In this document: in pieces, positions 1 to 64,000 of the stretch
Numbering within the stretch: position 1 is the stretch's first letter
Layout of the letters: every line of letters starts with the position of its first letter
Source of the DNA: an uncultured Planctomycetia bacterium
GTDB taxonomy: Bacteria; Planctomycetota; Phycisphaerae; FEN-1346; JAACEH01
Assembly (NCBI GenBank): GCA_903929765.1
Contig: CAIYVX010000039.1
Span: 32,573-96,572, forward strand
Reading direction: 5' to 3'
DNA length: 64,000 nucleotides
Translations under genes and position numbers: made by a program
The notes under the pieces: generated by a model
Databases searched by the model: none
Told to the model about the DNA's origin: nothing
The model's input: only the letters and a program-made list of their open reading frames with translations

Positions 1-1251
1 CTCGCGGCTCGCCTTCACCGTCTCCTGCAACGTCTTCTGTTCCGTCTCCATCACCGCCATTTTCTCCATCTCTTCCTTCACCGCCACCAGCAGCGTCGTC
101 AGCCGCCCGCGCTGACCCTCCGGCAGTGTCGCCTGCCGCTTCAGCATCGAATCCAACTTCGCCCGATCCGACTTCATCCGCTCCCCCAACTCCTCCATCT
201 CGCGCTCCAGTTGCCCCAGCCGACGCTGCGTCGGACGGTCGTAACCCACCACCACCGTCGTCCGTTGACCTGTCGCCGAGCCGATCATCGCCGCCTCCAC
301 CCCGTTGCGCGCCTCCACCGTGCTCGCCGTCAGCGCACCCGGCGTCACCACCCGGCCCGCCGTCACGATCTTCGCGTTCACCGCCTCTTTCTGCACAAAC
401 ACGTCGCCACCAGCCGTCAACGTCGCATTGTCCACAAACCGCGCCTTCACCCCGCCGCCCACCGTCACCACCGCCTTCTCCTTGCCCGCCACGCCGCCAC
501 CCGCCACCAACTCCCCGCCCACCTCGATCCGCGCCGCCTCGATCACGCCGCGCACCACCAGGTCGCGCGAACACTTCACCGCGAACAGATCCAGCACGTT
601 CCCGCCCACCAGCACGTCGCCGTCAAAATTCACGTTCCCCACCTGAAAATCCACGTTCCGCGCCACCGTCAGCAGCGGACTGATCCAGACCCGCTGCTGC
701 ACCACGTTCAACCGCCCCCCGATCTTCGCCCGCACCTGGTGCGAATTGTTGTCTTGCTCCACGCTATCTCCGAATTGCAGCGCCACCCGCCGCCCCTTCC
801 GCTGCGGTATCTCGCGCCCGCAAATGTTCCGTCCCGCTTGCCCCTCCGTCGGCGGCGCCACCGTGCAGATCACCGCTCCCGCCGACACGCTCACAATGTT
901 GCTCCGGGCGTAATGATTCACCATGTCGCCCGCCTCCCCGCTCGCCGTCTGCTTCGCCGGATCGCACTCCGGCATCCACTCCACTATTCCGTCCTTTCCG
1001 TTCACCGCCGCCACGCCTTCCGCCAGCACCACGTCCTCCGTCGGAACTTCCCCCGCCCGCACCCGCGCCGCCAGCGCCGCTATTCGCTTTTGAACCCCCT
1101 CGTCCACCACCACCTCATACGCCTCCAGCGCCGCCCGAAGATTCTGTTCCGAATACGCCTCCCGATCACCCACCGCATTGACGCGCACCCACGCCCGCAG
1201 CTTATCCGGGCCGATCACCACTTCCGTCATTACCGCCTCGTTCGCCATCTA
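1..1251 (-). CDS. DUF342/FapA-like protein (flagellar-assembly-protein-A family); 3' part runs off window start
   Basis: Manual reverse-complement translation starts at ATG 1249-1251 (MANEAVMTEVVIGPDKLRAWVRV...). It has strong GC3 bias and C-terminal beta-helix-like repeats (VDFQVGNVNFDGDVLVGGNV...). It is absent from the ORF track because it lacks a stop inside the window. Confidence 0.45.
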
Positions 1252-1261
1252 CCTGCCTCCG

Positions 1262-1500
1262 TTTGCTTCTTCTTCTGTTTCTTCACCCCTCCCCCTTGAG
1301 GGGGGAGGGTGGCCGCTTTAGCGGCCGGGTGAGGGTGCACCGGTTGCTCACAAATCGTTGCGAGCGTGCTGTTTCCGTTTCTTAGGCTTCTTCTGTTTCT
1401 TCACCCCTCTCCCTTGAGGGGGGAGGGTGGCCGCTTTAGCGGCCGGGTGAGGGTGCACCGGTTGCTTCAATATCACCGTGTGCTGCTGTTTCTGTTGCTG
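1262..1500. repeat. Tandem duplication (~118 bp x2), each unit carrying a family-A palindrome (CACCCCTCCCCCTTGAGGGGGGAGGGTG + GGCCGCTTTAGCGGCC)
   Basis: Units about 1265-1380 and 1383-1500 are near-identical and share CT-rich linkers. Confidence 0.8.
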
Positions 1501-1505
1501 CTGTT

Positions 1506-1536
1506 CCTTAAGCCTTAAGCCTAAGGCCTATAGCCT
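1506..1536. repeat. Family-H CTTAAG-palindrome element (CCTTAAGCCTTAAGCCTAAGGC)
   Basis: Related copies at 2482-2510, 10185-10205, 11264-11296 and 60571-60603, always just beyond a stop codon. Confidence 0.6.
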
Positions 1537-1695
1537 CTCCTCTTATTTTCGACCCTTCTTCCCCATCCGATTCAGCAAAACGCCCCCTCTTCCCCGCCCA
1601 AACCCCTCATTTTTCCCCCTATCCCATGGACCTCTCATTCCTTTCCTTGACACCCGCCCCGCCCACTCGTACAATCATCTCGGTCGTTGCTTTTT

Positions 1696-1750
1696 CACCC
1701 CTCTCCCTTGGGAGCGGGTGGCCCGAAGGGCTGGGCGAGGGGTTTAGGCC
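1696..1750. repeat. Family-A palindromic element (CACCCCTCTCCCTTGGGAGCGGGTG + GGCCCGAAGGGC)
   Basis: Core CCCCTCTCCC-TTG/AGG-GGGAGAGGGG palindrome. About 20 copies in the window. Confidence 0.8.
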
Positions 1751-1792
1751 ACGGCCCGCCCGAAATTTATATCCTCACAAAGGAAACTTGCC

Positions 1793-2380
1793 ATGGATGT
1801 TAAATCTGGTTTTACCGGTCTCGCCTGCCTCGCCGCCGTCGCCCTCGGTGCCGTCCTGTTCGTCGTCGCCCTCTGGTTCATCTTCGCCTACAACGGCCTC
1901 GTCCGACTCCGCAACACCGTCAAGGAAGCCTGGGCCCAGATCGACGTCCAGCTCAAGCGCCGCTGTGACCTCATTCCCAACATCGTCGAGACCGTCAAGG
2001 GCTATGCCGCCCACGAACGCGAAACCCTCGAAAACGTCGTCAAGGCCCGCCAGGCCGGCCTCTCCGCCACCGGCGTCAAGGAACAGGCCGAAGCCGACAA
2101 CATGATCACCGGCGCCCTGGGCAAACTTTTCGCCCTTTCCGAAGCCTACCCCAATCTCAAAGCCAACGAAAACTTCCTCGCTCTCCAGGAAGAACTCAGC
2201 TCCACCGAAAACAAAATCGCCTTCTCCCGCCAATACTACAACGACAGCGTCCGGACCTTCAACACCAAGATCCAGGTCTTCCCGACCACCATCGTCGCCG
2301 GCCTCTTCCACTTCCAGCCCGCCGATTTCTTCGAAGTCACCGACGCCGCCCAACGCGAAGCCCCAATAGTTAAGTTCTAG
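1793..2380 (+). CDS. lemA: LemA family membrane protein
   Basis: N-terminal TM helix then YNGLVRLRNTVKEAWAQIDVQLKRRCDLIPNIVETVKGYAAHERETL, a typical LemA core. RBS AAAGGAAA upstream. Paired with a downstream HtpX-like gene as is common. Confidence 0.9.
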   Translation: MDVKSGFTGLACLAAVALGAVLFVVALWFIFAYNGLVRLRNTVKEAWAQIDVQLKRRCDLIPNIVETVKGYAAHERETLENVVKARQAGLSATGVKEQAEADNMITGALGKLFALSEAYPNLKANENFLALQEELSSTENKIAFSRQYYNDSVRTFNTKIQVFPTTIVAGLFHFQPADFFEVTDAAQREAPIVKF

Positions 2381-2430
2381 TAGGGTGCGTGCTGGCACGC
2401 ACCATGTAGGGTGGCTGCTTGCAGCCACGC
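2379..2430. repeat. Family-G hairpins (GGGTGCGTGCTGGCACGCACC + GTAGGGTGGCTGCTTGCAGCCACGC) overlapping lemA stop
   Basis: The same TGTAGGGTGGCTGCTTGCAGCCACGC occurs at 9853-9880 after the stop of 7984..9849. A related TGTAGGGACAGGGTTCTACCCTGTCC sits at 33425-33452 after the MBL-hydrolase stop. Confidence 0.7.
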
Positions 2431-2531
2431 GGAAAATAACTCCGTTTTCCGATTTGCGTTGCCGTTGCTTTTTTTTTTCCTGAAGCCCGAAGCCTGAGGC
2501 CTGAAGCCTCTTTTTCCGTCCGAGCCTTCCG

Positions 2532-3578
2532 ATGGCCAGTTTCGATGCCCTCATCGGCGAAAACAAACGCAACACGGTCCTCCTCGTGGCCGTGGTCACT
2601 CTCGTCTTTTGCCTCCTCGCCGCCGCCATTGGACTCGTCGTTTTCGGCTGGGAATCCCAGTCCCAAAATGTTACGGTCATGTCCCATAGCAGAACGTATC
2701 ACGACGTAATTGAAGCACATCAGGAGTACCAAGGCCCCTCCTTCGCCTTCGTCCTCGCCATCTCCATCGGCGCCGCCATCGCCGTCGCCGCCATCATGAC
2801 CCTCTTCTCCTACTTCGGCGGCGCCGCCGCCCTCATGGCCGTCAGCCACGCCCGCGAAATCCAGAAGTCCGACGACCCCCAGCTCTGGAACGTCATCGAA
2901 GAACTTTCCCTCGCCGCCGGCCTCCCCATGCCGCGCGTCTACCTCATCGACGAACCCGCCATGAACGCCTTCGCCACCGGCCGCGACCCCAAACACGCCG
3001 CCGTCGCCATCACCGCCGGACTCCGCCAGAAACTCACCCGCGACGAGCTTCAGGGCGTCATGGCCCACGAACTTTCCCACGTCCGCAACTACGACATCCG
3101 CCTCACCATGTTCGCCGCCGTCATGGCCGGCGTCGTCGTCCTCATGGCCGACTTATTTCTGCGCTACCTCTGGTTCGGCGGCGGACAGCGCCGCGACTCC
3201 AACTCGCGCGGCGGAAACCCCCTCCAACTCATCCTCCTCATTTTTGCTATTGTTCTGGCCATCCTTGCGCCGATTTTTATCAAGATCATCCAGCTCGCCA
3301 TCAGCCGCCAGCGCGAATACATGGCCGACGCCGCCGGGGTCGCCCTGACCCGTTACCCCGAAGGGCTGATCTCCGCCCTCCGAAAACTCGAAACCGACGA
3401 GGAACCCCTTCATGCCGTGACCAGGGCCACCGCCCATCTCTTTATCGTCAATCCTCTCAAGGCCGAAGACCAGCGCTCACACCTCAAGGCTTCCAACCTC
3501 TTCCAGACTCACCCCGACCTCGAGGACCGTATCGCCCGTCTTCAGTCCATCGGAACCGCCGCCGCCCCAGGAAAATGA
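2532..3578 (+). CDS. htpX: M48 family zinc metalloprotease (HtpX-like)
   Basis: HEXXH motif (MAHELSHVRNYD), multiple TM segments, and the LemA-HtpX gene pairing. Confidence 0.85.
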   Translation: MASFDALIGENKRNTVLLVAVVTLVFCLLAAAIGLVVFGWESQSQNVTVMSHSRTYHDVIEAHQEYQGPSFAFVLAISIGAAIAVAAIMTLFSYFGGAAALMAVSHAREIQKSDDPQLWNVIEELSLAAGLPMPRVYLIDEPAMNAFATGRDPKHAAVAITAGLRQKLTRDELQGVMAHELSHVRNYDIRLTMFAAVMAGVVVLMADLFLRYLWFGGGQRRDSNSRGGNPLQLILLIFAIVLAILAPIFIKIIQLAISRQREYMADAAGVALTRYPEGLISALRKLETDEEPLHAVTRATAHLFIVNPLKAEDQRSHLKASNLFQTHPDLEDRIARLQSIGTAAAPGK

Positions 3579-3582
3579 TCTT

Positions 3583-4470
3583 ATGAACCTCCGCTCTTCG
3601 CTTATCGCTTCTTTTTCTAAACTCTGCACTTCTCTGGGGGTGCCACACTTTGGCCCCGGCTGTTCGGGGCAAAGTGTGTGGAATCACGGCCAACACAAGC
3701 CGCATCGCTCCTTCGCCGTTTTTTTTAAATTTTTAATTTTTAATTTTTCATTTTTAATTCTCTTCTCCGCCTCCGGCTGCCAGCCGAATAACGTCGTCGA
3801 CTCCGTCCCACCGCCCCTCGTCTCCCATACCAAGCCCTGGGCTTCCCTGGAAATCCCGCACCCCATGCCCGCCCCGTCCCGCACCCCCGCCCAACTTCCC
3901 GCCGCCCAACGCGCCCCGCTCCAGAAGGTTCCCGCCGCCGCCACCCCGCTCTCCGCCCCCAATCCCGCCTGGATCGCCGCCGATCCCGGTAAATGGCAAT
4001 ACATCATCATCCACCATTCCGCCGAACCTAACGGCAGCGCCTCCACCTGCGACCGCGCCCACCGCCAGCGCGGCTGGGACGAACTCGGCTACCACTTCGT
4101 CATCGGCAACGGGTCCCTCACCCCCGACGGACTCGTCGAAATCGGCCCGCGCTGGTGGCAGCAAAAGCACGGCGCCCATTGCCGACCCTCCCCCACCGAC
4201 GACAACCACTGGAACGAGCACGGCATCGGCATCTGCCTCATCGGCAACTTCGACAAGCGCCGCCCCTCCGAGGCCCAACTCGCCAGCGCCGCCCAACTCG
4301 TCGCCTGGCTCATGCGCCAGTGCAACATCCCCCCCGACCACGTCTACGGCCACGGCGGCGTACCCTGCGCCCGCACCGATTGTCCCGGCAAATATTTCCC
4401 CCTCGGCGAACTCCTCCGCCGCGCCGCCGCCATCAACGCCTCCTACCTCACCTCCACCTCCGCCCGCTGA
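3583..4470 (+). CDS. N-acetylmuramoyl-L-alanine amidase (Amidase_2/PGRP domain), secreted/lipoprotein-like; start uncertain
   Basis: KWQYIIIHHSA...GYHFVIGNGS...GICLIGNF motifs. The conserved Cys (FSASGC) aligns with the lipobox Cys of the paralog at 4958. The N-terminal region contains repeat elements D1 and F1. Confidence 0.75.
   Translation: MNLRSSLIASFSKLCTSLGVPHFGPGCSGQSVWNHGQHKPHRSFAVFFKFLIFNFSFLILFSASGCQPNNVVDSVPPPLVSHTKPWASLEIPHPMPAPSRTPAQLPAAQRAPLQKVPAAATPLSAPNPAWIAADPGKWQYIIIHHSAEPNGSASTCDRAHRQRGWDELGYHFVIGNGSLTPDGLVEIGPRWWQQKHGAHCRPSPTDDNHWNEHGIGICLIGNFDKRRPSEAQLASAAQLVAWLMRQCNIPPDHVYGHGGVPCARTDCPGKYFPLGELLRRAAAINASYLTSTSAR
3637..3685. repeat. Family-D hairpin (GCCACACTTTG-GCCCCGGC..GCCGGGGC-CAAAGTGTG)
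   Basis: Copies at 9957-10008, 43135-43180, 43201-43247 and 59071-59122. Confidence 0.8.
3722..3760. repeat. Family-F AT-rich element (TTTTAATTTTTCATTTTTAATT)
   Basis: Copies at 7845-7887 and 43813-43860, plus an inverted copy at 57706-57735. A striking AT island in a 65% GC genome. Confidence 0.75.
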
Positions 4471-4474
4471 TCTT

Positions 4475-4840
4475 TTGTCGTTGCCGTTTCTTCTTCACCC
4501 CTCCCCCTTGAGGGGGGAGGGTGGCCGCTTTAGCGGCCGGGTGAGGGTGCACCTGTTTCAATCAAATCACCTGAAGACATGTTGCTTCTTCTGCTGCTGT
4601 TTCCCCGATTACCCCTGCCGCCGGATGGCCTGGTCCGGCGAAGTGTACAGACCATGAAGAGCAACCGTTCGATCGGAAGCCGTTGTTGTTTCTTTTTCAC
4701 CCCTCTCCCTCGGGAGAGGGTGGCACGAAGTGCCGGGTGAGGGGTTGATGCCCTTGCCTCCACAATCTCGCAATGCTGCTGTTTCTGTCCTTCATGATTG
4801 GATATTGAGTGTTGGATATTGGATATTCGCCATTGCTGTT
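4475..4840. repeat. Composite intergenic array: A4 (4496-4552), B1 (4621-4690), A5 (4698-4755), E1 (4793-4833), separated by CT-rich linkers
   Basis: Family B is GGTGGCATGGTCCGGCGAAGACGGGCCATGAAGAGCAACCGTTCGATCGGAAGCCGTTG. Family E is ATTGGATATTGAGTGTTGGATATTGGATATTCGCC. Confidence 0.8.
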
Positions 4841-4957
4841 GCCGTTACTGTCCACTGACCACTGCACACTCACCACTATTTCTTCAATTCCCCCGCCCCA
4901 CTCCGCCGATACAATAACCATATCCGTCCGATAACCCGGCCGGTCTTAGGTGACTCC

Positions 4958-5593
4958 TTGTTCTCTCCGAAAACTCTTCTCGCCGCGCCGCTCCTGCTTC
5001 TCGCCCTCGTCTTCGCCGGCTGCGGCCCCAACGTCGCCCTCGTCGACAATGTCCCTCCGCCCGCCTTCGGCACGCGTCAGATCATCGCCCGGCCCAGCGG
5101 CGGCCCTTCCGTCGCCCCGCCCACCCGCGCCGGCGCCTGGGTTCCCCCCGTCCCAGAAAGAAAATGGCGCTACATCATCGTCCACCACTCCGCCTCGCCC
5201 ACCGGCAGCGCCGCCATGTTCGACCGCGAACACCGCGAGCATCGCGGCTGGAACGAGCTTGGCTACGATTTTGTCATCGGCAACGGTTCCCTCACCGGCG
5301 ACGGCCAGGTCGAAGTCGGCCCGCGCTGGCTCAAGCAAGTCACCGGCGCCCACACCGGCGTCCACGACCATCCCGAATTCAACGAGTTCGGCGTCGGCAT
5401 CTGCCTCGTCGGAAACTTCGACCTCGGCCGCCCCACCGAGGCCCAGCTCCAGAACCTCGCCACGCTCACCCGCTGGCTCATGCAACGCTACAACATTCCC
5501 AAGTCCCGCGTCCTCGGCCACGGCATGCTCAAACCCACCGACTGCCCCGGCAAACTCTTCCCCTGGGACGACTTCTACCGCCGCCTTAACTGA
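4958..5593 (+). CDS. N-acetylmuramoyl-L-alanine amidase (Amidase_2/PGRP domain) lipoprotein
   Basis: Signal peptide with lipobox-like LVFAGC, followed by YIIVHHSA...GYDFVIGNGS...GICLVGNF. Paralog of 3583..4470. Confidence 0.8.
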   Translation: MFSPKTLLAAPLLLLALVFAGCGPNVALVDNVPPPAFGTRQIIARPSGGPSVAPPTRAGAWVPPVPERKWRYIIVHHSASPTGSAAMFDREHREHRGWNELGYDFVIGNGSLTGDGQVEVGPRWLKQVTGAHTGVHDHPEFNEFGVGICLVGNFDLGRPTEAQLQNLATLTRWLMQRYNIPKSRVLGHGMLKPTDCPGKLFPWDDFYRRLN

Positions 5594-5599
5594 AAATTT

Positions 5600-5810
5600 C
5601 ATCCGCCGTTGTTGTTGTTTCTTCAACCACACTCCTAACGTTGGGTGGCATGGTCTGGCGAAGACAGGCCATGAAGATCAACCACTCGACCGGAAGCCGT
5701 TGTTGTTTCTTCACCCCTTCCCTCGGTTGAGGACTTCTCGTCACCACCGCCCGAGCAGAATCCGCACTTCATGATTGGATATTGAGTGTTGGATATTGGA
5801 TATTCGCTGT
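5600..5810. repeat. Composite array: B2 (5641-5712), degenerate A, E2 (5770-5808)
   Basis: Same B -> A -> E module order as 4621-4833. Confidence 0.75.
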
Positions 5811-5893
5811 TTTTCTTCTCTTCACCAAACGCCAAAAAACACGGGCCGCGACGTTCTCCGCCGCGGCCCGCTTAATCTATCAATCACCTGAAA

Positions 5894-7189
5894 CTATCGT
5901 CCCGCCGCCACCACTTCCACCTTGCTCGCCTCCACCACCCACATATTCAAATCCGCTCGGTTCCGCTTCACCCCCCATACCTTCACCTTCAGTCCCAGCA
6001 ACTGGTCCAGTTGCGCCACGTCCCCGTTCAGCAGGCAAACGTATCGCCCTTCCGCGTTTTCCAGCCGGTACGAATAACCCATCGTCGCCGTCATCTTCCG
6101 CAACACCCCCTCGAAGTCCGGCTGAATCACCGAACTCCGACCCGCGGCCTCCGCCTCGCGCTTGGCCTGGTCTTTCGCCGCCGCCTCCTGAATCTCCGCC
6201 AGTTTCTTCGCCGTCTCCTCGCGCTCCGCCTTCTGCTTCTCCAGACCCTGCTGCAGCGCCTTCTGGAACTCGATCTGCTTGAGCGCCCGCGTCGCCGCCT
6301 CGCTCAGGTAATCCGCCTTCGCCTTATCCTTCACGTCGCGCAGCGAATCCACCAGCTCCGCGCTGAACTTTCGTTCCGCCAGCGGCTTCGCCAGCTCCGT
6401 CTCCAAATCCCCCGCCGCCTTCTCATACGCCGGCGTCTCTGGATCCAATTCCACCGGCTTGATCTCCGGCAACTTCACGCTCAGACCCGTCCCCGAAGAG
6501 GCCTCTCGGCTCCCGCGCGACACCGGCACCAAAAATTCATCCTTCACGTAAACCGTCGCTCCCTCCGGCAGCGCCACCGTGTAATACGGCCCCTCCTCGC
6601 CCTTGATCGTCACCGCCGTCTCCGCCGGCAACTGACCGATCACCGCCCACGTCCGGTCGCTACCAGGATCCTTCGCATACACCCGCGCCATCGTCGCCGT
6701 CACCGTCCCGCTCTTCGACGACGCCGGATCGCTCTTCACGTCGTCCTTCTTCACCAGCGCCGCCACGTTCAACTTCCCCGCACCCGTGATCGCGCTCCAC
6801 CCGTCCGACTCCGACTCCACCCGCACCCGCGTCGCCTCTTTCACCAGCGCCACGTCATAATAATAAAGCCCCGGGCCGCTCCGCACGTGCACCGCGTCGC
6901 CCTTGATCTCCATGTCCCGCGGATACTCCGCCGGAGCCGCCGCCACGTCCGTTCCGCCCGTCGCCAGGGCGCCTTCCGCCGCTGCCGGATGCGCCGGCCG
7001 CGCCGCCGTCGCGCTCGAACCCGCCCGCGCTCTGGTCGCCGAATGGCTAGCCGTCGTCTTCGGCTTTGCCGTCGTCGTATGCGTCGTCGTCCGACCTGTC
7101 GCATGGGCCGGCGTTGCCGATGTCGCCCCCCACGCCCCCGATGCCGACAAAACCAGTGCCCCCACGCTTAGTAAAATTGCTCGAATCAT
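5894..7189 (-). CDS. Secreted protein with two bacterial SH3-like domains and a coiled-coil C-terminus (hypothetical)
   Basis: Signal peptide MIRAILLSVGALVLSASGAWG. Two SH3b-like segments (VHVRSGPGLYYYDVALV..., YAKDPGSDRTWAVIGQLPAETAVTIKGEEGPYYTVALPEGATVYV). C-terminal region rich in K/E/A. Start chosen at the Met preceding the signal peptide. Confidence 0.55.
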   Translation of the reverse strand: MIRAILLSVGALVLSASGAWGATSATPAHATGRTTTHTTTAKPKTTASHSATRARAGSSATAARPAHPAAAEGALATGGTDVAAAPAEYPRDMEIKGDAVHVRSGPGLYYYDVALVKEATRVRVESESDGWSAITGAGKLNVAALVKKDDVKSDPASSKSGTVTATMARVYAKDPGSDRTWAVIGQLPAETAVTIKGEEGPYYTVALPEGATVYVKDEFLVPVSRGSREASSGTGLSVKLPEIKPVELDPETPAYEKAAGDLETELAKPLAERKFSAELVDSLRDVKDKAKADYLSEAATRALKQIEFQKALQQGLEKQKAEREETAKKLAEIQEAAAKDQAKREAEAAGRSSVIQPDFEGVLRKMTATMGYSYRLENAEGRYVCLLNGDVAQLDQLLGLKVKVWGVKRNRADLNMWVVEASKVEVVAAGR

Positions 7190-7369
7190 GGCCCCTGCCC
7201 TTTCCCTCTTCACGAGACTATGCCGCTTGTAACTTGTTCTTAATGAATTGCATAACACCCCGTGCAACGCCATCCAGACTACCACCCCCCTGCCAAACCG
7301 TCAATAGAAATTGGCCGCACCCTTGCAACCCCTTCCCCGCCCCGCTATCATCACCCCCGTAGTTGCTGT

Positions 7370-7600
7370 TTTTTCTGTTTCACCCATACCTTGGCCGGTG
7401 GGTGGCATGGTCCGGCGAAGACGGGCCATGAAGAGCAACCGTTAGATCGGAAGCCGTTGTTGTTTCTTCTTCACCCCTCTCCCTTGGGAGATAGTGGCAC
7501 GAAGTGCCGGGTGAGGGGTTTAGGCCCTTGCCCGCCCGAACGGATTCTGACTTCATGATTGGATATTCGTTATTCGATATTCTGCGGTTCGCCGTTTCTT
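7370..7600. repeat. Composite array: B3 (7399-7470), A6 (7482-7540), E3 (7553-7590)
   Basis: Third instance of the B -> A -> E order. Confidence 0.8.
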
Positions 7601-7788
7601 CCCCGGCGCCCTGGCGGGATAGGCTACCGAACCTCTCCACGCTCTCCGCCGCGTCCTGGCCGTCCGGCTCAGGCCCCATGTTCCTCCTCGCCCTCCTCGC
7701 CGCCGCCGTCCTCCTCCTCATTCTCCTCCTCCGCTGGCTCCTCTCCCGCTCGCGCCGCCGACCTTAAAATCTGATTCTCTTCGGCTTT

Positions 7789-7890
7789 TGAGGCCCCCAG
7801 CATTGCTGGGAGATGCCATTGTTTCTGTTGTTTTTGCCGTTTCTTTTCAATTTTTCATTTTTCATTTTTAATTTTTCATTTCACCTTACC
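7789..7890. repeat. C1 hairpin (GAGGCCCCCAGCATTGCTGGGAGATGCC) plus F2 AT-rich element
   Basis: Family C is GAAGCCCCCAGCACTGCTGGGGGATGCCGTTTCTTC. Copies at 10036-10075, 13396-13437, 33601-33645 and 33738-33776. Confidence 0.75.
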
Positions 7891-7983
7891 CCTCGCCCCC
7901 CCTCCTTTTTTCTTGAAATTATCGTACCGTTTCTCCGTTACAATACATCACAAGGAGCCAACTGTCTCTTTAGGAGAACCGTC

Positions 7984-9849
7984 ATGAGTACCTTGTCCCG
8001 TACCGCCGCACTTGTCTCTCTCGCCTTACTCTGTGCTTTCGCTGCTCCGGCTTTCGCCATGAGCCGCGGCCACGAGGCCCCCCTGCCCCCGCCCGGTGTC
8101 CAGGTCGCCGGCGTCGAAGTCCTGACGCGCGGCCCCATCCACGAAGCCTTTGCCGAACCCGTTATCTTTGACCCTGCCGCCGGTCTCATCGTCCCCGTCG
8201 CCCCGCCCGCTCCCATCAACGAATCCGCTCCGGAAATGGGCCCCGCCACTCCCGGCATGTCCTGGATCCCGGGCTACTGGGCCTGGGACCAGGATCGTAA
8301 CGGCTACATTTGGATCAGCGGCGCCTGGCGCCTGGCGCCGCCCAATTGTGCCTGGGTTCCCGGCTACTGGACTCCCGTCTCCAACGGCTACCAGTGGGTC
8401 GCCGGTTTCTGGCTCCCGGGCAACGCCCAGGAAGTCACCTACCTCCCCGACCCGCCGCCCTCTCAGGACATCGGACCCATCGGCCTCGCCCCCTCGCCCG
8501 ACACCGTCTGGATTCCCGGCGTCCAGGTCTGGCAGGGCCGGGGCTACGCCTGGCGACCCGGCTACTGGGCCGCCGCTCAGGCCAACTGGCTTTGGAACCC
8601 CGCCCACTACGCCTGGACCCCGCGCGGCTACATCTTCATCGACGGCTACTGGGACTATCCCCTCTCGCACCGCGGCGTCCTCTTCGCCCCCGCCGCCATC
8701 GAAGCCTCCGTCTACGGCGCCCCGGGCTTCGATTACACCCCCTCCGTCGTCCTGACCAGCGACATCTTTGAAGGCGCCTTCTTCACCTCGCCCGGTTATT
8801 CCACCTACTATTTCGGCGACTACTACGACGACTCCTACAGGACGCGCGGCATCTACCCCTGGTACTCCTACAGAGATCGACACGACTGGTACGATCCCAT
8901 CTACGCCCATCGCGAGTGGAACCACCGCTCCGACAATCCCAACTATGACCGCGACCAGAGACAGCTCTTCTCCTCACGGCAGTCCAACGTCAGCCTCCGA
9001 CCAGCCCGCACCTACAACGCCGAAGTCGACCGCCTCAGGAACCATCCCGAACTCACCGGCCGCTCACCCGCCATGTCCCAGCGAGCCAACGAGGCCGCCG
9101 CCGCTCGCAACACCGCCGCCGTTCCACTGGGCAGGTTGAACACCCAGGACCGCTCCCAGGGCGCCGCCGTCGAACAACAGGTCCATTCCTACACGCAACA
9201 GCGCACCAAATGGGAAGCCCCCGCCACCCAGCCCTCACGCAACGAACGCCCCGCCGTGCAGGAACGTCCCGCTGTCCAGCCCGCCGTCACCCAGCCCGCA
9301 CGCAACGAACGCCCCGCCGTCCAGGAACGTCCCGCCGTCCAGCCCGCCGTCAGGCCCGCCGTCAGGCCCGCCGAGCGACCGGCCGTTCAAGAGCGACCCG
9401 CCGTCCAGGAACGACCTGCCGTCCAGCCGCATCCCGCCGTCCAGGAACACCCGGTTGTCCAGGAACGACCTGCCGTCCAACCGCACCCCGTCGTCCAGGA
9501 ACGACCTGCCGTTCAGGAACGCCCCGCCGCTCAGCCCGCCTCCAGGCCTACCGTCCAGGAGCGTCCCGCCGCACCAACTCGCACCGCTCCTCCCGAGCGA
9601 GTCGCCATCCCGACCTCGCCCGTCCGTGGTCCGACTGTCCAACATGGTACTCCCAACCTCCCCGCCAGACCCGAGGCCCCGGCCCCTCGCGCCGCTCCGG
9701 TCGCTCCCGCTCCTCATGCCGCGCCGCCTGCTCCAGCCGCTCCGGCTGCTCCGGCCGCCCCGACCGCTCCCGCTCCTCATGCCGCCCCGGCTGCTCCGGC
9801 CGCCACTCCGACTCCGGATCATCAGGATCATGGCAACAAGCATAACTGA
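7984..9849 (+). CDS. Secreted YXWGXW-repeat protein with Pro-rich hexapeptide tandem-repeat tail
   Basis: RBS AGGAGA and signal peptide MSTLSRTAALVSLALLCAFAAPAFA. Repeated PGYWxW...GYxWxxGxW units follow. The C-terminal portion carries (ERPAVQ)n and AP-rich low complexity. Confidence 0.6.
   Translation: MSTLSRTAALVSLALLCAFAAPAFAMSRGHEAPLPPPGVQVAGVEVLTRGPIHEAFAEPVIFDPAAGLIVPVAPPAPINESAPEMGPATPGMSWIPGYWAWDQDRNGYIWISGAWRLAPPNCAWVPGYWTPVSNGYQWVAGFWLPGNAQEVTYLPDPPPSQDIGPIGLAPSPDTVWIPGVQVWQGRGYAWRPGYWAAAQANWLWNPAHYAWTPRGYIFIDGYWDYPLSHRGVLFAPAAIEASVYGAPGFDYTPSVVLTSDIFEGAFFTSPGYSTYYFGDYYDDSYRTRGIYPWYSYRDRHDWYDPIYAHREWNHRSDNPNYDRDQRQLFSSRQSNVSLRPARTYNAEVDRLRNHPELTGRSPAMSQRANEAAAARNTAAVPLGRLNTQDRSQGAAVEQQVHSYTQQRTKWEAPATQPSRNERPAVQERPAVQPAVTQPARNERPAVQERPAVQPAVRPAVRPAERPAVQERPAVQERPAVQPHPAVQEHPVVQERPAVQPHPVVQERPAVQERPAAQPASRPTVQERPAAPTRTAPPERVAIPTSPVRGPTVQHGTPNLPARPEAPAPRAAPVAPAPHAAPPAPAAPAAPAAPTAPAPHAAPAAPAATPTPDHQDHGNKHN
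9238..9585 (+). repeat. Intragenic 18-nt tandem repeats (GAACGNCCNGCCGTCCAG) encoding (ERPAVQ)n within the YXWGXW protein gene
   Basis: About 15 units, including a 63-nt higher-order duplication (RNERPAVQERPAVQPAVTQPA x2). Confidence 0.85.
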
Positions 9850-9852
9850 AGT

Positions 9853-10200
9853 ACTGTAGGGTGGCTGCTTGCAGCCACGCAGAAGTAAAACGCCAAAGGC
9901 CGCCCCAAGTTTCTCTTGGAGCGGCCTTTGCTTTTGCCTTGGCCGTTTCTTTTTCCGGGTGCCACACTTTGAAGCCCCGGCGCTTCGCCGGGGCCAAAGT
10001 GTGTGCTTCTTCTTTTTCTTCTTCTTCTTTTTCTTTTGAAGCCCCCAGCAGTGCTGGGGGATGCCGTTTCTTCTTCTGTTGCTGCTTCTTCACCCCTCTC
10101 CCTTGAGGGGAGAGGGTAGGGTGAGGGTGCACCTGTTGCTCCCATATCGCTGGGGGTTGCCGTTTCTTCTCCTTCTTCTGTTCCTTCGGCCTGAAGCCTG
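9853..10200. repeat. Composite array: G2, D2 (9957-10008), C2 (10036-10075), A7 (10091-10132), H3 (10185-10205)
   Basis: Five different repeat families concatenated with CT-rich linkers between two convergent genes. Confidence 0.8.
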
Positions 10201-10202
10201 CT

Positions 10203-11054
10203 TCACTTCTCCGTCTTCGGATCAAACGCATCCCTTAGCCCATCACCCACAAAATTCATGCACAACAACGTTAGTCCCAAAAATAAACACGGAAAAAACA
10301 GCAGCCACCAGCAATTCACCACCGGGTTCACCGCGTCCACCGCGTCGCTCGCCAGCGTCCCCCAGCTCGCCTGCGGCGCCGACACCCCCAACCCCAGAAA
10401 ACTCAAAAACGATTCCTGCAAGATCGCCGCCGGTACCGTCAGCGTCGCACAAACAATAATCGGACCCACCAGGTTCGGCAGCAGGTGCCGAACCAGGATC
10501 CGCCCCGGCCCCGCCCCCAGCGCCCGCGCCGCCGTCACATACTCCTCCTGCCGCAGCCGCAGCACCTGGCCGCGCACAATCCGCCCCATCGTCAGCCACG
10601 ACACCGCCCCGATCGCCACGAACAGCACCCAGAACTTCTGCTGCGCATAGACCAGCAGCAAAATCACCAGCAATATATATGGCAATCCATACAGCGTATC
10701 CACCACCCGCATCATCCAGCGGTCCGTCGCCCCACCCGCCTGACCCGCAATCGCCCCGTAAAACGTCCCGATCACCACGCTCACCGCCGCTGCCGCCAGC
10801 CCCACCACCAGCGATATCGCCCCGCCCGCCAGCGTCCGCCGCAGCAAATCCCGACCGTTCGTGTCCGTCCCGAACGGATGCGACCGCGACGGACTCCACG
10901 GGTGCGGCTGACCCACCGCCGCCTCTTCCGCCTTCGACACCCCCGCCCCCGCCTCCGTCGTCGCCGCCGTCACAAAACACGCCGCCGCCACCACCGCCAG
11001 CACCACCACACCCCCCAAAGCCGCCCGGTTCGACCTGAACCGCCGCCAAGCCAT
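10203..11054 (-). CDS. ABC transporter permease, DppC/OppC (BPD_transp_1) family
   Basis: HPFGTDTNGRDLLRR and EYVTAARALGAGPGRILVRHLLPN signature with six TM segments. No partner dppB/D/F genes adjacent. Confidence 0.85.
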   Translation of the reverse strand: MAWRRFRSNRAALGGVVVLAVVAAACFVTAATTEAGAGVSKAEEAAVGQPHPWSPSRSHPFGTDTNGRDLLRRTLAGGAISLVVGLAAAAVSVVIGTFYGAIAGQAGGATDRWMMRVVDTLYGLPYILLVILLLVYAQQKFWVLFVAIGAVSWLTMGRIVRGQVLRLRQEEYVTAARALGAGPGRILVRHLLPNLVGPIIVCATLTVPAAILQESFLSFLGLGVSAPQASWGTLASDAVDAVNPVVNCWWLLFFPCLFLGLTLLCMNFVGDGLRDAFDPKTEK

Positions 11055-11079
11055 CTCCAGCGGACTCCGCCCCGGTTTT

Positions 11080-11296
11080 GATTTTGTTGCTTTTTCTTCT
11101 TCATCCCTCGCCCCAGACGATGGGTGGCATGGTCCGGCGCAGACGGGCCATGAAGAGGAAACCGTTCGACTGGAGGCCGTTGCTTCTTCTTCACCCCTCT
11201 CCCTTGAGGGGAGAGGGTAGGGTGAGGGTGTTGCTGTTTCTTCTGCTTCTTCTTTTGTTGCCGTGCCTTAAGCCTTAGGTCTTAAGCCTTAAGCCT
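11080..11296. repeat. Composite array: B4 (11122-11195), A8 (11202-11230), H4 (11264-11296)
   Basis: Lies between the dppC-like gene start and the groES stop. Confidence 0.8.
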
Positions 11297-11585
11297 ATTT
11301 CTCAATCTTCGCCAAAATATCCGTCTCGTGCAGCACCACGTACTCCGTGCCGTCGATCTCGACTTCGGTCCCCGAATACTTGGCATACAGCACGTCGTCG
11401 CCCTTGGCCACGCTCATCTTGGCCCGCTCGCCGTTTTCCAACAGCTTGCCGGGGCCGGTGGCGATGACTTTGCCGCGCTGCGGCTTTTCCTTCGCCGTGT
11501 CGGGCAACACAATCCCGCCCGCCGTCTTCTCTTCCGCTTCCACCTGCTCGATTACCACGCGATCATCCAACGGTTTCAGTGCCAT
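11295..11585 (-). CDS. groES: Co-chaperonin GroES
   Basis: 96 aa: [46 protein letters not shown]... Confidence 0.95.
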
Positions 11586-11672
11586 AGCTTCAAATCTCCT
11601 GAGTTTGGTTTTCTCTTTCTAATTATCGTTTCCCGGCGAAACATGGCCGCAAGCGGCCATGCCACCCGTTTT

Positions 11673-13364
<1,692 letters not shown>

Positions 13365-13395
13365 CATTGTTTGTGAGTCCTCCGTTTTTGTTGTT

Positions 13396-13492
13396 AAAGC
13401 CCCCAGCGCTGCTGGGGGACGCCGTTGTTTCTTCTTCTTCACCCCTCTCCCTTGGGAGAGGGTGCCGCTTTAGCGGCGGGTGAGGGGTTGAT
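13396..13492. repeat. C3 + A9 elements immediately upstream of groEL
   Basis: GCCCCCAGCGCTGCTGGGGGACGCC followed by CACCCCTCTCCCTTGGGAGAGGGTG and GCCGCTTTAGCGGC. Confidence 0.8.
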
Positions 13493-13796
13493 GACTATAA
13501 CCTCCACGCTCACTGCCAAGCAGCGCAGCATACATCTTTCGCTGGCTTAAGAAAAGCAAAAAATGTGCCAGAGCCGTTCTCTTTGAACCCGGGTGGTCTG
13601 GCGGCCGCTGTTTGCCGCCATGTTTCGCCGATAATTTCACCCAACCGCGAACCAGTTGAAAGTCCGCAGTCTGCCACTTTGGCAGTGGCGGGGCTGGGCG
13701 GGCGGCCTGGTTTGGCAGGCGACTGATCGACTGAAACGCTCTTCTTCTTAAACGGCTTGGCCCGTATACTGATAGAAGGCAGCGACCGAGGGAGCT

Positions 13797-14102
13797 TTGC
13801 TGGAGGAGATCACAATGGACGAGCAAGCGATGAAACGTCTCAGAGCCGCCGTCGCCGCCGCCTGGTGGACCGTGTTGATTTTCGCCATCTACCTGACGGT
13901 GGTCTGGTGCGGCGTGCTTTATGTGCTGCGAACGCGCCCGGATTGGGTGCTCGCGCTCTGGGGCGGCGAACCGCTGACCTGGGGCCAGATGCAGATCTTC
14001 ATTCTCTGGACCTTCACGGTGCTGAAACTCGTCCTGGCGGTCGGCCTGTTGATCACCGTCTGGCTGACGCTGTACTCCCGGCGACTGGCGCGGCAGGGCT
14101 GA
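13797..14102 (+). CDS. Hypothetical small membrane protein
   Basis: Two or three predicted TM helices (WWTVLIFAIYLTVVWCGVLYVL...) and GC3-biased codons. No recognizable family. Confidence 0.3.
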   Translation: MLEEITMDEQAMKRLRAAVAAAWWTVLIFAIYLTVVWCGVLYVLRTRPDWVLALWGGEPLTWGQMQIFILWTFTVLKLVLAVGLLITVWLTLYSRRLARQG

Positions 14103-14769
14103 GCGGTACGGCAGGCTTGTAAACCGTCATCGCCCACTGGCGGAACTGCGTCCAGCCGTCGGTATCGCGGCCCGTCTGGCGGCACCAGGTTTCATATTCG
14201 CCGAGTACGCTGGCGACGTGCTTCGGGGCGTAATCAAAATGAAAATAGAGCGGCGTGACCTGGCGGCGGGCCTCACGGTAACTCTCGCCGCCGATGGCCA
14301 TGGCCGCCATCATGCTGACCACGCCGGTCCGGTCGGCCCCCAGGCGGCAATGAATCAGGAGCGGTCGCGGGGCGGTTTCCAGGGCCTCGATCGTGCGGGT
14401 CAGATCTTCTCGCGTCATCTCGCTCGAACTCGCCAGTTGCACGCTTGTGTACTGCACGCCCACTTCCTTCGCCGCCGCCATCTCAGATTGCACCCGCGCG
14501 TTCCGCTTCTCGTCGCCGCGCAGGTTCAACACGCTCTTCAGGCCATATTGCGTCTGCCAGCGGCGAATCTCGTCGCCGTCCGGCTGGTTGGAGCGATAAA
14601 CCTGCCCCTCGACCACCGTGCCGAAATTGTGAAACGCGAAAAATCGCAGCGCCGCCACGGCGAGCAGGGCCAACAGGCCGAGGCAGAGAACAAGCAACGT
14701 GCGGCGCAGGACGCGCCACCGGGGCGCCGGCTTGGGCGGCGCGGCGATGGGCGGATTGTTTTCGGTCAA
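14053..14769 (-). CDS. Protein-tyrosine/dual-specificity phosphatase family protein
   Basis: Catalytic CX5R(S/T) loop HCRLGADRTG, and an N-terminal TM anchor. Confidence 0.75.
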   Translation of the reverse strand: MTENNPPIAAPPKPAPRWRVLRRTLLVLCLGLLALLAVAALRFFAFHNFGTVVEGQVYRSNQPDGDEIRRWQTQYGLKSVLNLRGDEKRNARVQSEMAAAKEVGVQYTSVQLASSSEMTREDLTRTIEALETAPRPLLIHCRLGADRTGVVSMMAAMAIGGESYREARRQVTPLYFHFDYAPKHVASVLGEYETWCRQTGRDTDGWTQFRQWAMTVYKPAVPLSPAAPVAGSTASARR

Positions 14770-14868
14770 GTTCGGCCTCCGGTCAATCGGTCTTTCACGT
14801 CACAATAATAATGTCCCATCGCGGTCCGTCCAGCGAAATCGCCCTCGGTCGCTGTCTCGGAATCCGCA

Positions 14869-14912
14869 CTTCATAATTGGATATTGAGTGTTGGATATTG
14901 GACATTCGCCGT
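14869..14912. repeat. Family-E element copy E4
   Basis: TTCATAATTGGATATTGAGTGTTGGATATTGGACATTCGCC. Confidence 0.75.
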
Positions 14913-14979
14913 TTCTCCTCCTATACCGGAGCAACCATTTTTCCCGCCATTCGACTACGAAATGCTATAATCCCCGACC

Positions 14980-15846
14980 ATGAACCCAGCTTCCGACCCA
15001 TCCCCTGCCCTCCCCGCCATAACGGTTACGGTCTGCTCCTACAACCGTGGGGCCATGCTCGAACTCGCCCTGGCCGGCTACGACCGCCAATCCTACCGCA
15101 ACTTCGAGGTCATCGTCTGCGACGACGGCTCCTCCGACGGCACGGTCGAACTGGTCGAAGGGCTGAAGCGCCGCCTCTCGTTCCCCTTGCGGCTCTTTAC
15201 CTGGGAAGACCTGGGCTACCGCCGCGCCGGTGTCCTGAACGTCGGCTTCGTCCTGGCCAGGAACCCCCTGGTCGTCTGCACCGACGAGGACTGTGTGCCG
15301 CACCGCGATTTTCTCCTCGGCCACGCCCGCAGGGCCCGGCGAGGACGGTTTTCGCTGGCCAAAGTGGTGAAAGTCGCCGAGCGCGACATGGCCGCCGCGA
15401 CCGTCGAGGGCATCGCCGCCGGCCGCATCGACCGCCTGCTCACGCCCTGGCCGCGGACCAAACTTTTCTACATGCACCTCAAATATTACCAGTGGCTTCT
15501 CTGCCGCACCCCGCTGCGGCCGAAGATGAACGGGGCGAACTTCGCCGTCTGGCGCGACGACCTCTGGGCCGTCAACGGTTTCGACAACACCTTCGTCGGC
15601 TACGGCTATGAGGACAACGACCTGCGCCGCCGGCTCCTCGAAAGCGGCCGCCGCATCCAGGTCGCCGTCCGCCAGGCCGTCACCTTTCATCTCTGGGAAA
15701 AAAAGAAGGGTTACGTCGTCGGCGACTCCGGCGTCAAAAACAAGGCCCACGCCGAACGCCCGACCACGCAAATCATCTGCGCCGACGGCCTCCGCCAGAC
15801 CGCCGCGCGGCTCAACCTCGAAATCCCGCCGGAATATCGAGATTAG
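14980..15846 (+). CDS. Glycosyltransferase family 2
   Basis: ITVTVCSYNRGAMLELAL...FEVIVCDDGSSDGT, plus the DxD-containing region CTDEDC. Confidence 0.8.
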   Translation: MNPASDPSPALPAITVTVCSYNRGAMLELALAGYDRQSYRNFEVIVCDDGSSDGTVELVEGLKRRLSFPLRLFTWEDLGYRRAGVLNVGFVLARNPLVVCTDEDCVPHRDFLLGHARRARRGRFSLAKVVKVAERDMAAATVEGIAAGRIDRLLTPWPRTKLFYMHLKYYQWLLCRTPLRPKMNGANFAVWRDDLWAVNGFDNTFVGYGYEDNDLRRRLLESGRRIQVAVRQAVTFHLWEKKKGYVVGDSGVKNKAHAERPTTQIICADGLRQTAARLNLEIPPEYRD

Positions 15847-17024
15847 AGGTCGGCGAAAAGCGGTTCCGACGTCTTCCGCCTCTTCTTCGCGCCCCGCACC
15901 CCCACAAAATCCCCCATCGCCGAGCGGCCATGCAGAAATCGCTTAACCGTCGCGTTGATGGCGGCCTCCGCGATATCGATGCCGATGAATCGTCGCCCAA
16001 GCGTCGCCGCCGCCTCCAACGTTGTTCCCGATCCGCTGTAGCAGTCCAACACAAGGTCGCCGGGATTCGTGGTCGCCGCCACCAGACGCGACACCAACTC
16101 GAAATTCTTTTCCGTGGGATAGCCCGTAATCAGAATGTTTTGATTGTGGGCATCCTTGAACTCCATCCAAATATCCTGCACCGGAATCCCTTTGCTTTGG
16201 TCGAAGAAAACCTTGCGACGCGGGTTCCCATTCGGCGACCAATAGATTTCCCCGGCGGCGTCAAAGGCGTCGAGCTTGGCCGGCGGATATTGCCAGTGCT
16301 TCCCGACCGGCGGAAGTTTGCCGCGCCAGGGCCGGCCGGTTTCACCACGGCGAATGCCAGGGGCATGCACCGGCACCTTTTTGTAGCGCCGCCCCGACTT
16401 CTTATCAATGTACGGATATTCATCAACAACCTTCTCGTCGGTCCAGGCATCGTACGGGCGATGCCAGACGTTCTGTTCCGACTTGGCGTAGAACAGGATG
16501 TGGTCGGCGATGTTGCCGAAATTATTGCGCGTGTAATTTTTGGTGTTGCACTTTTTGCGAGTGATGAAGTTTCGGAAGTTCTGTCTCCCGAAAATTTCAT
16601 CCATGACGATCTTGGCCTCAAAGACCATATTCTGATCGAGATGCACGAAGATTGACCCATCCTCGGCCAGGAGGTCATGCAACACTATCAGCCGCCGCCG
16701 CAGCGCCTCCACATATTCGGCCCCGTCGAGATGATCTTCGTAGGCATGGTTGGCCTCACGGTCCACAAATGCCATCGCTGTGGCATACGGCGGATCGATG
16801 TAAACGCAACGAACGTGCCGGCGGACGCCCGGTTGCTCCCGCAGCCAGAGCATGGTCGAGAGGTTATCGCCGCAGTAAAGCTTTCCCATCGCGCTCGACA
16901 GTTCGACTTCTTTCGGCTCCTCACCTTGGAGCGCCAAGACCTCAGCGCGCGGCATCTTCCCCGTATAGTCGAGAGTGTAGCTCAATCTGCTGGCACGTTT
17001 GTTTCTGGGAACCCCCGTCGCCAT
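15843..17024 (-). CDS. Site-specific DNA methyltransferase (N6-adenine or N4-cytosine, beta-class; DPPY motif)
   Basis: Motif IV VYIDPPYA lies N-terminal to motif I region LVLDCYSGSGTT, which is the beta-class order. Consistent with the N6_N4_Mtase family. Confidence 0.85.
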   Translation of the reverse strand: MATGVPRNKRASRLSYTLDYTGKMPRAEVLALQGEEPKEVELSSAMGKLYCGDNLSTMLWLREQPGVRRHVRCVYIDPPYATAMAFVDREANHAYEDHLDGAEYVEALRRRLIVLHDLLAEDGSIFVHLDQNMVFEAKIVMDEIFGRQNFRNFITRKKCNTKNYTRNNFGNIADHILFYAKSEQNVWHRPYDAWTDEKVVDEYPYIDKKSGRRYKKVPVHAPGIRRGETGRPWRGKLPPVGKHWQYPPAKLDAFDAAGEIYWSPNGNPRRKVFFDQSKGIPVQDIWMEFKDAHNQNILITGYPTEKNFELVSRLVAATTNPGDLVLDCYSGSGTTLEAAATLGRRFIGIDIAEAAINATVKRFLHGRSAMGDFVGVRGAKKRRKTSEPLFADL

Positions 17025-17027
17025 CGC

Positions 17028-17951
17028 TCAGGCCTCCAGCCATGCGGCGGTGATGCGCTCCGGCACCATCCGTAAAGTGGCAACCTTGATACGCCCCTTG
17101 CCGGAACGTTCCAGATGGGCATAATCCTTCCACATCGAACCGAGAAGCAAGCCCGGTCCGTCGTTCAGAAAGATCACTTTCAGTTTACCCAACTTTTTCC
17201 TCGCCGCAAAACCGAGTACCTCCGCGGCACACTCTCTGTAACCTCCTGTGCGATCGTCCTCCTGTGCGCCGCCGCGGTCTCCGTCATAACGTGCGAATCC
17301 TACCGCGAGTACTTCGGCTCCACGTTTGATGATGAAATCTGCGGGACGATCAGGCTTCGGATAATCAGGCCAGACCTTGCCCAGAAGCACATCCTTCCCG
17401 GCTCGCTCCGGTCCGATGATGCTGAAACCCGGCAAATGCCCATGGACCAGGGCAAAGAATTTCTCAGTGAGGTCGTACCCTTTCTTGCCCCGGTCTTTGT
17501 ATTCCCAGAGGATGGCGCACAAAGCTTCGTCTCGAATTGGCCGAGAACTGAACGCCTTTTGAACTTTCTGGATAGGTCGGAAATCGCGGCCGAATTGGTC
17601 GCAAATGGCCCTGGCTTTCCGCTTCGCCTTGAGCATTTCGACTGGTGTCGCAGGGCTGACGTATTTCCGAAAAACTCGGGCGAGTTGAACACGCATCCAT
17701 GTTTCAGTAAGTTCGCAGATGTTCGTAAACAACGCGCACGACGATTCCGAACGCTTCAGAATTTGCCCGAAAAGAACAAGGACGGGCTTGTAGAGTTCAC
17801 AGGCTTCCGGCAGTATGTCGGGGTAGTATTCGCCCGTTGCCAACGTAATCCAAGTCGCTGCGTCCGGGCGATAGTCCTCGAAGTTCGTGCGCGCGGTTGG
17901 AATCTTCGCGGTCACTTTGGTACGCCGTGATTTTGGCTTCAGAATGGTCAT
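17028..17951 (-). CDS. Putative restriction endonuclease partner of adjacent methyltransferase (hypothetical)
   Basis: 307-aa ORF 4 bp upstream of the MTase on the same strand. Lower GC than surroundings. No motif recognized with confidence; the call rests on context only. Confidence 0.4.
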   Translation of the reverse strand: MTILKPKSRRTKVTAKIPTARTNFEDYRPDAATWITLATGEYYPDILPEACELYKPVLVLFGQILKRSESSCALFTNICELTETWMRVQLARVFRKYVSPATPVEMLKAKRKARAICDQFGRDFRPIQKVQKAFSSRPIRDEALCAILWEYKDRGKKGYDLTEKFFALVHGHLPGFSIIGPERAGKDVLLGKVWPDYPKPDRPADFIIKRGAEVLAVGFARYDGDRGGAQEDDRTGGYRECAAEVLGFAARKKLGKLKVIFLNDGPGLLLGSMWKDYAHLERSGKGRIKVATLRMVPERITAAWLEA

Positions 17952-18025
17952 GGGCGCTAGTCTACATCATAGGAGATAGTGCCGTCAAGGACGCCCATCA
18001 AAACTGCTTGCGTTTTGGGGATTCT

Positions 18026-20731
18026 TTATTTCCCCGCCCCAATCAACTTCACCAACCGCGGCGTAATCTCGTCCCCCGCGGCCGCGTACTCCTTGAACTT
18101 GTCCCGCTCCGCGGCCTGCATTTCCGGCGTCAGGCGGGCGTAGAGCGTCCGGGCGTACTCGGCGGCGGCGTCGAGAGTTTCCGGAGCCGGCTTCACCAGC
18201 ACCGGCAGTTGGGCGTGCACCGTGCTGCGCGACAGCAGGAATTGGCGATCAGGCAGGCGGTCCAGATGGGCCTGCCCGAAACGCATGTAAAATTGCCAGG
18301 CCAGGTACCGGCCCAGCGGGTCGGCGCCATAGGTCGGCACTTTGGCCAGAGCGTCTTTCAACGTTCCCCCGCGCAGGGCCTTTTCGGTTTCCACCGCCAG
18401 CCGCTCGTTCGGCGAATGTTCATCGACCAGGAAGAACCAGGCTTGCCGCGTACCCAGGCCGGCCAGGGCCGTCTCGGCTTCCGTCTGCGGGACGCCGGTC
18501 AGGCCTTCGCGCAGGAAGAAAACCAGGAGGCTCGCGGCGACGAAATTGCCGCGGTCCGTTTCGCCCGCAGCCAGGCGGACCTGCGCGTCCCGATCATGGC
18601 TGTAAGGACTGGCCGGCAAGGCCGTGCCCAGCTCAAACCATTCCGTCTCGGGCCGCACTCCGGCCGTCTCGCCGTAACGCGCCGCCAGATCCAGCCAGGA
18701 GAGGGCGACCCAGGCCCGGTAACGGTTGGCCCACAAAATCCCGGCCAGCCGCGACGGCCGCGCCGTCGGCTTGGGCAGCCCCGCAGCACCCGAACGCGAA
18801 AGGTTGTCGAGAATCGCCGCCACGTGATCGTCGTCCACGCGGCCCAGCATCAGGACCTGGATGAGGTAAGCTTGCGGCGCTGTGGCTTTGGCCAGGGCAT
18901 CGACCACCCCCTGGCGGATGACATCGGAGGTTTCCAGGCCGGCCAGGGCCACCAGCCGGTCCCAGGCGGCCAGGTTGCCATGTTGGGCCAGTTCCACCAG
19001 CCGGACCTCGAACCGTTCCCGTCCCGCGCCGCGACCCAGGTCCGGCATCTCCATGATTCGGATCGGCTCGGGCAACGGTTCCCAAATCTGCCCCGCCGGC
19101 GGGCCGCCGGCGTCGATCCACCGTTTCACCAGTGCCGCATAGCGCTGCCGCCCGTCGGACGTGTCGACCGAGCCGCCGGCCAGCTCCAGGCCGGTCATTT
19201 TCCCGAGCACCGCGGCGGCGATGTCGGCCTTCGCTGTGTCGCGCGAAGTCAGTTGGCCCAGGAGATTGTTGGCCACGAGAGTGTTCCTCTGCCGGGCCAG
19301 CAGCGCCCCCGCCTGGTCGATCACCGGACGCCGCTGGGTCGGATCGAGGAGCGGCAGGAGTTGCGGTCGCGTCGCCGCATAATCGAACTTGCCCAATTCC
19401 TCGACTGCGGCCAACCGCACGTTGGTCTCGGCGTCGTTGCGGGCCACCCAACCGAGGGCGTCAATGCTCCAGGCCTGGTCGCTCTGTGCCGCCAATTCCC
19501 GAACGTCGGCAGCGCGCTGGGCCGAGGACGAAGCCTCGCCCATGGCCCCGCGAGCCACCAACTGGGCCGCCGGAGTCTGAGCGCGATTGATGATATCAGC
19601 CCGGGAGGAGGCCAGAAGTTCCTCCGGCGTCCGCACGACCGGCGCCACCGGCGTCTCGTGCTGTTCGCCGAACCAGGCGGGCAGAACAAGTTGCCAGAAG
19701 GCCAGGGCCAGGCCGCCGACCACCAGGACGATAGCGACCATGACCACCTTGCGCCGCCGGGCCTGGAGTTGGTCCTGACTCTCGGCATAGTCCGCTGGCT
19801 CCTCCGTCGGCGGACCGTCGCCCGGGGAAACGCCGATAGCGGCCAAGGCGTTGGGATCGGGCTCCCGTTCGCGGACGCGGATCGCGCCGACGCGGCCCAT
19901 TTCGCGTTCCACCGTTCGCCGCGCCGCCTCCGCCGTCAGGCCGGCCCGGACAGCGATCTCCTGGAGACGCGTCTCGTCGGCGGCCGTGAGCTGCCGCCCC
20001 ATGAGGGCTCCGCGCGCAACGAACTCAAAGGCTCGCTCCCGGTCGATAGCCGAGGGGTACGGCGGCAGCGACGCACGCCAGTCGGCCGGCCCCAGGCCCT
20101 GGGCCCAGGCTATGGCCTCGGCCTGAGCCGGACGCGGAAATCCGATCTGGTCGCCGGCCTCGGTCAACTGTCCATAAACGCGCGGCCCTTTGCCGCTCGA
20201 GATTTCCGCGCCCAGGGCCAGACTGCGGAAGATCCGCTCGGCCTCCGCCGGCTTCACGTTCTCCGCCGGACGCGGCGCCGGGCCGCGACCGCCCGACGCC
20301 TGATCGAGCCGCGCCGCCACTTCATCGACGTGCTTGTAAACCTCCTGCCAGGGCAACCCCAGCGACAGGCCGGCCTCGACCCACCGCCGCCGCGCCGAAG
20401 CCAACAGCGGTTGCCCCGGCGAAGTCACCTCGCCCTCCAGGGCCTTAAACTCCGCCCATTTTCGTTCCCGAATCGGACGGTCATATTCCGCCCGCTGCGC
20501 CGCGTCGCTCAGCACCTGCACCGCTTGGCCGATCTCGGCCATCAGGGCCAGCGCGTCGGCATTGTCCGGGCCGCCGACCTGCGTGGCGAGCTTGGCCAGC
20601 GCCGCGTCGGCCCGGCGGCGAACCGCGACGGCGTCGCCCTCGAGGTCCCCCAGGCCGAGCAATTGATAGTGGTTAAGTGGCCGCGGTTGCGGCGGAAATC
20701 CGAGAAGGCGGCCATAGCGATCTTCTGCCAT
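18026..20731 (-). CDS. Large hypothetical protein with alpha-helical (HEAT/ARM-like) repeats and a central TM segment
   Basis: 901-aa GC3-biased ORF. The N-terminus resembles a J domain (HYQLLGL) but lacks the HPD tripeptide. A central hydrophobic segment VVMVAIVLVVGGLALAFWQLV is present. Confidence 0.6.
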   Translation of the reverse strand: MAEDRYGRLLGFPPQPRPLNHYQLLGLGDLEGDAVAVRRRADAALAKLATQVGGPDNADALALMAEIGQAVQVLSDAAQRAEYDRPIRERKWAEFKALEGEVTSPGQPLLASARRRWVEAGLSLGLPWQEVYKHVDEVAARLDQASGGRGPAPRPAENVKPAEAERIFRSLALGAEISSGKGPRVYGQLTEAGDQIGFPRPAQAEAIAWAQGLGPADWRASLPPYPSAIDRERAFEFVARGALMGRQLTAADETRLQEIAVRAGLTAEAARRTVEREMGRVGAIRVREREPDPNALAAIGVSPGDGPPTEEPADYAESQDQLQARRRKVVMVAIVLVVGGLALAFWQLVLPAWFGEQHETPVAPVVRTPEELLASSRADIINRAQTPAAQLVARGAMGEASSSAQRAADVRELAAQSDQAWSIDALGWVARNDAETNVRLAAVEELGKFDYAATRPQLLPLLDPTQRRPVIDQAGALLARQRNTLVANNLLGQLTSRDTAKADIAAAVLGKMTGLELAGGSVDTSDGRQRYAALVKRWIDAGGPPAGQIWEPLPEPIRIMEMPDLGRGAGRERFEVRLVELAQHGNLAAWDRLVALAGLETSDVIRQGVVDALAKATAPQAYLIQVLMLGRVDDDHVAAILDNLSRSGAAGLPKPTARPSRLAGILWANRYRAWVALSWLDLAARYGETAGVRPETEWFELGTALPASPYSHDRDAQVRLAAGETDRGNFVAASLLVFFLREGLTGVPQTEAETALAGLGTRQAWFFLVDEHSPNERLAVETEKALRGGTLKDALAKVPTYGADPLGRYLAWQFYMRFGQAHLDRLPDRQFLLSRSTVHAQLPVLVKPAPETLDAAAEYARTLYARLTPEMQAAERDKFKEYAAAGDEITPRLVKLIGAGK

Positions 20732-20883
20732 GTTTTTACCCTAGCAAAGCGGAACCCGGTGTTCAAGAAAATTTGAGGCAACCATGTGGTTCTTGACCGG
20801 CGACGGCGGCGGCTTACAATGGCGACCGGTGTTGCGCTTATCGTCCCGTGGTGTTTCAATGCTTTAACACAAGGATGCGTTGT

Positions 20884-21909
20884 ATGACCGACCGCAACCG
20901 CGCTACAGTTTTTCTGACCGGGGCCACCGGCTTCGTCGGAGGCCATCTCGTGGCGCGGCTCGTGGCCGACGGCCTGCGCCCGCGCTGCCTGGTCCGGGCC
21001 ACGAGCAACGTCGCAGAGTTGAAACGCGCCGGCGCGGAACTCGTGACCGGCGACATCACCGACCCGCCCGAAAAGCTGCGGCAACTGATCGGCGATTGCC
21101 GCCTCGTCTTTCACTGTGCCGGTCTGGTGGACGATTGGGCGCCGCGGGCGGAGATGGAACGAATCAACATCGATGGCACGCGGCACATGCTCGAAGCCTG
21201 CGCCGGGCTGAAGTCGCTAGAAAAATTCGTCATGGTCGGCAGCATGGTCGTCTTCGGCATGGGGCCGCAGAACAACTTTGACGAGTCCGCCCCCCTGACT
21301 CACACCGGCGACAATTACAACGAGACCAAAATCGTGGCCGAGGAACTGGCCTTCCAATATGCCGCCGAAAAAAACGTCCCGGTGGCCGTCTGCCGCCCGC
21401 CCTACGTCTACGGTCCGGGCGACCAGCAATTTTTCCCCCGCCTCTTCGAATCGCTCCGCGACGGCGTCTTCAAATACATCGGCGACGGCAACCAACCCAT
21501 CACCCTGGTTTACGTCCTGAATCTGGTCGAGGCCCTGGTTCTGGCATCGCGGACCAAAACGGCTCCCGGAGAATTGTTTCTGATCACCGACGGCGAGTCG
21601 ATCACCCGCCGCGAACTGGCCGAAATGATCTGCCGCGAAATGAATTACTCCGTCCCGACGGCCCACGTGCCCGAGGGCGTGGCCCGGGCCGTGCTGCCGG
21701 TGGTGGAATGGCTGGCCAAGGTCCGCCACCAGCGACCGATCCTCAACCGCTTCAAGTTGAAGTTCATGGCCACGCCGCTGACCTTCGACATTTCCAAAGC
21801 GCGCCGCCTGCTCGGCTACGAACCGGTCGAACCGCCGCGCGAAAGCCTGCGAAAAACCGTCCGCTGGTACCGCGAACATCACCCCGAAATGGCCGCAAAG
21901 ACGCGGTAA
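20884..21909 (+). CDS. NAD-dependent epimerase/dehydratase (extended SDR)
   Basis: TGATGFVGGHLVARL Rossmann motif and YxxxK-type core. Confidence 0.85.
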   Translation: MTDRNRATVFLTGATGFVGGHLVARLVADGLRPRCLVRATSNVAELKRAGAELVTGDITDPPEKLRQLIGDCRLVFHCAGLVDDWAPRAEMERINIDGTRHMLEACAGLKSLEKFVMVGSMVVFGMGPQNNFDESAPLTHTGDNYNETKIVAEELAFQYAAEKNVPVAVCRPPYVYGPGDQQFFPRLFESLRDGVFKYIGDGNQPITLVYVLNLVEALVLASRTKTAPGELFLITDGESITRRELAEMICREMNYSVPTAHVPEGVARAVLPVVEWLAKVRHQRPILNRFKLKFMATPLTFDISKARRLLGYEPVEPPRESLRKTVRWYREHHPEMAAKTR

Positions 21910-22229
21910 TCAGAGGGTTTTTGGCTCCCCGGCCTGGACGCTCTGCGGAACAATCGCACGGTCAAGTCGATGCTTCTGTCGAAATTACGAAGAGACGCCG
22001 CCGGGCCTTTTCATAGCCCAATACCGCAAGCTGGGTTGAAGCAGGGCGGGGTTCTTTGCCACGATAAATTTGCTCCAACGTGGTTTTTAGGTTATAATTC
22101 CGCCAGGAATTTATGGTGTGTCTTCATTCACCCGGGGATTGCGGTTCGGCACGCTTCAGAGCTTGGCTCAGCGCCGACGGCCGCAGTCCCCGGTTCTTTG
22201 CCGTAGCCGCAAGAGAAGGAAGGCGAAAC

Positions 22230-24038
22230 ATGCGTCCCAGAATGAGTCTGGTCATGAGCGCGGGGGCCATAATCCTTCTGGCCCTGGTTTCTGGCCCGGC
22301 CAGCGCCCAGACGCCGACCGTCCTGTTCAATTTTGACGGCACCCACGGCGAGTTTCCCAGTGGTTCATTGACGCTCCGCCCCGATGGCTTAACCCTGTAT
22401 GGGATGGCACATTTTGGCGGCGCCGGCGGCTATGGCACGATCTTCAGTCTGCCCTCCATCGGGGGCACGCCGACGGTCCTGTTCCCGTTTGACAGCACTC
22501 ACGGTTCATATCCCTTTTATGGCTCTTTGACGCTCAGCCCCGATGGCTTAACCCTGTACGGGATGACCTACTATGGTGGCGCCTCAGAACATGGTACAGT
22601 CTTCAGTCTGCCCACCATCGGCGGCACACCGACCGTCCTGTTCTCTTTTGATGGCACTCACGGTTCATATCCCTATGGCTCTTTGACGCTCAGCGGCTCG
22701 ACCATGTATGGGATGACACACGGTGGCGGCGCCGGCGGCTATGGCACGATCTTCAGTCTGCCCGCCATCGGCGGCACGCCGACGGTCCTGTTCTCGTTTG
22801 ACGGCACTCACGGTTCATATCCCTATGGCTCTTTGACGCTCAGCGGATCTACTCTGTATGGGATGGCCTCTGGGGGCGGCAACATGAGCCTCAACTCCGG
22901 CCTGGGCTTTGGCACGATCTTCAGCCTTCCCGCCATCGGTGGCACGCCGACCATCCTGTTCTCGTTTGACGGCCCCCACGGGGCCTATCCCTATGTTGGG
23001 GATTTAACGCTCAGCGGATCAACTCTGTATGGAATGACCTATTATGGCGGCGACCTGAGCCAGAACTTCGGCCAGGGCTATGGCGCGATTTTCAGCATTC
23101 CCATCACCGGCGGTACGCCGACGGTCCTGTTCTCGTTTGACGGCACTCACGGGTCTTATCCCAGGGGCGATTTGACACTCCGCGGCTCAACCCTGTATGG
23201 GATGACCTCTGCCGGCGGCAACGGTTTCAGCGGCGCCGGGACCGGCAATGGCCTGATCTTCAGCATTCCCATCACCGGCGGTACGCCGACGGTCCTGTTC
23301 CCGTTTGACAGCACCCACGGACTCGCGCCCTGGAATTCTTTGACACTCGGTGGCTCAACCCTGTATGGGATGACGCACAACGGCGGCGCCAACAACGAAG
23401 GCGTGGTCTTCGGCCTCAACCTCCCAACGCTTTCGGTCAGTGCTTCGACCGACAACACCTGGGTTTACCAGAACACGCCGGTCAACACCTGCTACCGGAA
23501 CCACCTGACGCTGACGTTGTTGCTCCCCGACACCTGGGGCAACAGCCACTACACCGTGACGGTCGGCCAGAGCGGTTCGGGCGCGGTCATCGCGAGTTCG
23601 ACGTTCATCGAGAACGTGGCGAGTCCTTCGCCCAGCGAAGTTGTGATGCCGATTCCGGCGGGCGGTCTGGTGGTAGCCGCCGCGCCGGTGCAGACCTTGT
23701 ACCTGATCGGCGGCCCGGTGTATCAGGGTCTGGCGCTCAGCGCCGCGAACCTTGCTCTGACGGGCTCCTGCACGGTGACGGTGACCGTAGTCGGCGACGT
23801 GTCCGGCGTAGGCAACCAGGCGACGGCGACCGTGACGATCACGGTGCGACCGCTGGGCGACATCACCGGTAGTGGGCAGGTGGGCGGCAATGACCGAACC
23901 GTTCTCGACAATCGGCTCAATGCCTTCAACCTCGCGTCTTACACCACCGCCGAGTGTGACCTTTCGGGCGACGGCTATGTCACCGCCGCCGACCGCGTGC
24001 TGCTCAACAAAATCCTCAACGGACTGGCGGTGCCGTAA
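22230..24038 (+). CDS. Gloeo_Verruco (GloVer) repeat-containing secreted protein with dockerin-like C-terminus
   Basis: Signal peptide, then about ten repeats of TVLFSFDGTHGSYPYGSLTLSGSTLYGMT..GG..GYGTIFSLP. The C-terminal DITGSGQVGGNDRTVL...DLSGDGYVTAADRVLL resembles dockerin Ca-binding loops. Confidence 0.75.
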   Translation: MRPRMSLVMSAGAIILLALVSGPASAQTPTVLFNFDGTHGEFPSGSLTLRPDGLTLYGMAHFGGAGGYGTIFSLPSIGGTPTVLFPFDSTHGSYPFYGSLTLSPDGLTLYGMTYYGGASEHGTVFSLPTIGGTPTVLFSFDGTHGSYPYGSLTLSGSTMYGMTHGGGAGGYGTIFSLPAIGGTPTVLFSFDGTHGSYPYGSLTLSGSTLYGMASGGGNMSLNSGLGFGTIFSLPAIGGTPTILFSFDGPHGAYPYVGDLTLSGSTLYGMTYYGGDLSQNFGQGYGAIFSIPITGGTPTVLFSFDGTHGSYPRGDLTLRGSTLYGMTSAGGNGFSGAGTGNGLIFSIPITGGTPTVLFPFDSTHGLAPWNSLTLGGSTLYGMTHNGGANNEGVVFGLNLPTLSVSASTDNTWVYQNTPVNTCYRNHLTLTLLLPDTWGNSHYTVTVGQSGSGAVIASSTFIENVASPSPSEVVMPIPAGGLVVAAAPVQTLYLIGGPVYQGLALSAANLALTGSCTVTVTVVGDVSGVGNQATATVTITVRPLGDITGSGQVGGNDRTVLDNRLNAFNLASYTTAECDLSGDGYVTAADRVLLNKILNGLAVP

Positions 24039-24171
24039 ACCTCGGTCCGAAACCTGTTTCTCCCCATTGCCCTCTCGGTTTACAGGGTGGCGGGGTGGGT
24101 GATGGCGAGACGCTGAAAGTACTGGCCACAAACCGCGAGAATCTCGCCACGAGGACTCCGTTTGGCGTTAG

Positions 24172-24208
24172 AAAAAAGGCCGCGAAATCGCGGCCTTCGT
24201 GTTTTTTA
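24172..24208. terminator. Bidirectional rho-independent terminator
   Basis: A-run, then GGCCGCGA-AAT-CGCGGCC hairpin, then T-run (GTTTTTTA). Located downstream of the GloVer-repeat gene. Confidence 0.6.
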
Positions 24209-24486
24209 GCCCGGTTATCCACAAACTGCGTGCCGCACAGGGGCATTTCGCCACTTTTCGCGCAAAATTCTCCAAATGTCCGGCATGAAAATAGCGAATG
24301 CGACTCTAACCTCTTGTGCCACAATGTGTTATGGCTGATCGCAGCCACATCGACAGGTAACAATTATTTCATTTTGGCCGAAAAGCCGGCCAATTCTCCG
24401 CTTTCCGGCCCATTGTCCACAGGTTATCCACAAAACAGCACCGCCCGGCGGGGCCGGGGCATCAACGGCACATATAACCTCTGTTG

Positions 24487-25476
24487 CTACCGCGAAATGC
24501 GCAAGCCCCCGCCGCCGGAGATCAGCTTTTCCACCTCGCTCCGCGTCGACCAGTTCAGGTCGCCGGGAATCGAATGTTTCAGAGCGCTCAGGGCCGTCCC
24601 GAAATCGACGGCCTTCTGAAGGTCGCCGCTCTCGAGGTAGCCGACCAGGAATCCGGCCGAAAAACTGTCGCCCGCGCCGACGCGATCAACGATTTCCACT
24701 TCGTACTTCGCCGCCTGGTAGACCTTGCCGCCGGCCAGGGCCATGGCCGACCAATCGTTCAGCCAGACGCGCGGATTCTCGCGCAGCGTGATGGCCACGA
24801 CCTTGAAGCCGAACTTGGCGACCAACTGCCGGGCCACATCTTCGTAGTCCTTGCCCTTGATCTTGAAGACGCGGCTGGTGTCTTCCTCGGTCGTGATCAG
24901 GACGTCGATGAACGGGCACATCGGCTCGATGACTTTCTGGGACTGCTCCTCGGTCCAGAGCCGGGCGCGGAAGTTCAGGTCGAAGGACGTGGACAGGCCG
25001 GCGGCCTTGGCCGCGCGGAGGCCTTCCATCGTCACCTGGGCGGCGCGGTCGGACAGGCCGGGGGTGATGCCGCCGGTGTGAAAATGGCGGGCTTCGGCAA
25101 AGGCGGCGGCCCAGGGCAACTCGCCCGGACCGGTCGCGGCAATGGCCGAGTCGGCCCGGTCGTAGACCACCAGGCTGGCCCGCGGCTTAGCCCCGAATTC
25201 AAGGTAATAGACCCCGGCCCGGGTGTTCTTTTTGGTGATGATGAACGACGTGTCGACGCCGTGCTCACGGGTCTTGTTGACGATCATGCGCCCCAGCGGA
25301 CCGTCGGGCACGGCCGTGACAAAGGCCGAGGACAGGCCCATGCGCTCGGCCGCCACGGCGATGTTCATCTCCGAGCCGCCGACGGTGACGTCAAAAGAAT
25401 TTGCCTGTTCCAGCCGCTGAAAACAAGGCGGGCTGAGCCGCAACATCGCTTCGCCCAGGGTGACGAGATCTGCCAT
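24487..25476 (-). CDS. PfkB family carbohydrate kinase (2-dehydro-3-deoxygluconokinase-like)
   Basis: C-terminal DRVGAGDSFSAGFLVGYL anion-hole/ATP motif and N-terminal GG dipeptide region. Confidence 0.85.
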   Translation of the reverse strand: MADLVTLGEAMLRLSPPCFQRLEQANSFDVTVGGSEMNIAVAAERMGLSSAFVTAVPDGPLGRMIVNKTREHGVDTSFIITKKNTRAGVYYLEFGAKPRASLVVYDRADSAIAATGPGELPWAAAFAEARHFHTGGITPGLSDRAAQVTMEGLRAAKAAGLSTSFDLNFRARLWTEEQSQKVIEPMCPFIDVLITTEEDTSRVFKIKGKDYEDVARQLVAKFGFKVVAITLRENPRVWLNDWSAMALAGGKVYQAAKYEVEIVDRVGAGDSFSAGFLVGYLESGDLQKAVDFGTALSALKHSIPGDLNWSTRSEVEKLISGGGGLRISR

Positions 25477-25684
25477 AACCGATTCCTTTCAAGGTTTCCG
25501 GCGGGTTAAGGAGCCGGAAGCGGGAGAGGAAAATACCGCGCCGCCCTCCCGGCGTCAAGATTTGTTTGGCGATTCATCTTGGTAAACCGGGCGGAATCCG
25601 TGTTGGTTTTCTCGTGGTTCCGCGTATTATATTGGGGATGTTTAGCCTCTGTTGCTGAACCGCCATTTTGAAAGGAGCTGTGGT

Positions 25685-26617
25685 ATGAAGCTTATGAGCG
25701 GATTGCTGGCTGTACTCGTCGTGGTTCTCCTTGGCGCTCTGATCTGGGCGGCGCAGCCGGCCGCAAGCGACTCGGCCATCTACCGCTTCCAGGCCCAGGC
25801 GAAAGGAAATGCGTGCAGCCGTTGCCACCCGTCAGGTCCGGTGCTCACGCTCCAGGTCGCCCCGGCTGCCGGAGGCAAGGCCATCGAGGTGGTCGTGGCC
25901 AACAATGGCCCGAAGGGCTCCCCGTACAATCCGCCGCAATTTGTCCTCGACCTCGTCAATGACCTCAAGCCGGGCGACCTGCTCGACCTGAAGACGGCCG
26001 TCGGCGCAGGCCACATCAACCAAGTCGCAAAAATCGAACGCTACAAGACCAGGCCGGGCGAGGATGAGCCGGGCGTTTTCGTCTTCGAAAAACTGACCGG
26101 CGGGCCGGATCATCCGGTGGTGACGCTCAGCAAGTACCGCATCAGCCAGACCTTGCCACTCATGCTCAATAAGGGCGCCAACGACAAAATTGACCCGGAA
26201 CAGCAAAAAGTCGCCGAGGCCTTGAAGACCGGAGAGTCCGTCGAGGTCGAGGTGGGCACATTGGGCGGACAGCCGGTGATCAAGTCCCTGGTCCCCTACG
26301 TCGCGCCGCAGCGCGGCACGTTCGTCAAAATGACCGAGGCCGTGGTCGGCGAGGCCAAGCTCCCGGCCATCGAGGTGACGCCCGAGAAGGCCGCCAACTC
26401 GGTTGCCCTGGTGATTAGCGGTACGGCCAATGCCGCCGGCAAAATCGTTCCCAACCCCGAACTGCTCAAGCTGGCCAAGACCCTCAAGCCCGGCCAGGCG
26501 ATCCTCTTCAAAACGACCAAGGACGACCGGGCGACTTGGCTGCGGCAAGTCCGCCTCATCCCCGCCGATGGCCCCGCGGACAAGGCCGATAGCCACCCCG
26601 CGACACCGGCCAAATAA
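25685..26617 (+). CDS. Hypothetical secreted protein
   Basis: RBS AAAGGAG and signal peptide MKLMSGLLAVLVVVLLGALIWAAQPAASD. No recognizable family. Confidence 0.55.
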   Translation: MKLMSGLLAVLVVVLLGALIWAAQPAASDSAIYRFQAQAKGNACSRCHPSGPVLTLQVAPAAGGKAIEVVVANNGPKGSPYNPPQFVLDLVNDLKPGDLLDLKTAVGAGHINQVAKIERYKTRPGEDEPGVFVFEKLTGGPDHPVVTLSKYRISQTLPLMLNKGANDKIDPEQQKVAEALKTGESVEVEVGTLGGQPVIKSLVPYVAPQRGTFVKMTEAVVGEAKLPAIEVTPEKAANSVALVISGTANAAGKIVPNPELLKLAKTLKPGQAILFKTTKDDRATWLRQVRLIPADGPADKADSHPATPAK

Positions 26618-26641
26618 ACACACTTTGGCGTCCTGGCCGCT

Positions 26642-27523
26642 TCAAAGTATGGTTGCCGGATTCCACATTTGAGCAGCCAGCCACGCCCAGAGAGCGCGCG
26701 GCGTCAGTTGATAGCCGAGCGCCTTGCGGGCCAACTCGACGGCGGAGGCGCGATCGCCGGTGCGGCGGGCGGCGTCCGAAGCCTTCCGCCATTCCTGTGA
26801 CAGCCGGCGCATGGCCCGGCGGCGCGGAATCGCCTCGCGGCCGCCCAACTGGAAATAAAACTCTTCCAGCACCGTCGCCTTGATCCGCTGATTCTCAAAA
26901 GAGCGGGCGGAAAGGTTGGCGGAGTGCCGGCGGTGCAGAACCAGCGGCTCGGGGCCGGCCAGAAAGTCGCAGGTCAGGGAAAGGATCAGGAACGTGCGAA
27001 TGTCGGAAAAGACGCGGTAGCGCGGGTCGAAGCCGACCTGACGCATCAACTCCGTGGGGCCGAGGACGGAGGTCGGGGCGATGAAGGAATGCTCGAAAAG
27101 TTCGGTCGTGATCCGGCCGGTGGGCGTCGGCCGCACCTCGCGACCAACCATCCGCCCCTCGGCGTCGATGGCCAGTTGCGGACCGTAAATGACGGTCCGC
27201 TCGCCGCGCCCGGCCAGGAGCGCCATCTGCCGCTCGAGTTTTGTCGGTAGCCAGAGGTCGTCGGAATCGAGAAAGGCCACCAGCGGCGTATGCGTCTCGG
27301 CCAGGCCCCTGTTGCGAGCCGCAGCGTCGCCCTGATTTTTCTGGCTGATGTAGCGAACCGGATGAGGATAGGCGCGAAGCATGGCGGCGGTGTCGTCGGT
27401 CGATCCGTCATCAACAACGAGGACTTCAAAATCGGTCCAGGTCTGGCTGAAGACGCTATCGAGGGCCAGGCGCAGATAGGCCGCCCGGTTGAACGTCGGA
27501 ATGATGACGGTGACTTGGGCCAT
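26642..27523 (-). CDS. Glycosyltransferase family 2
   Basis: VTVIIPTFNRAAYLRLALDSV...FEVLVVDDGSTDDT...FLDSDD. Confidence 0.8.
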   Translation of the reverse strand: MAQVTVIIPTFNRAAYLRLALDSVFSQTWTDFEVLVVDDGSTDDTAAMLRAYPHPVRYISQKNQGDAAARNRGLAETHTPLVAFLDSDDLWLPTKLERQMALLAGRGERTVIYGPQLAIDAEGRMVGREVRPTPTGRITTELFEHSFIAPTSVLGPTELMRQVGFDPRYRVFSDIRTFLILSLTCDFLAGPEPLVLHRRHSANLSARSFENQRIKATVLEEFYFQLGGREAIPRRRAMRRLSQEWRKASDAARRTGDRASAVELARKALGYQLTPRALWAWLAAQMWNPATIL

Positions 27524-27542
27524 GGCGGCAATCTTTGCTGTT

Positions 27543-27600
27543 ACCCCTCTCCCTTGGGAGAGGGTGGCCCTTCAGGGCCGGGTGAGGGGTTTATGCCCTT
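27543..27600. repeat. Family-A element A10
   Basis: CCCCTCTCCCTTGGGAGAGGGTGGCCCTTCAGGGCCGGGTGAGGGG. Confidence 0.8.
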
Positions 27601-27650
27601 GCCCTCAAATTCGTTCAAGTGACAGGCTGAGAATAGTTTTCATATACGCG

Positions 27651-28682
27651 TTACGCCTCGGGCACGGTCTTGCGCCACTCGTTGAACCAGTCGCGGCGCT
27701 CGCGGAGCATGGCGGGAATCTCCAGGTGGTACGGACAGCGCTTCACGCATTCGTGGCAATCGAGGCAACTTTCGACCTTGTCGGTGTAGCGGCTGCCGAG
27801 ACGCAGGGAGAGGTCGAGGGGCATGCGCCGGACGATGCTTTTGATCCGCAGAACCATGGCGATGGCGATTTCCTGCGGACAGGGCTGACAATAGCCGCAG
27901 GCGCGGCAAAAAACCTTCCCGACTTCCTCGCGAATCTTCGCCATGCGCTGCCGCTGCTCCTCGGTCGGGGCGAGCGGCGCATTGAAAAGTTCGACGACCT
28001 GCCGCAGTTCCTCGGGCTTTTCGAGGCCGGGAATCGGAACGACCGTGGGGAATTGCTGGAGATAGCGAATAGCCAGTTCGCCGTCCTCGATGGCCCCGCC
28101 GGCGAAGGGTTTCATGCCGATGAAGCCCATGTTGCGGCGGGCGCACTCGGCGACGAGAAACTCCGCTTCGTTGCCGACGAAGTTGATCTGAGCCTGGAGC
28201 GTCTCGAACTTGCCTGAGGCGACCAGTTCAGCGGCCAGTTCGCTGTTGTGACAGGTGACGCCGATGTGCCGGGCGCAGCCCTCGTCCCGCAACTTGAGCG
28301 CCGCCTCATAGGCCCCGCCGGGCGCCATCACGGCCTCCAACTGCGGCCGGTCGCTCAGGTTGTGGAACTGGATGATATCGACGTAATCGGTGCCGAGCCG
28401 CTCAAGGCTTTCCAGGACGTGCTTGCGGAACATCGCCCCATCGGACGAGCCGTCCTTGGTGGCGATGACGAAGCGCGAACGGTCCAGACCCTTGAGGCCC
28501 CGGCCCATCCGCTCCTCGCTCCCCGGATAGCCCCAGGCGGTATCGAAAAAGTTGATCCCGGCATCGAAGGCGGCGCGAACCAACTGTGCCGCCGCGTCTT
28601 CCGCCAGCCGCGTAATCGGTATCCCGCCAAAGCCGACGGCGCTTACCGTGAGGCCCGTGGCCCCGAGAGTAGTGGTTTTCAT
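27651..28682 (-). CDS. Aldo/keto reductase fused to a C-terminal 4Fe-4S ferredoxin-like domain
   Basis: AKR core (INFFDTAWGYPGSEE...IATKDG) plus CRACGYCQPCPQ and CLDCHECVKRCP cysteine clusters. Start set at MKTTTLGATGL. Confidence 0.8.
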   Translation of the reverse strand: MKTTTLGATGLTVSAVGFGGIPITRLAEDAAAQLVRAAFDAGINFFDTAWGYPGSEERMGRGLKGLDRSRFVIATKDGSSDGAMFRKHVLESLERLGTDYVDIIQFHNLSDRPQLEAVMAPGGAYEAALKLRDEGCARHIGVTCHNSELAAELVASGKFETLQAQINFVGNEAEFLVAECARRNMGFIGMKPFAGGAIEDGELAIRYLQQFPTVVPIPGLEKPEELRQVVELFNAPLAPTEEQRQRMAKIREEVGKVFCRACGYCQPCPQEIAIAMVLRIKSIVRRMPLDLSLRLGSRYTDKVESCLDCHECVKRCPYHLEIPAMLRERRDWFNEWRKTVPEA

Positions 28683-28861
28683 GGGGGCCAAGATACCACG
28701 GTGTGGGCAAAAGTCAAATCGGCCGTCGAACACTGCTGGCTCCGGCCGACTCAGGAACTCTCAAGGACCGACCTCCGAGGCCCGAAGGGCCGGAAGTGTT
28801 TAGCCGGGGGCGCTGCCGCGAGGTTGTTTTCGCGGCGAGCCCCCGGTACGAGACAACCACC

Positions 28862-29554
28862 CTAACGACTGCCACCCGGCGAAAGTCCTTTGTACAACTC
28901 GAGACCCGCCTTGGTCAGCGTTCCCAGAAGCACGAAATCACCCTCGTCGAATCCTATGGCAATGCCGAGTGACTCTGATCTCCCCAAAATGATTGCGGGT
29001 TCAAGCTGCCTCAACGTGTCGCGTACGGCCAACGTGGCATATGCTAGACAGAGCGGGTACTCGGCATCGTTTCCCAGCGATTCGGATTGATCGCCAGTCC
29101 GCCGATAGGCAATCCGGTAGATCCCCGCCAGCACCTCAGATTCGGCGTCCGGCGCATCTGGCAACCAACTCGGCCCAGTCGCCCAACTATTGTTATGGGG
29201 GTCGGCGACAAAGCGTTCGGCCCCGCAGACATACATGTCCGAGGCAACCTCGTTGCCGCGACACGGGTTGAAAATACCGAACCACAAGCCCTTCAATGGC
29301 GTTTCCGGTGAGTAGTGGCTGAATGTTCGCCGCAGCCAAGCTACGACCGGGGTCAAATCAGAGTAAGGAAGCGATCTCAGGCTAGCCCAGTCCGGATGCG
29401 GTCTCGCAGCCTCAAGTCGGTCTATGAGGGAATTCATCGACTCAGCCACGGTCCGGTCGCGGCCCAGTTCCTCAACGGCCCACCCGTACGACGTAGCAAG
29501 ATCAATGCCCATGAATTCGCTCCCACACCTAATACGTGTCTCCTCCGACATCAC
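28862..29554 (-). CDS. Hypothetical protein (low-GC island)
   Basis: 230-aa ORF of about 57% GC embedded in ~68% GC flanks. No recognizable motif. Confidence 0.45.
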   Translation of the reverse strand: MMSEETRIRCGSEFMGIDLATSYGWAVEELGRDRTVAESMNSLIDRLEAARPHPDWASLRSLPYSDLTPVVAWLRRTFSHYSPETPLKGLWFGIFNPCRGNEVASDMYVCGAERFVADPHNNSWATGPSWLPDAPDAESEVLAGIYRIAYRRTGDQSESLGNDAEYPLCLAYATLAVRDTLRQLEPAIILGRSESLGIAIGFDEGDFVLLGTLTKAGLELYKGLSPGGSR

Positions 29555-29561
29555 TCTGCCC

Positions 29562-30725
29562 TTACCGCACCCCCATCAACACCTCGTTCACAATCTGGTC
29601 GATCCTCTCATACGGCAGCGGCCGCACGGCCATTTTGTCGGGCCGATAGGCGTGACCGCGCAGCTTGGCGGCGTTGGCGGCGGTGTATTGGCCGAGGGCG
29701 GCGGCCAGCGGGCCTTTCTGGGCGACCAGCGGGCCGAGCAACTGGCGATATTCCCGGTCGGAGTTCAGGGCGTCGACCTTCTCGATGAGCATCCGCCACG
29801 AGCACATGCAGCGGTCGACGAAGTCCCACGGCTCGATCTCGGTGCGGAAGGGATGGGCATCGACGGCGACGGTGCCCGCGTAGGCATAATCTTTCAGCAG
29901 TTTGCAAACGAAGAAAATCTCTTTCAGACCGTCGGCCCCGATCGACATGTCCTGGTCGAAGCGGCCGACCTTCTGGCCGTTCATATGAACGTCGAAAAGT
30001 TTGCCGACTTCCAGGGCCTGGGCGTACTCGTGATAGGGATTCAGGCCGGCCATCTTGACGTGGGCGAACTCGGGATTCGTGCCGACCATGAACGGATGTT
30101 CCAGCGTCTCGATAAAAGCCAAGGCGTGGCCGGTGGTCGGCAGGTACATGTCGCCGCGCGGCTCATTGGGCTTCGGCTCGATGCTCAGTAGAATCGGGTA
30201 GCGGCGGTCGATGATGTACTCGCAGAGAAAGTTCACGCACTCGCGCAGGTGCTGGAGGGCATCTACCGGATCCTTAGCCCCATCGACCTCCGCCCCCTCG
30301 CGGCCGCCCCAAAGGAGGACGACCCGCGTGTCGAGGTCCGCCGCCAGGTCGAGGAGGTTCATGGCCTTCTGCACGGCAAAGGCCCGGACTTCCGGGTCGT
30401 GGCTGGTGAAGGCCCCGTCGCGAAAAACGGGGTGGGTGAACAGGTTGGTCGTCCCGGCGGTGGCCCGGATGCCGGTGGACTTCATGATGCGTTTCAATTC
30501 CGCGACGATCTTCCGCGCTTCGCCCGCCGTGGCGTCGAAAGGAATCAGGTCGTTATCGTGATACTCGAAGCCGTAGGCCCCGTGCTTGGCCAGCCCCCGC
30601 ACGGCCTCCAGCCCCGTGATCGCCGGGCGCGTTTCCACGCCGAACGGGTCGCGGCCACGGTTCATCACGCACCAGACCCCGAACGCAAATTTGTCGCTCT
30701 TCCTCGGCTTGTAGCTCTTAGCCAT
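29562..30725 (-). CDS. xylA: Xylose isomerase (class I, short form)
   Basis: 387 aa: FAFGVWCV...FEYHDNDLIPF...LFTHPVFRDGAFTSHDPEVRAFA...LWGGREG...EPKPNEPRGD. Typical class-I XylA. Confidence 0.92.
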   Translation of the reverse strand: MAKSYKPRKSDKFAFGVWCVMNRGRDPFGVETRPAITGLEAVRGLAKHGAYGFEYHDNDLIPFDATAGEARKIVAELKRIMKSTGIRATAGTTNLFTHPVFRDGAFTSHDPEVRAFAVQKAMNLLDLAADLDTRVVLLWGGREGAEVDGAKDPVDALQHLRECVNFLCEYIIDRRYPILLSIEPKPNEPRGDMYLPTTGHALAFIETLEHPFMVGTNPEFAHVKMAGLNPYHEYAQALEVGKLFDVHMNGQKVGRFDQDMSIGADGLKEIFFVCKLLKDYAYAGTVAVDAHPFRTEIEPWDFVDRCMCSWRMLIEKVDALNSDREYRQLLGPLVAQKGPLAAALGQYTAANAAKLRGHAYRPDKMAVRPLPYERIDQIVNEVLMGVR

Positions 30726-30753
30726 GCTTGGTCCTCTCTATTATTGTAATTTT

Positions 30754-31653
30754 CTATCTTGGCAAAGACGAGATTTTTTTGATCGACAACGCCAGATCGG
30801 CGTGGGTCACGGACTTGCCCAGCGGCACCATCAGATAGCGGCCCAACTGGTTGTCGCTGTAGAGAATAATGTGCCGCGAGTTGGGAATTTTGTAGCCCAT
30901 CTGAGCCGGCTGATGGCCGACAATGAGAATTTCGCTGCCGACGTGCTCGGCGAAAATCCGGGCGGCCATCTCGTCCTGGTTCCGCCCCCAGAGAAAACTA
31001 TAAAGCCCGCCCTCGTAACTGAAATCCTCGTCGGTCAGCTCGCGGTCCAGCAGGGCGTACTCGAAATCGGACAGGGCGTCCAGGTGCGGCGTCGAATGGC
31101 TGATCCAGACCCCGTTATAGGTCTTCAGGGCCAGCGGCAAGGCCCGGAACAAGGCGCAATAGGCGGCTTTGACCTCGGCGGCATGAGGACCGTAGGCGTG
31201 GGCCAGCCCTTCCGCAAAAAGCTGGGTCAGGTTATCGACGCCCTTGGTCAACTGGATGTTGAGCATTTCGGCGACGTCGTGGTTGGCCAGGAGCATGTGT
31301 ACCTGTTCGGGGAATTCGGTCTTCAGGCGGGCGGCGTCCTCGAGCAACTCAAAGGACCGGCAGCCGCCCTGGTCGTCGGTCGGACCGCCGTGCACGATTT
31401 CCTGAAGGACCAGGTGGCGTTCGGGGTTGCGGCCGAGGTCGGCGAACTTGACGATCCGCTCGTAATTTTCGCGGCAGCCGTGGAGGTCGCCGGTGACGAG
31501 CACCTCGCCGCGGCGCGGCAAATGGACGACGTTGCCGCGGCGCTTGGCATCGCGCCGGGACAGGATGGCCGCGCGGTGCACCGTGTCGAGCACCTCGGCG
31601 TAATTACGGTCCGGTGCCGCGTCGGTGCTCAGATCCCAGTCCTCGTGAGACAA
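30754..31653 (-). CDS. Metallophosphoesterase (PPP-type Ser/Thr phosphatase-like)
   Basis: GDLHG and (G/A)NHD/E metal-binding motifs: VLVTGDLHGC, LLANHDVAEM. Confidence 0.75.
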   Translation of the reverse strand: MSHEDWDLSTDAAPDRNYAEVLDTVHRAAILSRRDAKRRGNVVHLPRRGEVLVTGDLHGCRENYERIVKFADLGRNPERHLVLQEIVHGGPTDDQGGCRSFELLEDAARLKTEFPEQVHMLLANHDVAEMLNIQLTKGVDNLTQLFAEGLAHAYGPHAAEVKAAYCALFRALPLALKTYNGVWISHSTPHLDALSDFEYALLDRELTDEDFSYEGGLYSFLWGRNQDEMAARIFAEHVGSEILIVGHQPAQMGYKIPNSRHIILYSDNQLGRYLMVPLGKSVTHADLALSIKKISSLPR

Positions 31654-31730
31654 ACTCGCTTCTCCTTCTGCGTCCGCCTTGCGGAATTATCCAACTGTCC
31701 CGCCCCGGGATTATCACAAAACATTTCCGG

Positions 31731-32414
31731 TCAACTGTTCGGGCCGACACGAGAAAAATCGCTCAGCCGCCGCAAATACTGGCTAGCCGAAAAGCGCGGC
31801 CCAGGACAATTCACGGTCTCCACTTCCCGGTGCAACAGCACATGCTCCGCCGGAATCCTGAACCGTCCCTGCAGCGCCGCCGTCAGTTTGACCAGCGTGT
31901 CCATCTGGGCGGCGGTCGGGTCGGCCTTGGCAAAATCGCCGATCAGGGCGATCTGAATCCCGTCCGGCACCCTGGCCCGCGCCCCTGGCGACCAGGCCGA
32001 TTGTTGCCGCACCCAAAGCCCCGTGGCCTCGATCTGGCCGTCGGCCAGGCCGGCGCTGCCGCCGCCGATGACAAAGTGATATCCGCCGCGCTCGGCCGAC
32101 CCCGCCGCTCCGGCCGGATCGTACGAGGTGGTCTGATGAATCACCACATAAGCCCACGGCCGCAGCGGCGCCAGGCCCGGCGCATAAATGGCCGCCGCAG
32201 GATTCCTGATGCGCGAATCGCCCGGCTTCTGCGCCGCCCGTTCGCACTGGGCCACCACCCACATCGACAAGCCGGCCGCCGCCGACATCGTCACCACCAG
32301 AATGCCCAGCACCTTGACCATGCGGGCCAGGTTCATCTTGTCCGGCTTTTTGTCGCTCGCGCCAGCGCTTTCGGCCCCGCTCGGCGGTTTACCCATCAGG
32401 GGAATGTTCGGCAT
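31731..32414 (-). CDS. Amidase_2/PGRP-domain protein, membrane-anchored (third paralog)
   Basis: VVIHQTTSYDPAG...GYHFVIGGGS...IALIGDF. The ORF-track start at 32504 overlaps tRNA-Arg on the opposite strand, so the start is moved to Met at 32414. TM helix VKVLGILVVTMSAAAGLSMWVV. Confidence 0.6.
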   Translation of the reverse strand: MPNIPLMGKPPSGAESAGASDKKPDKMNLARMVKVLGILVVTMSAAAGLSMWVVAQCERAAQKPGDSRIRNPAAAIYAPGLAPLRPWAYVVIHQTTSYDPAGAAGSAERGGYHFVIGGGSAGLADGQIEATGLWVRQQSAWSPGARARVPDGIQIALIGDFAKADPTAAQMDTLVKLTAALQGRFRIPAEHVLLHREVETVNCPGPRFSASQYLRRLSDFSRVGPNS

Positions 32415-32477
32415 GTCGTTCTCCGCGCCGCCGTTGCCTCTTGAAAAACCCGTGCCTTCGGCTATCCTTGAGGCCTT

Positions 32478-32550
<73 letters not shown>

Positions 32551-32692
32551 CATTAACTTCAACCGTGCGCCCGGAAAAGGCCGAGGGACTGCGCTTTCCT
32601 TTTTCGGCATTTCCGGGGGCATTCTAGGAGTTTTTCCGGTCCACGGCAAGCATTTAGAGGCGTCACTTGAAAATCGAAATTCTCGCTCCTTA

Positions 32693-32745
32693 CAGTGGCA
32701 CGGGCATCTTGCCCGTGAGTGCCAGGGGCATCTTGCCACTGGTCT
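32693..32745. repeat. Family-I double hairpin (CAGTGGCACGGGCATCTTGCCCGTG-AGTGCC-AGGGGCATCTTGCC)
   Basis: Copies at 33481-33533, an inverted copy at 41073-41125, and a half-copy inside the dinG CDS at 41934-41960. Confidence 0.8.
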
Positions 32746-32785
32746 TTGGCTGTTTCTAAAAACGTTAATGCAAAAGAGGTCTCAC

Positions 32786-33430
32786 TTGAAAATCGAAATT
32801 CTCGCCATCGGTGCGTTCGACGCCAACTGCTATCTCCTGATCGCCGAAGACGGCCGCCAGGCGATCCTCATCGACGCCCCGGACCCGATTGAACCGATGA
32901 TCGATCTGGCGGCGCGACTCGGCGTGGTTCCCGAACTTCTCGTCCACACCCACGGCCACGTCGATCACATGGCCGGCAACGAAGCCCTGAAGCGCCGCTG
33001 GCCCAACCTGAAGATCGCCATCCACGAGGCCGATGCGGCCATGCTCGAATCGCCGCAGTGGAATCTTTCGGCCCTTTTCGGCGAAGGCGCCACCAGTCCC
33101 CCGGCCGACCGCCTGCTCAAGGACGGCGACAAAATTTCTCTCGGCGACGAAACCCTCGAAGTTCTCCACACCCCCGGCCACACCGCCGGCTGCATCTGCC
33201 TTTACCTGGCCCGCCCAAAAAACTCCGGGCCGCCGCTGGTCATCACCGGCGACACCCTCTTCTCCGCCAGCATCGGCCGCACCGACTTTCCCGGCGGCAA
33301 CTCCCAACAACTCCTGCGCAGCATACGCACTAAGCTCCTCTCCCTGCCCGACGAGACCATCTGCTATCCCGGCCACGGCCCCCCGACCACCATCGGCCGC
33401 GAGCGCCGGGAAAATCCGTTTCTTTTGTAG
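32786..33430 (+). CDS. MBL-fold metallo-hydrolase (glyoxalase II-like)
   Basis: HTHGHVDHMAGN and HTPGHTAGCI motifs. Likely TTG start at 32786, preceded by AGAGG RBS (KIEILAIG...). Confidence 0.85.
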   Translation: MKIEILAIGAFDANCYLLIAEDGRQAILIDAPDPIEPMIDLAARLGVVPELLVHTHGHVDHMAGNEALKRRWPNLKIAIHEADAAMLESPQWNLSALFGEGATSPPADRLLKDGDKISLGDETLEVLHTPGHTAGCICLYLARPKNSGPPLVITGDTLFSASIGRTDFPGGNSQQLLRSIRTKLLSLPDETICYPGHGPPTTIGRERRENPFLL

Positions 33431-33480
33431 GGACAGGGTTCTACCCTGTCCGGCAGTTTCTTTTGCCGTTGATGTTTCAC

Positions 33481-33645
33481 CGTGGCACGGGCGTCCCGCC
33501 CGTGAGTCGCAGGGGCATCTTACCCCTGTGCCGTCGCCGTTTCTTCTTCACCCCTCCCCCTTGAGGGGGGAGGGTAGGGTGAGGGTGTTGCTTCTTTTTA
33601 TGAAGCCCCCAGCACTGCTGGGGGATGCTGTTTCTTCTTCTCAGC
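33481..33645. repeat. Array: I2, A11 (33549-33588), C4 (33601-33645)
   Basis: See families I, A and C. Confidence 0.75.
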
Positions 33646-33792
33646 CGCGTCGCGGCGTCTGGAAGTAGCCACGCGGCGCAAGCCCGTGGTCCCCGAACGC
33701 GAGAAATAATTTTTTTTCTTCTTTTTCTTCTTCTTTTGAAGCCCCCAGCACTGCTGGGGGACACCGTTTCTTCTATTTTTCATTGCAGGGCC

Positions 33793-36276
33793 TCAACGTT
33801 TTTCACCTTCTGCCTGAAACTGCCCCGTATCGCAGAGATCCCCAAACCGCCTCACCACCAGGTCATAGGCGCTCGCCACGGTGCCGTACGCCGTCCCCGG
33901 ATTGTTCATGTACACCCGACGTCCGCCATCCCGAGTCAGGTGCAAGTATTCATACTCTGTGCCGTCCATAACACCCGTATCGTCCAATCGCGGCATGTCT
34001 TCGAACTTTTCCACAGAGAGCAGTTCCCGCAGCGACTTCAATTCCTCGACCGTCAATTCCCGCGACTCGGCCTTGTCTTCCCTCCGCTCTAAAGAAAGTC
34101 GGCGCTGGTGACCTTTGATCCGGATAATCCATCGCCAATGCTGAGCCATCCCGCCGCCGCTTGACAGAGCGATAATCTCTTCCGGCCCGTCGGGACGCAG
34201 CACCTCTTTCCGCAACGCTTCTTCATCCTTGTCAAACCAGTGATATACACGGCCGCTTTCACCGAGAATCTTCGCTTCGCCGGGATGCCGAGCCAGGATG
34301 ATTCTGCGGGCCTCGGCGCTGTCCTCGCTTTCCAAGTACCGCTCCACCCCAAAAGCCAATAACGAGTCGTCTTGTTTCAGCAACCCGGCCAAGTCGGCCA
34401 CCGGCAACTTGGCCCTAATAAGCCGGGCGCAGGCCAACATCATCAACTGGGCCGGACGGTCTTGGCCCTGGATCAGACCCCGTGCCACCGCCCCGTCGCC
34501 CAGGATCGCCGCCGCTACGCCCGCTCGCTCTCCACCGGCGCTGACCAACTCGCTCCATTCTTTCGCCTCGTTCTTGCCCATGCGACGGGAGTGCCAAAGG
34601 GCCTCCAGAATGAACTGCTTCTCGACCGACTTCTTCAGCCGGGCCACGATATAGCGGTCAACGGCCGCGGCCCTGGAGCGAGAAAGTATCTCCGACAGAG
34701 CCTCCGCCACCTTCGGTTCCGTCGCTTGCAACGCCTCGGCTCGGGCCACGAGCAGTTCTGCCAGCGGCTCACGATCCATTTCGGATCGCGGCAGAATTTG
34801 CCCCATATACGCTTCCGACGAAAACTTGGAGTAATCGGGGGCGTCTCCCTGCGCCCATTTCGAATCGGACGCCATCGCCCGCGCGCACGCCTCCACGCTC
34901 CTTGCCATTTCCTGATCGCTCAATGCGCCGCAGGCCGCCATGGCTTCTACCAACGAATAGCCCTGGTCATAGCAGCCGGTCTTCTTGAACACTTCCTTGA
35001 GGTCCGGTCCGGCCTCTTTGGCCTGATAGTGCGTCAGGGCCGCGACCGCCACGGCCCGTTCCGAACCGCTTCTATTCCGCAACACCCACAACAGCCCCGA
35101 AACGCTCTCAGGCAAGTCCAACTGAGCAAGTCGCCGGATCAACGATTCCAGCCCGCCGCGCGTCGAGGACCATTCCGGGTCCGTGAGCCACGGCAGCAGC
35201 GGCTTGAGGGCGTCCTTGCGGACGTCTTCGTCGCGAAACTGGAGCAGGCACGTCACCGCGTTATCGCGAACAGTTTGGTTCTTGCCGGCCAACAGTCCCG
35301 CCACTAGTGGAATCCAGTAATCTGCATCTCGCTTCACCACCTCCGCCAAGGGGTCAAAACGCTCGGTGTAATAGACGGGGCCTTTATAGAGACGACCGTT
35401 CTCGCTGCAATCCACCAACGTCGGGTCGCCAAAAAGCGAAAGGAACCACTGGTCGCGCTTATCCCAGGGCAACTCGGTAATCGCTTCGAGGGCTGATACG
35501 CGGGCCAGGGGCAGAGCCTTACGGTCCTCGACCACAGCTCGCAACCGAGTCCTGAACGACTCCGCCGCAACGGCTTCACCCGCTCGCGCATAGTGCCTGT
35601 AGAGTTGACCAAGGGCAAAGGTCGCAACATGCGGCTCCGACTCCTCTGCCTTCTTCTTCAACAGCGGTTCAGCGGCTGACCAGTCCAGCCGAGCCAACCC
35701 CTCCGCCGCCTCATCTCCGACCATGTAGTCCCCGTTATCGGTAAGGCCTTGAGCCGCGCGGAGCAGGTCGTCGCGGAAGTATCGGCTGCTGGTCATCAGC
35801 CAATCGTGAAGCGAATCTCGAAGCCTCGCCTCCGTCCCAGGCAGAGGAGGCAATTTGTCGAAGACCGATTTCATCCTGTCGCAGGTCTCGGTCGTCGGAG
35901 TAAACCAACAACCCACTGCGAACCATCGCTGCGGCCTCTGAATCACGGCCTCCTGGAGTCGCGCGCGGACCTTCTCGCTAGGCGTCAAAACATGCCTGCC
36001 GTCCGGTAACCGGAATCTATATACTTCGCTTGAACCCCAGTACGCCATGAGCACGTCGAGGGCGGCATCGTCCGCCGGAACCATGGCCCGCAAGTTGGCC
36101 CTTGCCGCCACCAGAGAGATAGGACCAGGAAACCCCACGGCGTCTTGCCAACTTGCGACAGGCGCCGACATTTCCAGCAATTGCTGGACCGCTGACTGGT
36201 CGGAGCGGGGAGGCTCGGCAGCGAGGACCATCCCCGCAATCAACAAGGTCAGACCCATCGCCGCCGCGATTCTCAT
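33793..36276 (-). CDS. Large secreted hypothetical protein (alpha-helical repeat rich)
   Basis: Signal peptide MRIAAAMGLTLLIAGMVLAA and about 830 aa of GC3-biased coding. No recognizable family. Confidence 0.55.
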   Translation of the reverse strand: MRIAAAMGLTLLIAGMVLAAEPPRSDQSAVQQLLEMSAPVASWQDAVGFPGPISLVAARANLRAMVPADDAALDVLMAYWGSSEVYRFRLPDGRHVLTPSEKVRARLQEAVIQRPQRWFAVGCWFTPTTETCDRMKSVFDKLPPLPGTEARLRDSLHDWLMTSSRYFRDDLLRAAQGLTDNGDYMVGDEAAEGLARLDWSAAEPLLKKKAEESEPHVATFALGQLYRHYARAGEAVAAESFRTRLRAVVEDRKALPLARVSALEAITELPWDKRDQWFLSLFGDPTLVDCSENGRLYKGPVYYTERFDPLAEVVKRDADYWIPLVAGLLAGKNQTVRDNAVTCLLQFRDEDVRKDALKPLLPWLTDPEWSSTRGGLESLIRRLAQLDLPESVSGLLWVLRNRSGSERAVAVAALTHYQAKEAGPDLKEVFKKTGCYDQGYSLVEAMAACGALSDQEMARSVEACARAMASDSKWAQGDAPDYSKFSSEAYMGQILPRSEMDREPLAELLVARAEALQATEPKVAEALSEILSRSRAAAVDRYIVARLKKSVEKQFILEALWHSRRMGKNEAKEWSELVSAGGERAGVAAAILGDGAVARGLIQGQDRPAQLMMLACARLIRAKLPVADLAGLLKQDDSLLAFGVERYLESEDSAEARRIILARHPGEAKILGESGRVYHWFDKDEEALRKEVLRPDGPEEIIALSSGGGMAQHWRWIIRIKGHQRRLSLERREDKAESRELTVEELKSLRELLSVEKFEDMPRLDDTGVMDGTEYEYLHLTRDGGRRVYMNNPGTAYGTVASAYDLVVRRFGDLCDTGQFQAEGEKR

Positions 36277-36705
36277 GTATCGACTCCTCAGACTGACAGG
36301 CTCCCTCATGCATAAAAACGCAAGAACAGAGCAAGAAGTTTCTGGAAAACTGGATTTCGGAAATTTCTGGGATGGAAATTAAGAAACGGAGCAACAACAA
36401 CTAACCCCCATCGCATATATTATAGTATGCTAAAAAATCTTTCAAACGCCTCCAGCCAATTTCCCATAAGGAAATTGCCGACTACCTTAATTTCCCTCAA
36501 GGATAGATCCTGCCTCCAAGCCCCCTCGTCCCGGCTCGCCAAAACCACCGCCATTTCGTTCCTAACCTCTTTCCCAGAAAGATTTTATCGGCGCGCCGGC
36601 CTCTCGCCCCAGGCCCGGCCCATGCCGACTCGCGAAAAAACCCAGAATCTATACAAAATCTAAAACGTGGATAAACCCAAGTGTATCAAAACGGCCGCAA
36701 AAACC

Positions 36706-38079
<1,374 letters not shown>

Positions 38080-38253
38080 TCTCTCTCTTATCTGTCACGC
38101 TTTACTTCGGTTGACGAATGGCCATAGTGACGAGCAGGGCGAGCCACAAGGCGTAAACGGTTGCGGCGACGAGAAACGGGCGGCGCGAAACGGGCGGCGG
38201 AGTTTTTTGGTTCTCGCGCATCGGAACTTTGTCCTGTGGCGAGAGGTGGGTTG

Positions 38254-38445
38254 GCCTCAACCCCTCACCCGGCACTTCGTGCCACCCTCTCCCAAGGGAG
38301 AGGGGTGAAGAAACAGCAACTGCCAGACGAACGGTTTCTCTTCATGGCCCGTCTTCGCCGGACCATGCCACCCACCGTCAAGGGTTGGGCTGAGAAAAAC
38401 ACAACACCCTCACCCTACCCTCTCCCGTCAAGGGAGAGGGGTGAA
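38254..38445. repeat. Array: A12 (inverted), B5 (inverted, 38322-38385), A13
   Basis: Inverted orientation of the A/B composite. Confidence 0.75.
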
Positions 38446-38459
38446 ACAGCAAACGACCG

Positions 38460-38864
38460 TCACGGCTTGGCCAGCGAAATCCTGAAGGACCGGTCAAAGG
38501 CTTCCTCGAAGTCGAAGACATCGTGAAAATCGGCCTGGGAATCGTTGTCGTTGCGGCGCAGGAGTTCGACCTCGATCATGGCGTAAACGATGGCGCCGAT
38601 ATCGTCGGTGCGGCGGATGTTCCAGGATTCGAGGACCGTGCGGGCCAGGTAGCCGAAACGTTCGACGGCGAATTGTCGGACGCCGGCGCACAATTCCTGG
38701 CCGGAGACGTGGCCGGCCCGTTTCTGGAGCCGCACGGTGTAGGCCAGGGCCTCGTTGACAAACTCGTAGGCTTCTCGCGGATAGCGGGGCTGGCGGGTCA
38801 GGAGGTCGCGCAGGCGGTCCTCGCCGCTGGGAGCATTAGCCTTGGTTTCATCAGGTGCACTCAT
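38460..38864 (-). CDS. Conserved hypothetical protein
   Basis: 134-aa GC3-biased ORF immediately downstream of the PSP1-domain gene. No motif recognized. Confidence 0.5.
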   Translation of the reverse strand: MSAPDETKANAPSGEDRLRDLLTRQPRYPREAYEFVNEALAYTVRLQKRAGHVSGQELCAGVRQFAVERFGYLARTVLESWNIRRTDDIGAIVYAMIEVELLRRNDNDSQADFHDVFDFEEAFDRSFRISLAKP

Positions 38865-38877
38865 GGCCTAATCTTTC

Positions 38878-40764
38878 TCAACCGGTCGGCCCGGGTTGCG
38901 GCGGCGGACCAGACTGGCCCGGCGGCGGGCCTTGTCCGGGCTGTCCGGGCTGACCGTGCCGCCCGCCACGACGTCGGCCGCCGCGTCGGCCGCGGCGATG
39001 ATGACGCTGGGCCCCGGCCTGGGGCGGCGAAGACCCGGCTCCGGGTTGGGCTGAAGAACTCCGGGAAACCTCCGTCTCGCCGGCCGACTCGCCGTCGTCC
39101 GGACCGTCGTCATCCGGCGGCGCGGAACTAGAGTCGAAGGCTCCGAAACTTTCCAGGACGGCCCGGGGCAGGCCCAGATCGTCGGGGCCGGTCCGTGGCG
39201 GAGGAGCGCTCTGCGGTCCGCGCGAGGCCGCAGGACTTTGAGCGGCAGGGGCGAGCGGTGAATTCGTTTGTTGCGGCGGTCGGCCCCCGGCGCTGCCGGC
39301 CTGCGGCGCATGGCCCGGCGGTCGCGGCTGGCGATTATCAGGAGCACCCTCCGGCCCACGGCGATTTCGCCCGCCGCGCCGACGGCGGCGGCGCTTGGGC
39401 TGGCCATCCGGCGACGCTGCGCCTCCGGGCGGCACGGCGCCAGGAGCGGCCGGGGCAGAGGTCGGCGCACGGTCGCTGCCGGCGGGGCTGACCGGGGTTT
39501 CGATTTCTTCCGCCGCGATGGTCTCGGCGGCCTCCGGCCCTTTGACTGTTAAATCAGACAAGGCAGCTTCGATCAGGGCGGCCGGGGCCGTTTCAGGTTT
39601 GGGCGGCGCGGGCTGCTCCGGTCGGCGTCCGGTGTCGCGGCCGCGCGTATCGGAACTGCGCGAGCGCGGGCCGGCGGGGCCGGTCGTGAGTTTCGACCAG
39701 GCGGCCATAACGTCGGCTTCCTTGAGGTCGCGGGCGGTGATGGCGTCGAGCGGGGCGACCTCGAACTTCCCGGCAATTTCGAGGCGGACCAACTGGGTCA
39801 GGATGTCGCCGCCGACCACGCGGGCCGGACCATGCTCGGTCATGACATAGGAGTTTTTACGCGGCAGATTTTTGCGCAGTTCGTCGTAGGTGTCCTGCTC
39901 GTAGCGCAGGCAGCACATCAGCCGCCCGCAGCGGCCGCTGATCTTGGAGGGGTCGAGCGTGGCTTTCTGGATCTTGGCCATGCGCATGGAGACGGGCTGA
40001 AATTCTTTGATGAAGGCGCGGCAACAGATGAACTGTCCGCAGCGTTCGTAATCGGCCAGAAGTCGGGCTTCGTCGCGGACGCCGACTTGGCGCATTTCGA
40101 TGCGGGTCTGGTACTCGTGGGAGAGGTCGCGGACGAGGTCGCGGAAATCGATGCGCGTCTCGGAGAGGAAATAGAAGATGATGCGGTCGCCGCCGAGAAG
40201 GTGTTCCGCGGCCACGAGCTTCATGGGGAGCTTGCGCTCGCGCATTTTTTCTTCGCAGAATTTGCGTTCGCGATCTTCGCTCTGGTGCAGATGTTTTTCT
40301 TCCATCAAATCTTCGTGCGTGGCAAGGCGGCGAATGGTGCCGACCAGTTTCAGCGGGCGGCCCTCGTAGGTCAGTTGCCGCGTGGCCGAGCGCAGGGCGG
40401 TGCCGATTTCGAGGCCGCGGTCGCTCTTGATGACGACCTTGAGGCCGCGCTCGACCGGGCCGATCTTCGAGCGGAAGAGGCCCAGCGTGCTCATCCGACC
40501 GTAGCGGACGCAGACCAGCGGTTCACCGGCGCCGGCGGGTTCCGGCCCGGATTCCTCAAGGACCGGTTCGCTCTGGGCCGAGGGACAGGCCGGGCAGGGC
40601 GCGCCGTCGCCGTGGCCCTGGCCGCAGCCGGGGCAGGAAGCGGGTGTGGCGGCGGAGGTCGCCGGGGGCGCGGGCTGAGCGGCGCTGTCCGAAGCGTCGA
40701 TAGGTTTCTTCGATGGTTCGGGCGGCTGCTGGCCGGCAGGAATAGGCTGCGATGGTTGCGTCAT
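38878..40764 (-). CDS. PSP1 C-terminal domain protein (RicT/YaaT-like) with long disordered Pro/Ala/Gly-rich C-terminal tail
   Basis: Cys motifs CGQFICCRAF and ISGRCGRLMCCLRYEQDTY typical of the PSP1/YaaT core. About 330 aa of low-complexity tail. Confidence 0.7.
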   Translation of the reverse strand: MTQPSQPIPAGQQPPEPSKKPIDASDSAAQPAPPATSAATPASCPGCGQGHGDGAPCPACPSAQSEPVLEESGPEPAGAGEPLVCVRYGRMSTLGLFRSKIGPVERGLKVVIKSDRGLEIGTALRSATRQLTYEGRPLKLVGTIRRLATHEDLMEEKHLHQSEDRERKFCEEKMRERKLPMKLVAAEHLLGGDRIIFYFLSETRIDFRDLVRDLSHEYQTRIEMRQVGVRDEARLLADYERCGQFICCRAFIKEFQPVSMRMAKIQKATLDPSKISGRCGRLMCCLRYEQDTYDELRKNLPRKNSYVMTEHGPARVVGGDILTQLVRLEIAGKFEVAPLDAITARDLKEADVMAAWSKLTTGPAGPRSRSSDTRGRDTGRRPEQPAPPKPETAPAALIEAALSDLTVKGPEAAETIAAEEIETPVSPAGSDRAPTSAPAAPGAVPPGGAASPDGQPKRRRRRRGGRNRRGPEGAPDNRQPRPPGHAPQAGSAGGRPPQQTNSPLAPAAQSPAASRGPQSAPPPRTGPDDLGLPRAVLESFGAFDSSSAPPDDDGPDDGESAGETEVSRSSSAQPGAGSSPPQAGAQRHHRRGRRGGRRRGGRHGQPGQPGQGPPPGQSGPPPQPGPTG

Positions 40765-41129
40765 TTCGCTCCTGGTGCGCTACGGTTTAACAAAAAAACA
40801 GCGGAGAGGGCACCGATCACATCAACGCCGGGGGGATGGCTTTGACGGACGATAGCCCCCAGTCCGCTGTAAAATCCCACTTTATTCTACCGCACCCGCC
40901 GCAAGGTAGCAACAACTTTACTCATAACCCCCTGCCCTGCGACGACCGACCGAGGCATAATCACTTTCCTGACGGCCGGCCCTTCTTTCTCTGTCTGTGG
41001 AATTATACGCCCACCGAATCAAATGGCGAATTTTTTTTCCGGGTAAATTAACCTTTGGGGGAAACAGCCAAAGACCAGGGGCAAGATGCCCCTGGCACTC
41101 ACGGGCAAGATGCCCGTGCCACTGTACAG

Positions 41130-43145
41130 TTATTTTTTTCCGCCGCGAACCTGGACCGGACAGCGGGCGATGCTCTCCAGGAAAAGTCGCCCGTACCGTT
41201 TGGTGACCACGCGGTCGTCCAGAACGACGACGATGCCGCGGTCGGATTTGGAGCGAATCAGCCGCCCGATCCCCTGTTTGAAGCGCAGCACAGCCTCGGG
41301 CAACTGGTAATCCATGAACGGATTTCCGCCGGCGGCGCGAATCTCTTCGAGGCGGGCTTCGACCAGCGGGCGGTCGGGAACGGCAAAGGGAAGTTTGGTG
41401 ATGATGACGTTGGAGAGGCTCTCGCCGGGGACGTCGACGCCCTGCCAGAAACTTTCGGTGCCGAACAGGACACTATCGGTGTCCTCGCGGAAACGGCGCA
41501 ACATGGCGGCGCGGGACATCCGCCCGCCCTGCTCGAAAACGGTGATTCCGAGCCGCTCCAACTGTGGTCGCAGGATGTTCGCCATGGCCGTGAGCATTTT
41601 GTAACTGGTGAAAAGGACGAAGGCCTTGCCGTGGGTCAGGCGGATATATTTCAGGGCGGCCTCGGCGGCGCGCGGGACGAAATAATCGAGATTGTTCGGA
41701 TCGCCCAGGCCCTGCTCGACGAAAATTTCCATTTGCGCGGCGTAGTCGAAGGGGCTGCCGAGCAAAACTTCCTGCGGATCGGCCAGCCCGAGGCGGCTCT
41801 TGACGTAGGCAAAGGGGTCGTCGGCGCCGACGGCCAGGGTGGCGCTGGTCAGGGTGACGCTGTCGAGCTTGCTCCAGAGGACTTCGCGCAAGGTCTCGCC
41901 GACGGCCACCGGATTGCAGTGGAGGGCGACTCGACCAGTGGCACGGGCATCTTGCCCGTGGCTTCCGCCGTTCCCTTCCGATTCGATCCAATAGACCGAC
42001 TTTTCGCGGGTCTGATTGACGAAATCGGCGGCCGTGGCGGCCAGAGCGGCGAGGCGGTCCAGGTAGGCGGCGGCTTCGAGTTTGTCGTCCTCCTCGGGGC
42101 ACTGTTTCTGAAGCCCGCGCATGGCGGCCTGAAGTTCCAGCAGGGCGGGCGAGAGCGGATTGGCGACGAAGCCCGATTCCAGAATCCGGCCGTTGGAGCG
42201 GGCCCGCATGCGGGCGAAGTCGCGCACGGCGTCAAAAAACTCGTCGGCGGCGCTGCGGGCGGAGCGGGCCAGGCGGAGGAGATCGGCGTCGTGGAAGCCG
42301 GCCAGAAAGCCGCGATTGGTGTCGGCGTTGTAAAGGCCGTCGAGGAAAAAACGCGTCTGGCCCGAGGCCAGGTCGAGACCGAAAGCGTCGCAGGCGACGT
42401 TCTCAAGGTTGTGGGCCTCGTCGAGCACGAGGAGCTTGTAGTCGGGGAGAAACGCGTTGCCCTCGGCCTTGATGGCCAGATCGCTGAAGAGGAGGGCGTG
42501 GTTGATGACCAGCAGATGGGCGTCCATCATGCGGCGGCGCACGCGCTGGTAGAAACATTTCGATTCGTGCTGGCACTTGCGGCCGCGGCAGTTGCCGGCC
42601 TCGGCGTTGAGGCGCGACCAGATGGCCCCGCTGGGTTGCGGGTCGAGGTCGGAGACGGTGCCGTCTTTGGTGACGTAGGCCCATTCGATAATGCGTTTCA
42701 GTTCCGCGACCTCGTCGCTGGTGACAAAGAGCGTGGCGGCTTTTTTTGCGGCCAGTTCGAGGCGGCGGAGGCAGAGATAGTTCGAGCGGCCCTTGACGAG
42801 GACGGCCTTGAACTCGGTCGGCCAGACGGACTGGAGAAAGGGCAAGTCCTTGTCGATTAATTGTTCCTGGAGGCTTATGGTGTAGGTCGATATGACGGCC
42901 GGACCGCTTTGCTCCGTGGCCTGGATCAGGGCGGGGACGAGGTAGGCGAAACTTTTGCCGACGCCGGTGCCGGCCTCGACCAGGAGGTGGCGGTTGGAGC
43001 GGGCGGCCGTCTCGACGGCCTCGGCCATGGCGAGCTGTTCGGGGCGAACCTCGTAGCCCGGCAGAGCGGCGGCGATGGGGCCAGAGGGTCCGAGGAAATC
43101 GGCGGCTTTCATCAAAAACTGTCCATTCACTGGTGGGGGTGCCAC
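41130..43145 (-). CDS. dinG: ATP-dependent DNA helicase, DinG/Rad3 family
   Basis: Walker [12 protein letters not shown] box [10 protein letters not shown], and the C-terminal helicase motifs (VLFTSY..., QGIGRLIRS). Confidence 0.85.
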
Positions 43146-43247
43146 ACTTTGTCCCCCGGCCGTTTGGGGGCAAAGTGTGTCGAATACCAGCCGGCGTTCC
43201 TCACACTTTGCCCGGCGAAACAGCCCGCCGGGACAAAGTGTGGCACC
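43135..43247. repeat. Two adjacent family-D hairpins (D3, D4)
   Basis: GCCACACTTTGTCCCCCGGCCGTTTGGGGGCAAAGTGTG and CACACTTTGCCCGGCGAAACAGCCCGCCGGGACAAAGTGTGGC. Confidence 0.8.
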
Positions 43248-43274
43248 CTCTTCCGGGGGTTTTCATAAACTTGT

Positions 43275-43742
43275 TCAAACGCCTTCCTGAGCCAACCGTG
43301 CGGCCGTCCACTGGGCGGCGAAGCGAACGAAACCGGTGCAGCGATCCTTGCAGCCGCCGGCTTTGTACCGCTCCTGCCAACCGGCCTCACGCAAATCCAG
43401 ACCGAGCAATTCGCGGCACTCGGTCTGGCCGAATTGCTTCGCGAAGGCGTCGACCAGTTCGGCGACGGTCGCGTTGGCCCAGGCCTTCTCAGCATTGTGA
43501 TCGGGGAGTTTTTTCCGGCAGGCGGCGAAGCCGATGGCCATGGCGGCGCCGGTGACAGCGCCGCAAATGTGGCCGGTGTGGCCCATGCCGCCGCCGAGGC
43601 CGGTGGCCAGGCCCGGCAGACAGGAACATTTTTCCCCCAGCCCCTGCCCTTCGACGAGCGCCGTGGCGGTACTCTCGGCACAATTGTAGCCGCCGTGGAA
43701 GAGTTCGTCGGCCCGAGCGGCAACTTCATTTGCGTTATTCAT
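43275..43742 (-). CDS. C_GCAxxG_C_C family protein
   Basis: GYNCAES and HICGAVTGAAMAIG motifs. Confidence 0.75.
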   Translation of the reverse strand: MNNANEVAARADELFHGGYNCAESTATALVEGQGLGEKCSCLPGLATGLGGGMGHTGHICGAVTGAAMAIGFAACRKKLPDHNAEKAWANATVAELVDAFAKQFGQTECRELLGLDLREAGWQERYKAGGCKDRCTGFVRFAAQWTAARLAQEGV

Positions 43743-43842
43743 TGCATACCATCCTTTGCGTTTCCATTTCATGGCGGCAAACAGCGGCCGCCATGCCACC
43801 CGACGTTTTTGCTTTTTGCTTTTAATTTTTCATTTTTAATTT

Positions 43843-44634
43843 TTAACTTTTAATTTTCTGTTCAATTCGCCCTTCCATCGGGCTGGACGCGGTGGCGAAT
43901 TTTTTTCGGGGTATGCGGCCCGACTCGTAGGCCAGCCGTCCGGCCTCGCAGGCCAGCCGCATGGCCCGGGCCATCCGCACCGGATCGCGCGCCCCGGCGA
44001 TACCGGTGTTCATCAGCACGCCGGCGGCGCCGAGTTCCATGGCTACGGCCACGTCGCTGGCGGTGCCGACGCCGGCATCGACGATGATCGGCACTTTGGC
44101 CCGTTCCAGGATGATCTCGATGTTGCCGGGATTGAGGATCCCCTGCCCCGAGCCGATGGGGCTGCCCAGCGGCATGACGCTCGTGGCCCCGGCCTCCTCC
44201 AACCGCCGGGCCACCACCGGATCGTCGCTGGTGTAGGCCAGAACGGTGAAACCTTCCTTGACCAGCACGGCCAGGGCCTTCAGGGTCTCGATGGGGTCGG
44301 GCAGCAGCGTCTGCGGATCGGCCAGGACTTCGAGCTTGACCCAGTCGAGTTCCAGGGCCTCGCGTCCGAGCCGCGCCGTGCGGATGGCGTCCTCGGCCGA
44401 GAAACAGCCGGCCGTGTTGGGCAGCAGCGTGAGTTTTTTCAGATCGAGGTAATTGAGCAGCGAATCCTTCGAGCGGTCCAGTTCGATGCGCCGCACCGCG
44501 ACCGTGACGACCTCCGCGCCGGAAGCCGCGAGGGCCTCGGCCATCAGCGGAAACGTGGCGTATTTGCCCGTGCCGACGAAGAGCCGGCTGTGGAATTCGT
44601 GTTTGCCGAGACGGATTGTGTCTTGTCCTGACAT
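43843..44634 (-). CDS. thiG: Thiazole synthase
   Basis: [12 protein letters not shown]...VTVAVRR...LLPNTAGC...[14 protein letters not shown]. Confidence 0.95.
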
Positions 44635-44682
44635 TTTTTTCTATCCTCTATCGATGAAGATCCCTGTGAGTTGTGGCACAGG

Positions 44683-44815
44683 GCCTCAACCCCTCACCCG
44701 GCCGCTGCGCGGCCACCCTCTCCCAAGGGAGAGGGGTGAAGAAGAAACAACAAAAGAAAAAGCAACAGAAACATCACCCTCACCCTACCCTCCCCCCTCA
44801 AGGGGGAGGGGTGAA
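44683..44815. repeat. A14 + A15 elements (A16 at 45121-45170)
   Basis: Family-A cores in inverted orientation between thiG and thiS and beyond. Confidence 0.75.
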
Positions 44816-44820
44816 GCAAT

Positions 44821-45021
44821 TCATCCGCCTCCGACGAAACTTACTATTTCGACCTTGTCGCCGGCGACCAGAGGCGTCGAACTATGTTCGGCCTTGGGGA
44901 CGATCTGCTCGTTGACCTCGACGGCGATCCGCCCAGGCTGAATGCCCATTTCCGCCAGCAGGGCCGTGATGGTCAGCCCCTGAGCGACGGAGCGCGACTC
45001 ACCGTTGACCTTGATTTCCAT
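44821..45021 (-). CDS. thiS: Sulfur carrier protein ThiS
   Basis: MEIKVNGE...VEIVSFVGGG with C-terminal GG, directly upstream of thiG on the same strand. Confidence 0.8.
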   Translation of the reverse strand: MEIKVNGESRSVAQGLTITALLAEMGIQPGRIAVEVNEQIVPKAEHSSTPLVAGDKVEIVSFVGGG

Positions 45022-45266
45022 TTTTTCCATCGCCTTCCTCTCCGATCTCGACGGTGCATTATAGAGCGCCGCCGACACGGAGGCAACGCCCGTTGCGTTT
45101 TATCCTCGTTGCGTTTTATCCCTATCCCTTGGGAGAGGGTGGCCCGAAGGGTCGGGTGAGGGGTTGAGGCCAAAACAAAACTCAATTCCGACAATCAATA
45201 AAATTTCTTGCACCAGCTTCCTGACAAGTTATACTAATTCCATCACGTCATTTGGGAGATACAAGA

Positions 45267-46247
45267 ATGTTTACCATCCGATTCAAGTGCACCCACTGCA
45301 AGGCCGAATTGCATTCGCCGGAGTCAATGGTCGGCCGAACACTGGTCTGCAAGAAATGCGGCTACATGAACATCATCCCGCCCAGTAACTGGCGGAAATT
45401 TTTCCAATTTGACGAGCGACAAGGCCTGACGTTGAAGATTGCGGTGAGCGTGGTGGCCTTGTCCTTATTTATCGCCGCGTTATGCATGGCGGTCTCGCAT
45501 ATGAAAAGTCCCGAAAAGGCTCTTCAAGAGAAGTACGAAACTCTTAAGACCGATAATGACGCCTTAGTAACCGACTTTGCCAAGATCAGCGAAATCAATG
45601 ACAAGCTTAAAACGCGGGTCCAACAGGACATGAAAGAAATCAAGGGCCTCGAAACGGAGTTGAGTCGTCTACATGAACAGATTAACAACCTACAAGCAAG
45701 CCAAGCAAAGGCCAATGAACCACCGATGAGGCCGGTTGAAATGCCAGATCAAATTGCGATGTCACCTTCGCACCAACCGGCATTCTCCCCCCCGTCAATT
45801 CCTGCTCCTGCCCCAGCGCCAACCACGGCCATTTCAGCGGTTCCTGCCTTGAAGAAGGAAATGCCCAATGCAGATCAGGAGAAAATACGCAACATGTTGA
45901 GCTGGCTTCGTTCAAATAGAACATGTATATCTTGTGGCGGAACTGGATTAATCCAAGGAGCGGGTTGCTCTGACTGCACATCCAGGACCGAAACAAAAAC
46001 ATTAATGCTTACCCACAATAAACGCGGAAACCGAACTCCGACCGATGATTATTATGTCACCGGTTTCAAAGGAAACGGTCTCGCCAAAATCTCCCATCTT
46101 CGCCCATCTCTTGATTCTATCCTCGGACTCTGCCAGAAATACGCCGATTGCATTCCTCCGGAACTTTTATCAGTTGCAAAGGGAACTTGCTGTGACATTG
46201 ACCCTGGCATGGCATCTCATTTTCCATCCCCGGTACATGTCAAGTAG
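45267..46247 (+). CDS. Zinc-ribbon / TM / coiled-coil protein with C-terminal CxxCxGxG motif (hypothetical, low GC)
   Basis: RBS GGGAGA. N-terminal FKCTHCKAEL...CKKCGYMN, one TM helix, a coiled-coil stretch, and C-terminal CISCGGTG...CSDC. About 48% GC. Confidence 0.5.
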   Translation: MFTIRFKCTHCKAELHSPESMVGRTLVCKKCGYMNIIPPSNWRKFFQFDERQGLTLKIAVSVVALSLFIAALCMAVSHMKSPEKALQEKYETLKTDNDALVTDFAKISEINDKLKTRVQQDMKEIKGLETELSRLHEQINNLQASQAKANEPPMRPVEMPDQIAMSPSHQPAFSPPSIPAPAPAPTTAISAVPALKKEMPNADQEKIRNMLSWLRSNRTCISCGGTGLIQGAGCSDCTSRTETKTLMLTHNKRGNRTPTDDYYVTGFKGNGLAKISHLRPSLDSILGLCQKYADCIPPELLSVAKGTCCDIDPGMASHFPSPVHVK

Positions 46248-46518
46248 TTGCCGCGCGGAAATAACTTCCCCGAGCGGCCCAGTGCACGGGCTGGAACCGC
46301 CCGAGGAGAGGTACGGCTTGTCGGAAAGGCGACAGAACGGCAATTTTAAAGCCGCAGGTAACTCGTAAATTCCTTACGCCCCTTCGGGGCTAATAAGAAA
46401 AAGAAGAAGATATATTGTTGACCTTCATACCGGGGGTTTCACCCCCGGCTAGGACCCCCGCGCCCTTTCAGGGCGGAAAACGACAGCAACTACAGAAGAA
46501 ACTGCAGCCCCCGGATAC

Positions 46519-47631
46519 CTACTGCCCGGTTTGAATCTTGCTCAGATCGTTCTCGCCGACAAAGCGATAAGTGCCGCCGTTATGGGCGGCGATCTCCTTG
46601 AGAAGCGGCTCGCCGTCAGAGTAGACGAAACAAATGGTGTGAATGATGGCGTCCTTGCGGACGTTGAGGCGGTCGATCTGGCCGGCGATGCCCCGGTCGA
46701 ATTCGCCGTCGGTCAGGAGGTAGACCGTGTTGGCGCCGACCTCGAAGGTGCGGCGCAAGGCTTCGGAGGGGTCGGTCTGGCCGATGGCGATAATGCTGTC
46801 GATGAAATCGTAGGCTATGTTCTTGTTCGACTCGGTGGCGTATACCATCTTCCGCACCGGCATTTCGACGGCCGGGCCGGAGGAATAGAAGACGATGAAG
46901 AAGGAGTCGGAGGGACGCAGGGCGCGAATCGAACGCTTCATCTCGTGCTTGACATAAGAGAAGCTGTCGGTCATCGAGCCGGACCGGTCGACGATGTAGG
47001 CGACGCGACGCGGGCCTTTGGGGTTGGTGTCGATGAAGATCGTGTTGGAAGGTCGTTCACCGTTGCCGCGCCCCAGCCCGGCGGCCAAGAGGTCGCTGCC
47101 CAGGCCGCCGGGATCGCCGAGGCCGATCGTTTCGATGTTGGTAGCCGGGCGGTCGAAATCCGCTATTCCCTTGAACTCGTCGTTGCGGACTTTCTTGAAA
47201 ACATAGTTGCCGGTTGTGGCATTGGGGTGGTAGAGGTTATGGCTGGGTGTCGGGTCGGGATTGGTGTACCGGGGGTGAGCCGTCTGCACCAGGTCGGTCA
47301 CAATCTCAACTTTCTCTCGCGGCGGTTGCATGGCGGTGCAGGTGACCAGGGCGACGAGGAGCACGGCGAGGTGGCAGACGGCGCTGGTGCCCCAGGAGGG
47401 CAGGTAGGCGGCGACGAAGGCGAGGATGCGTCCGCCGCGCGTCGTCGGCAGGTCGGTTTCATCGCCGGGCGGCGCATCGGACGAGGCGGGCGTGTGGGCC
47501 GGACCGACGGCGACGGCGCCGAAGGGGACGGTCACGGCCTGGCGGCAATAGGGACATTGAACGCGGGTTCCGGGGTTCTCATCGACTTGCAGGCGCTTGC
47601 CGCACTGCTGGCAGCGAAATCGCAGACTCAT
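46519..47631 (-). CDS. VWA-domain protein with N-terminal zinc ribbon and TM anchor (VWA paralog 1)
   Basis: FRCQQCGKRLQ...CPYCRQ zinc ribbon, one TM helix, and MIDAS DRSGSM. The VWA core is shared with the three paralogs upstream. Confidence 0.75.
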   Translation of the reverse strand: MSLRFRCQQCGKRLQVDENPGTRVQCPYCRQAVTVPFGAVAVGPAHTPASSDAPPGDETDLPTTRGGRILAFVAAYLPSWGTSAVCHLAVLLVALVTCTAMQPPREKVEIVTDLVQTAHPRYTNPDPTPSHNLYHPNATTGNYVFKKVRNDEFKGIADFDRPATNIETIGLGDPGGLGSDLLAAGLGRGNGERPSNTIFIDTNPKGPRRVAYIVDRSGSMTDSFSYVKHEMKRSIRALRPSDSFFIVFYSSGPAVEMPVRKMVYATESNKNIAYDFIDSIIAIGQTDPSEALRRTFEVGANTVYLLTDGEFDRGIAGQIDRLNVRKDAIIHTICFVYSDGEPLLKEIAAHNGGTYRFVGENDLSKIQTGQ

Positions 47632-47870
47632 GGCAGGCCTCCCCGGCTCTGCCGCCGCAGCGCAAAGGTGCCGCGTCGGCAGAACCGACAAATGCGCCCA
47701 GTCACATGCCGTACCAAGGCCGGGCAAGTTCCGAGTGAGCATCTGTCGCAAGGGCCCTTGCGCTGACCGGCGAACCGCACCTGCGGCACGGTTGTCAGTC
47801 GTATCCAAATACGTTCTCTAACCGGATTGGTTCGGGAGAAAAAATAAATTTCAGAAATGTTTTTGCCGGA

Positions 47871-47913
47871 ACCCCTCTCCCTTGGGAGAGGGTGGCCCTT
47901 CAGGGCCGGGTGG
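47871..47913. repeat. Family-A element A17
   Basis: CCCCTCTCCCTTGGGAGAGGGTGGCCCTTCAGGGCCGGGTGGGG. Confidence 0.75.
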
Positions 47914-47918
47914 GGCTA

Positions 47919-48830
47919 TTATCGCACAGGACCCCAAGCGTCGCGGTCCACCGCAGGCAAATCGCAACCGACATCGAATTTTCCTTTGGGTGCAACGACC
48001 CGCCTGGTCCAAGCCGGTGCAACCAAGCTGGCCCCGTACTGGCGGTAGGCCAACTCCAGCTTACGCGCCTCGCCCGTAACTGTGCCGCACTCTTCGAGTC
48101 CTTCACTGAACCGCCCGCGCCCTGCGTTGACCGCGTGTTTCGCCTCGCCCGCCGTGATGATGGGATAGTCCCCTATTTTTTCAAGTTGCGGCCATTGGAA
48201 CAAGATTTCCCGGACTTGACCGCCGCGACCGACTTGGACGCTGATTCGCGCACTGGGTAAATCCCGACCATCAATTTGTCGGAAGAACCAAACGCCCATG
48301 GCGGCGGAACGGACATCCATTGAGTATGTATTGTTGCAAACCATAGGCCGACCAACTTCGTCGCGCCATAGATTCGTCGCCTGGAGGCATTTGCGGGCTA
48401 TTGCTATGGCCTGCTCTTGGTCGGGAAATGGTTGTCCAGCCAGGGGCGGATCTTGGCGCCTCAAACTATGGTAACTCGCGGTTTTCCCCTCAGCGAGCCA
48501 GGATGCCGCGGGCACTTCAAGACCGTTAAGTTTCTCTTCGATTTGCAACAAATCCACCGCGTTTCGCTGCTGTTCGACAATGCGGTAGACAGCCATGGTG
48601 GCGGGGGCCTTCGGAAGAGGCTGCGGCCAAGTCAGGTCGAGTTCCCAGGCAGAATAGCGATAGTCTTCTTCGGCCTCGTCGGCCTGCAACTCCGGCAGTG
48701 GCGGCAACGCCTGACCACCATTCGCCGAGGCGTCCGTATTGTGACGCGGAGTCGAACAGCCACAATCCAAAATGGCAGCGAAGGCACAAATCATGACGAG
48801 AAACATCAAGAAGGCAACGCTGGTCTTCAT
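47919..48830 (-). CDS. Hypothetical lipoprotein
   Basis: Signal peptide with LDCGC lipobox-like Cys. About 52% GC. No recognizable domain. Confidence 0.5.
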   Translation of the reverse strand: MKTSVAFLMFLVMICAFAAILDCGCSTPRHNTDASANGGQALPPLPELQADEAEEDYRYSAWELDLTWPQPLPKAPATMAVYRIVEQQRNAVDLLQIEEKLNGLEVPAASWLAEGKTASYHSLRRQDPPLAGQPFPDQEQAIAIARKCLQATNLWRDEVGRPMVCNNTYSMDVRSAAMGVWFFRQIDGRDLPSARISVQVGRGGQVREILFQWPQLEKIGDYPIITAGEAKHAVNAGRGRFSEGLEECGTVTGEARKLELAYRQYGASLVAPAWTRRVVAPKGKFDVGCDLPAVDRDAWGPVR

Positions 48831-48870
48831 GAGTTACACTCCAAAACATAAGGTGATAAATTTCCGTTTG

Positions 48871-50769
48871 TCAGACGCCCAGGCGGGCGAAGACTTTTTC
48901 GGCACGTTTGCGGAGCGGCTCGGGGACGCCGTCGCCGTATTTGTCCAAGAGGTTTTTGGCCAACTCGATGGTCTTCTGGAGTTTGGGCAGCGGGTCGCCG
49001 GCGTTTTTTTCCAGGTAGCCGATCAGGCGGTCGAGGCGGTCGCGATCCTCGGCGGACATCGGCGCCGACGGGGCCGACGGGGCGCGGGGTTGGCCGACAA
49101 AGCGGTAGGCCCCGCCGTTGGCGGCGGCGATTTCGCGCAGGACGCCGGCGCCGATGGAACTGCCGAAGGCAAAGGTGTGGACGACCGTGACGTGGTGCTT
49201 GTTCAGGTCGGCCACCTGTTTGACGGCGGCCGCGCCGGGATCGCCGTCGGTCAGGAGGCAGAGTACGGTCGGATCGAGGGCGAAGGCTTTGGTCAGGCCG
49301 GCTTTGGGATTGGCCCGGCCGTGCGGCACGAAGTCGGCGATGAATTTCAGGGCGGCCTCTTTGTTGTCGTCGCCGGCGGCGATCAGCCCGCCGGGGAGAA
49401 CCTGGGCCGAGTTGCTGCCGCAGAAAACGATGGAAAAATTCTGCTCGCCGGCCAGGGCGGCAATGGACTTGTCCAACTCGGCCTTCACCAGGGCCAGGTC
49501 GCCGCCGGCGGAGGCGGAACAGTCGACCAGGTAGACGACCCGTTTGGCCTGGCGGAAAGGAATGCCGAAAAAGGTCTGGTGCGACTCGGTCTCCTCGTCG
49601 GCCAGTTCCGGGGGCCGGGCAGCGGCGGCGGCCAACTCGGCGGCCACGACCGGCGGAAGTTCGCCGGCGAGATGCGCGAGCCAGGTCGCCGCTTCGTCCT
49701 TCAGCCGCATGGCCTCCTGGCGATCGTCCTTATTCAGGTCGATCACCTGGAGACAGCGGTCGAGGTTCTCGTCGGCCTGTTGCCAGAGGAGCCGCTTGAA
49801 ATAAAGTTCCTTGGTCTCGCCGGCCAAAGTCGCCTCGGCCCGGGCCAGAGCCAGCAGGTCGCCGCCGGCGCCGCCGGAGGCCATGTCCAGGGCGTTGGCC
49901 AGCCTGGCTGCGGCAGCGTTGCCCGAGGCTCGCAACTGCTTGGCGGCGTCGGCGGGCTTGCGGTCGCGCCCGAGTCTGGCAAGGCCGAGCAGGAGGCGGG
50001 CGTCGGGATGGTCCCCCGGCTCGGCCAGATCGGCCTGGGCTTTGGAAATCGAATCATCGAGTTTCTTGAAAAACTCCACGCCCGCGCGGCCCCAGTCCAG
50101 AGAGTCCGGCGGCGAGAGGCTCGCCTGTGCGGCAGCGACGGCGGCGGCCTCCAGAGTTCTCGCCGCTCCGGCCCCGTCGCCCCGGGCGGCCAGGAGTACA
50201 GCATATTCCGCCGCATCGTGACCAAAAGTTTTATTCAGCCAATCCGCCTGGCGCCCCGAAGACAACTCGGCCAGGACGCGCGGGCCGAGGGCCAGCATCT
50301 TTTCGAGGCAGCCCGCGCGCGGGCGGAGTGACATCGACTTCTGGGCGCCCAGGGCGTTGTAGGCCAAGAGGCCGCCGCCGACGGAGGCGCTGGCCAGCGA
50401 GACGACCTGATCGAGACCGTAGCCGACAAAATCGGGCGTGTGGCTGCCCTGGCGAACTTCGTCGAAAATTTTCTCGGCGAGAGTCAGGCCGTCGGCCGAG
50501 CCGGTTACAGCTTTCAGGTCCTGGCCAAAGAGTTCGGCGAACTGTTGCTTCGCCTTGCGGCTGACCGGATGCTCCGGCGGCACCGGATCGATCCGCACAG
50601 GCGGCGCGGGGGCGGCGGGAACGGCGCTGGCGGCGGAACTCGCGGGAAGATCGGAGTTTGCGGCGCGCGCCGCTACGGAGGCCAGAAGCATCGCCAGAAT
50701 AATCGCCGCCAGTTGACCGCCCATCGTCGCCCTCGGTTGGTGAACGTAACGCCCAAACGTTCGGGACAT
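48871..50769 (-). CDS. VWA-domain protein with long N-terminal alpha-helical domain (VWA paralog 2)
   Basis: Signal peptide, about 400 aa of helical region, then VVYLVDCSASAGG (DxSxS MIDAS) ... LLTDGD ... GGAYRFV. Native high GC. Confidence 0.7.
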   Translation of the reverse strand: MSRTFGRYVHQPRATMGGQLAAIILAMLLASVAARAANSDLPASSAASAVPAAPAPPVRIDPVPPEHPVSRKAKQQFAELFGQDLKAVTGSADGLTLAEKIFDEVRQGSHTPDFVGYGLDQVVSLASASVGGGLLAYNALGAQKSMSLRPRAGCLEKMLALGPRVLAELSSGRQADWLNKTFGHDAAEYAVLLAARGDGAGAARTLEAAAVAAAQASLSPPDSLDWGRAGVEFFKKLDDSISKAQADLAEPGDHPDARLLLGLARLGRDRKPADAAKQLRASGNAAAARLANALDMASGGAGGDLLALARAEATLAGETKELYFKRLLWQQADENLDRCLQVIDLNKDDRQEAMRLKDEAATWLAHLAGELPPVVAAELAAAAARPPELADEETESHQTFFGIPFRQAKRVVYLVDCSASAGGDLALVKAELDKSIAALAGEQNFSIVFCGSNSAQVLPGGLIAAGDDNKEAALKFIADFVPHGRANPKAGLTKAFALDPTVLCLLTDGDPGAAAVKQVADLNKHHVTVVHTFAFGSSIGAGVLREIAAANGGAYRFVGQPRAPSAPSAPMSAEDRDRLDRLIGYLEKNAGDPLPKLQKTIELAKNLLDKYGDGVPEPLRKRAEKVFARLGV

Positions 50770-50854
50770 TATACCCGCTCTGATAATTTTGCGTGGCCAA
50801 AACAGCGGCGGCCGGCTGAAGCCGGCCGTTTGCTCATGCTTTCTGTGAATTCAT

Positions 50855-51523
50855 TCATTTCGTCATCAGCATCTTGACATCTTCCTCGTTCACAAAATGA
50901 TACGTCCCCTCGTTCTCTTCGGCGATCTTCCGGAGGAGAGGTTCCCCTTTAGAGTGAATGAAGCTGATCGTATTAACCATCACTTCCTTCTTGGGGTTAA
51001 GCTTCACAATGAGATCAGCTATGCCCGGTTCGAAATCACCATCCGTCACGATGTAGATCCGGTCCGGCTGACAGTCGAAGGCCTTCTTGATCGCCTCCGC
51101 CGGATCCGCCTGTCCGGAAGCAACTATGCTATCTATAAAATCGTAAGCCTTTTCCTTATTGGGAACGGTAGCCGGGAGCATTTTATGCTTACCGGTTGGC
51201 AAATCGAGCGTCGGACCGGAGGAGAAGAATGTGACCCAAAAACTGTCACTCGGTCGCAAAGACCGGATTGAGCGTTTAAGCTCGTGCTTTAAGTAAGGAA
51301 CCGTGTCGGACATCGATGCGGAAAGGTCAATTACGTACACTACCTTTTTCGGCGGTGGAGGTGGCGGAGGTGGGGGGTCGATGATGACACCTTCTGAAGT
51401 GGTCTCTGTCTCCGACGGTTGTGCCGCGCTCATCGCGCTGCCCGGTGTCTCTGCCGGCGGTGGATTTCGTGTCGTGCAGTCCGCCAACAGCATAATAATA
51501 ACCAACATAAGCCCGGTTCTCAT
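50855..51523 (-). CDS. VWA-domain lipoprotein (VWA paralog 3)
   Basis: Lipoprotein signal (MLLADC), P9 linker, and VVYVIDLSASM MIDAS ... IVTDGDFEP ... EGTYHFV. About 52% GC. Confidence 0.75.
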   Translation of the reverse strand: MRTGLMLVIIMLLADCTTRNPPPAETPGSAMSAAQPSETETTSEGVIIDPPPPPPPPPKKVVYVIDLSASMSDTVPYLKHELKRSIRSLRPSDSFWVTFFSSGPTLDLPTGKHKMLPATVPNKEKAYDFIDSIVASGQADPAEAIKKAFDCQPDRIYIVTDGDFEPGIADLIVKLNPKKEVMVNTISFIHSKGEPLLRKIAEENEGTYHFVNEEDVKMLMTK

Positions 51524-51657
51524 GGCTTCTCCTTGAAGTCAGTGCGGCCGCCACAAGAAAATACGTCCCCAGGCCGAGATAGTTCAAAAAAATTGGCCCC
51601 GACGCGAGCCGGGGCTGAGAAAAGAAGAAGAATCCGCCCGCCGTGACAAATTCTCGG

Positions 51658-52395
51658 TCACGACGCCGCTTTGGGGGCCGGGGGTTTCTGGCTGCGCGGC
51701 GTGGCGGAGGGCAGTTCGGGTTCCTTTTCCAGTTTTTTGGCGTCCTCCTCGTTGACGAAGCGGTACTTGCCATTGTTGTCCTCGGCGATGCTTTTGAGGA
51801 GCTTCCGGCCGTCGGAGTAGATAAAACAAATGGTGTTGATACGTACCTTGTGTTTGGCGTTGAGCTGTTTGATCAGGTCGGCGGTCTTCGCGTCGAACTC
51901 GCCGTCGGTCAGGATGTAGATGACGTCGGGCTGGAGGGTGAAGGCCTTCTTCAAGGAGTCGGAAGGATCGGTCTGGCCCTCGGCCTTAATCTTATTGATA
52001 AACTCGTAGGCTTCGCGCTTGTCTTGGTCGTTGGCCGGCGCCAGGCCCGCCGTCTTCGCCGGGAAATCGATGGTCGGACCGGAGGAGAAGAAGGTTATGA
52101 AGAAGGACTGGTCGGATTCGAGAGAACGAATGGAGCGTTTGACCTCGTTGCGGAGATAGCCGATAGTTTCGGTCATGGAACCGGAATGGTCGACGACATA
52201 GGCAATCTTGCGGGCCTTGCCGGTGACGATGCCAAAGAATTCATGGCCGGGCTTGACGGCGCTCGAAGCCGAGGTGGCTGAAGCCATGACGGCGCTGGTG
52301 CTCGCCGCCGGAACGGCCGAACTGTCGGTGTTGGCCGCGAAGAGGAGGTTGAGGAAAAGAAGCAATAGGAAAGCCGCCAGAATTCCGGTTTTCAT
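51658..52395 (-). CDS. VWA-domain secreted protein (VWA paralog 4)
   Basis: Signal peptide MKTGILAAFLLLLFLNLLFAA. IAYVVDHSGSM MIDAS ... ILTDGEFDA ... NGKYRFV. Confidence 0.75.
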   Translation of the reverse strand: MKTGILAAFLLLLFLNLLFAANTDSSAVPAASTSAVMASATSASSAVKPGHEFFGIVTGKARKIAYVVDHSGSMTETIGYLRNEVKRSIRSLESDQSFFITFFSSGPTIDFPAKTAGLAPANDQDKREAYEFINKIKAEGQTDPSDSLKKAFTLQPDVIYILTDGEFDAKTADLIKQLNAKHKVRINTICFIYSDGRKLLKSIAEDNNGKYRFVNEEDAKKLEKEPELPSATPRSQKPPAPKAAS

Positions 52396-52471
52396 TTTTG
52401 GCTCAGAATGAAAGAACAGTTTATGACCGTGGCACCCGATCTTCAACTTTTGCCATTTTACTTTTACCTTT

Positions 52472-54043
52472 TTACTTCTTTCCTTCCGCCGGCTTGGCCT
52501 CCGGCTCTTTCTTGTCGCCGAGCTTGTTGAGTTTGGCCAGGGCCTGGTTGATGTCGAGGCCGGTCAGGGCTTTGACGGCCTCGGGCATCTGGGTCATGAT
52601 GCTGATCACGTCCTGGGTGACCTTATTCGCCCCAGCGGTAGCCCCGCCGCCGTTGCTGACGATGACGATCTTCTCGGTCTTGGCGAGCGGCTCGGCAATG
52701 GCCCGGGCCAGGGCCGGAGCGTTTTCGAGGAAGATCTGGATGATGGCGGCTTCGTTATAGTTGCGCCAGGCGGCGGCTTTCTTTTCCATGGCCTCGGCGG
52801 TCGAATTTCCCTGAGCCAGAATAACATCGGCCTCGGCCAGACCTTTGGCCTTGTTCGCCGCAGCCTCGGCCAGACCCGTGGCCTGGACGACTTCGGCGGC
52901 AGCGAGACCCTTGGCCTTGCTGGCGGCAGCTTCGCCTTCGCCGATCTGGGCGTTGGCCCGGCCCTGGCCTTCGGCCTCGGCTTCGAGGCGGAACCGCTCG
53001 GCCGAAGCCAGCGTTTCGATCCGGTAGCGTTCGGCGTCGGCGGGACGGTTGACGGTGGAATCGAGTTCCTTCTGCTTGCGGGTGATTTCCTTTTCCTGCA
53101 CGTCGATCATGTTTTCCTTCTCGACGCTGAGGATGTGGATTTCTTCGGCCTTGACGAGCTGCATGGTCTTGTTCTGCTGGAGGTCGTAAGCGAGGTCGGC
53201 CTGGGCCTTCTTCTCGTTGACGGCGGCCTGATAGTCGGCCCGCTTCATTTCGTAGTCGCGCTGGGCCTGGGCGATCTGGGCGTCGGCGGCGAACTTGGCT
53301 TCCTGGCCCAGGCGGTTGGCCTCGGCGGAGCGGATCATGGCGTCGCGGTCGGCTTCGGCCTGGCCGATGATGGCGTCGCGTTTGACCTGGGCGGTGCGCG
53401 GCCGGCCGAGGGCTTCGAGGTAGCCCTGGTTGTCGCGGATGTCGCGGAGGGTGAAGCTGACGATGGAGAGGCCCATGTTGGCCATGTCGCCGGCGGCGAC
53501 TTCCTGGACGCGCTGGGCGAAGGCGTCGCGATTCTTGTAAATTTCTTCGACGGTCAACATGCCGACGATGGCCCGGAGATGGCCTTCGAGGGTCTGGTGG
53601 GCGATCTCGGCGACGTGCACCCGGTCCATCGACAGGAACTGCTCGGCCGCGGTGGAAATCGAAACGTCGTCGCCTTTGACCTTGATCTGGGCCACGCCGT
53701 CAACCATGATCGGGACGCCGGTCACCGTGTAGACCTCCGGCGTCTTGATGTCGATGGTGATGATTTCCAAGCTCAGGATGTCGTACTTCTCGAACATCGG
53801 ATAGACAAAGGCGCCGCCGCCCTTGACGATGCGGAAGCCGACGCGGCCGGTGGCCGTGCTGTGCTTCATACCGGAGATGACCAGCACCTGGTTCGGCCCG
53901 ACCTTGATCCAGCGGCGGGCAATCATCCAGACGATCGTGAAAGCCACAAACAAGAAGGAGCCAACGACGATTACCGCCCAGCCGTACGACCCCTTCTCGG
54001 TCCCGAGAACATCGGCCAACACGCTACTCCACATGGCTGCCAT
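52472..54043 (-). CDS. Flotillin (SPFH/band-7 family, FloT/YqiK-like)
   Basis: N-terminal TM and SPFH domain, followed by a long Ala/Glu-rich coiled-coil (EA repeats) typical of flotillins. Confidence 0.9.
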   Translation of the reverse strand: MAAMWSSVLADVLGTEKGSYGWAVIVVGSFLFVAFTIVWMIARRWIKVGPNQVLVISGMKHSTATGRVGFRIVKGGGAFVYPMFEKYDILSLEIITIDIKTPEVYTVTGVPIMVDGVAQIKVKGDDVSISTAAEQFLSMDRVHVAEIAHQTLEGHLRAIVGMLTVEEIYKNRDAFAQRVQEVAAGDMANMGLSIVSFTLRDIRDNQGYLEALGRPRTAQVKRDAIIGQAEADRDAMIRSAEANRLGQEAKFAADAQIAQAQRDYEMKRADYQAAVNEKKAQADLAYDLQQNKTMQLVKAEEIHILSVEKENMIDVQEKEITRKQKELDSTVNRPADAERYRIETLASAERFRLEAEAEGQGRANAQIGEGEAAASKAKGLAAAEVVQATGLAEAAANKAKGLAEADVILAQGNSTAEAMEKKAAAWRNYNEAAIIQIFLENAPALARAIAEPLAKTEKIVIVSNGGGATAGANKVTQDVISIMTQMPEAVKALTGLDINQALAKLNKLGDKKEPEAKPAEGKK

Positions 54044-54082
54044 CCTTTCGTTAGATGATGTCGGGCCAGGGCCCGACCAACA

Positions 54083-54817
54083 TTATGCCTTCGTTTCTTC
54101 CGGTTTCACCTCGGCCGTATTGCCCACCCAGCGCGTAAGAACCACCACGCTGTGACACGGCAGCATGTGACCGGCGACGCTACGGGCCTGGGCGGTGAAG
54201 CGTGCCCCGCGGCAGACGTAAGCGATTTCGCCCACGCCGTCGGCGGGAATCGCCGTTATCACTTCTGCCGTCACGCCGACGGTCTCGTCCTGCGAGGGGC
54301 TGCTCGACCCCTGTACCTTCCGGATAATCGTATAGAAAAAGAAGAACGTCAGCACGCCCATGCCGATGCCGGAGGTGGAACTCGGCAACAGCGAAAGAAC
54401 TCCCCAGCCTAAGACCTCGGTAAAGATGATCCCGGTGCCGCCGAAAGTGATCAGCGTCATGGCGACGATGGGCGGGCTGAAGGGGCTGATGGCGGGTTCG
54501 TGGGAGATGTCGCCGACGGCATGGCCGCCGACGTCGGCCGAGGTCGCGTCGTAGCCGGCGACGACGTCGTGGCCGCCGCCCAGGTCGTGCGGCACGGAGA
54601 CATCGTGCCCGCCGCCGCCGAAATCGTGGCCGCTGAAGGCCCCGAAGATGGCGGCGAAGACGGCGTAGCCCAGGCCCAGGAGGAAACAAAGGAGATACGC
54701 GGACCACAACAAGGTAACACCCAGGATGAGCATATCAAGTCCTCCCGCGCCGCCGGCCGCTTTGCCCATGAATGGAAAGGCGATGTCAACTTTAGATTCC
54801 CGCCGCCCGGCGGTCAA
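54083..54817 (-). CDS. NfeD-like membrane protein (flotillin-associated, C-terminal OB-fold)
   Basis: Multi-TM N-terminal part and a C-terminal beta-rich segment. Lies directly upstream of flotillin in the classical nfeD-floT arrangement. The start may instead be the internal Met at 54733. Confidence 0.7.
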   Translation of the reverse strand: MTAGRRESKVDIAFPFMGKAAGGAGGLDMLILGVTLLWSAYLLCFLLGLGYAVFAAIFGAFSGHDFGGGGHDVSVPHDLGGGHDVVAGYDATSADVGGHAVGDISHEPAISPFSPPIVAMTLITFGGTGIIFTEVLGWGVLSLLPSSTSGIGMGVLTFFFFYTIIRKVQGSSSPSQDETVGVTAEVITAIPADGVGEIAYVCRGARFTAQARSVAGHMLPCHSVVVLTRWVGNTAEVKPEETKA

Positions 54818-54834
54818 AGGAAATCCGAGGCCGC

Positions 54835-55362
54835 TCAGAACTCAATGCCCGCCTGGGCCTCGACTCCGCGATCAAACGGATGTTTAACGTTCCGCATTTC
54901 TGTCACCAGGTCGGCTCGCTCGACGAGCGCCGCCGGCGCGCCGCAACCGGTAAGGAGTAAATGAACCGTGGCGGGGCGCAGGTCGGCCAGGGCGACGATC
55001 TCGGCCTCGGTCACGAGTCCGGCGGCGAGAGCGGAAAAAATTTCGTCCAGGATCACGAGGTCGAACCGCCCGCCGGTCAGCCGCGCCCGCGCCGCCTCGA
55101 GCGCCCGCCGCGCCGCCGCGACGGCTTCCGCCGCCGGAGGAGCCTGGAAGACGAAGCCCGTGCCCAGCAGTTCGATTTCGAGGTCCGGGCTGGCGATGCG
55201 GGCGACGGCCCGATGTTCGCCGGTCTCGCGCTGCTTGACGAACTGGAGGATCGAGACGCGCAGGCCCGCGCCCCAGGCCCGCAAGGCCAGGCCCAGCGCC
55301 GCCGAGGTCTTGCCCTTGCCTTCGCCGGTGTGAATCATCAGGAGTCCGTGTCGGTCGGCCAT
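54835..55362 (-). CDS. cobO: Cob(I)yrinic acid a,c-diamide adenosyltransferase
   Basis: LLMIHTGEGKGKTSAALGLALRAWG ... ILDE. Confidence 0.9.
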   Translation of the reverse strand: MADRHGLLMIHTGEGKGKTSAALGLALRAWGAGLRVSILQFVKQRETGEHRAVARIASPDLEIELLGTGFVFQAPPAAEAVAAARRALEAARARLTGGRFDLVILDEIFSALAAGLVTEAEIVALADLRPATVHLLLTGCGAPAALVERADLVTEMRNVKHPFDRGVEAQAGIEF

Positions 55363-55431
55363 TATTTGTATCCTGCGCTGGCATTCGCACGGCGGGACAA
55401 GACCCGCCGTGGCACATTCTTATTCATGAGG

Positions 55432-55562
55432 GTTTCAGCCTCAACCCCTCACCCGGCCGCTGCGCGGCCACCCTCTCCCAAGGGAGAGGGGTGAAGAAAC
55501 AAAAACAGCCTCCCCTCGAACGGTCTCTCTTCATGGCCCGTCTGCGCCGGACCATGCCACTC
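55432..55562. repeat. A18 + B6 (inverted) composite
   Basis: Same A/B composite as at 38254-38385. Confidence 0.8.
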
Positions 55563-55708
55563 ATCGTGCTTGTCCGCCCATTGTAAACTGCGGCGGAGCA
55601 TTGACAAGCGGTGGAAATTTGCGAAAATGGTTTTCTTCCTCAGTTTCCACCGTTACCCGTGTTCTCCAGTGGCAGAGCAGACCGTTAACGAAAGGCAAGA
55701 GCAGGACC

Positions 55709-57706
55709 ATGAGCAAGAAAATTGTTGATGCGGATGTCCTGAAACTGATCGAAATCAGCCGCGACGTGGGGTCGGACGACCGCCTGGTGCAGGCCGGCGG
55801 CGGCAACACTTCGGTCAAAAATGCGGCGCGGACGGCGATGCACATCAAGGCCTCGGGCAGCGGGCTGCGGCACATGAGCCCGGAGCGCGGGTGGGTGACG
55901 ATGGCCCTGCCGCCGCTGGCCACGCTGCTGGCCGACCGCTGTGCGGCGGAAATGCCCGACGCCCAGCGCGAACCCTACGTCCTCAACGCCATGTACGCGG
56001 CGGTCACGGCCACCCCGGACCCGGCGGCGCGGCCGTCGTGCGAGGCGACGCTGCACGCCATGCTCCAGCGGTATGTCGTCCACATTCATCCCATCGCCGT
56101 CAACGGCATTCTGTGCAGCAAACAATCGGAAAAAGTCACGGCCGAACTGGCCCGCAAGGGAAAGTTCACGCACGTCTGGGTGCCGTACAGCAATCCCGGT
56201 CATCCGCTGGCCTGCCTGTGCCGCGACGCGGTCGAGAAGTTCCAGGCGGCGCACGGCGGGGCGATTCCCGACGCCCTGTTCCTGGGCGATCACGGCCTGT
56301 TCGTTTCGTCGGACTCGGCGAAGCGGGCGGTGGAACTGACCAAAAATATCGTCGCGGATTGCGAGAAGCTTTACAAGTCGCGTCCGGCGGTGAAGTTCGC
56401 CGGCGGGCCGGCGGCCATTTCCAACGACCAACTTCTCGACCTGATCGTGGAATTGCGACGCGGGCTGGTCGACCTGAAGGCCGAACAGCGGCTGATCGAA
56501 TTCATTCCCGACGAGACGGCGAAGCGGCTGCTGAGCCGCAGCGATGCCGCCGAAATCCTTAAGATCAACAACACGCCGGACTCGGTGGTTTATTGTCTGG
56601 CTCATCCGTTGATGCTGCCGGCGCGGCCGGCGGGCAAGGTGGGACCGCTTCTGGCGGCGTATGTGAAGAAATACGGCGAACCGCCGCGCACGGTGCTGGT
56701 GCCCGGCCAAGGGTTCCTGGCCATCGGCGACACGCACCAGGCCATCCGCACCACGGCGGTGGTCTACTGCTCGCAGCTTGAGGTGATCGAACGAACGCTG
56801 CGCTTCGGCGGGCCGGAACTGATGACCGAGGCCCAGGCCGGTTACATCAACGGCTGGGAGGTCGAGGCGTTCCGGCGGCTGCTGGCCAAGGCCGAGGCGG
56901 GAGCGCCGGGGCCGCTGACGGGAAAGGTGGCCATCGTCACCGGGGCCGGGTCGGGGCTGGGTCGCGGGATCGCAATGGGTCTGGCGACGGCGGGAGCTCA
57001 CGTGGCCCTGGCCGACATCGACATTGAAGCGGCGACGGAAACGGCGGAGATGATTCGGCAGCGTTGCCGCTCGCCGCGCGGGTTCGCCATTGCGGCGGAC
57101 GTGACCGGCGAAGAGAGCATGGCCGCGCTGTTCCGCAACACGGTTTTGTGCTTCGGCGCGGTGGACGTGGTGGTGGCGGCGGCGGGGATCGCCCCGGCTT
57201 TTCCGATTCAGGATTTCCCGGTCGGGGCGTTCCGCAAGACGCTCGAAATCAATCTCACCGGATATTTTCTGGCGGCGCGCGAGGCGGCGCGGTGGATGAT
57301 CCGCCAGAAGACCGGCGGGTCGCTCGTGTTCGTTTCGTCGAAGACCGGCCTGGACGCCTCGAAGAACAATGCGGCTTACAATGTGACCAAGTCCGGCGAA
57401 CTACAGCTCATGCGCGGCCTGGCCCTGGAACTAGGCAAGCACGGCATTCGCTCGAACGCGATCTGCCCAGGGAACGTGTTCGAGGGGTCGAAAATCTGGA
57501 ACCCGGAGTACATCAAGCAGGCGGCGAAGAAGCGCGGCATCAAGCCGGAAGAAGTGATTCCGTATTATGTTTCTCTCACCGCGCTAGGGCAGGAAATCAA
57601 ACAGGACGACATCGCCAATGCGGCGGTGTTCCTGGCGTCGGACCAGGCCCGCGTGATCAGCGGGCAGGCGCTGGTGGTCGATGCGGGACAGGTGTTTGTG
57701 AGGTAA
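55709..57706 (+). CDS. Bifunctional rhamnulose-1-phosphate aldolase / short-chain dehydrogenase
   Basis: N-terminal class II aldolase/adducin domain fused to a C-terminal SDR (TGAGSGLGRG Rossmann, YxxxK). About 665 aa, as in the known bifunctional family. Confidence 0.85.
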   Translation: MSKKIVDADVLKLIEISRDVGSDDRLVQAGGGNTSVKNAARTAMHIKASGSGLRHMSPERGWVTMALPPLATLLADRCAAEMPDAQREPYVLNAMYAAVTATPDPAARPSCEATLHAMLQRYVVHIHPIAVNGILCSKQSEKVTAELARKGKFTHVWVPYSNPGHPLACLCRDAVEKFQAAHGGAIPDALFLGDHGLFVSSDSAKRAVELTKNIVADCEKLYKSRPAVKFAGGPAAISNDQLLDLIVELRRGLVDLKAEQRLIEFIPDETAKRLLSRSDAAEILKINNTPDSVVYCLAHPLMLPARPAGKVGPLLAAYVKKYGEPPRTVLVPGQGFLAIGDTHQAIRTTAVVYCSQLEVIERTLRFGGPELMTEAQAGYINGWEVEAFRRLLAKAEAGAPGPLTGKVAIVTGAGSGLGRGIAMGLATAGAHVALADIDIEAATETAEMIRQRCRSPRGFAIAADVTGEESMAALFRNTVLCFGAVDVVVAAAGIAPAFPIQDFPVGAFRKTLEINLTGYFLAAREAARWMIRQKTGGSLVFVSSKTGLDASKNNAAYNVTKSGELQLMRGLALELGKHGIRSNAICPGNVFEGSKIWNPEYIKQAAKKRGIKPEEVIPYYVSLTALGQEIKQDDIANAAVFLASDQARVISGQALVVDAGQVFVR

Positions 57707-57820
57707 AAATTCAAAATTAAAAATGAAAAATTAAAAGAAGAGGGGAAACAACAGATCAGGCGTGATTAGGTAGAAACAGGTGCACCCTCACCCTACCCTC
57801 TCCCTCGAGGGAGAGGGGTA
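57706..57820. repeat. F4 (inverted) + A19
   Basis: AAAATTCAAAATTAAAAATGAAAAATTAAAAG ... CACCCTCACCCTACCCTCTCCCTCGAGGGAGAGGGG. Confidence 0.75.
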
Positions 57821-57844
57821 TAATACCGGACAAAGAAAGGTTGA

Positions 57845-59065
57845 ATGATTATGTCGAAACTCGAACTGTACCGTGGTTTCAAAAAACCGTACAAGACCAT
57901 TCCGGTGACGCAAAAAGCCTGGCGGATTCATGGGCCGGGGCTGGAGAACCTGACGCTCGACACGGTGCCGGTGCCGGCGCCGGGGGCGAACGAACTGCTG
58001 GCCCGCGTCGATGCGGTGGGCATTTGCGCCAGCGACGTGAAGCTGATCAATCAGGGTCCGGCCCACGCCCGGATGCAAGGGCGAGATTTGACGGCTAATC
58101 CGGCGATTCCCGGCCACGAGGTTTCGCTCACGCTGGTGGCCGTGGGCGAAGCGCTCACGGAGAAGTTCAAGGTCGGGCGGCGCTACAGCGTCCAGGCCGA
58201 CATCTATGTCAACCAGGTGCCGATGGCCTTCGGCTACCAACTGGCCGGGGCCGATCAGCAATACGTCACCATTCCGCCGCTGGTGCACGAGGGCGGGTTC
58301 CTGCTGCCGGTGGACAAGTCGCTCGGTTACTCGGCGGTGGCCATCGCCGAACCGTGGGCCTGCGTCCTGTTCAGCTACGAGAACCACCGGCACAACCAGG
58401 GGGTACTGCCGGGTGGCACGGCCTGGTATTGCGGCTCGGGGCCGCTGGGCCTGATGCACATCGAAAAGGGGATTCGCGACGGGGCGAAAAAAATCTATGT
58501 CAGCGAAATGAAGGCCGACCGGCTCGAACACATGCGCCGCACGTTCGGCCCGCTGGCGGCGGAAAAGGGTTGCGAGCTGGTGCTGATCGACCTGAGCAAG
58601 GACAAGATCGAAAACCACATCGCCCCGAAGAGCGTCGACGACATCGTCATCCTGGCCCCCGTGGCCAAAGTCGCCGAGGCCGCCCTGCCCTACCTGTCGC
58701 TGCGGAGTTTCATGAACGTCTTCGCCGGCTTCCCCACGGGCGACTCGGCCAACATCAAACTCAACCTCAACGAGATGCACTACGGCCAGTGGACCATGCT
58801 GGCCACGAGCGGCTCGCCGATTCACTCGCTCCAGCAGGTTCTGGACCTTTCTGCAAAGGGCAAGCTCAACCCGAACAACGCCGTCGCCGCCGTGGCGGGC
58901 CTGGGCGGCCTGAAGGAAGGCGTCGATCACACGCATAAGGGGACGTTCCCCGGCCGCATCGTCATCTATCCGCAGATCGACCTGCCGCTGACGCCGATCT
59001 CGCAACTGGTCGAGGGGCCGTGGACCAAAGAAGCCGAGGAGAAGCTGCTCGAAGGAAAACTCTAA
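57845..59065 (+). CDS. Zinc-dependent alcohol dehydrogenase (MDR) family protein
   Basis: GICASDV...GHE structural and catalytic Zn region, and the GxGxxG-like nucleotide-binding fold. Confidence 0.8.
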   Translation: MIMSKLELYRGFKKPYKTIPVTQKAWRIHGPGLENLTLDTVPVPAPGANELLARVDAVGICASDVKLINQGPAHARMQGRDLTANPAIPGHEVSLTLVAVGEALTEKFKVGRRYSVQADIYVNQVPMAFGYQLAGADQQYVTIPPLVHEGGFLLPVDKSLGYSAVAIAEPWACVLFSYENHRHNQGVLPGGTAWYCGSGPLGLMHIEKGIRDGAKKIYVSEMKADRLEHMRRTFGPLAAEKGCELVLIDLSKDKIENHIAPKSVDDIVILAPVAKVAEAALPYLSLRSFMNVFAGFPTGDSANIKLNLNEMHYGQWTMLATSGSPIHSLQQVLDLSAKGKLNPNNAVAAVAGLGGLKEGVDHTHKGTFPGRIVIYPQIDLPLTPISQLVEGPWTKEAEEKLLEGKL

Positions 59066-59144
59066 TTCCGGGTGCCACACTTTGAAGACCCGGCGCTTCG
59101 CCGGGGCCAAAGTGTGTGCTTCTCGAATGCAGGAAACTCATGTG

Positions 59145-59177
59145 CCACGGCGGGCCTTGTCCCGCCGTGGTTTTTTG
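59145..59177 (+). terminator. Rho-independent terminator after Zn-ADH gene
   Basis: CCACGGCGGG-CCTTGT-CCCGCCGTGG hairpin followed by TTTTTTG. Confidence 0.55.
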
Positions 59178-59244
59178 TAGGCGTTGACTTTCCCCGCCGG
59201 ATTGCCCATGATGCTTCTCTGCCGTCGCGTCGAAGGAGCCGGTC

Positions 59245-59820
59245 ATGGCCTTGCAAATCACCGAAATCGGGACCACAAACTGGGCCGCATACTTCTCGGT
59301 TTCCCCCGCATTTCTTGTCACGTCCACTCTCGAATGCGAGACGGCCGACGGCGGCTTCGGCGGAATCAAGCTGACGGAAAGAGCCGTCGCCACGCCTTAC
59401 ACGAAGTTCGCCGAGAGCGAGACGCATATAGCCTGGGCCGAGCACTTTGATCTGAACACCTGGGGGATTTTTCTGGCCACCGCTTCCGGGCGGCCCGTCG
59501 GCGGCGCCGCCGTGGCTCCGCCCACGCCGACGATGATCGCCCCACAAGGACAACCGGACACCGCCACCCTCTTCGATATTCGCGTCGCTGCCTCGGCCCG
59601 CCGCAGTGGCGTGGACACGGCCCTCTTTCGCCGCGCGGTCGAGTGGGCCAGGGCGAGCGGGTGCAAGTTCCTCGTGATTGAGACGCAGGACAACAACGTG
59701 CCGGCCTGTCGCTTCTATGCCCGCAACGGCTGCGAGTTGCTGGAGATACGGCGCCTGGCCTATCGCCTGACCCCGGCGGTCGCCCTCGAGAACATGCTGA
59801 TCTGGCGTCTGGCGTTGTGA
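59245..59820 (+). CDS. GNAT family N-acetyltransferase
   Basis: Acetyl-CoA binding region RRSGVDTALFRRAVEWARASGCKFLVIETQDNNVPACRFYARNGC. Confidence 0.7.
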   Translation: MALQITEIGTTNWAAYFSVSPAFLVTSTLECETADGGFGGIKLTERAVATPYTKFAESETHIAWAEHFDLNTWGIFLATASGRPVGGAAVAPPTPTMIAPQGQPDTATLFDIRVAASARRSGVDTALFRRAVEWARASGCKFLVIETQDNNVPACRFYARNGCELLEIRRLAYRLTPAVALENMLIWRLAL

Positions 59821-59871
59821 TTTCGCATTCCCGCCGCTATAATCGGCCTCGTCCTGGAGGGCTGCGCTGCG

Positions 59872-60564
59872 GTGAAAGTCTCGGTGGTCATGCCGGTGTA
59901 CAACGAAGCGGCGACGGTCCGCGAGGCGGTGCGGCGCGTGCTGGCGGCGCCGATTCAGGATACTATTGAGTTGGTCGCCGTGGACGACGCCTCGACGGAC
60001 GGGTCGGCGGCGATCCTGGCGGAACTGGCGGCCGAGGAGCCGCGCGTGCGGGTGCTGCGGCACGAGAAGAACGCCGGCAAAGGGGCGGCGCTGCGGACGG
60101 GGTTTGCGGCGGCCACCGGCGAGGTGGTGCTGGTGCAGGACGCGGATCTGGAGTACGATCCGGCGGACTATCCGCGGCTCCTGGCCCCGCTGCGGGACGG
60201 GCGGGCGGACGTGGTGATCGGCAGCCGCTTTATCGGCGAGACGCACCGCGTGATTTATTTCTGGCATTACGTGGCCAACCGCTTTCTGACGCTCGTGTCG
60301 TGCATGTTGAGCGGGCTGAACCTGACCGACATGGAGGCGGGGTACAAGGCGTTTCGCCGCGAGGTGCTCCAGAAAATCAAGATTCGCAGCAACCGGTTCG
60401 GCGTCGAGCCGGAACTGATTCAGAAGGTGGCGCGCGGCCAGTGGCGGGTCTACGAAGTGGCCATCGCGTATTACGGCCGCACTTACGCCGAGGGCAAAAA
60501 AATCACCTGGCGCGACGGCCTGGCGGCGCTGTGGCATATTATCAGATACCGCATTGCGGATTGA
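59872..60564 (+). CDS. Glycosyltransferase family 2 (Dpm1-like)
   Basis: VSVVMPVYNEAATV...VAVDDASTDGS...VQDADLEYDP. GTG start. Confidence 0.8.
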   Translation: MKVSVVMPVYNEAATVREAVRRVLAAPIQDTIELVAVDDASTDGSAAILAELAAEEPRVRVLRHEKNAGKGAALRTGFAAATGEVVLVQDADLEYDPADYPRLLAPLRDGRADVVIGSRFIGETHRVIYFWHYVANRFLTLVSCMLSGLNLTDMEAGYKAFRREVLQKIKIRSNRFGVEPELIQKVARGQWRVYEVAIAYYGRTYAEGKKITWRDGLAALWHIIRYRIAD

Positions 60565-60570
60565 GAACAG

Positions 60571-60666
60571 CAGGCTTAAGGCTTGAGGCTTAAGGCTTGA
60601 GGAACGGCAAAAGAAGAAACAGCAACACCCTCACCCTACCCTCTCCCCTCAAGGGAGAGGGGTGAA
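60571..60666. repeat. H5 + A20
   Basis: GGCTTAAGGCTTGAGGCTTAAGGCTTGAGG ... CACCCTCACCCTACCCTCTCCCCTCAAGGGAGAGGGGTG. Confidence 0.8.
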
Positions 60667-60695
60667 AAAGAAGAAAAGGCCATAAGGAAGTCAGC

Positions 60696-62039
60696 GTGAA
60701 GACGATAAAAATGCAATCTCCCGACGGCCAGAAGGAATTGGCCGGGCTGCGCGCCGCCCTGGGGCTGGATCAGGGGCTGGTGGCGGAATGGCAGCGGAAA
60801 CTTTCGGACGGGCGGACGCCGCTGGAGAATGTGCGCGAGGTGCTGGCGGCGGTGCGCGAGCGCGGCGACGAGGCGGTGATCGCGTACACGGAAAAATTCG
60901 ACCGGGTGCGGCTGTCGGCCCAGACGCTGCGCGTGCCGCAAGAGGAAATTGACGCAGCGGTGGCGGCGACGCCGGTGGCGGTGATCGAGGCCTTGCGGCA
61001 GGCGGCGGCGAACATCCGGCGGTTCCAGGCGGCGACGATGGCCGATGATCCCGAGCCGGTGGTTTCGCCGGGGCGGCGGCTGGCAATGGTTTATCGCCCG
61101 TTGCGGCGAGTCGGGGTTTATGTGCCCGGCGGGGCGACGGCTTATCCGTCGAGCGTGCTGATGACAGTCGTACCAGCCCAGGTGGCGGGGGTCGAGGAGG
61201 TGGTGGTGGTCAGCCCGCCGGCTGAGGGCGGGCGGATTCGCAGCCTGGTCCTGGCGGCGTGCGGCGTGGCGGGAGTGACGGAGGTTTATCGCCTGGGCGG
61301 CGCGACAGCGGTGGCGGCGCTGGCCTACGGCACGCGGACGATTCCGGCCGTGGACAAGATCGTCGGGCCGGGAAACCTGTTCGTGCAATTGGCGAAGAAG
61401 GAAGTTCAGGGCCAGGTGGACATCGACATGTTTGCCGGGCCGTCGGAGGTGCTGGTCATCGCCGACTCCTCGGCCGACGCGGCGCGGCTGGCGGCGGACC
61501 TGCTGAGCCAGGCCGAACACAATCCCGGTTGCTGCATTCTCGTGACGGACGATGCGGGGCTGGGGCGGCGCGTCGAGGATGAGATCAAGTGCGCGCTGGC
61601 CGGGATGAAGTCGGCGGCGGTGGTGCGCGACGCGGTCGAGCGGTTCAGCGCGATTGTCGAGGTGCGGGACCTGGACGAAGCTTGCCGCGTGGCGAATTTT
61701 CTGGCCCCGGAACACCTTCAGATTCAGACGCGGGAGCCGCGGGCGCTGGTGGCGAAAATCAGATCGGCCGGAGCGGTGTTCGTCGGCCCGTGGACGCCGG
61801 TGGCGGTGGGCGATTATTTCGCCGGTCCGAGCCACACGCTGCCCACGGGCGGGACGGCGCGGTTCGCTTCGGGCCTGTCGGCGAACGATTTCCGCAAGCG
61901 CATGAGCGTGATCGAGTACACCCGCGAGGCCCTGGCGGCCGACGCCGAACAGATTGTCACCCTGGCCGAAGCCGAGCGGTTCGAGGCCCACGCCCGCAGC
62001 GTGACGGTGCGGCTCGGGGAGAAAGGCGGCACGAAGTGA
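60696..62039 (+). CDS. hisD: Histidinol dehydrogenase
   Basis: Full-length HisD with conserved core (GPGNLFV...SQAEHNP...HLQI). Confidence 0.95.
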   Translation: MKTIKMQSPDGQKELAGLRAALGLDQGLVAEWQRKLSDGRTPLENVREVLAAVRERGDEAVIAYTEKFDRVRLSAQTLRVPQEEIDAAVAATPVAVIEALRQAAANIRRFQAATMADDPEPVVSPGRRLAMVYRPLRRVGVYVPGGATAYPSSVLMTVVPAQVAGVEEVVVVSPPAEGGRIRSLVLAACGVAGVTEVYRLGGATAVAALAYGTRTIPAVDKIVGPGNLFVQLAKKEVQGQVDIDMFAGPSEVLVIADSSADAARLAADLLSQAEHNPGCCILVTDDAGLGRRVEDEIKCALAGMKSAAVVRDAVERFSAIVEVRDLDEACRVANFLAPEHLQIQTREPRALVAKIRSAGAVFVGPWTPVAVGDYFAGPSHTLPTGGTARFASGLSANDFRKRMSVIEYTREALAADAEQIVTLAEAERFEAHARSVTVRLGEKGGTK

Positions 62040-63079
62040 ATTATGTTCGCAAAAATATCGCGGCCATGGCCGGGTACATGCCCGGCGAACAGCCGACCGA
62101 TCCGGCGGTGGTGAAGCTCAACACCAACGAAAACCCCTACCCGCCGTCGCCGCGGGCGCTCGAGGCGGTTCGGGCCACGCTGGAAAAACTACGGAAATAC
62201 CCTGATCCTCTCGGCACCGAGGTTCGCCAGACGGTCGCGCGGCTCTTCGACGTGACGGTGGACAATGTGATTTGCGGCAACGGGTCCGACGATTTGCTGA
62301 CGATGGCGGCGCGGGCTTTCACGGAGCCGGGACGGGCGCTGGCGACCTGTTACCCGACCTATTCGCTCTACGAAACGCTGGCGGAGTTGCAGGACGCACC
62401 GTTCGAGAGCCACGAGTGCCCGGAGGATTTTTCGTTGCCGGTGGAGGCGCTGGCGGCGTCCAAAGCGCCGCTCGTGATCGTGGCCAACCCGAACGTTCCG
62501 ACGGGACTGGCGGCGCCGGTGGCGGCGCTGGAACGCATCGCCCGGAGCATTCCCGGCGTCCTCCTGATCGACGAGGCCTACGTCGATTTCGCCGACGACA
62601 ACGCCATGCGGCTGGCGCGAAACGAGAAAAACGTCCTGGTCATGCGGACGCTGTCGAAGTCCTACAGCCTGGCGGGTGTGCGCTTCGGCTTCATGGTCGG
62701 ACCGGCAGAAATTATTACCGAACTGATGAAGGTCAAGGATTCGTACAATTGCGATCAGTTGTCGCTGGCAGCGGCAAAGGCGGCGCTGGAAGACCAGGAC
62801 TGGCTGCGCGAAAACGTGCGGAAGATTCTGGCCGAACGGACGCGGCTGGCGGTGGCGCTGCGGTCTCTGGGCTTCACCGTCCTCGACAGCCAGGCGAATT
62901 GCCTGTTCGCCCGGACGCCGAAAATCTCGGCCGAGCAGCTTTACCTGCAGTTGAAGGCTCGCGGCGTGATGATCCGCTTTTTCCATCGGCCGCGCGTGCG
63001 AGAGTATGTGCGCATCACCGTCGGCACGCCGCAGGAAAATGAGCGGCTGCTGGCGGAGATCAAGACGATTCTAGGATAA
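62036..63079 (+). CDS. hisC: Histidinol-phosphate aminotransferase
   Basis: GTG start overlapping the hisD stop (GTGA). LNTNENPYPPSP and SKSYSLAGVRFG (PLP-Lys) motifs. The ORF-track start at 61589 is a frame overlap with hisD and is rejected. Confidence 0.9.
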   Translation: MNYVRKNIAAMAGYMPGEQPTDPAVVKLNTNENPYPPSPRALEAVRATLEKLRKYPDPLGTEVRQTVARLFDVTVDNVICGNGSDDLLTMAARAFTEPGRALATCYPTYSLYETLAELQDAPFESHECPEDFSLPVEALAASKAPLVIVANPNVPTGLAAPVAALERIARSIPGVLLIDEAYVDFADDNAMRLARNEKNVLVMRTLSKSYSLAGVRFGFMVGPAEIITELMKVKDSYNCDQLSLAAAKAALEDQDWLRENVRKILAERTRLAVALRSLGFTVLDSQANCLFARTPKISAEQLYLQLKARGVMIRFFHRPRVREYVRITVGTPQENERLLAEIKTILG

Positions 63080-63091
63080 AAGGAGCCTCCG

Positions 63092-63691
63092 ATGGCCAAG
63101 CGAAAAGGTCGGACCGCCGAAGTCGCCCGCAAGACCGGCGAAACGGAAATCACCGCCCGAGTCAACCTCGACGGCACGGGCCGGGCCGAAATCGCCACGG
63201 GGTTGGGGTTCTTCGATCACATGCTGACGCTGCTGGCGCGGCACAGTCTGATCGACCTGTCGATCGAGGCGCGCGGCGACCTGGGCGTGGACGGACATCA
63301 CACGGTCGAGGACGTGGGCATCGTCCTGGGCCAGGCCCTGGATCAGGCCCTGGGCGAGCGGGCGGGAATTGTGCGCTACGGCGCAGCCGCGGTGCCGATG
63401 GACGAGACGCTGGCGACGGCGGCGGTCGATCTGGGCGGGCGGGCCTACCTGGTCTACCTGGCGGAATTTCCGGTCGACCGAATCGGCGAGTTCGACGTGG
63501 AACTGGTGCGGGAATTCTTGCTCGCTCTGGCGAACAACGCCCGGATGAACCTCCACGTCCAGGTGCCCTACGGGGCCAACGCTCATCACCTGGCCGAGGC
63601 GATTTTCAAGGCTACGGCCCGGGCCTTGCGGCAAGCCACGGAAAATGATCCGCGGGCCACGGGCGTGCCGTCGAGCAAGGGGACGATTTAA
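63092..63691 (+). CDS. hisB: Imidazoleglycerol-phosphate dehydratase
   Basis: RKTGETEI...GFFDHML...[11 protein letters not shown]...[12 protein letters not shown]. Confidence 0.95.
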
Positions 63692-63710
63692 GCAGGTTTC
63701 TTGAAAAACA

Positions 63711-63739
63711 TTGACAAAACGGGCTTCGGACGGCACAAT
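63711..63739 (+). promoter_or_regulatory. Candidate sigma70-like promoter for tRNA-Asp (TTGACA-17-CACAAT)
   Basis: TTGACA at 63711-63716 with a 17-nt spacer to CACAAT at 63734-63739, about 40 nt upstream of the tRNA 5' end. Confidence 0.3.
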
Positions 63740-63780
63740 AGTCGTGTTCGGATTTGGCTGATAGATAGGTCCGACGGCGC

Positions 63781-63857
63781 GGGGCCATAGCTCAATTGGT
63801 TAGAGTGCCAGACTGTCGATCTGGAAGTTGCGGGTTCGAGTCCCGTTGGCCTCGCCA
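63781..63857 (+). tRNA. tRNA-Asp (anticodon GTC)
   Basis: Acceptor GGGGCCA/TGGCCTC, anticodon stem CCAGA/TCTGG with loop CTGTCGA, T-loop TTCGAGT, and encoded CCA. Followed by a rho-independent terminator. Confidence 0.92.
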
Positions 63858-63865
63858 CTAACATG

Positions 63866-63908
63866 AAAAGGCCGAAACCGGAGAATGGTTTCGGCCTCTT
63901 TTTTTTCC
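63866..63908 (+). terminator. Rho-independent terminator after tRNA-Asp
   Basis: AAAAGGCCGAAACC-GGAGAATG-GTTTCGGCC hairpin followed by T10. Confidence 0.7.
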
Positions 63909-63920
63909 TATCAGAAACAG

Positions 63921-64000
63921 CAGAAAAAACAACGGTTTCCAGTTCGACGGTTATTCTTCATGGCCCGTCTTCGCCGGACCATGCCACCCGGCGGTTGGGG
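63921..64000. repeat. Family-B element B7 (inverted) at window end
   Basis: TTCTTCATGGCCCGTCTTCGCCGGACCATGCCACCC. Confidence 0.75.

Follow-up and report, generated by a model that had tools for sequence, protein, structure and literature searches.

Background

A 64,000-nucleotide stretch of an uncultured planctomycete (GCA_903929765.1, CAIYVX010000039.1:32573-96572; hereafter the window) carries short repeats in much of its intergenic DNA, and the question is what they are: an earlier note on this DNA offered both a mobile or REP-like reading and a reading as structured UTR, sRNA, or terminator modules. The observation behind that note is partly confirmed, as the repeats are real while its wording on palindromes, coverage, and orientation was overstated. 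Its REP-like reading is supported for part of the repeats, and dedicated UTR, sRNA, or terminator modules are unsupported as the main reading.

Census and spread of the repeats

Our census recovered 60 module copies of nine families in the intergenic DNA of the window (families B to I are defined in this analysis and may differ from those of the earlier note, which counted more than 60 copies), covering 2445 of 9756 intergenic bases with linkers excluded from this figure. Modules were present in 25 of the 37 intergenic regions of at least 50 nt, fewer than the “almost every intergenic region” first described; that wording fits 1-15 kb and 32-45 kb, where coverage is near-complete, and not 15.8-32 kb and 48-55 kb, where it is near-zero. 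Self-BLAST of the window confined the short interspersed repeats to non-coding DNA, the repeats in coding DNA being paralogues or internal protein repeats. For each of the nine families, diagnostic motifs exceeded first-order Markov simulations (about zero to two per motif), e.g., 34 observed vs. 0 expected for the A hairpin, 10 vs. 0 for C, 5 vs. 0.02 for F, 4 vs. 0 for G, 3 vs. 0.03 for H, and 7 vs. 0.03 for the linker. Nor are the motifs confined to the window, as they occur on 86 other metagenome contigs.

Folded as single-stranded DNA, the hairpin families A, B, C, D, H, and I fared far better than shuffles (dG of single modules -9.6 to -23 kcal/mol; z -2.4 to -7.1 for A, B, C, H, and I, and -1.5 for D), while E, F, and G did not fold (dG about 0 to -4.6, z not significant). 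“Palindromic” therefore suits six families and not the other three, which are tandem heptamers. Within arrays, the combinations D-A, C-A, A-F, and A2-E recur.

Family A and the BoxC/TM-ECO motif

Going by sequence, family A is the known BoxC/TM-ECO “intrastrand triplex” motif of Enterobacteria (Holder et al. 2015, PMC4666352), which has also been described as a G-quadruplex-hairpin switch (bioRxiv 10.1101/032615). The two share the same three blocks, arranged in family A as CCCTCTCCC - loop - GGGAGAGGG - loop - GGGTGAGGG, and both are strictly intergenic, locally variable between strains, and without an associated mobile-element gene. The window holds 20 copies, about one per 3.2 kb, where the earlier note had placed them:

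1284..1335, +, A1, with inner hairpin GGCCGCTTTAGCGGCC; fold -19.8 kcal/mol, z -4.2
1402..1453, +, A1, tandem duplicate of the 1284 copy, period 118 nt
4496..4547, +, A1
1696..1741, +, A2 (short first loop plus inner hairpin), LemA leader, after sigma-70-like promoter 1647-1675
4698..4743, +, A2, after D
7472..7517, +, A2, after D, downstream of promoter 7323-7351
13440..13486, +, A2, groEL 5' leader, antisense to groEL
27542..27588, +, A2, without the usual linker; polarity exception
45117..45162, +, A2, degenerate, at edge of inserted low-GC segment
47870..47913, +, A2, degenerate tail; polarity exception
38262..38307, -, A2, after D on the - strand
44691..44738, -, A2, thiS-thiG spacer
55446..55493, -, A2, after D
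10091..10127, +, A3 (without inner hairpin), 93% identity to E. coli BoxC/TM-ECO copies
11192..11228, +, A3
33549..33585, +, A3
38407..38443, -, A3
44777..44813, -, A3, thiS-thiG spacer
57785..57820, -, A3
60628..60664, -, A3

At one mismatch or fewer, CCCCTCTCCC gave 48 matches vs. 9.5 expected. The inner-hairpin sequence GGCCGCTTTAGCGGCC, present at 1311, 1429, and 4523, gave 7 matches vs. 0.15. The peptide LLHPSPLRGEG, regarded from the outset as spurious, is indeed a translated linker plus A3 (10085-10117). A3 matches the published TM-ECO list (PMC4666352), with 92.7% identity to E. coli over 40 nt and sites in 4899 of 5426 E. coli genomes (median 11 places per genome); among the eight best matches listed, none overlapped an annotated feature. 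The motif is reported from 262 proteobacterial genomes (PMC4666352), and we found the family A architecture in >32 genomes of many phyla.

Family A nonetheless differs from BoxC/TM-ECO in several respects. Its host is a planctomycete, its density of about 1 per 3.2 kb compares with a published maximum of 143 per genome, its copies are set in fixed linkers and combined with other modules, and its second loop, 3 nt in BoxC/TM-ECO, is either 2 nt or a covarying hairpin of 14-17 nt. The extra hairpin, present in 13 copies (A1/A2), gives A2 the layout of Rfam whalefall-1 (RF01762), i.e., a YCUCUCC/GGAGAGR hairpin, a second variable hairpin, and an unpaired GGGUGAGG. Covariation is seen in both hairpins of A1/A2 (one UA/CG pair in hairpin 1 and three pairs in hairpin 2), and the unpaired 3' GGGTGAGGG is invariant in all 45 A1/A2 variants, at a position where the search pattern itself allowed only GGG[TC]GAGGG.

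REP-type families D, H, and I

Families D, H, and I carry the REP signature, a 5' GT[AG]G adjoining a hairpin, which is absent from families A, B, and C. The window holds 23 such elements vs. 6.9 in shuffles, with stems of at least 8 pairs in 14 of the 15 intergenic ones. Copies of the three families and related hairpins are:

4624..4685, +, D, degenerate
5645..5702, +, D, compensatory C-G to T-A change
7402..7459, +, D
11124..11182, +, D, antisense to flanking - strand genes
38311..38371, -, D
55503..55560, -, D
63930..63987, -, D, after tRNA-Asp terminator
11642..11665, -, D-like REP, GTGG + CATGGCCGC TT GCGGCCATG, between groEL and groES; D-like hairpin likewise in relative L001
13593..13622, +, D-like REP, conserved in L001
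43770..43799, -, D-like REP
2380..2403, +, H, REP GTAG G GTGCGTGC TG GCACGCAC
2406..2428, +, H, GTAG-tagged REP with a different compensating stem, GTGGCTGC TT GCAGCCAC
9856..9878, +, H
33427..33451, +, GTAG REP of another sub-family, GTAGG GACAGGG TTC TACCCTGTCC, overlapping the MBL gene stop codon
32695..32741, +, I, direct pair of GTGG/AGTG-tagged hairpins CACGGGCA TCT TGCCCGTG
33482..33528, +, I
41076..41122, -, I
41938..41960, +, I hairpin inside a DinG-like helicase reading frame
55388..55415, -, I'-type hairpin GTGCCACGGCGGG..CCCGCCGTG
59142..59169, +, I'-type hairpin

Like REP/REPIN elements of the GTAG super-family that accompany RAYT (TnpA-REP) genes (PMC3733652, PMC6006769), D, H, and I are short, GC-rich, multi-copy, intergenic hairpins with a 5'-foot GTAG/GTGG, in several families per genome; one copy lies within a gene for a repair helicase, a location also reported for REPs. 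Planctomycetes are already known to carry GTAG REPs (PMC3733652), and this lineage holds 45 distinct GT[AG]G-plus-hairpin elements, with many further GTAG families. This shape, together with presence or absence in relatives and spread beyond the window, supports the REP-like reading. Differences are that copies here are co-oriented rather than inverted doublets, which H and I form in a more distant relative (L005), and that D (GTGG + hairpin CATGGTCYGG..CCRGGCCATG) has an invariant loop of 7 nt, followed by some 30 nt of conserved tail; its conserved T.G wobble is tolerated on one strand only. The earlier note had raised the possibility of a REP-associated transposase encoded elsewhere. A Pfam search of 51 window proteins yielded neither RAYT nor any other transposase, and an approximate probe found none in the 86 contigs. 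Against its MITE reading, the modules show no clear terminal inverted repeats or target duplications (one possible TGAGA case).

Other hairpins, heptamers, and linkers

Family B, often in inverted doublets, and family C complete the hairpins:

3642..3684, unoriented, B, long hairpin with conserved outer stem GCCACACTTTG / CAAAGTGTG and variable inner stem
9961..10003, unoriented, B; fold -22.9 kcal/mol, z -7.1
43141..43181, unoriented, B, left half of inverted doublet
43202..43244, unoriented, B, right half; doublet fold -42.7 kcal/mol, z -7.1
59074..59116, unoriented, B
7790..7820, +, C, hairpin GAAG-CCCCCAGC-NNN-GCTGGGGG-ATGCCGTT
10038..10068, +, C
13396..13426, +, C, groEL leader
33602..33632, +, C
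33738..33768, +, C

E, F, and G are the tandem heptamers (TTGGATA)n, (GCCTKAA)n, and (TTTTTMA)n:

4791..4830, +, E, non-hairpin
5768..5807, +, E
7552..7592, +, E, diverged
14870..14917, +, E, conserved at the orthologous L001 site
1505..1536, +, F
2479..2509, +, F
10183..10199, +, F, short
11266..11296, +, F, adjoining the groES stop codon
60573..60600, -, F
3719..3763, +, G
7844..7881, +, G
43818..43850, +, G; polarity exception
57707..57736, -, G

STRR repeats of heterocystous cyanobacteria are likewise tandem heptanucleotide tracts at many intergenic sites, but differ in heptamer sequence and phylum, and the tracts here are short (3-5 units) and lie inside mixed arrays. Being conserved at an orthologous site, E may be regulatory instead of mobile. 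Trinucleotide linkers (GTT/CTT/GCT)n, differing in length by 3-nt steps, connect the modules. These intergenic arrays resemble the BIMEs of E. coli in drawing on a limited vocabulary of hairpin units and of connectors that are conserved and non-palindromic, in recurring combinations; however, BIME units alternate in orientation whereas units here are all co-oriented, and the vocabulary here is larger, with triplex motifs, heptamer tracts, and trinucleotide linkers.

Gain and loss between close relatives

Comparison with related genomes, suggested by the earlier note, showed that modules are present, absent, or replaced by others at orthologous sites. In L127 the thiS-thiG spacer measures 4 nt; it holds one B hairpin in L128 and three in L125, and carries A3 plus A2 in the window and L124. 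In the window the groEL leader, from a conserved sigma-54-type promoter to the RBS, contains C plus A2; L001 has an I-like hairpin there, and L129 has neither. Since orthologous sites in close relatives bear different modules or none, modules are gained and lost; judged from these sites, they have been inserted, swapped, and lost at intergenic positions, including within operons and 5' leaders.

Orientation and strand asymmetry

The modules had been described as occurring in both orientations, which overstates the case, as they are strongly polar: “+” modules lie left of about 36 kb and “-” modules right of it, and 47 of the 53 orientable modules agree with the sign of local GC3 skew. The A2 copy at 45117..45162 is “+” though right of the switch, and mean flanking skew scores it as consistent. 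Elsewhere, 57 of 63 independent contigs agree with GC3 skew (p = 1.6e-11), and GTAG hairpins follow skew orientation 23:2. Every oriented family is co-oriented with A (D 6:0, C 8:0, E 3:0, F 8:0, G 5:0, H 6:0, and I 2:0), as are the two main linker motifs (36:0 and 26:0), with a third, GTTGCTGCTG, at 6:3. Relative to transcription, modules were 12 sense to 10 antisense in other contigs and 7 to 5 in the tandem regions of the window, and the F-A3-C-B modules upstream of the - strand terminator 9930-9894 are antisense. Module orientation thus tracks local G/C strand asymmetry, not transcription, and modules ride passively into transcripts in either sense.

This genome region has a very strong G-vs-C strand asymmetry. 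Genes showed no preference for the G-rich strand (43:46). A/T asymmetry was not correlated with G/C asymmetry (rho -0.01), so this is not a textbook replication signature; a dnaA gene, oriC, and dif were not found in the window. We infer the link from skew to replication. By the usual rule, the leading strand is G-rich. If so, the GT[AG]G-tagged strand, which is C-rich, would be the leading-strand template, opposite to IS608-type insertion, and a loss or survivorship model must then be invoked. The IS200/IS605 elements (IS608, ISDra2) offer a precedent for such polarity, with an established replication-coupled orientation bias tied to strand asymmetry rather than genes and a dependence on single-stranded DNA hairpins (PMC3971601, PMC6006769), but they are autonomous, carry a transposase gene, and have the lagging-strand template as their active strand. 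Across other phyla, the family A strand trend was not significant (19:11), and E. coli TM-ECO copies show no strand bias (PMC4666352), unlike the strongly polar A copies here.

Alternative readings

Could the modules be cis-acting RNA elements, i.e., UTR or intercistronic hairpins tuning mRNA stability or terminating transcription, or sRNAs? E. coli REPs do protect upstream mRNA, and the look-alike whalefall-1 motif is catalogued in Rfam as an RNA. Many copies here fall within leaders or 3' regions that are transcribed (A2 after promoter 1647-1675, D-A2-E after promoter 7323-7351, and C plus A2 in the groEL leader), hairpin pairs covary, the conserved T.G wobble of D is permitted on just one strand, A2 shares the whalefall-1 layout, and D-like hairpins sit in sense between groEL and groES in two relatives. 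However, orientation is random to flanking genes and about 90% fixed to strand composition, modules lack T-tails while the genes end in canonical terminators of their own, no structure is seen in three families or in the linkers, and orthologous leaders hold unrelated modules or none. In an Rfam search of the modules, no family reached threshold; A2 scores 20 bits against a gathering score of 37 and is thus not a whalefall-1 member by the Rfam rule, nor is it oriented with transcription. We therefore regard this reading as improbable.

Selected polar signals of chromosome architecture, at which proteins of replication, segregation, or the nucleoid would bind or load and which must be read one way with respect to fork movement (cf. 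KOPS, Chi, or BIME binding of gyrase, IHF, or Pol I), would suit the co-orientation of every family with strand composition, the very high density of A, and the invariant cores (the D loop, and GGGTGAGGG within what its search pattern allowed). Such signals appear unlikely, given a large, native-looking, module-free stretch at 48.9-54.8 kb with strong skew, the nine readers that nine unrelated families would need, and the lack of strand bias of the A motif in E. coli (PMC4666352); that orthologous sites differ freely in close relatives, one being empty, also argues against a site-specific requirement.

Finally, the repeats might have arisen without a dedicated mobilizing enzyme, as by-products of replication slippage, template switching between neighboring hairpins, gene conversion, and the strong strand-specific mutation pressure of this lineage on intergenic DNA free of constraint. 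The 3-nt linker steps, heptamer tracts, local A1 duplication, and outcome of the transposase searches favor this, as does the published tie of TM-ECO to local instability with no mobile element named (PMC4666352). We consider it doubtful, however, as modules of 40-60 nt recur in identical form across many unlinked loci and the 86 other contigs, T-rich linkers go against a weak A>T tendency of same-strand synonymous sites, and A, being near-identical across phyla, is not producible by local slippage or mutation pressure.

A proposed BIME-like mosaic

We give about an even chance (roughly 0.5) to the reading that non-coding repeats of several independent kinds, acting at the DNA level and probably not dedicated RNA elements, make up a BIME-like mosaic in the intergenic DNA of this Phycisphaerae lineage. 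Its components would be (i) A modules, whose C-rich arm has a choice of two G-rich arms to pair with and whose second loop may or may not hold an extra hairpin; (ii) D, H, and I REP hairpins, whose 5' GT[AG]G tag would be the target of a RAYT-type HUH/Y1 single-strand nuclease; (iii) the other hairpins, B and C; and (iv) putatively slippage-prone heptamers E, F, and G with their linkers. If G/C asymmetry marks replication direction, polarity may stem from structures forming in single-stranded DNA at the fork, either through strand-specific insertion, as in IS200/IS605, or through preferential excision or deletion of copies that present the structure-forming or tagged strand on the exposed template of the lagging strand, leaving one orientation. 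Effects on mRNA stability or translation would then be side effects.

The repeats were first called unusual, which does not hold for A, long known as BoxC/TM-ECO (PMC4666352), or for GTAG REPs, known in Planctomycetes (PMC3733652), and does hold for their density and the co-occurrence of many families. The new point, missed in that first reading, is orientation: the repeats are strand-polar with all families co-oriented, and their gain or survival may depend on the replication strand.

Repeat families and their gene setting

The window has a G+C content of 62%, and a Pfam scan of its 51 predicted proteins returned an ordinary housekeeping and accessory set (FapA-like, LemA, M48 peptidase, amidases, GroEL-GroES, glycosyltransferases, DNA methylase, DEAD and DinG helicases, ThiS/ThiG, a VWA paralogue cluster, and HisDCB). 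GroEL (11673-13367, - strand) has its closest matches in uncultured Planctomycetota/Phycisphaerae (96%, 88%, 84% and below), and Rfam at curated thresholds found tRNA-Arg and tRNA-Asp in the window and nothing else. Self-comparison of the window restricted short interspersed repeats to non-coding DNA, the repeated stretches in genes being paralogues or internal protein repeats. Nine families (A to I) were defined from the window's intergenic sequence, with diagnostic motifs that occur 3-34 times versus 0-1.6 times in 100 first-order Markov simulations.

Module copies in the window (60 in total; the D-like REPs at 13593 and 43770 and the I hairpin in the DinG-like gene at 41938 are not among them)
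A, BoxC/TM-ECO-type (A1 and A2 with an inner hairpin, A3 without): 20
B, long hairpin: 5
C, plain hairpin: 5
D, REP-type hairpin: 7, plus 1 D-like
E, heptamer tract: 4
F, heptamer tract: 5
G, heptamer tract: 4
H, REP-type hairpin: 3, plus 1 H-like
I, REP-type hairpin: 3, plus 2 I'-type hairpins

An earlier note on this DNA had described these repeats as palindromic families in almost every intergenic region. Of the window's 37 intergenic regions that reach 50 nt, 25 contain modules and one third are free (chiefly at 15.8-32 kb and 48-55 kb), and DNA folding bears out the palindromic description for A, B, C, D, H, and I only, the other three being heptamer repeats in tandem (E, (TTGGATA)n; F, (GCCTKAA)n; G, (TTTTTMA)n). 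The family A sequences lie where that note had placed them, at a frequency far above chance, and the spurious peptide LLHPSPLRGEG is indeed the translation of 10085-10117. The long B hairpin combines a conserved outer stem with a variable but compensating inner one and frequently forms inverted doublets, C is a plain 8-bp hairpin with fixed, asymmetric flanks, and the connectors are (GTT/CTT/GCT)n tracts whose length differences are multiples of three. Polypyrimidine linkers at 10010-10037 and 33716-33740 include mirror-symmetric tracts (e.g., TTCTTTTTCTTCTTCTTCTTTTTCTT) of the type able to form H-DNA, which can be regarded as a second putative triplex-prone element besides A. A putative small hydrophobic ORF (MFLLALLAAAVLLLILLLRWLLSRSRRRP) lies mid-array between E and C at 7673-7770.

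Most repeats within coding DNA belong to four consecutive VWA-domain paralogues (46519-52446). A dockerin-domain secreted protein gene (22300-23420) has internal tandem repeats with units of ~160 nt, and a WXXGXW secreted protein gene (9210-9820) has proline/alanine-rich internal repeats of 9 nt and 54-63 nt; both sets are unrelated to the intergenic families.

Family A and the BoxC/TM-ECO motif

Judged by its sequence, family A is not new: a literature search on its two G-rich blocks led to the TM-ECO "intrastrand triplex motif", which that paper equates with BoxC and which has the pattern CCCTCNCCC-N3-6-GGGNGAGGG-N3-GGGNGAGGG (Holder et al. 2015, PMC4666352), with a second loop of exactly 3 nt of the TTA or CCG type (PMC4666352). 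All three blocks (the C-rich 9-nt CCCTCNCCC, then the G-rich GGGNGAGGG twice) are present in 17 of 20 A copies; those at 1696, 7472, and 45117 carry substitutions in a block, and that at 47870 also has a degenerate third block. Copy no. 2 of E. coli in PMC4666352 is nearly identical to A3. The second loop sets family A apart as a variant of the published pattern. The first TM-ECO loop is 3-6 nt; A1 and A3 have 4-5 nt (TTGAG; TCGA at 57785), and A2 has just TT or TC between full 9-nt blocks, so that the terminal pair would have to open; the second loop, 3 nt in TM-ECO, is 2 nt (TA) in A3 and a covarying hairpin of 14-17 nt in A1 and A2. This extra GC-rich hairpin is found in 13 of the 20 window copies. 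We compared 45 distinct A1/A2 sequences, taken both from the window and from contigs related to it: one pair of hairpin 1 and three pairs of hairpin 2 covary, and the 3' GGGTGAGGG is invariant, for which the search pattern allowed just one alternative (C for T). Folding was computed for Watson-Crick pairs only, and a triplex or G-quadruplex in family A is thus putative.

The motif is widespread. A 45-nt A3 query matched 4899 of 5426 complete E. coli genomes at up to 92.7% identity over 40 nt (median 11 places per genome), with no annotated feature under the eight best matches listed, and an exact-pattern scan of one genome per species gave at least 32 loci sharing the three-block layout, the matches listed including Enterobacteria, Nitrospirota, Myxococcota, Acidobacteriota, Deinococcus, Alpha- and Gammaproteobacteria, and several Planctomycetota. 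In the window, all 20 A copies are intergenic. The two-hairpin-plus-tail layout of A2 is that of Rfam whalefall-1 (RF01762), although A2 scores of 20.1 and 19.4 bits fall below the gathering score of 37.

REP-type families

REPs are defined by a GTAG or GTGG tag (GT[AG]G) at the 5' foot of a hairpin (PMC6006769, PMC3733652), with 0-2 nt between tag and foot (PMC6006769). A fully paired basal stem of 7-20 bp and a loop of 2-5 nt are further criteria. The tag is carried by D, D-like, H, and I elements and is absent from A, B, and C; H (8-9 bp stem, 2-nt loop) and I (8 bp, 3-nt loop) lie within the stem and loop ranges, and D has a 9-bp stem including one G.T wobble and a 7-nt loop slightly beyond the range. 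A generic scan of the window found 23 tagged hairpins versus 6.9 in shuffles, which upholds the REP-like reading of the earlier note for D, H, and I; 15 of the 23 are intergenic across the 64 kb, and 14 of these 15 have stems of at least 8 pairs. Across 334 kb of DNA of the lineage there are 72 such elements, 45 of them distinct, forming many GTAGG-headed families whose stems differ, each being internally complementary. In D, the T.G wobble is kept at a fixed stem position and one copy has a compensating C-G to T-A change. We rejected D as a small protein gene or sRNA, because ORFs from its ATG vary in length and frame among copies and a shared upstream promoter is absent. The D core pattern has no match in the GTDB collection of representative genomes. 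A family I hairpin also lies in frame in the DinG-like helicase gene (41938-41960), between DEAD_2 and Helicase_C_2; REPs have reportedly been found within replication and repair genes by Di Nocera et al.

The arrangement departs from that of REPIN and BIME elements, which are built of inverted or alternating units, whereas A, C, D, E, F, G, H, and I are co-oriented here; inverted doublets of that kind are formed in this lineage only by B (43141/43202; also on L125 and L129, loci of relatives), and H and I form them in the relative L005. No transposase or HUH/Y1 nuclease gene was found among the 51 proteins by Pfam, and the RAYT-like genes that the earlier note had proposed to look for (a REPtron being a RAYT gene flanked by its REPs) were likewise not found in the window (Pfam) or in ~225 kb of fragments (tblastn with an approximate YafM probe).

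Module orientation follows strand composition

The GC3 skew (G versus C at third codon positions) of the + strand is extreme in the window regardless of the strand of the gene itself, and changes sign at ~36.3-36.7 kb.

GC3 skew of the + strand along the window
Genes at 1-11 kb: -0.50 to -0.75
12-31 kb: mostly weak, -0.42 to +0.21
31.7-35.8 kb: -0.2 to -0.5
36.7-54 kb: mostly +0.25 to +0.5

The mean absolute GC3 skew on 75 related contigs is 0.37; a typical GC skew is given as ~2.5% in SkewDB text (PMC8941118). Copies had been described as lying in both orientations, but they are not randomly oriented: 47 of the 53 orientable modules in the window agree with the sign of the local GC3 skew. Two A2 copies are in + orientation to the right of the 36-kb switch, one of which (45117) is at the edge of an inserted low-G+C segment (45.0-46.5 kb), and the other (47870) is a true exception to the polarity. 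Of 63 independent contigs, 57 have A oriented in accord with the GC3 skew of the genes beside it (p = 1.6e-11), and GTAG-tagged hairpins agree with skew 23:2. The remaining families are co-oriented with A on contigs (D 6:0, C 8:0, E 3:0, F 8:0, G 5:0, H 6:0, I 2:0, and B 7:1), as are the linker motifs (36:0 and 26:0 for the main two, 6:3 for the third, GTTGCTGCTG). Strand composition is the organising variable of the modules. The polarity may be lineage-specific, because E. coli TM-ECO copies have no strand bias (PMC4666352) and the A polarity across other phyla (19:11) is not significant.

Other strand markers were uninformative. Gene strand is unbiased relative to the skew (43:46), third-position A/T skew does not correlate with G/C skew, 83 contigs had just one tRNA gene as a strand marker, and the window has no origin or terminus marker. 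DnaA boxes (8 versus 4 expected in the window) are not significantly enriched and lie 12 kb away from the switch in skew; the dockerin-protein gene and pfkB flank a 220-nt stretch (24215-24432) with three DnaA-box-like sites, two of them TTATCCACA and one TTGTCCACA. In the 400-nt spacer where the skew flips, five GGAAATT/AATTTCC copies in both orientations (36340-36510) flank the AT-rich palindrome GCATATATTATAGTATGC; these sites are most simply read as the promoter/operator of the HEAT-repeat gene, their likeness to dif being weak. A dif-like palindrome at ~36412-36440 is more simply read as the -10 (TATAAT, - strand) of that gene's promoter. Separately, the stretch 15843-20731, with weak skew and no modules, codes for the DNA methylase (N6_N4_Mtase) and for two large proteins that have no Pfam match; it has the appearance of acquired DNA and might be a restriction-modification or defence island.

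Spread beyond the window and turnover among relatives

Scanning public metagenomes with the linker plus the start of A as query yielded 86 contigs, which are essentially non-redundant, do not overlap the window, and carry all other families. Confinement of the motifs to the window, which the earlier note had named as grounds against its claim, is therefore not what we find, and an assembly artefact is ruled out by the same modules in independent assemblies of several projects. The majority of the 86 contigs are just 1-3 kb long, as expected if assemblies break at repeats.

Module content differs among relatives at sites whose surroundings are shared. The coding flanks of the thiS-thiG junction are conserved, and the groEL leader, i.e., the stretch between a conserved sigma-54-type promoter and the ribosome-binding site, likewise differs in content, unlike an E module kept at an orthologous site in L001.

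thiS-thiG junction in the window and four relatives' loci
L127: 4 nt
L128: one B hairpin, 117 nt
L125: three B hairpins, 245 nt
Window and the identical L124: A3 + A2, 186 nt

groEL leader in the window and two relatives' loci
Window: C + A2
L001 (96% GroEL identity): unrelated I-like hairpin
L129 (88%): neither

Sigma-54-type groEL promoter, TGGCAC-N5-TTGC, upstream of groEL in all relatives examined
Window: ~13545-13565, - strand
L001: ~2283-2300
L129: 1081-1100
L002: ~9821-9836
L005: ~9859-9874

A single TGAGA is present in L127 at the empty thiS-thiG junction (1994-1997), and the B insert of L125 (1688-1932) and L128 (1124-1240) has one on either side; this could be a 5-bp target duplication, although it may be a single event. 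This is the sole hint of duplication for the MITE option that the earlier note had raised, and the arrays have no terminal inverted repeats. At the groEL locus groES follows groEL, and in L002 and L005 a second groEL comes next. In L125, L127, and L128 the VWA gene and its terminator run straight on into the thiS promoter and thiS, and window segment 45031-46518 (50% G+C) is inserted by comparison; it holds a coiled-coil gene (45267-46247, + strand), and a short direct repeat, GGATAAAACGCAAC, occurs twice at its edge.

Relation to transcription

A role as terminators, offered by the earlier note, is rejected: the modules have no T-tails, a terminator scan of the window found no hairpin module acting as an intrinsic terminator, and canonical terminator hairpins stand apart from them (5871-5841, 9930-9894), the sole match on a module being a weak 5-pair stem in an F heptamer tract (2496-2510). 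A dedicated RNA function as the organising principle would account for modules that lie in transcribed regions, as do sense-oriented modules within leaders (after 1647-1675 and 7323-7351, promoter scan) and an antisense F-A3-C-B array within a 3' region, before the - strand terminator 9930-9894 (terminator scan). Such a function is unlikely, because module orientation is unbiased relative to transcription and half of the modules carried into RNA are antisense (12 sense to 10 antisense for A on contigs, where both neighbouring genes share a strand; 7 to 5 for tandem intergenic regions of the window), three families and the linkers have no structure, and orthologous leaders tolerate any module or none.

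A proposed replication-strand explanation

We favor a BIME-like mosaic of DNA-level repeats folding as single strands, in which insertion or survival of modules would depend on the replication strand. A fork-coupled single-strand process is, to our knowledge, the one known tie of hairpin repeats to strand and not to genes. Behind this preference are the improbability of an RNA function, an orientation that follows strand composition, and the precedent of IS200/IS605, in which single-strand transposition or processing at the replication fork ties orientation to DNA strand (PMC3971601, PMC6006769). We infer the link from skew to replication. The leading strand is usually G-rich, and under that rule the strand bearing the tags and purine motifs would be the leading-strand template; preferential loss of copies exposed on the lagging-strand template would then fit better than IS608-like insertion. 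That all families owe their co-orientation to a single-strand process at the fork, through orientation-specific insertion or loss, remains tentative, and we put its probability at roughly 30%.

The components are mostly of known kinds (BoxC/TM-ECO, GT[AG]G REPs, and mosaic arrays). The new features are the very high density at which a planctomycete combines them, a variant triplex motif with a hairpin in its loop, modules that point one way instead of alternating, and an orientation tightly coupled to a strand asymmetry that is itself exceptional. We know of no mobilising activity for BoxC, nor of any explanation of its origin and means of spread, and of no clear polarity of REPs or BoxC in model organisms.

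Practically, such repeats break metagenome assemblies (related contigs being mostly 1-3 kb), yield spurious ORFs such as LLHPSPLRGEG, and could pass for RNA motifs, whalefall-1 perhaps being a case in point. The means by which REPs and BoxC/triplex motifs spread, and whether they have any function at all, are decades-old questions, and this lineage, with a density ~10x the published maximum, gain and loss visible between near-identical relatives, and ~90% orientation coupling, offers a natural system for testing a replication-strand-dependent mechanism. The G/C asymmetry is itself unusual (0.37, matched neither by A/T skew nor by a bias in gene strand) and may be a sign of an uncommon mode of replication or repair. 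If the fork-coupled explanation is true, BoxC motifs would behave as mobile single-stranded-DNA elements, like REPs, and the arrays would record fork direction in this lineage.

Follow-up and report, generated by a model that had tools for sequence, protein, structure and literature searches.

The window analysed here, a 64,000-nucleotide stretch of DNA from an uncultured Phycisphaerae-like planctomycete, carries intergenic mosaics of short repeat modules, of which this genome shows about 22, with module coordinates set by profile HMMs. One of these mosaics begins just after the amidase stop codon (4468-4470) with a pyrimidine-rich junction, GTTGCCGTTTCTTCTTC (4480-4496, + strand), which also follows the orthologous stop codon in a sister species. 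On the same strand lie an A1 copy of module A (4493-4551, core 4499-4547), a predicted BoxC/TM-type triplex motif with a GC mini-hairpin in its second loop; a diverged copy of module B, with hairpins P1 and P2 and a tail (4604-4694); an A3 copy (4695-4752, triplex-motif core 4701-4743); a second junction, GCTGCTGTTTCTGTCC (4774-4789); and module E (4790-4830), made of AT-rich TTGGATATT direct repeats. A second composite, also on the + strand, consists of B (5625-5711), a degenerate A that has kept CACCCCTTCCC and the 3' extension and lost its purine blocks (5712-5766), and an E (5767-5807) identical to the first at 41 of 41 positions. The third lies downstream of a promoter-like site (7323-7351) and comprises B (7379-7468), an A3 (7469-7526) with the 3' extension GGGGTTTAGGCCCTTGCCCGCCCGAA (together 7469-7545), and a diverged copy of E, termed E' (7551-7590), all on the + strand.

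An earlier, sequence-only reading had placed the succession B, A, E at 4621-4833, 5641-5808 and 7399-7590, joined by CT-rich linkers. The succession is real, with limits at 4604-4830, 5625-5807 and 7379-7590, and the linkers are present at 4480-4496 and 4774-4789. B followed by A recurs within a few bases of the three other positions given in that reading. At 11101-11228 (+), antisense to both neighbours (an ABC permease gene and groES, both on the - strand), B (11101-11191) precedes an A2 with a 2-nt loop, TA (11189-11228, core 11195-11228). On the - strand, the pair runs from 38392 to 38253 within an A2-B-A3 array (38253-38445; B 38306-38392, A 38253-38310), and from 55573 to 55439 as a B-A3 array (55439-55573; B 55494-55573, A 55439-55496). 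One more B (63922-63999, -) has no A after it and an A2 before it, just past the window end, as seen in contig L089.

Among the remaining arrays, those on the left are on the + strand: A1-A1-D followed by a promoter and A3 (1281-1750, with the A3 at 1693-1750 in the LemA 5' UTR), C-A2 (10036-10128), C-A3 upstream of groEL and antisense to it (13394-13495), an E standing alone (14869-14909), a single A3 antisense between two - strand genes (27541-27597), and I-J-A2-C-X-C (33427-33790). Further right, the - strand carries A2-A3 (44683-44816) and two arrays that each lie antisense between two + strand genes, A2-F (57707-57822) and A2-D (60570-60680). Two single A3 copies on the + strand, at 45115-45171 and 47870-47923, are exceptions to the orientation on this side.

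Module A, present in 18-20 copies in the 64 kb, is built of three blocks, a pyrimidine CCCTCNCCC, a complementary purine GGGNGAGGG and a third, G-rich GGGTGAGGG. It comes in two structural variants defined by the second loop, which has 2 nt in A2 and forms a 14-17-nt GC mini-hairpin in A1 and A3. In the window, the C-rich 9-nt CCCTCNCCC followed after 3-6 nt by GGGNGAGGG occurs in 16 exact copies, or 18 when one mismatch per block is allowed. The third, G-rich block GGGTGAGGG is found on the same strand in all 18, and the 5' flank CTTCACC can pair with it too. Between copies, the A hairpins show compensatory change from T.A to C.G. This arrangement resembles the published BoxC/PIT/TM_ECO pattern, CCCTCNCCC N3-6 GGGNGAGGG N3 GGGNGAGGG, reported from 262 proteobacterial genomes (PMC4666352). 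With the second loop relaxed, the pattern fits 16-18 window copies; the published 3-nt second loop (TTA or CCG) occurs in none of them, 2-nt TA in 7 and the 14-17-nt GC hairpin in 9-11. Because this loop is never 3 nt long, the window copies are variant forms of the motif. The three-block layout also occurs in Azospirillum, Rhizobium, Enterobacter and the E. coli phnD-phnE region, whose copy fits the published pattern, and a blastn alignment of the junction and A3 with Azospirillum spans 60 nt at 84% identity (E = 6e-8). Judged from these alignments, module A is an intrastrand triplex motif of the BoxC/PIT/TM_ECO type, homologous to the proteobacterial copies. All seven A2 copies also fit the canonical G-quadruplex pattern; the three-block mirror layout and the TM_ECO homology make the triplex the better-founded reading. 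A3 had no match in the viral contigs scanned.

Like BoxC/PIT/TM_ECO (Bergler 1992; Hoyne et al. 2000; Holder et al. 2015, PMC4666352), module A has the block order CCCTCNCCC, loop, GGGNGAGGG, loop, GGGNGAGGG, is significantly similar to proteobacterial copies, and is intergenic, repeated and linked with local rearrangement between relatives. It departs from them in the second loop, 2 nt or a 14-17-nt mini-hairpin rather than 3 nt, and in residing in a planctomycete rather than in Proteobacteria. It is also roughly 60-fold denser, with 18-20 copies per 64 kb compared with 23 in the 4.6 Mb of E. coli K-12 (PMC4666352). In E. coli the motif is strand-unbiased and unlinked to mobile elements (PMC4666352), and it often forms inverted pairs (types A and B), whereas the copies here are single and unidirectional, and none of those in the window forms an inverted pair. 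They sit within arrays that share a pyrimidine junction, preferentially after module B.

Module B consists of two adjacent hairpins, P1 (CCCNCCC/GGGTGG) and P2 (CATGGTCCG/CGGGCCATG), plus the tail, and module E, whose direct repeats form repeat family D12, has no hairpin. The main stem of B contains 11 G.T pairs compared with one A.C, an excess that the strong pyrimidine bias of the strand, rather than selection for the fold, could in part have caused. The top strand folds better in 10 of 12 B copies and 17 of 20 A copies. A GTAG tag is absent from A, B, C and E and is carried only by the hairpins H (2380, 2406, 9856), I (33427) and X (33665). Modules B and E are lineage-specific. Compared with plasmids they gave no meaningful match, the exact B pattern had no match among GTDB species representatives, and a metagenome scan matched five short contigs. 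The pairing of A with B is likewise specific to the lineage: neither module was found in 1.2 Mb of unrelated loci, and a search for the locus based on LemA returned only distant phyla, at 64% identity or less. Four contigs of distant relatives (L094-L097; GroEL 80-84%) lack A, B, C and E and carry only the GTAG hairpin H, in inverted pairs. A literature search with the raw module sequence strings gave no relevant match.

The modules follow one another in a non-random order. When the 58 module tokens were redistributed at random over the genome's 22 arrays, B followed by A was observed six times compared with 1.76 expected (p = 8e-4), and the triple B, A, E three times compared with 0.07 (p = 1e-5), so the recurrent order proposed from sequence alone exceeds chance. 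Since the three triples lie less than 3 kb apart and are related copies, they are not three independent events. C followed by A, A2 by D and A2 by B are further recurring successions. The modules are also found apart: A occurs 13 times without B, and 3 of 12 B copies lack A. The joint between A and E takes two forms, abutting directly at 5760 and 7545 and mediated by the junction at 4753-4789. We conclude that E is separable from B and A, that the triple is a local subfamily confined to 3 kb, and that the composite of B, A and E is not a bounded 200-bp element.

A single pyrimidine junction, GYYGTTTCTTC, terminates or flanks every kind of module. Allowing one mismatch, it occurs at 33 sites, a seven-fold excess over shuffled sequence (4.8 +/- 2.0; 33 was reached in 0 of 100 shuffles). 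It is asymmetric, unlike the short inverted repeat that flanks NIMEs, and its CTTCACC part belongs structurally to A, which it accompanies in Alphaproteobacteria too. B and A behave as one block-copied unit. Two subfamilies, B-A3 and B-A2, are each 84-89% identical over B, junction and A, both across loci and in contigs of other organisms; copies W5 and W3 agree at 89% over this length, as do W7 and L082, the latter from a different organism and a different locus. One B-A3 block is inserted in frame in a TauE gene, at the central loop of the protein, which has 304 aa compared with 262-276 aa in homologues. The TauE site had no pre-existing array. Elsewhere, 60570-60680 (-) is complementary to 11175-11244, in an array 49 kb away, at 96% over 70 nt. 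A metagenome contig joins these two arrays.

Comparison with the sister species reveals turnover at orthologous sites, among them the M48-amidase site and the region upstream of groEL. The position that follows the amidase stop codon holds A1 in this genome and A3 in the sister species; before the amidase gene, G is set against C, and before groEL, C-A3 against other hairpins. The A3 in the LemA 5' UTR has no counterpart in the sister species. The amidase N-terminus contains another in-frame repeat insertion, in addition to the TauE copy. The lone E at 14869 is kept at the orthologous site upstream of a gene, which suggests that some modules may have taken on a function in cis.

Within the window, arrays run strictly head to tail, and their orientation is independent of transcription: in co-directional intergenic regions they are sense in five cases and antisense in five. 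Twelve consecutive + arrays extend to 33.8 kb, beyond which most are -, and the junction motif follows the same division (24 of 25 + on the left, 7 of 8 - on the right). The first orientation switch coincides with the minimum of the cumulative GC skew near 36 kb. The polarity has exceptions, namely + copies at 45115, 47870 and about 66.1 kb. An origin or terminus could not be placed in the window, as the sole DnaA-box cluster (24.2-24.4 kb) lies away from the switch and GC3 skew does not change there. An origin or terminus would be expected only rarely in a random 64-kb window. Module-rich DNA has an extreme C/G skew, independent of gene orientation.

How should these patterns be explained? 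Chance accumulation of independent repeats, or misassembly of a repeat-rich metagenome contig, is barely credible. Repeat-rich genomes do misassemble, contig L001 is chimeric or rearranged, having been joined across A2 copies, and the three triples sit close together. Counter to this, an independently assembled contig (L088) covers 3177-5723 gap-free at 99.9%, which refutes the artefact for that segment, five further contigs (L089-L093) match other parts at 100%, the order statistics are far from chance, and B-A blocks recur in the contigs of other organisms. The sequence-only reading also suggested a structured RNA gene family. On such an account, sRNA genes or a cis-acting leader or trailer (a stabiliser, terminator or riboregulator) would be transcribed in the CU-rich orientation. 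Arguing for it are the stable local hairpins and the G.U pairs that favour the CU-rich strand, the sigma-70-like promoter of LemA (TTGACA-17-TACAAT) with A3 just downstream in the leader, the similar site at 7323-7351 with B-A3-E' just downstream, and the position of E, which in five of six cases precedes a co-oriented gene by 70-130 nt. However, modules run antisense to the genes on both sides at 11101-11297, 27541-27597, 47870-47923, 57707-57822 and 60570-60680; neither a promoter nor a terminator belonging to the modules was detected; and module content differs at orthologous sites. In Rfam searches at the gathering threshold and at E <= 1, only tRNAs reached threshold and the composite had no match even at E <= 1 (best sub-threshold E = 0.2-0.3). 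The whole composite folds no better than shuffled sequence (z -1.3 to -1.7), so it has no significant global fold, and module A has the sequence of a purine-motif triplex, a structure reported to be unable to form in RNA (PMC4666352). A terminator, a hairpin with a U-rich tail, was rejected, since half of the copies that are informative lie antisense. We regard an RNA family as improbable. The same reading also suggested a non-autonomous mobile element of about 200 bp. Non-random assortment and block copying of B with A bear out part of that idea; an element with conserved termini is not supported. A classical MITE, derived from an IS with a DDE transposase and bearing terminal inverted repeats and target-site duplications, would agree with short, non-coding, repeated, intergenic sequences that are present or absent between relatives, with one copy within a gene. 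Yet there are no terminal inverted repeats: B begins CACCCNNACC...GGGTGGCATGG and E finishes GGATATTCGC, and the ends of B are unrelated to those of both E and A. No flanking direct duplication is recognisable at the LemA 5' UTR or TauE site, where the flanks are too diverged for exact boundaries, and no insertion boundary or empty site was obtained at nucleotide resolution. The modules are moreover GC-rich and occur independently and in other orders. A classical MITE is largely refuted, and we consider it very improbable.

Two other explanations were considered. The junction could be recognised by a site-specific recombinase of the tyrosine or serine type, or be a hotspot for homologous exchange, at which modules are shuffled as cassettes in the manner of NIMEs. 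One junction flanks all module kinds, and the content of sites is replaced rather than merely gained or lost (A1 for A3, G for C, C-A3 for other hairpins); the near-identity of the two arrays 49 kb apart and the metagenome contig that joins them point the same way. Against it, the junction is degenerate, asymmetric and low in complexity, and lacks dyad symmetry, unlike known core sites. In addition, the window holds no recombinase gene, CTTCACC is structurally part of A and travels with it in Alphaproteobacteria, and the TauE copy entered a site without a prior array. On this evidence cassette exchange seems unlikely, if worth keeping in mind. Alternatively, the repeats may be selected signals of polarity or chromosome architecture, KOPS-like or related to replication or segregation, in which case selection, and not the mechanism of insertion, would keep their orientation. 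Uniform orientation over tens of kilobases regardless of gene strand, and the switch near the GC-skew minimum, would fit such signals. So would two putatively KOPS-like words: the complement of the junction contains GAAGAAG, which orients FtsK in Lactococcus, and A1 and A2 contain GGGNAGGG, FtsK-orienting in E. coli. The exceptions at 45.1, 47.9 and 66.1 kb argue otherwise, and signals of this kind are normally short words spread across genes, not structured intergenic modules of 40-90 nt. We consider selected signals quite improbable.

Looking across the entire analysis, the arrays are best read as DNA-level mosaic repeats of the BIME, NIME and BOX kind, copied in blocks, and as neither an RNA gene nor a classical transposon. 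The NIMEs of Neisseria are said to have been described by Parkhill in 2000. They likewise form arrays of varied 50-150-bp units with one short conserved flank and cassette-like replacement (PMC3049150), but a phage integrase uses their flank, dRS3, which is an inverted repeat, whereas the pyrimidine tract that forms the flank here is asymmetric. The streptococcal BOX elements (boxA-boxB(n)-boxC; PMC3049150) are similar in having modules of about 50 nt in a preferred order, some lost or multiplied, and occasional insertion into an ORF. In BOX, however, boxA and boxC pair into a MITE-like stem with an IS-similar terminal inverted repeat, whereas B and E here are unpaired and there is no significant global fold. 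The palindromic elements of Rickettsia place a repeat in frame in protein genes, where it is tolerated in a loop. The in-frame copies in TauE and the amidase N-terminus are comparable to these elements (mentioned in PMC3733652), but the sequences are unrelated and the copies here are mostly intergenic. Enterobacterial BIMEs (REP/PU) and REP/REPIN-RAYT systems are also high-copy intergenic mosaics of short imperfect palindromes with short conserved linkers, and GTAG-tagged hairpins (H, I, X) share the same arrays (PMC3733652). The sequence-only reading had set the composite apart from REP accumulation; accumulation is the nearest description after all, although one that follows a grammar. Differences from these systems are that REPs alternate in orientation within BIMEs, compared with strictly head-to-tail arrays here, and that no GTAG/CGTC tag stands at the hairpin foot in A, B, C or E; no RAYT (Y1 HUH) gene occurs in the 64-kb window. 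Finally, palindrome-associated elements of the IS200/IS605 type, which transpose as single-stranded DNA (PMC6006769), lack terminal inverted repeats and target-site duplications and have strand-specific imperfect hairpins beside a short conserved sequence. The repeats here are similar, with no target-site duplication recognisable, and their orientation could follow replication. Here there is no TnpA gene in the window, there are no defined left or right ends and no demonstrated target, and any likeness would be one of mechanism only.

On balance, we think that the arrays are probably non-autonomous DNA modules, mosaic and copied in blocks, with module A as a triplex motif and with copying by way of single-stranded DNA. 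These modules would act and multiply as DNA, one to three per block, most commonly as B with A, and as B, A and E in the local subfamily. We infer that copying is coupled to single-stranded DNA during replication, and that the shared junction has a role in it. One option is an HUH/Y1-type enzyme acting in trans; another is template switching where triplex or hairpin structures stall replication forks. Under both, the junction would serve as a recognition or microhomology site. Copying of single-stranded DNA with a shared junction would account for the strand-specific folds, the lack of inverted ends and a polarity that stays uniform for tens of kilobases. A mobilising activity is one that we purely infer, as inspection of gene content showed no transposase or recombinase gene in the 64-kb window.

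The BoxC/PIT/TM motif is found in hundreds of bacterial genomes, forms very stable triplexes in vitro and has been tied to local genome instability, yet its spread and function have gone unexplained for 30 years, and in E. coli it is sparse, orientation-unbiased and apparently static. The motif itself is thus already known; what is distinctive here is that it is dense (about 60-fold more so), one-directional within each array, present in two structural variants and often copied with a specific partner hairpin, with visible turnover between sister species and in-frame entry into genes. It is conceivable, if rather doubtful, that the motif is actively expanding in this lineage as a replication-polar, ssDNA-structured module, copied with partner hairpins via a shared pyrimidine junction, and that mosaic mobile elements of this ssDNA-based kind form a class not recognised so far; the same strand-specific process might then be a source of the C/G skew in module-rich DNA. 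The arrays explain the poor short-read assembly of the lineage and also give rise to spurious ORFs and chimeric contigs. The lineage offers a natural system in which to study the copying mechanism, whether by an enzyme or by fork-associated template switching, and to ask whether triplex-forming DNA has a polarity relative to replication.

The succession of modules B, A and E is a frequent phrase within an intergenic repeat mosaic, not a bounded element. The modules recognized in the sequence-only reading lie where it placed them, and their recurrent order holds: when module tokens were shuffled among the 22 arrays, 1.76 B–A successions were expected and 6 are present (p = 8e-4), and B–A–E occurs 3 times against 0.07 (p = 1e-5). 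Across the window and the related contigs L082-L086, A directly follows 9 of the 12 B copies. These blocks form two subfamilies, B|A3 (4604, 7379, 38392 and 55573, plus L086) and B|A2 (11101, plus L082 and L084), within each of which identity continues through B, the pyrimidine-rich junction and A. The B|A3 blocks at 7379 and 4604 are 89% identical, as are the B|A2 block at 11101 and that of L082, an unrelated locus in another organism. In L086 (497-615), a B|A3 block with a 5' CTGTTTC lies inside a TauE/SafE membrane-protein gene and leaves the frame open; the protein has 304 aa, compared with 262-276 aa in all homologues, with about 38 extra residues in a variable central loop.

The proposal of a larger composite unit thus stands in part: B|A blocks are conserved and the order is non-random, whereas E is separable, A often lacks B and the composite has no fixed bounds. 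All three B–A–E copies fall within 3 kb of one another. The A and E extensions abut directly in two of them (5760, 7545), and the junction separates A from E in the third. E occurs alone at 14869, where the orthologous site in the sister species keeps it; 13 A copies have no B; and C–A, A2–D and A2–B successions each recur three times. These observations, and composite copies with no terminal inverted repeats or recognizable target duplication, speak against a fixed element of about 200 bp and also weigh against a rival explanation of the arrays as a MITE.

Profile HMMs built from the copies count 7 B and 20 A in the window, but detect neither module in a 1.2-Mb set of loci drawn from other phyla and from relatives with 80-84% GroEL identity. 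Module A reads CCCTCNCCC, 2-6 nt, GGGNGAGGG, a second loop and GGGTGAGGG. The second loop is TA in A2 (7 copies) and a 14-17-nt G+C mini-hairpin in A1/A3 (9-11 copies), the latter varying between copies with compensatory changes. CTTCACC, which closes the linker and flanks A on its 5' side, is able to base-pair with GGTGAGG in the third block of A, so that part of the linker structurally belongs to the module. Module B consists of two adjacent helices: P1 (CCCNCCC/GGGTGG), rich in U.G pairs, and P2 (CATGGTCCG/CGGGCCATG), in which a T.G pair is conserved and a single compensatory change turns C.G into T.A. The 35-nt core of B hardly varies among 12 copies, which come from three or more genomes. 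Module E is made of AT-rich direct repeats of TTGGATATT and has no hairpin. The junction, GYYGTTTCTTC, ends B, C, E, J and A2 whether or not A follows, and occurs 33 times against 4.8 expected.

Families C, D, F, G, J and K and the GTAG-tagged hairpins H, I and X share the same arrays. Module G, a separate repeat family, is a long near-perfect hairpin of about 20 bp, CACACTTTG...CAAAGTGTG (3640-3690, 9958-10008, 43150-43250, 59066-59125; L084 4596-4640). GTAG-tagged REP-like hairpins (e.g. GTAGGGTGGCTGCTTGCAGCCACGC; 2380-2430, 9856-9882, 33427-33452, 33665-33690) are on the + strand throughout. The same hairpin forms inverted pairs in a more distant relative (L097, 11744-11798 and 15255-15312), which suggests that a canonical REP/RAYT system is also present in the lineage. 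A canonical G-quadruplex motif, with four G3+ runs and 2-3-nt loops, coincides with every A2 copy (10107-10127, 11208-11228, 33565-33585, 38407-38426, 44777-44797, 57785-57804, 60628-60648).

When the third composite was compared with plasmids by blastn, its junction and A3 matched Azospirillum (84% over 60 nt, E = 6e-8). In follow-up searches the A architecture recurred at as many as 26 sites on one replicon in Azospirillum, and in Rhizobium, Shinella, Sinorhizobium, Enterobacter and E. coli (median 3 per genome), for example in the phnD-phnE spacer. Copies in these taxa are mostly inverted pairs, as seen in Azospirillum, Rhizobium and E. coli (L099 1492-1655; L100 401-590; L103 401-490). The alphaproteobacterial copies carry a CT-rich 5' tail (CTGTTTTTCTTCTTC / TTGTTTCTCTCTT) resembling the planctomycete junction. 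This architecture is the BoxC/PIT/'TM_ECO' motif of Holder et al. 2015 (PMC4666352), published as CCCTCNCCC N3-6 GGGNGAGGG N3 GGGNGAGGG. Module A thus belongs, in variant forms, to that known family. For TM_ECO, a purine-motif intrastrand triplex of class II, that study lists 3610 copies in 262 proteobacterial genomes, and 23 copies in E. coli K-12; it describes the motif as intergenic, without strand bias or ties to mobile elements, highly stable in vitro as a single-stranded DNA triplex, and associated with local rearrangements (PMC4666352). For B and E the searches gave no match beyond this lineage.

Folding favours the top, pyrimidine-rich strand over the bottom one in 10 of 12 B and 17 of 20 A copies, and the main stem of B has 11 G.T pairs against a single A.C opposition, which indicates that one strand is the structured one. 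Array orientation is independent of transcription: between co-directional genes, five arrays are sense (3579-3770, 4471-4880, 38080-38459, 40765-41129, 44635-44830) and five antisense (11055-11294, 27524-27650, 47809-47930, 57707-57844, 60565-60695). The composite as a whole folds no better than shuffled sequences and has no Rfam match. Module A is a purine-motif triplex sequence, and triplexes of this kind are reported not to form in RNA (PMC4666352). Together with the antisense half of the informative copies, these results count against a structured RNA gene family, as the sequence-only reading had entertained, and argue for single-stranded DNA, not RNA, as the relevant form. They likewise weigh against the rival of a cis-acting RNA.

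Module orientation is uniform within each array. Twelve arrays are + up to 33.8 kb, followed by three -, two +, four - and one + near 66.1 kb (reached through contig L089): five runs versus about 10.5 expected for 15 + and 7 - arrays (our own calculation, z about -2.8). Cumulative GC skew reaches its minimum near 36 kb, at the place of the first switch, where an AT-rich intergenic stretch (36310-36500) carries several GGAAATT/AATTTCC repeats. The window's only DnaA-box cluster (24215-24432) lies in a 448-bp intergenic region. It has three boxes within 220 bp, all facing one way: the only two perfect boxes of the window (TTATCCACA) and a third that differs at one position. Skew and module orientation both stay unchanged there; the cluster could be oriC or a DnaA-regulated site. 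Within 1-11054, every gene, whichever strand is coding, has a + strand GC skew of -0.5 to -0.75 at third codon positions; from about 13 kb this skew is mild and follows gene strand. B-carrying contigs of relatives (L082-L087) have the same extreme C3 bias, and module density peaks where this skew is strongest.

As a stretch of bacterial chromosome the window is unremarkable (G+C about 62%); its identified genes include FapA, LemA, an M48 peptidase, two Amidase_2 paralogues, groEL/groES, hisD/hisB, thiG and helicases. Named homologues of GroEL and the amidase assign it to uncultured Planctomycetota, near Phycisphaerae. The species is otherwise found only as bog and peat metagenome contigs of 1-4.6 kb; independent assemblies of it recover 3177-5723 without gaps, so the module arrangement is not an assembly artefact. 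Compared with the sister species (L087 and L098, 85-89% nucleotide identity), modules turn over at fixed sites. The LemA 5' UTR has A3, just after a conserved promoter (TTGACA-17-TACAAT), only in the window; before the amidase, G+F in the window stands against C+F in the sister; upstream of groEL, C|A3 against unrelated hairpins; and behind the stop codon of the amidase the junction is common to both, with an A1-type motif in the window and an A3-type in the sister. The annotated amidase ORF begins upstream of modules G and F (3583-3770), both read in frame, where L087 (1977-2110) has C and F; module F, (AATTTTTCATTTTT)n, encodes the hydrophobic stretch before a lipobox (SASGC).

At 11295-13367, the gene order is groEL then groES; next come an array of modules and then an ABC permease, whereas groEL2-dnaJ-grpE continue in the relatives L094 and L097, placing a rearrangement breakpoint at the array. 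Contig L001 (ENA), which corresponds to 11175-11637 and 60612-61432 of the window, connects groES with hisD across two inverted A2 arrays (11.2 kb and 60.6 kb) that are 96% identical; it reflects either a genuine variant with a 49-kb inversion or a misassembly caused by the repeats. The lower-GC segment 44900-52600 carries four paralogous VWA-domain genes; it also holds both orientation-exception A3 copies (45115, 47870) and so may be acquired or inverted. Coding repeats also occur, as tandem 150-170-nt units in one gene (22113-24038) and Pro/Ala-rich 9- and 54-63-nt units in another (9218-9820).

We suggest that modules may be copied block-wise through single-stranded DNA at replication. Such copying would account for head-to-tail arrays, missing inverted termini, strand-specific folds, domain-wide polarity, module replacement at fixed sites and occasional insertion into genes. 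A trans-acting HUH/Y1-type enzyme might do the copying, for which IS200/IS605 and REP–RAYT offer a parallel (PMC6006769), or templates might switch where forks stall on triplex or hairpin folds; by either route the common junction would be a recognition or microhomology site. We infer the enzyme, the replication coupling and the role of the junction. The shared junction is also what a junction-specific, NIME-like recombination system would use, and the orientation runs could instead reflect selected polarity signals.

Intergenic mosaic repeats are a known kind, represented by BIME, NIME and BOX (PMC3049150) and by the REPs of Planctomycetes (PMC3733652); BoxC/TM, to which module A belongs, is itself known (PMC4666352). 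New are the phylum in which the motif occurs, a density of 18-20 copies in 64 kb, the variant with a hairpin in loop 2, strict unidirectionality, the pyrimidine junction common to the modules and the coupling of module A to a lineage-specific partner. These findings would gain interest if the polarity proves to be linked to replication.

Follow-up and report, generated by a model that had tools for sequence, protein, structure and literature searches.

NfeD-flotillin operons are familiar from Bacillus subtilis (yuaF-floT) and Escherichia coli (yqiJ-yqiK), and in FloT and YqiK the SPFH domain and coiled coil of the flotillin are cytoplasmic. Tandem vWA proteins are familiar from the Bat aerotolerance operon of Bacteroides and Leptospira, which encodes MoxR, DUF58, BatA, BatB, the TPR protein BatC, BatD and BatE. 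Then there is the more recent proposal that certain vWA proteins are 'force transducers', TolA/TonB-like, tethered to the inner membrane and encoded beside TPR-tolQ-tolR-tolR (PMC12204202; Mol Biol Evol 2025). That paper reports this architecture and gene order from PVC bacteria and cites CglB of Myxococcus as a vWA adhesin. The Agl-Glt gliding machinery of Myxococcus has a TonB-like Zn-ribbon protein, GltJ, a TolQR-type motor, AglRQS, and TPR proteins (PMC11135422).

An earlier note on the DNA considered here, a stretch of 64,000 nucleotides (the window), proposed that nfeD, floT and the four VWA genes behind them form one undescribed system. No flotillin-NfeD-VWA system was found in the literature searched, and the note was right that the cluster holds no MoxR, kinase or phosphatase gene; nor does PADLOC find a match there. 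I think it rather probable, nonetheless, that a recently described family has expanded here by paralogy and that its VWA genes happen to stand next to an ordinary nfeD-floT pair: two unrelated things side by side.

The nfeD-floT pair and the insertion behind it

Seven co-directional ORFs on the minus strand encode NfeD, flotillin, four VWA_3 paralogs and a 303-aa secreted protein, as the note had listed them. Its gap range of 18-135 bp does not hold, since the distances from nfeD to VWA1 are 39, 76, 134, 130 (85 with the longer VWA2 start), 40 and 287 bp, the last lying between the secreted protein's gene (here 'Lipo') and VWA1. The nfeD ORF (54083..54817) reaches to a TTG at 54817 and probably starts at the ATG at 54769 (228 aa). 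It has no direct match in Pfam or NCBIfam, but the note's family name is supported by homologs (E 1e-16 to 1e-113) that bear PF25842 (NfeD_TM) or, in some, PF01957 (NfeD). The flotillin (52472..54043), of the SPFH/Band_7 type and FloT/YqiK-like, matches Band_7 at E 4e-29 and Flot weakly; it scores 452 bits against the NCBIfam FloT model, under the 700-bit cutoff, and has over 7,500 homologs, many of them with flotillin as their annotation.

In relatives this pair sits within a conserved block: ADH, aldolase/SDR, cobO, nfeD, floT, thiS, thiG, GCAxxG and a DinG-like helicase. In the window its edges around the pair are a cobO (CobA/BtuR-like) gene outside the array (54835..55362, minus strand; PF02572), whose orthologs are 57-85% identical and hold the same position in L168-L176, and thiS (44821..45030, minus strand), which in relatives directly follows floT. 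The order cobO-nfeD-floT-thiS-thiG-GCAxxG-helicase, with nothing between, is seen in L174 (flotillin 75% identical) and in L175/L176 (73%). A single Zn-ribbon membrane gene follows floT in L172/L173 (72%) and DUF3467 in L170/L171 (74%). No VWA gene follows floT in any of these relatives with 72-75% identical flotillins (L170-L176), whose backbone genes are all 53-77% identical to the window's.

VWA genes appear after floT only in a shallow clade where flotillin is 86-97% identical, and there the content differs from contig to contig. L164 has VWA4 (88%) directly after flotillin, then VWA3 (56%); L166/L167 have a VWA3-like gene (60%) and VWA1 (80%); L168 has VWA2 (68%) and VWA1 after a flotillin of 91%; and L169 (flotillin 86%) has GH20, a VWA gene, a 204-aa lipoprotein and a VWA2-like gene. 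In all, five contig types carry VWA genes downstream of floT in the same orientation, directly adjoining in four; in L169 a 920-aa GH20-domain gene separates floT from the first of them. Since flotillin relatives at 72-75% run cobO-nfeD-floT straight into thiS-thiG, the block of about 7.4 kb with the VWA, Lipo and Zn-ribbon genes is best read, by its synteny, as a young, variable, lineage-specific insertion. It would have entered between floT and thiS in one shallow clade of Planctomycetota (probably Phycisphaerae), turning over rapidly there beside a vertically inherited flotillin pair, and adjacency within the clade would reflect common descent from that single event. Neither an integrase nor a tRNA was found at the block, and no direct repeats flank it. 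VWA2 seems to evolve fast relative to its neighbors: between L168 and the window it is 68% identical, flotillin 91% and NfeD 87%.

The insertion also takes in a convergent gene (45267..46247, plus strand) for a Zn-ribbon/TM/coiled-coil/CxxCxGxG protein, ZnRcc, which is as low in GC as the note said (GC 0.49, GC3 0.535) and is found in near-identical contigs only. GC3 across the block is mosaic: 0.78-0.82 in VWA1, VWA2 and VWA4, against about 0.82 in the backbone, 0.61 in VWA3 and 0.62 in Lipo. Transcription may be divided. The scans for hairpins and promoters are consensus matches only. There is no hairpin in the 76 bp between floT and VWA4, but terminator-like hairpins lie 3' of VWA4 (51586..51615, minus strand; GCCCCGGC-UCGC-GUCGGGGC, then CAAUUUUUUU) and 3' of VWA3 (50809..50828, minus strand; all-GC, 8 bp, a U-run downstream, z -2.3). 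The 287-bp spacer before VWA1 contains a hairpin-forming, REP-like palindrome, CCCTCTCCCTTGGGAGAGGG (47873..47892, unstranded), of which the window has 10 copies against 0.04 expected. These hairpins and the spacer suggest several transcription units, with read-through from nfeD-floT likely for VWA4 only.

The four VWA paralogs and their family

The analysis itself shows which genes are present, their paralogy and synteny, the setting of the family elsewhere, and the motifs and folds; motor docking, periplasmic roles and transcription units are inferred. All four VWA genes match Pfam VWA_3 (E 1e-7 to 6e-13), and the proteins share 30-47% identity and 41 invariant columns, so the note's paralogy is borne out; DNA-level similarity is 60-78% (families D1-D4). 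The MIDAS motif that it took to be intact is so only in part. DxSxS is present in all four, and the motif is complete in VWA4 (D-S-S-T-D) and VWA1, but by alignment columns its Thr has become Ala in VWA2 and VWA3. A non-Thr MIDAS is rare (15 of 212 sequences), and five of the 15 are flotillin-adjacent copies.

As the note held, the N-terminal modules differ. In its AF2 model VWA1 (46519..47631) has a Zn-ribbon (aa 1-42), followed by a TM helix, about 95 aa of disordered linker and, at aa 205-367, the vWA domain; Foldseek gives VWA matches at E 5e-13, and BatB (3ibs) and 4jdu are also among the structural hits. The helix contains S83-x3-H87 (PSWGTSAVCH). Set beside the SHLS of TonB, as I read the sequence, its Ser and His align, and the Leu and second Ser have no exact match. 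A motif scan finds SxxxH at the start of the TM helix in 134 of 140 ExbB/TPR-linked homologs and finds no such helix in VWA2-4 or their flotillin-adjacent orthologs. The modelled architecture of VWA1 is that of a TonB/TolA-like 'vWA force transducer'. VWA2 (48871..50769; start at 50724, 617 aa, in the public gene call; VWA_3 E 5e-12) consists of a signal peptide, an N-terminal domain (some 360 aa, helical in the note's view), the vWA domain and a C-terminal tail. That N-terminal domain has no family match and is unrelated to the operon TPR proteins; it is common to proteins of L168, L169, L031 and L009, the last two being distant Phycisphaerae that also have the VWA2-type architecture. VWA3 (50855..51523) is a probable lipoprotein with a poly-Pro linker, its lipobox an atypical LADC where homologs have a canonical one with AGC, and VWA4 (51658..52395; VWA_3 E 6e-13) has a plain signal peptide. 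Prediction places all four vWA domains outside the cytoplasm, and only VWA1 has membrane or cytoplasmic parts. The nearest relatives of VWA1 are ExbB/TPR-linked proteins, that of VWA3 is a TPR-linked Zn-ribbon/TM/vWA protein of L163, and VWA1, VWA3 and VWA4 are each closer to TPR/ExbB-linked proteins than to one another.

The 303-aa product of Lipo (47919..48830) is secreted or membrane-anchored. To call it a lipoprotein, as the note did, is weakly founded: the lipobox is atypical and no Cys is conserved among homologs. Its family is extremely rare and was seen in no other VWA locus.

What does the family do elsewhere? Genome and metagenome scans gave 159 VWA loci, 109 of them informative, and ExbB lies within 5 kb downstream of the VWA gene in 89 of the 109. 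The usual order, confirmed with Pfam, is VWA, TPR, ExbB, ExbD, ExbD, TPR, and about half of the Phycisphaerae copies have the extra cytoplasmic Zn-ribbon. In L012, whose operon was scanned with Pfam, neither TonB nor TolA is encoded, and it is apparently the vWA proteins that fill their role. Flotillin adjoins a VWA gene in a single short contig of a close relative among the 159 loci (L083, the same contig as L167) and is absent nearby in every VWA-side locus with usable flank. Surveyed from the VWA side and from the flotillin side, VWA homologs thus largely do not co-occur with nfeD/floT elsewhere, and the note's single conserved system is poorly supported.

I propose that the insertion holds paralogs of this Planctomycete transducer family, whose genes across the class lie directly upstream of genes for a TPR protein, an ExbB/TolQ-like protein, two or three ExbD/TolR-like proteins and a large TPR protein. 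VWA1 would be the full transducer: cytoplasmic Zn-ribbon, TonB-like Ser-x3-His helix, long disordered linker and periplasmic MIDAS vWA head. The 64-kb window has no ExbB, ExbD or TPR partner, which makes the motor of VWA1 hypothetical; I infer that the genome encodes elsewhere an ExbBD/TolQR-type motor on which VWA1 docks, and that the vWA head of VWA1 binds a partner in the outer envelope. VWA2, VWA3 and VWA4 would be derived copies in which a signal peptide or lipobox has replaced the motor-binding helix, and may act as motor-independent vWA binding proteins in the periplasm or on the outer-membrane side, whether as partners, competitors or adhesins.

Other views of the arrangement

One might hold that within the clade nfeD-floT and the VWA array are one envelope module, with flotillin microdomains organizing VWA1 (through its Zn-ribbon or helix) and the secreted paralogs into an adhesion or binding array. 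The single strand, the 39-134 bp gaps from nfeD to VWA2, the hairpin-free floT-VWA4 gap and the place of the VWA genes behind floT in five contig types, four directly adjoining, all fit. Yet the adjacency is missing from relatives at 72-75% flotillin identity and from about 155 other VWA-family loci, and conservation within so shallow a clade weighs little. The array is broken by terminator-like hairpins and the REP-containing spacer, its GC3 is mosaic, and the four vWA domains are predicted to lie outside the cytoplasm, whereas the SPFH domain and coiled coil of flotillin are inside it and VWA1 alone has membrane or cytoplasmic parts. I consider such a module quite unlikely. Since adjacency has been kept in the five contig types despite turnover, and the floT-VWA4 gap is short and free of hairpins, the VWA genes may still be linked to nfeD-floT in function or regulation within the clade.

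The turnover itself invites another idea, that the block is a diversifying island for conflict or surface variation (anti-phage decoy receptors, say, or variable adhesins) in a permissive slot after floT, its ExbBD link a matter of ancestry only. Near relatives differ in gene content, different lineages fill the slot with different genes, flotillin and NfeD diverge much more slowly than the VWA genes, MIDAS erosion is concentrated in the flotillin-adjacent copies, GC3 is atypical in VWA3, Lipo and ZnRcc, and the Lipo family is so rare. An island of this sort is unlikely all the same, as PADLOC has no match, Pfam and NCBIfam reveal no domain of an enzymatic effector, an NTPase, a protease or a toxin, an integrase, a tRNA and flanking direct repeats are all absent, and VWA1 keeps both its motor-binding motif and a complete MIDAS. 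Or the extra paralogs might be neutral duplicates on the way to loss, the arrangement having no function beyond VWA1. The lost MIDAS Thr of VWA2 and VWA3, the low GC3 and odd lipobox of VWA3 and the variable presence among relatives would be expected of decay. Against decay, all ORFs are intact and identical across independent metagenome contigs, VWA2 and VWA4 orthologs are full length at 68-88% identity, and the distant L031 and L009 share the VWA2-type architecture; I regard this reading as very unlikely.

Comparison with known systems

The nfeD-floT pair is in itself unremarkable: as in yuaF-floT and yqiJ-yqiK, a TM-rich NfeD-family gene stands immediately 5' of the SPFH/flotillin gene, in all relatives examined, and the downstream VWA genes are what the clade has added. 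With the Bat operon the wider VWA family shares tandem, membrane-associated vWA paralogs and TPR proteins in its operon, but the window's cluster lacks both a MoxR ATPase and DUF58, the family is partnered with ExbB/ExbD motors, and in structure and sequence VWA_3/ITIH-type domains match better than BatA/B. Lipo has a YycI/PepSY-like tandem fold, with no sequence-level family match, that recalls the extracytoplasmic regulators of the YycH/YycI and PepSY type, though no histidine kinase or protease gene lies near it.

The closest match is the force-transducer family of PMC12204202 (reference protein from Tichowtungia), itself not functionally characterised, to which the VWA genes would belong by architecture and synteny. 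In VWA1 and its homologs, too, an N-terminal TM helix with the Ser and His of SHLS is joined to a C-terminal vWA domain through some 95-100 disordered residues, and the genes of the homologs likewise stand next to those for TPR proteins, ExbB/TolQ and ExbD/TolR, the last in two or three copies (the 89 loci, in PVC bacteria). In the surveyed loci the motor genes come after the vWA gene; the paper reports that gene downstream of them. In the window VWA1 is orphaned from any motor. The available text does not describe paralogs like the window's three, helix-less and bearing a signal peptide or lipobox, nor does it mention the Zn-ribbon of Phycisphaerae ('zinc' occurs 0 times). That Zn-ribbon, on a single-pass motor-associated protein, together with a TolQR-like motor, TPR proteins and a vWA lipoprotein or adhesin, brings the Agl-Glt machinery to mind. 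The resemblance is one of parts alone, and here the transducer itself carries the vWA domain.

The nfeD-floT pair and the genes inserted behind it

Seven ORFs lie on the minus strand, just where an earlier note placed them, beginning with nfeD (54083-54817) and floT (52472-54043). The product of floT matches Band_7 (PF01145, E 4e-29 in Pfam) and, weakly and below cutoff, Flot (E 5e-4). It scores 452 bits against the NCBIfam FloT equivalog, whose cutoff is 700 bits, and it is therefore a member of the flotillin family but not a FloT equivalog. (The public gene call for floT has a start that differs from that of the ORF used here.) The nfeD ORF, likely to begin at ATG 54769, has no direct match in Pfam or NCBIfam, and a profile of its homologs matches no PDB sequence. 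Its name holds by way of those homologs. PF25842 (NfeD_TM) is present in the ones found at E 1e-16 to 1e-113 and PF01957 in some of them, and NCBI gives several the name NfeD. A gene for an NfeD-family membrane protein lies directly upstream of the flotillin gene in relatives as well, and the pair itself is ordinary.

Behind it come VWA4 (51658-52395), VWA3 (50855-51523), VWA2 (48871-50769), the putative lipoprotein gene Lipo (47919-48830, 303 aa) and VWA1 (46519-47631). The contigs of the closest flotillins, examined for gene order, do not bear out the claim that nfeD, floT and the VWA genes form one conserved system. In L174-L176, contigs with flotillins 72-75% identical to that of the window, the order is cobO-nfeD-floT-thiS-thiG-GCAxxG-helicase, and the slot between floT and thiS is empty. 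The slot holds a single Zn-ribbon multi-TM gene in L172 (11630-12310) and L173 (2964-3716), and in L170 and L171 a DUF3467 gene comes directly after floT (L170:11555-11932). The backbone of the window matches that of its relatives at 53-77% identity, with about 7.4 kb extra from floT to thiS, made up of the four VWA genes, Lipo and a convergent plus-strand gene, ZnRcc (45267-46247), that encodes a Zn-ribbon/TM/coiled-coil protein.

VWA genes are found in this slot only where the flotillin is at least 86% identical (86-97%), and the content differs from contig to contig. After floT, L164 has VWA4 (88%) and VWA3 (56%), L166 and L167 have a VWA3-like gene (60%) and VWA1 (80%), L168 has VWA2 (68%) and VWA1, and L169 has a GH20 gene (8064-10826, 920 aa), a VWA gene, a gene for a 204-aa lipoprotein and a VWA2-like gene. 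L169 also carries an additional SPFH gene (5481-6107, 208 aa) between nfeD and floT. By this distribution the flotillin-VWA linkage is a single, recent, locally reshuffled insertion into a block of housekeeping genes that is itself conserved. Divergence in the VWA genes is, moreover, much faster than in their neighbours: between L168 and the window, VWA2 is 68% identical, flotillin 91% and NfeD 87%. Third-position GC (GC3) across the block is mosaic, with values of 0.73-0.86 (mostly about 0.82) in the backbone, 0.78-0.82 in VWA1, VWA2 and VWA4, 0.61 in VWA3, 0.62 in Lipo and a very low 0.535 in ZnRcc. No signs of mobility (tRNA, flanking direct repeats) surround the insertion; the repeats that are present are segments of the VWA paralogs and REP elements.

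The intergenic gaps, from nfeD through VWA1, are 39, 76, 134, 130, 40 and 287 bp, the last of which falls well outside the range of 18-135 bp that the earlier note had reported. There is no stable hairpin in the floT-VWA4 spacer. Between VWA4 and VWA3 stands a canonical GC hairpin with a U7 run after it. The VWA3-VWA2 spacer has an all-GC 8-bp hairpin with a U-run nearby, and the 287-bp Lipo-VWA1 spacer two hairpins, one of them a REP-like palindrome. The likely transcription units, to judge from the spacers, are nfeD-floT-VWA4, VWA3, VWA2-Lipo, and VWA1. The palindrome, CCCTCTCCC(TT/AA/TC)GGGAGAGGG, occurs 10 times in the window against 0.04 expected (at 1699, 4701, 7475, 13443, 27545, 38285, 44716, 45120, 47873 and 55471). 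Four of the ten (44716, 45120, 47873 and 55471) were compared with the gene coordinates; all four are intergenic and near gene ends, and those at 45120 and 47873 have in common the tail GGTGGCCC.

Repetition of another kind is seen in AT-rich stretches at about 3.7, 7.85 and 43.8 kb, which encode one recurrent 10-residue peptide in ORF translations. Positions 1-12000 of the window have a strongly negative GC skew (-0.21 to -0.39) that ends abruptly near 12 kb. Plus-strand genes in that region encode an HtpX-like protease, two amidase-like proteins and, at 7813-9849, a 678-aa protein whose Pro-rich repeats are of ERPAVQ type.

The VWA family and its ExbB/ExbD operons

Approached from the VWA side, the neighborhood is a different one. 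A word-based protein search gave only eight relatives of VWA3, and near-identical metagenome contigs repeat the entire arrangement. A pattern scan in which each species was represented by one genome found 78 loci, and a scan of metagenomes 80 more. The genome-scan loci are nearly all labelled Phycisphaerae or Planctomycetota, with a subset labelled 'uncultured Anaerolineales'. Records titled 'uncultured Anaerolineales' or 'Anaerolineaceae' (loci L005, L007, L010, L012 and others, and also the flotillin homolog P0014) have operons in common with Phycisphaerae/Planctomycetota MAGs, and proteins 45-75% identical to theirs; the labels are probably wrong.

When the window proteins were sought by tblastn within 10 kb on either side of the genome-scan VWA loci, flotillin, NfeD and Lipo were found at none of them, and amongst the metagenome loci flotillin appeared in one short contig only. 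Clustering of ORFs, confirmed by Pfam, gives as the conserved neighbors a MotA/ExbB-family protein, two or three ExbD proteins and two TPR proteins, one of about 350 aa and the other of about 950 aa. ExbB lies within 5 kb downstream of VWA in 89 of the 109 loci with enough flank. Flotillin lies upstream in two of the 109, both retrieved through flotillin itself, and 18 have neither. There are no ExbB, ExbD or TPR homologs anywhere within the 64-kb window, so its VWA genes are displaced members or paralogs of a family that elsewhere is mostly accompanied by its motor.

That family resembles one proposed in 2025 (PMC12204202) and described as inner-membrane-tethered vWA proteins of TolA/TonB-like organization, with a transmembrane helix bearing an SHLS motif (its His essential), a disordered linker and a C-terminal vWA domain. 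They were put forward as force transducers driven by PMF, of unknown function. In the ExbB/TPR-linked VWA copies collected here, SxxxH stands at the start of the helix in 134 of 140. An N-terminal, cytoplasmic CxxC...CxxC zinc ribbon, sought in loci L005-L162, is present in 67 of the 140, about half (L012:9371-10498 and L008:9407-10480 are examples). Tandem pairs of a TM-vWA gene and a Zn-ribbon-TM-vWA gene are common, often with a conserved antisense lipoprotein gene in between. The lipoprotein (as at L012:8239-9024 and L036:8316-9062, both on the minus strand) is about 260 aa and has no Pfam domain; an HMM finds it in more than 40 loci.

The four paralogs and what they might do

All four VWA products in the window match VWA_3, VWA or VWA_2 in Pfam. 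They are 30-47% identical pairwise, with 41 invariant columns, and the similarity persists in DNA (60-78% identity), so the paralogy asserted in the earlier note goes far beyond chance. The DxSxS that it called intact is so in all four, but the MIDAS Thr is not: VWA1 and VWA4 have D-S-S-T-D, while VWA2 and VWA3 have D-S-S-A-D. The Thr is kept in 197 of 212 domain sequences of the family. Copies in which Ala, Gln or Glu takes its place are concentrated among the paralogs next to flotillin, which supply five of the 15 non-Thr sequences: VWA2 and VWA3 of the window, L164:1060-1749, L168:2720-4768 and L169:10898-11662.

VWA1 is the one that looks like a transducer. It has S83-x3-H87 where its helix begins (PSWGT-S83-AVC-H87), with Ala and Cys at the positions of Leu(+11) and Ser(+15) of the SHLS motif. 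The AF2 model gives a Zn-ribbon (residues 1-42, pLDDT >90), a helix (83-100), a disordered stretch (101-194, pLDDT <50) and a vWA domain (205-367, pLDDT about 90), thus the disordered linker and C-terminal vWA fold typical of force transducers. Foldseek returns VWA matches down to E 5e-13, the best being vWA domains of ITIH, alpha2-delta, CLCA1 and BatB.

VWA2, VWA3, VWA4 and their flotillin-adjacent orthologs are without the SxxxH transmembrane helix. VWA2 consists of a signal peptide, an N-terminal domain of about 360 aa belonging to no known family, and then vWA, an architecture found also in the distant Phycisphaerae loci L031 and L009, linked there to neither ExbB nor flotillin. A relation of the N-terminal domain to the TPR proteins of the ExbB/ExbD operons (clusters c4 and c5) was sought and not found. 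By distance, the TPR/ExbB-linked Zn-ribbon-TM-vWA proteins of L163, L086, L005, L007 and L008 are nearer to VWA1, VWA3 and VWA4 than any of the three is to the others, a pattern that fits slowly evolving parent genes and diverged duplicates.

Lipo is a case apart. It matches nothing in Pfam or NCBIfam, no Pfam domain was found in the homologs checked, and the family is very rare: a search of 1.84 billion representative proteins gave only 19 matches at E <=1e-3. Lipo is predicted to fold as a YycI/YycH/PepSY-like tandem, hence as an extracytoplasmic regulator or binding fold of the tandem PepSY-like type, and no gene for a partner kinase or protease lies nearby. It bears no similarity to the antisense lipoprotein of the ExbB/ExbD operons (cluster c6), an identity that is thereby ruled out. 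Since Lipo is absent from every other VWA locus, it is not a conserved partner.

TonB and TolA engage partners in the outer envelope through their C-terminal domains. I propose that VWA1 may act likewise, its SxxxH helix docking on an ExbB/ExbD-type motor encoded elsewhere and its MIDAS vWA head engaging an outer-envelope partner. The helix-less paralogs would be periplasmic or outer-membrane binders independent of the motor, serving as partners or competitors, and loss of the MIDAS Thr may signal relaxed or changed ligand chemistry. Flotillin and NfeD would be neighbors through the history of the insertion, with at most VWA4 sharing their promoter. The demonstrated part of this proposal is family, architecture, synteny, motifs and folds.

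It is possible to ask more of flotillin. That flotillin and the VWA genes form a true module in this clade is distinctly unlikely; as a flotillin-VWA system the array is probably of little consequence, given how young, local and variable their linkage is. More ambitious still is the idea that, in a Phycisphaerae-like clade, the transducer family has yielded rapidly diversifying, motor-less, secreted or lipoprotein vWA paralogs, expressed from or with nfeD-floT, and that the orphan Zn-ribbon/TM/vWA transducer, together with its soluble partners, is organized by flotillin scaffolds into a new module of the envelope for adhesion or force transmission. I regard this as a long shot. The variable gene content might alternatively mark a diversifying conflict or surface island, which is unlikely, and decaying duplicates, two of them with Thr gone, are very doubtful. 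An orphaned transducer with paralogs that came to rest beside flotillin remains the reading I prefer.

Comparison with known systems

The VWA genes were compared with several described systems. The Bat aerotolerance and MoxR-DUF58-VWA systems differ in that their MoxR AAA+ ATPase and DUF58 are absent from the cluster (Pfam and NCBIfam, every gene), whose neighbors are cobO, thiS and thiG. The TerY-P triad and vWA-ternary conflict systems differ in their kinase, phosphatase, NTPase and effector domains, likewise absent by Pfam and NCBIfam, as the earlier note had said of MoxR ATPase, kinase and phosphatase. PADLOC, run on all eight proteins, gave nothing relevant: no match to the seven minus-strand genes and only weak coiled-coil matches to ZnRcc. 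That the note knew of no described flotillin-VWA system agrees with a literature search on flotillin-NfeD-von Willebrand and SPFH-vWA neighborhoods, which gave no bacterial system. The transducer Zn-ribbon recalls that of the TonB-like GltJ in the gliding machinery of Myxococcus (PMC11135422), a resemblance of layout only.

The vWA force transducers (PMC12204202) are the best comparison. The VWA loci described here fit, in architecture and synteny, the published description, although the TPR, tolQ/exbB-like and paired tolR/exbD-like genes, present family-wide, are absent around those of the window. Neither the VWA family, proposed in 2025, nor the ordinary nfeD-floT pair is new. What is new is a transducer orphaned from its motor and joined by three paralogs without the helix, the rapid turnover of paralogs, and the zinc ribbon on about half of Phycisphaerae transducers, which the available text of PMC12204202 does not mention. 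The useful part is independent comparative support for the force-transducer idea: about 90 loci ordered VWA, TPR, ExbB, ExbD, ExbD, TPR, across which the SxxxH helix and MIDAS are nearly invariant. The same family yields fast-evolving helix-less paralogs, secreted or lipoprotein, that suggest themselves as ligands, competitors or decoys of the transducer head and could help to identify what these uncharacterized motors pull on.
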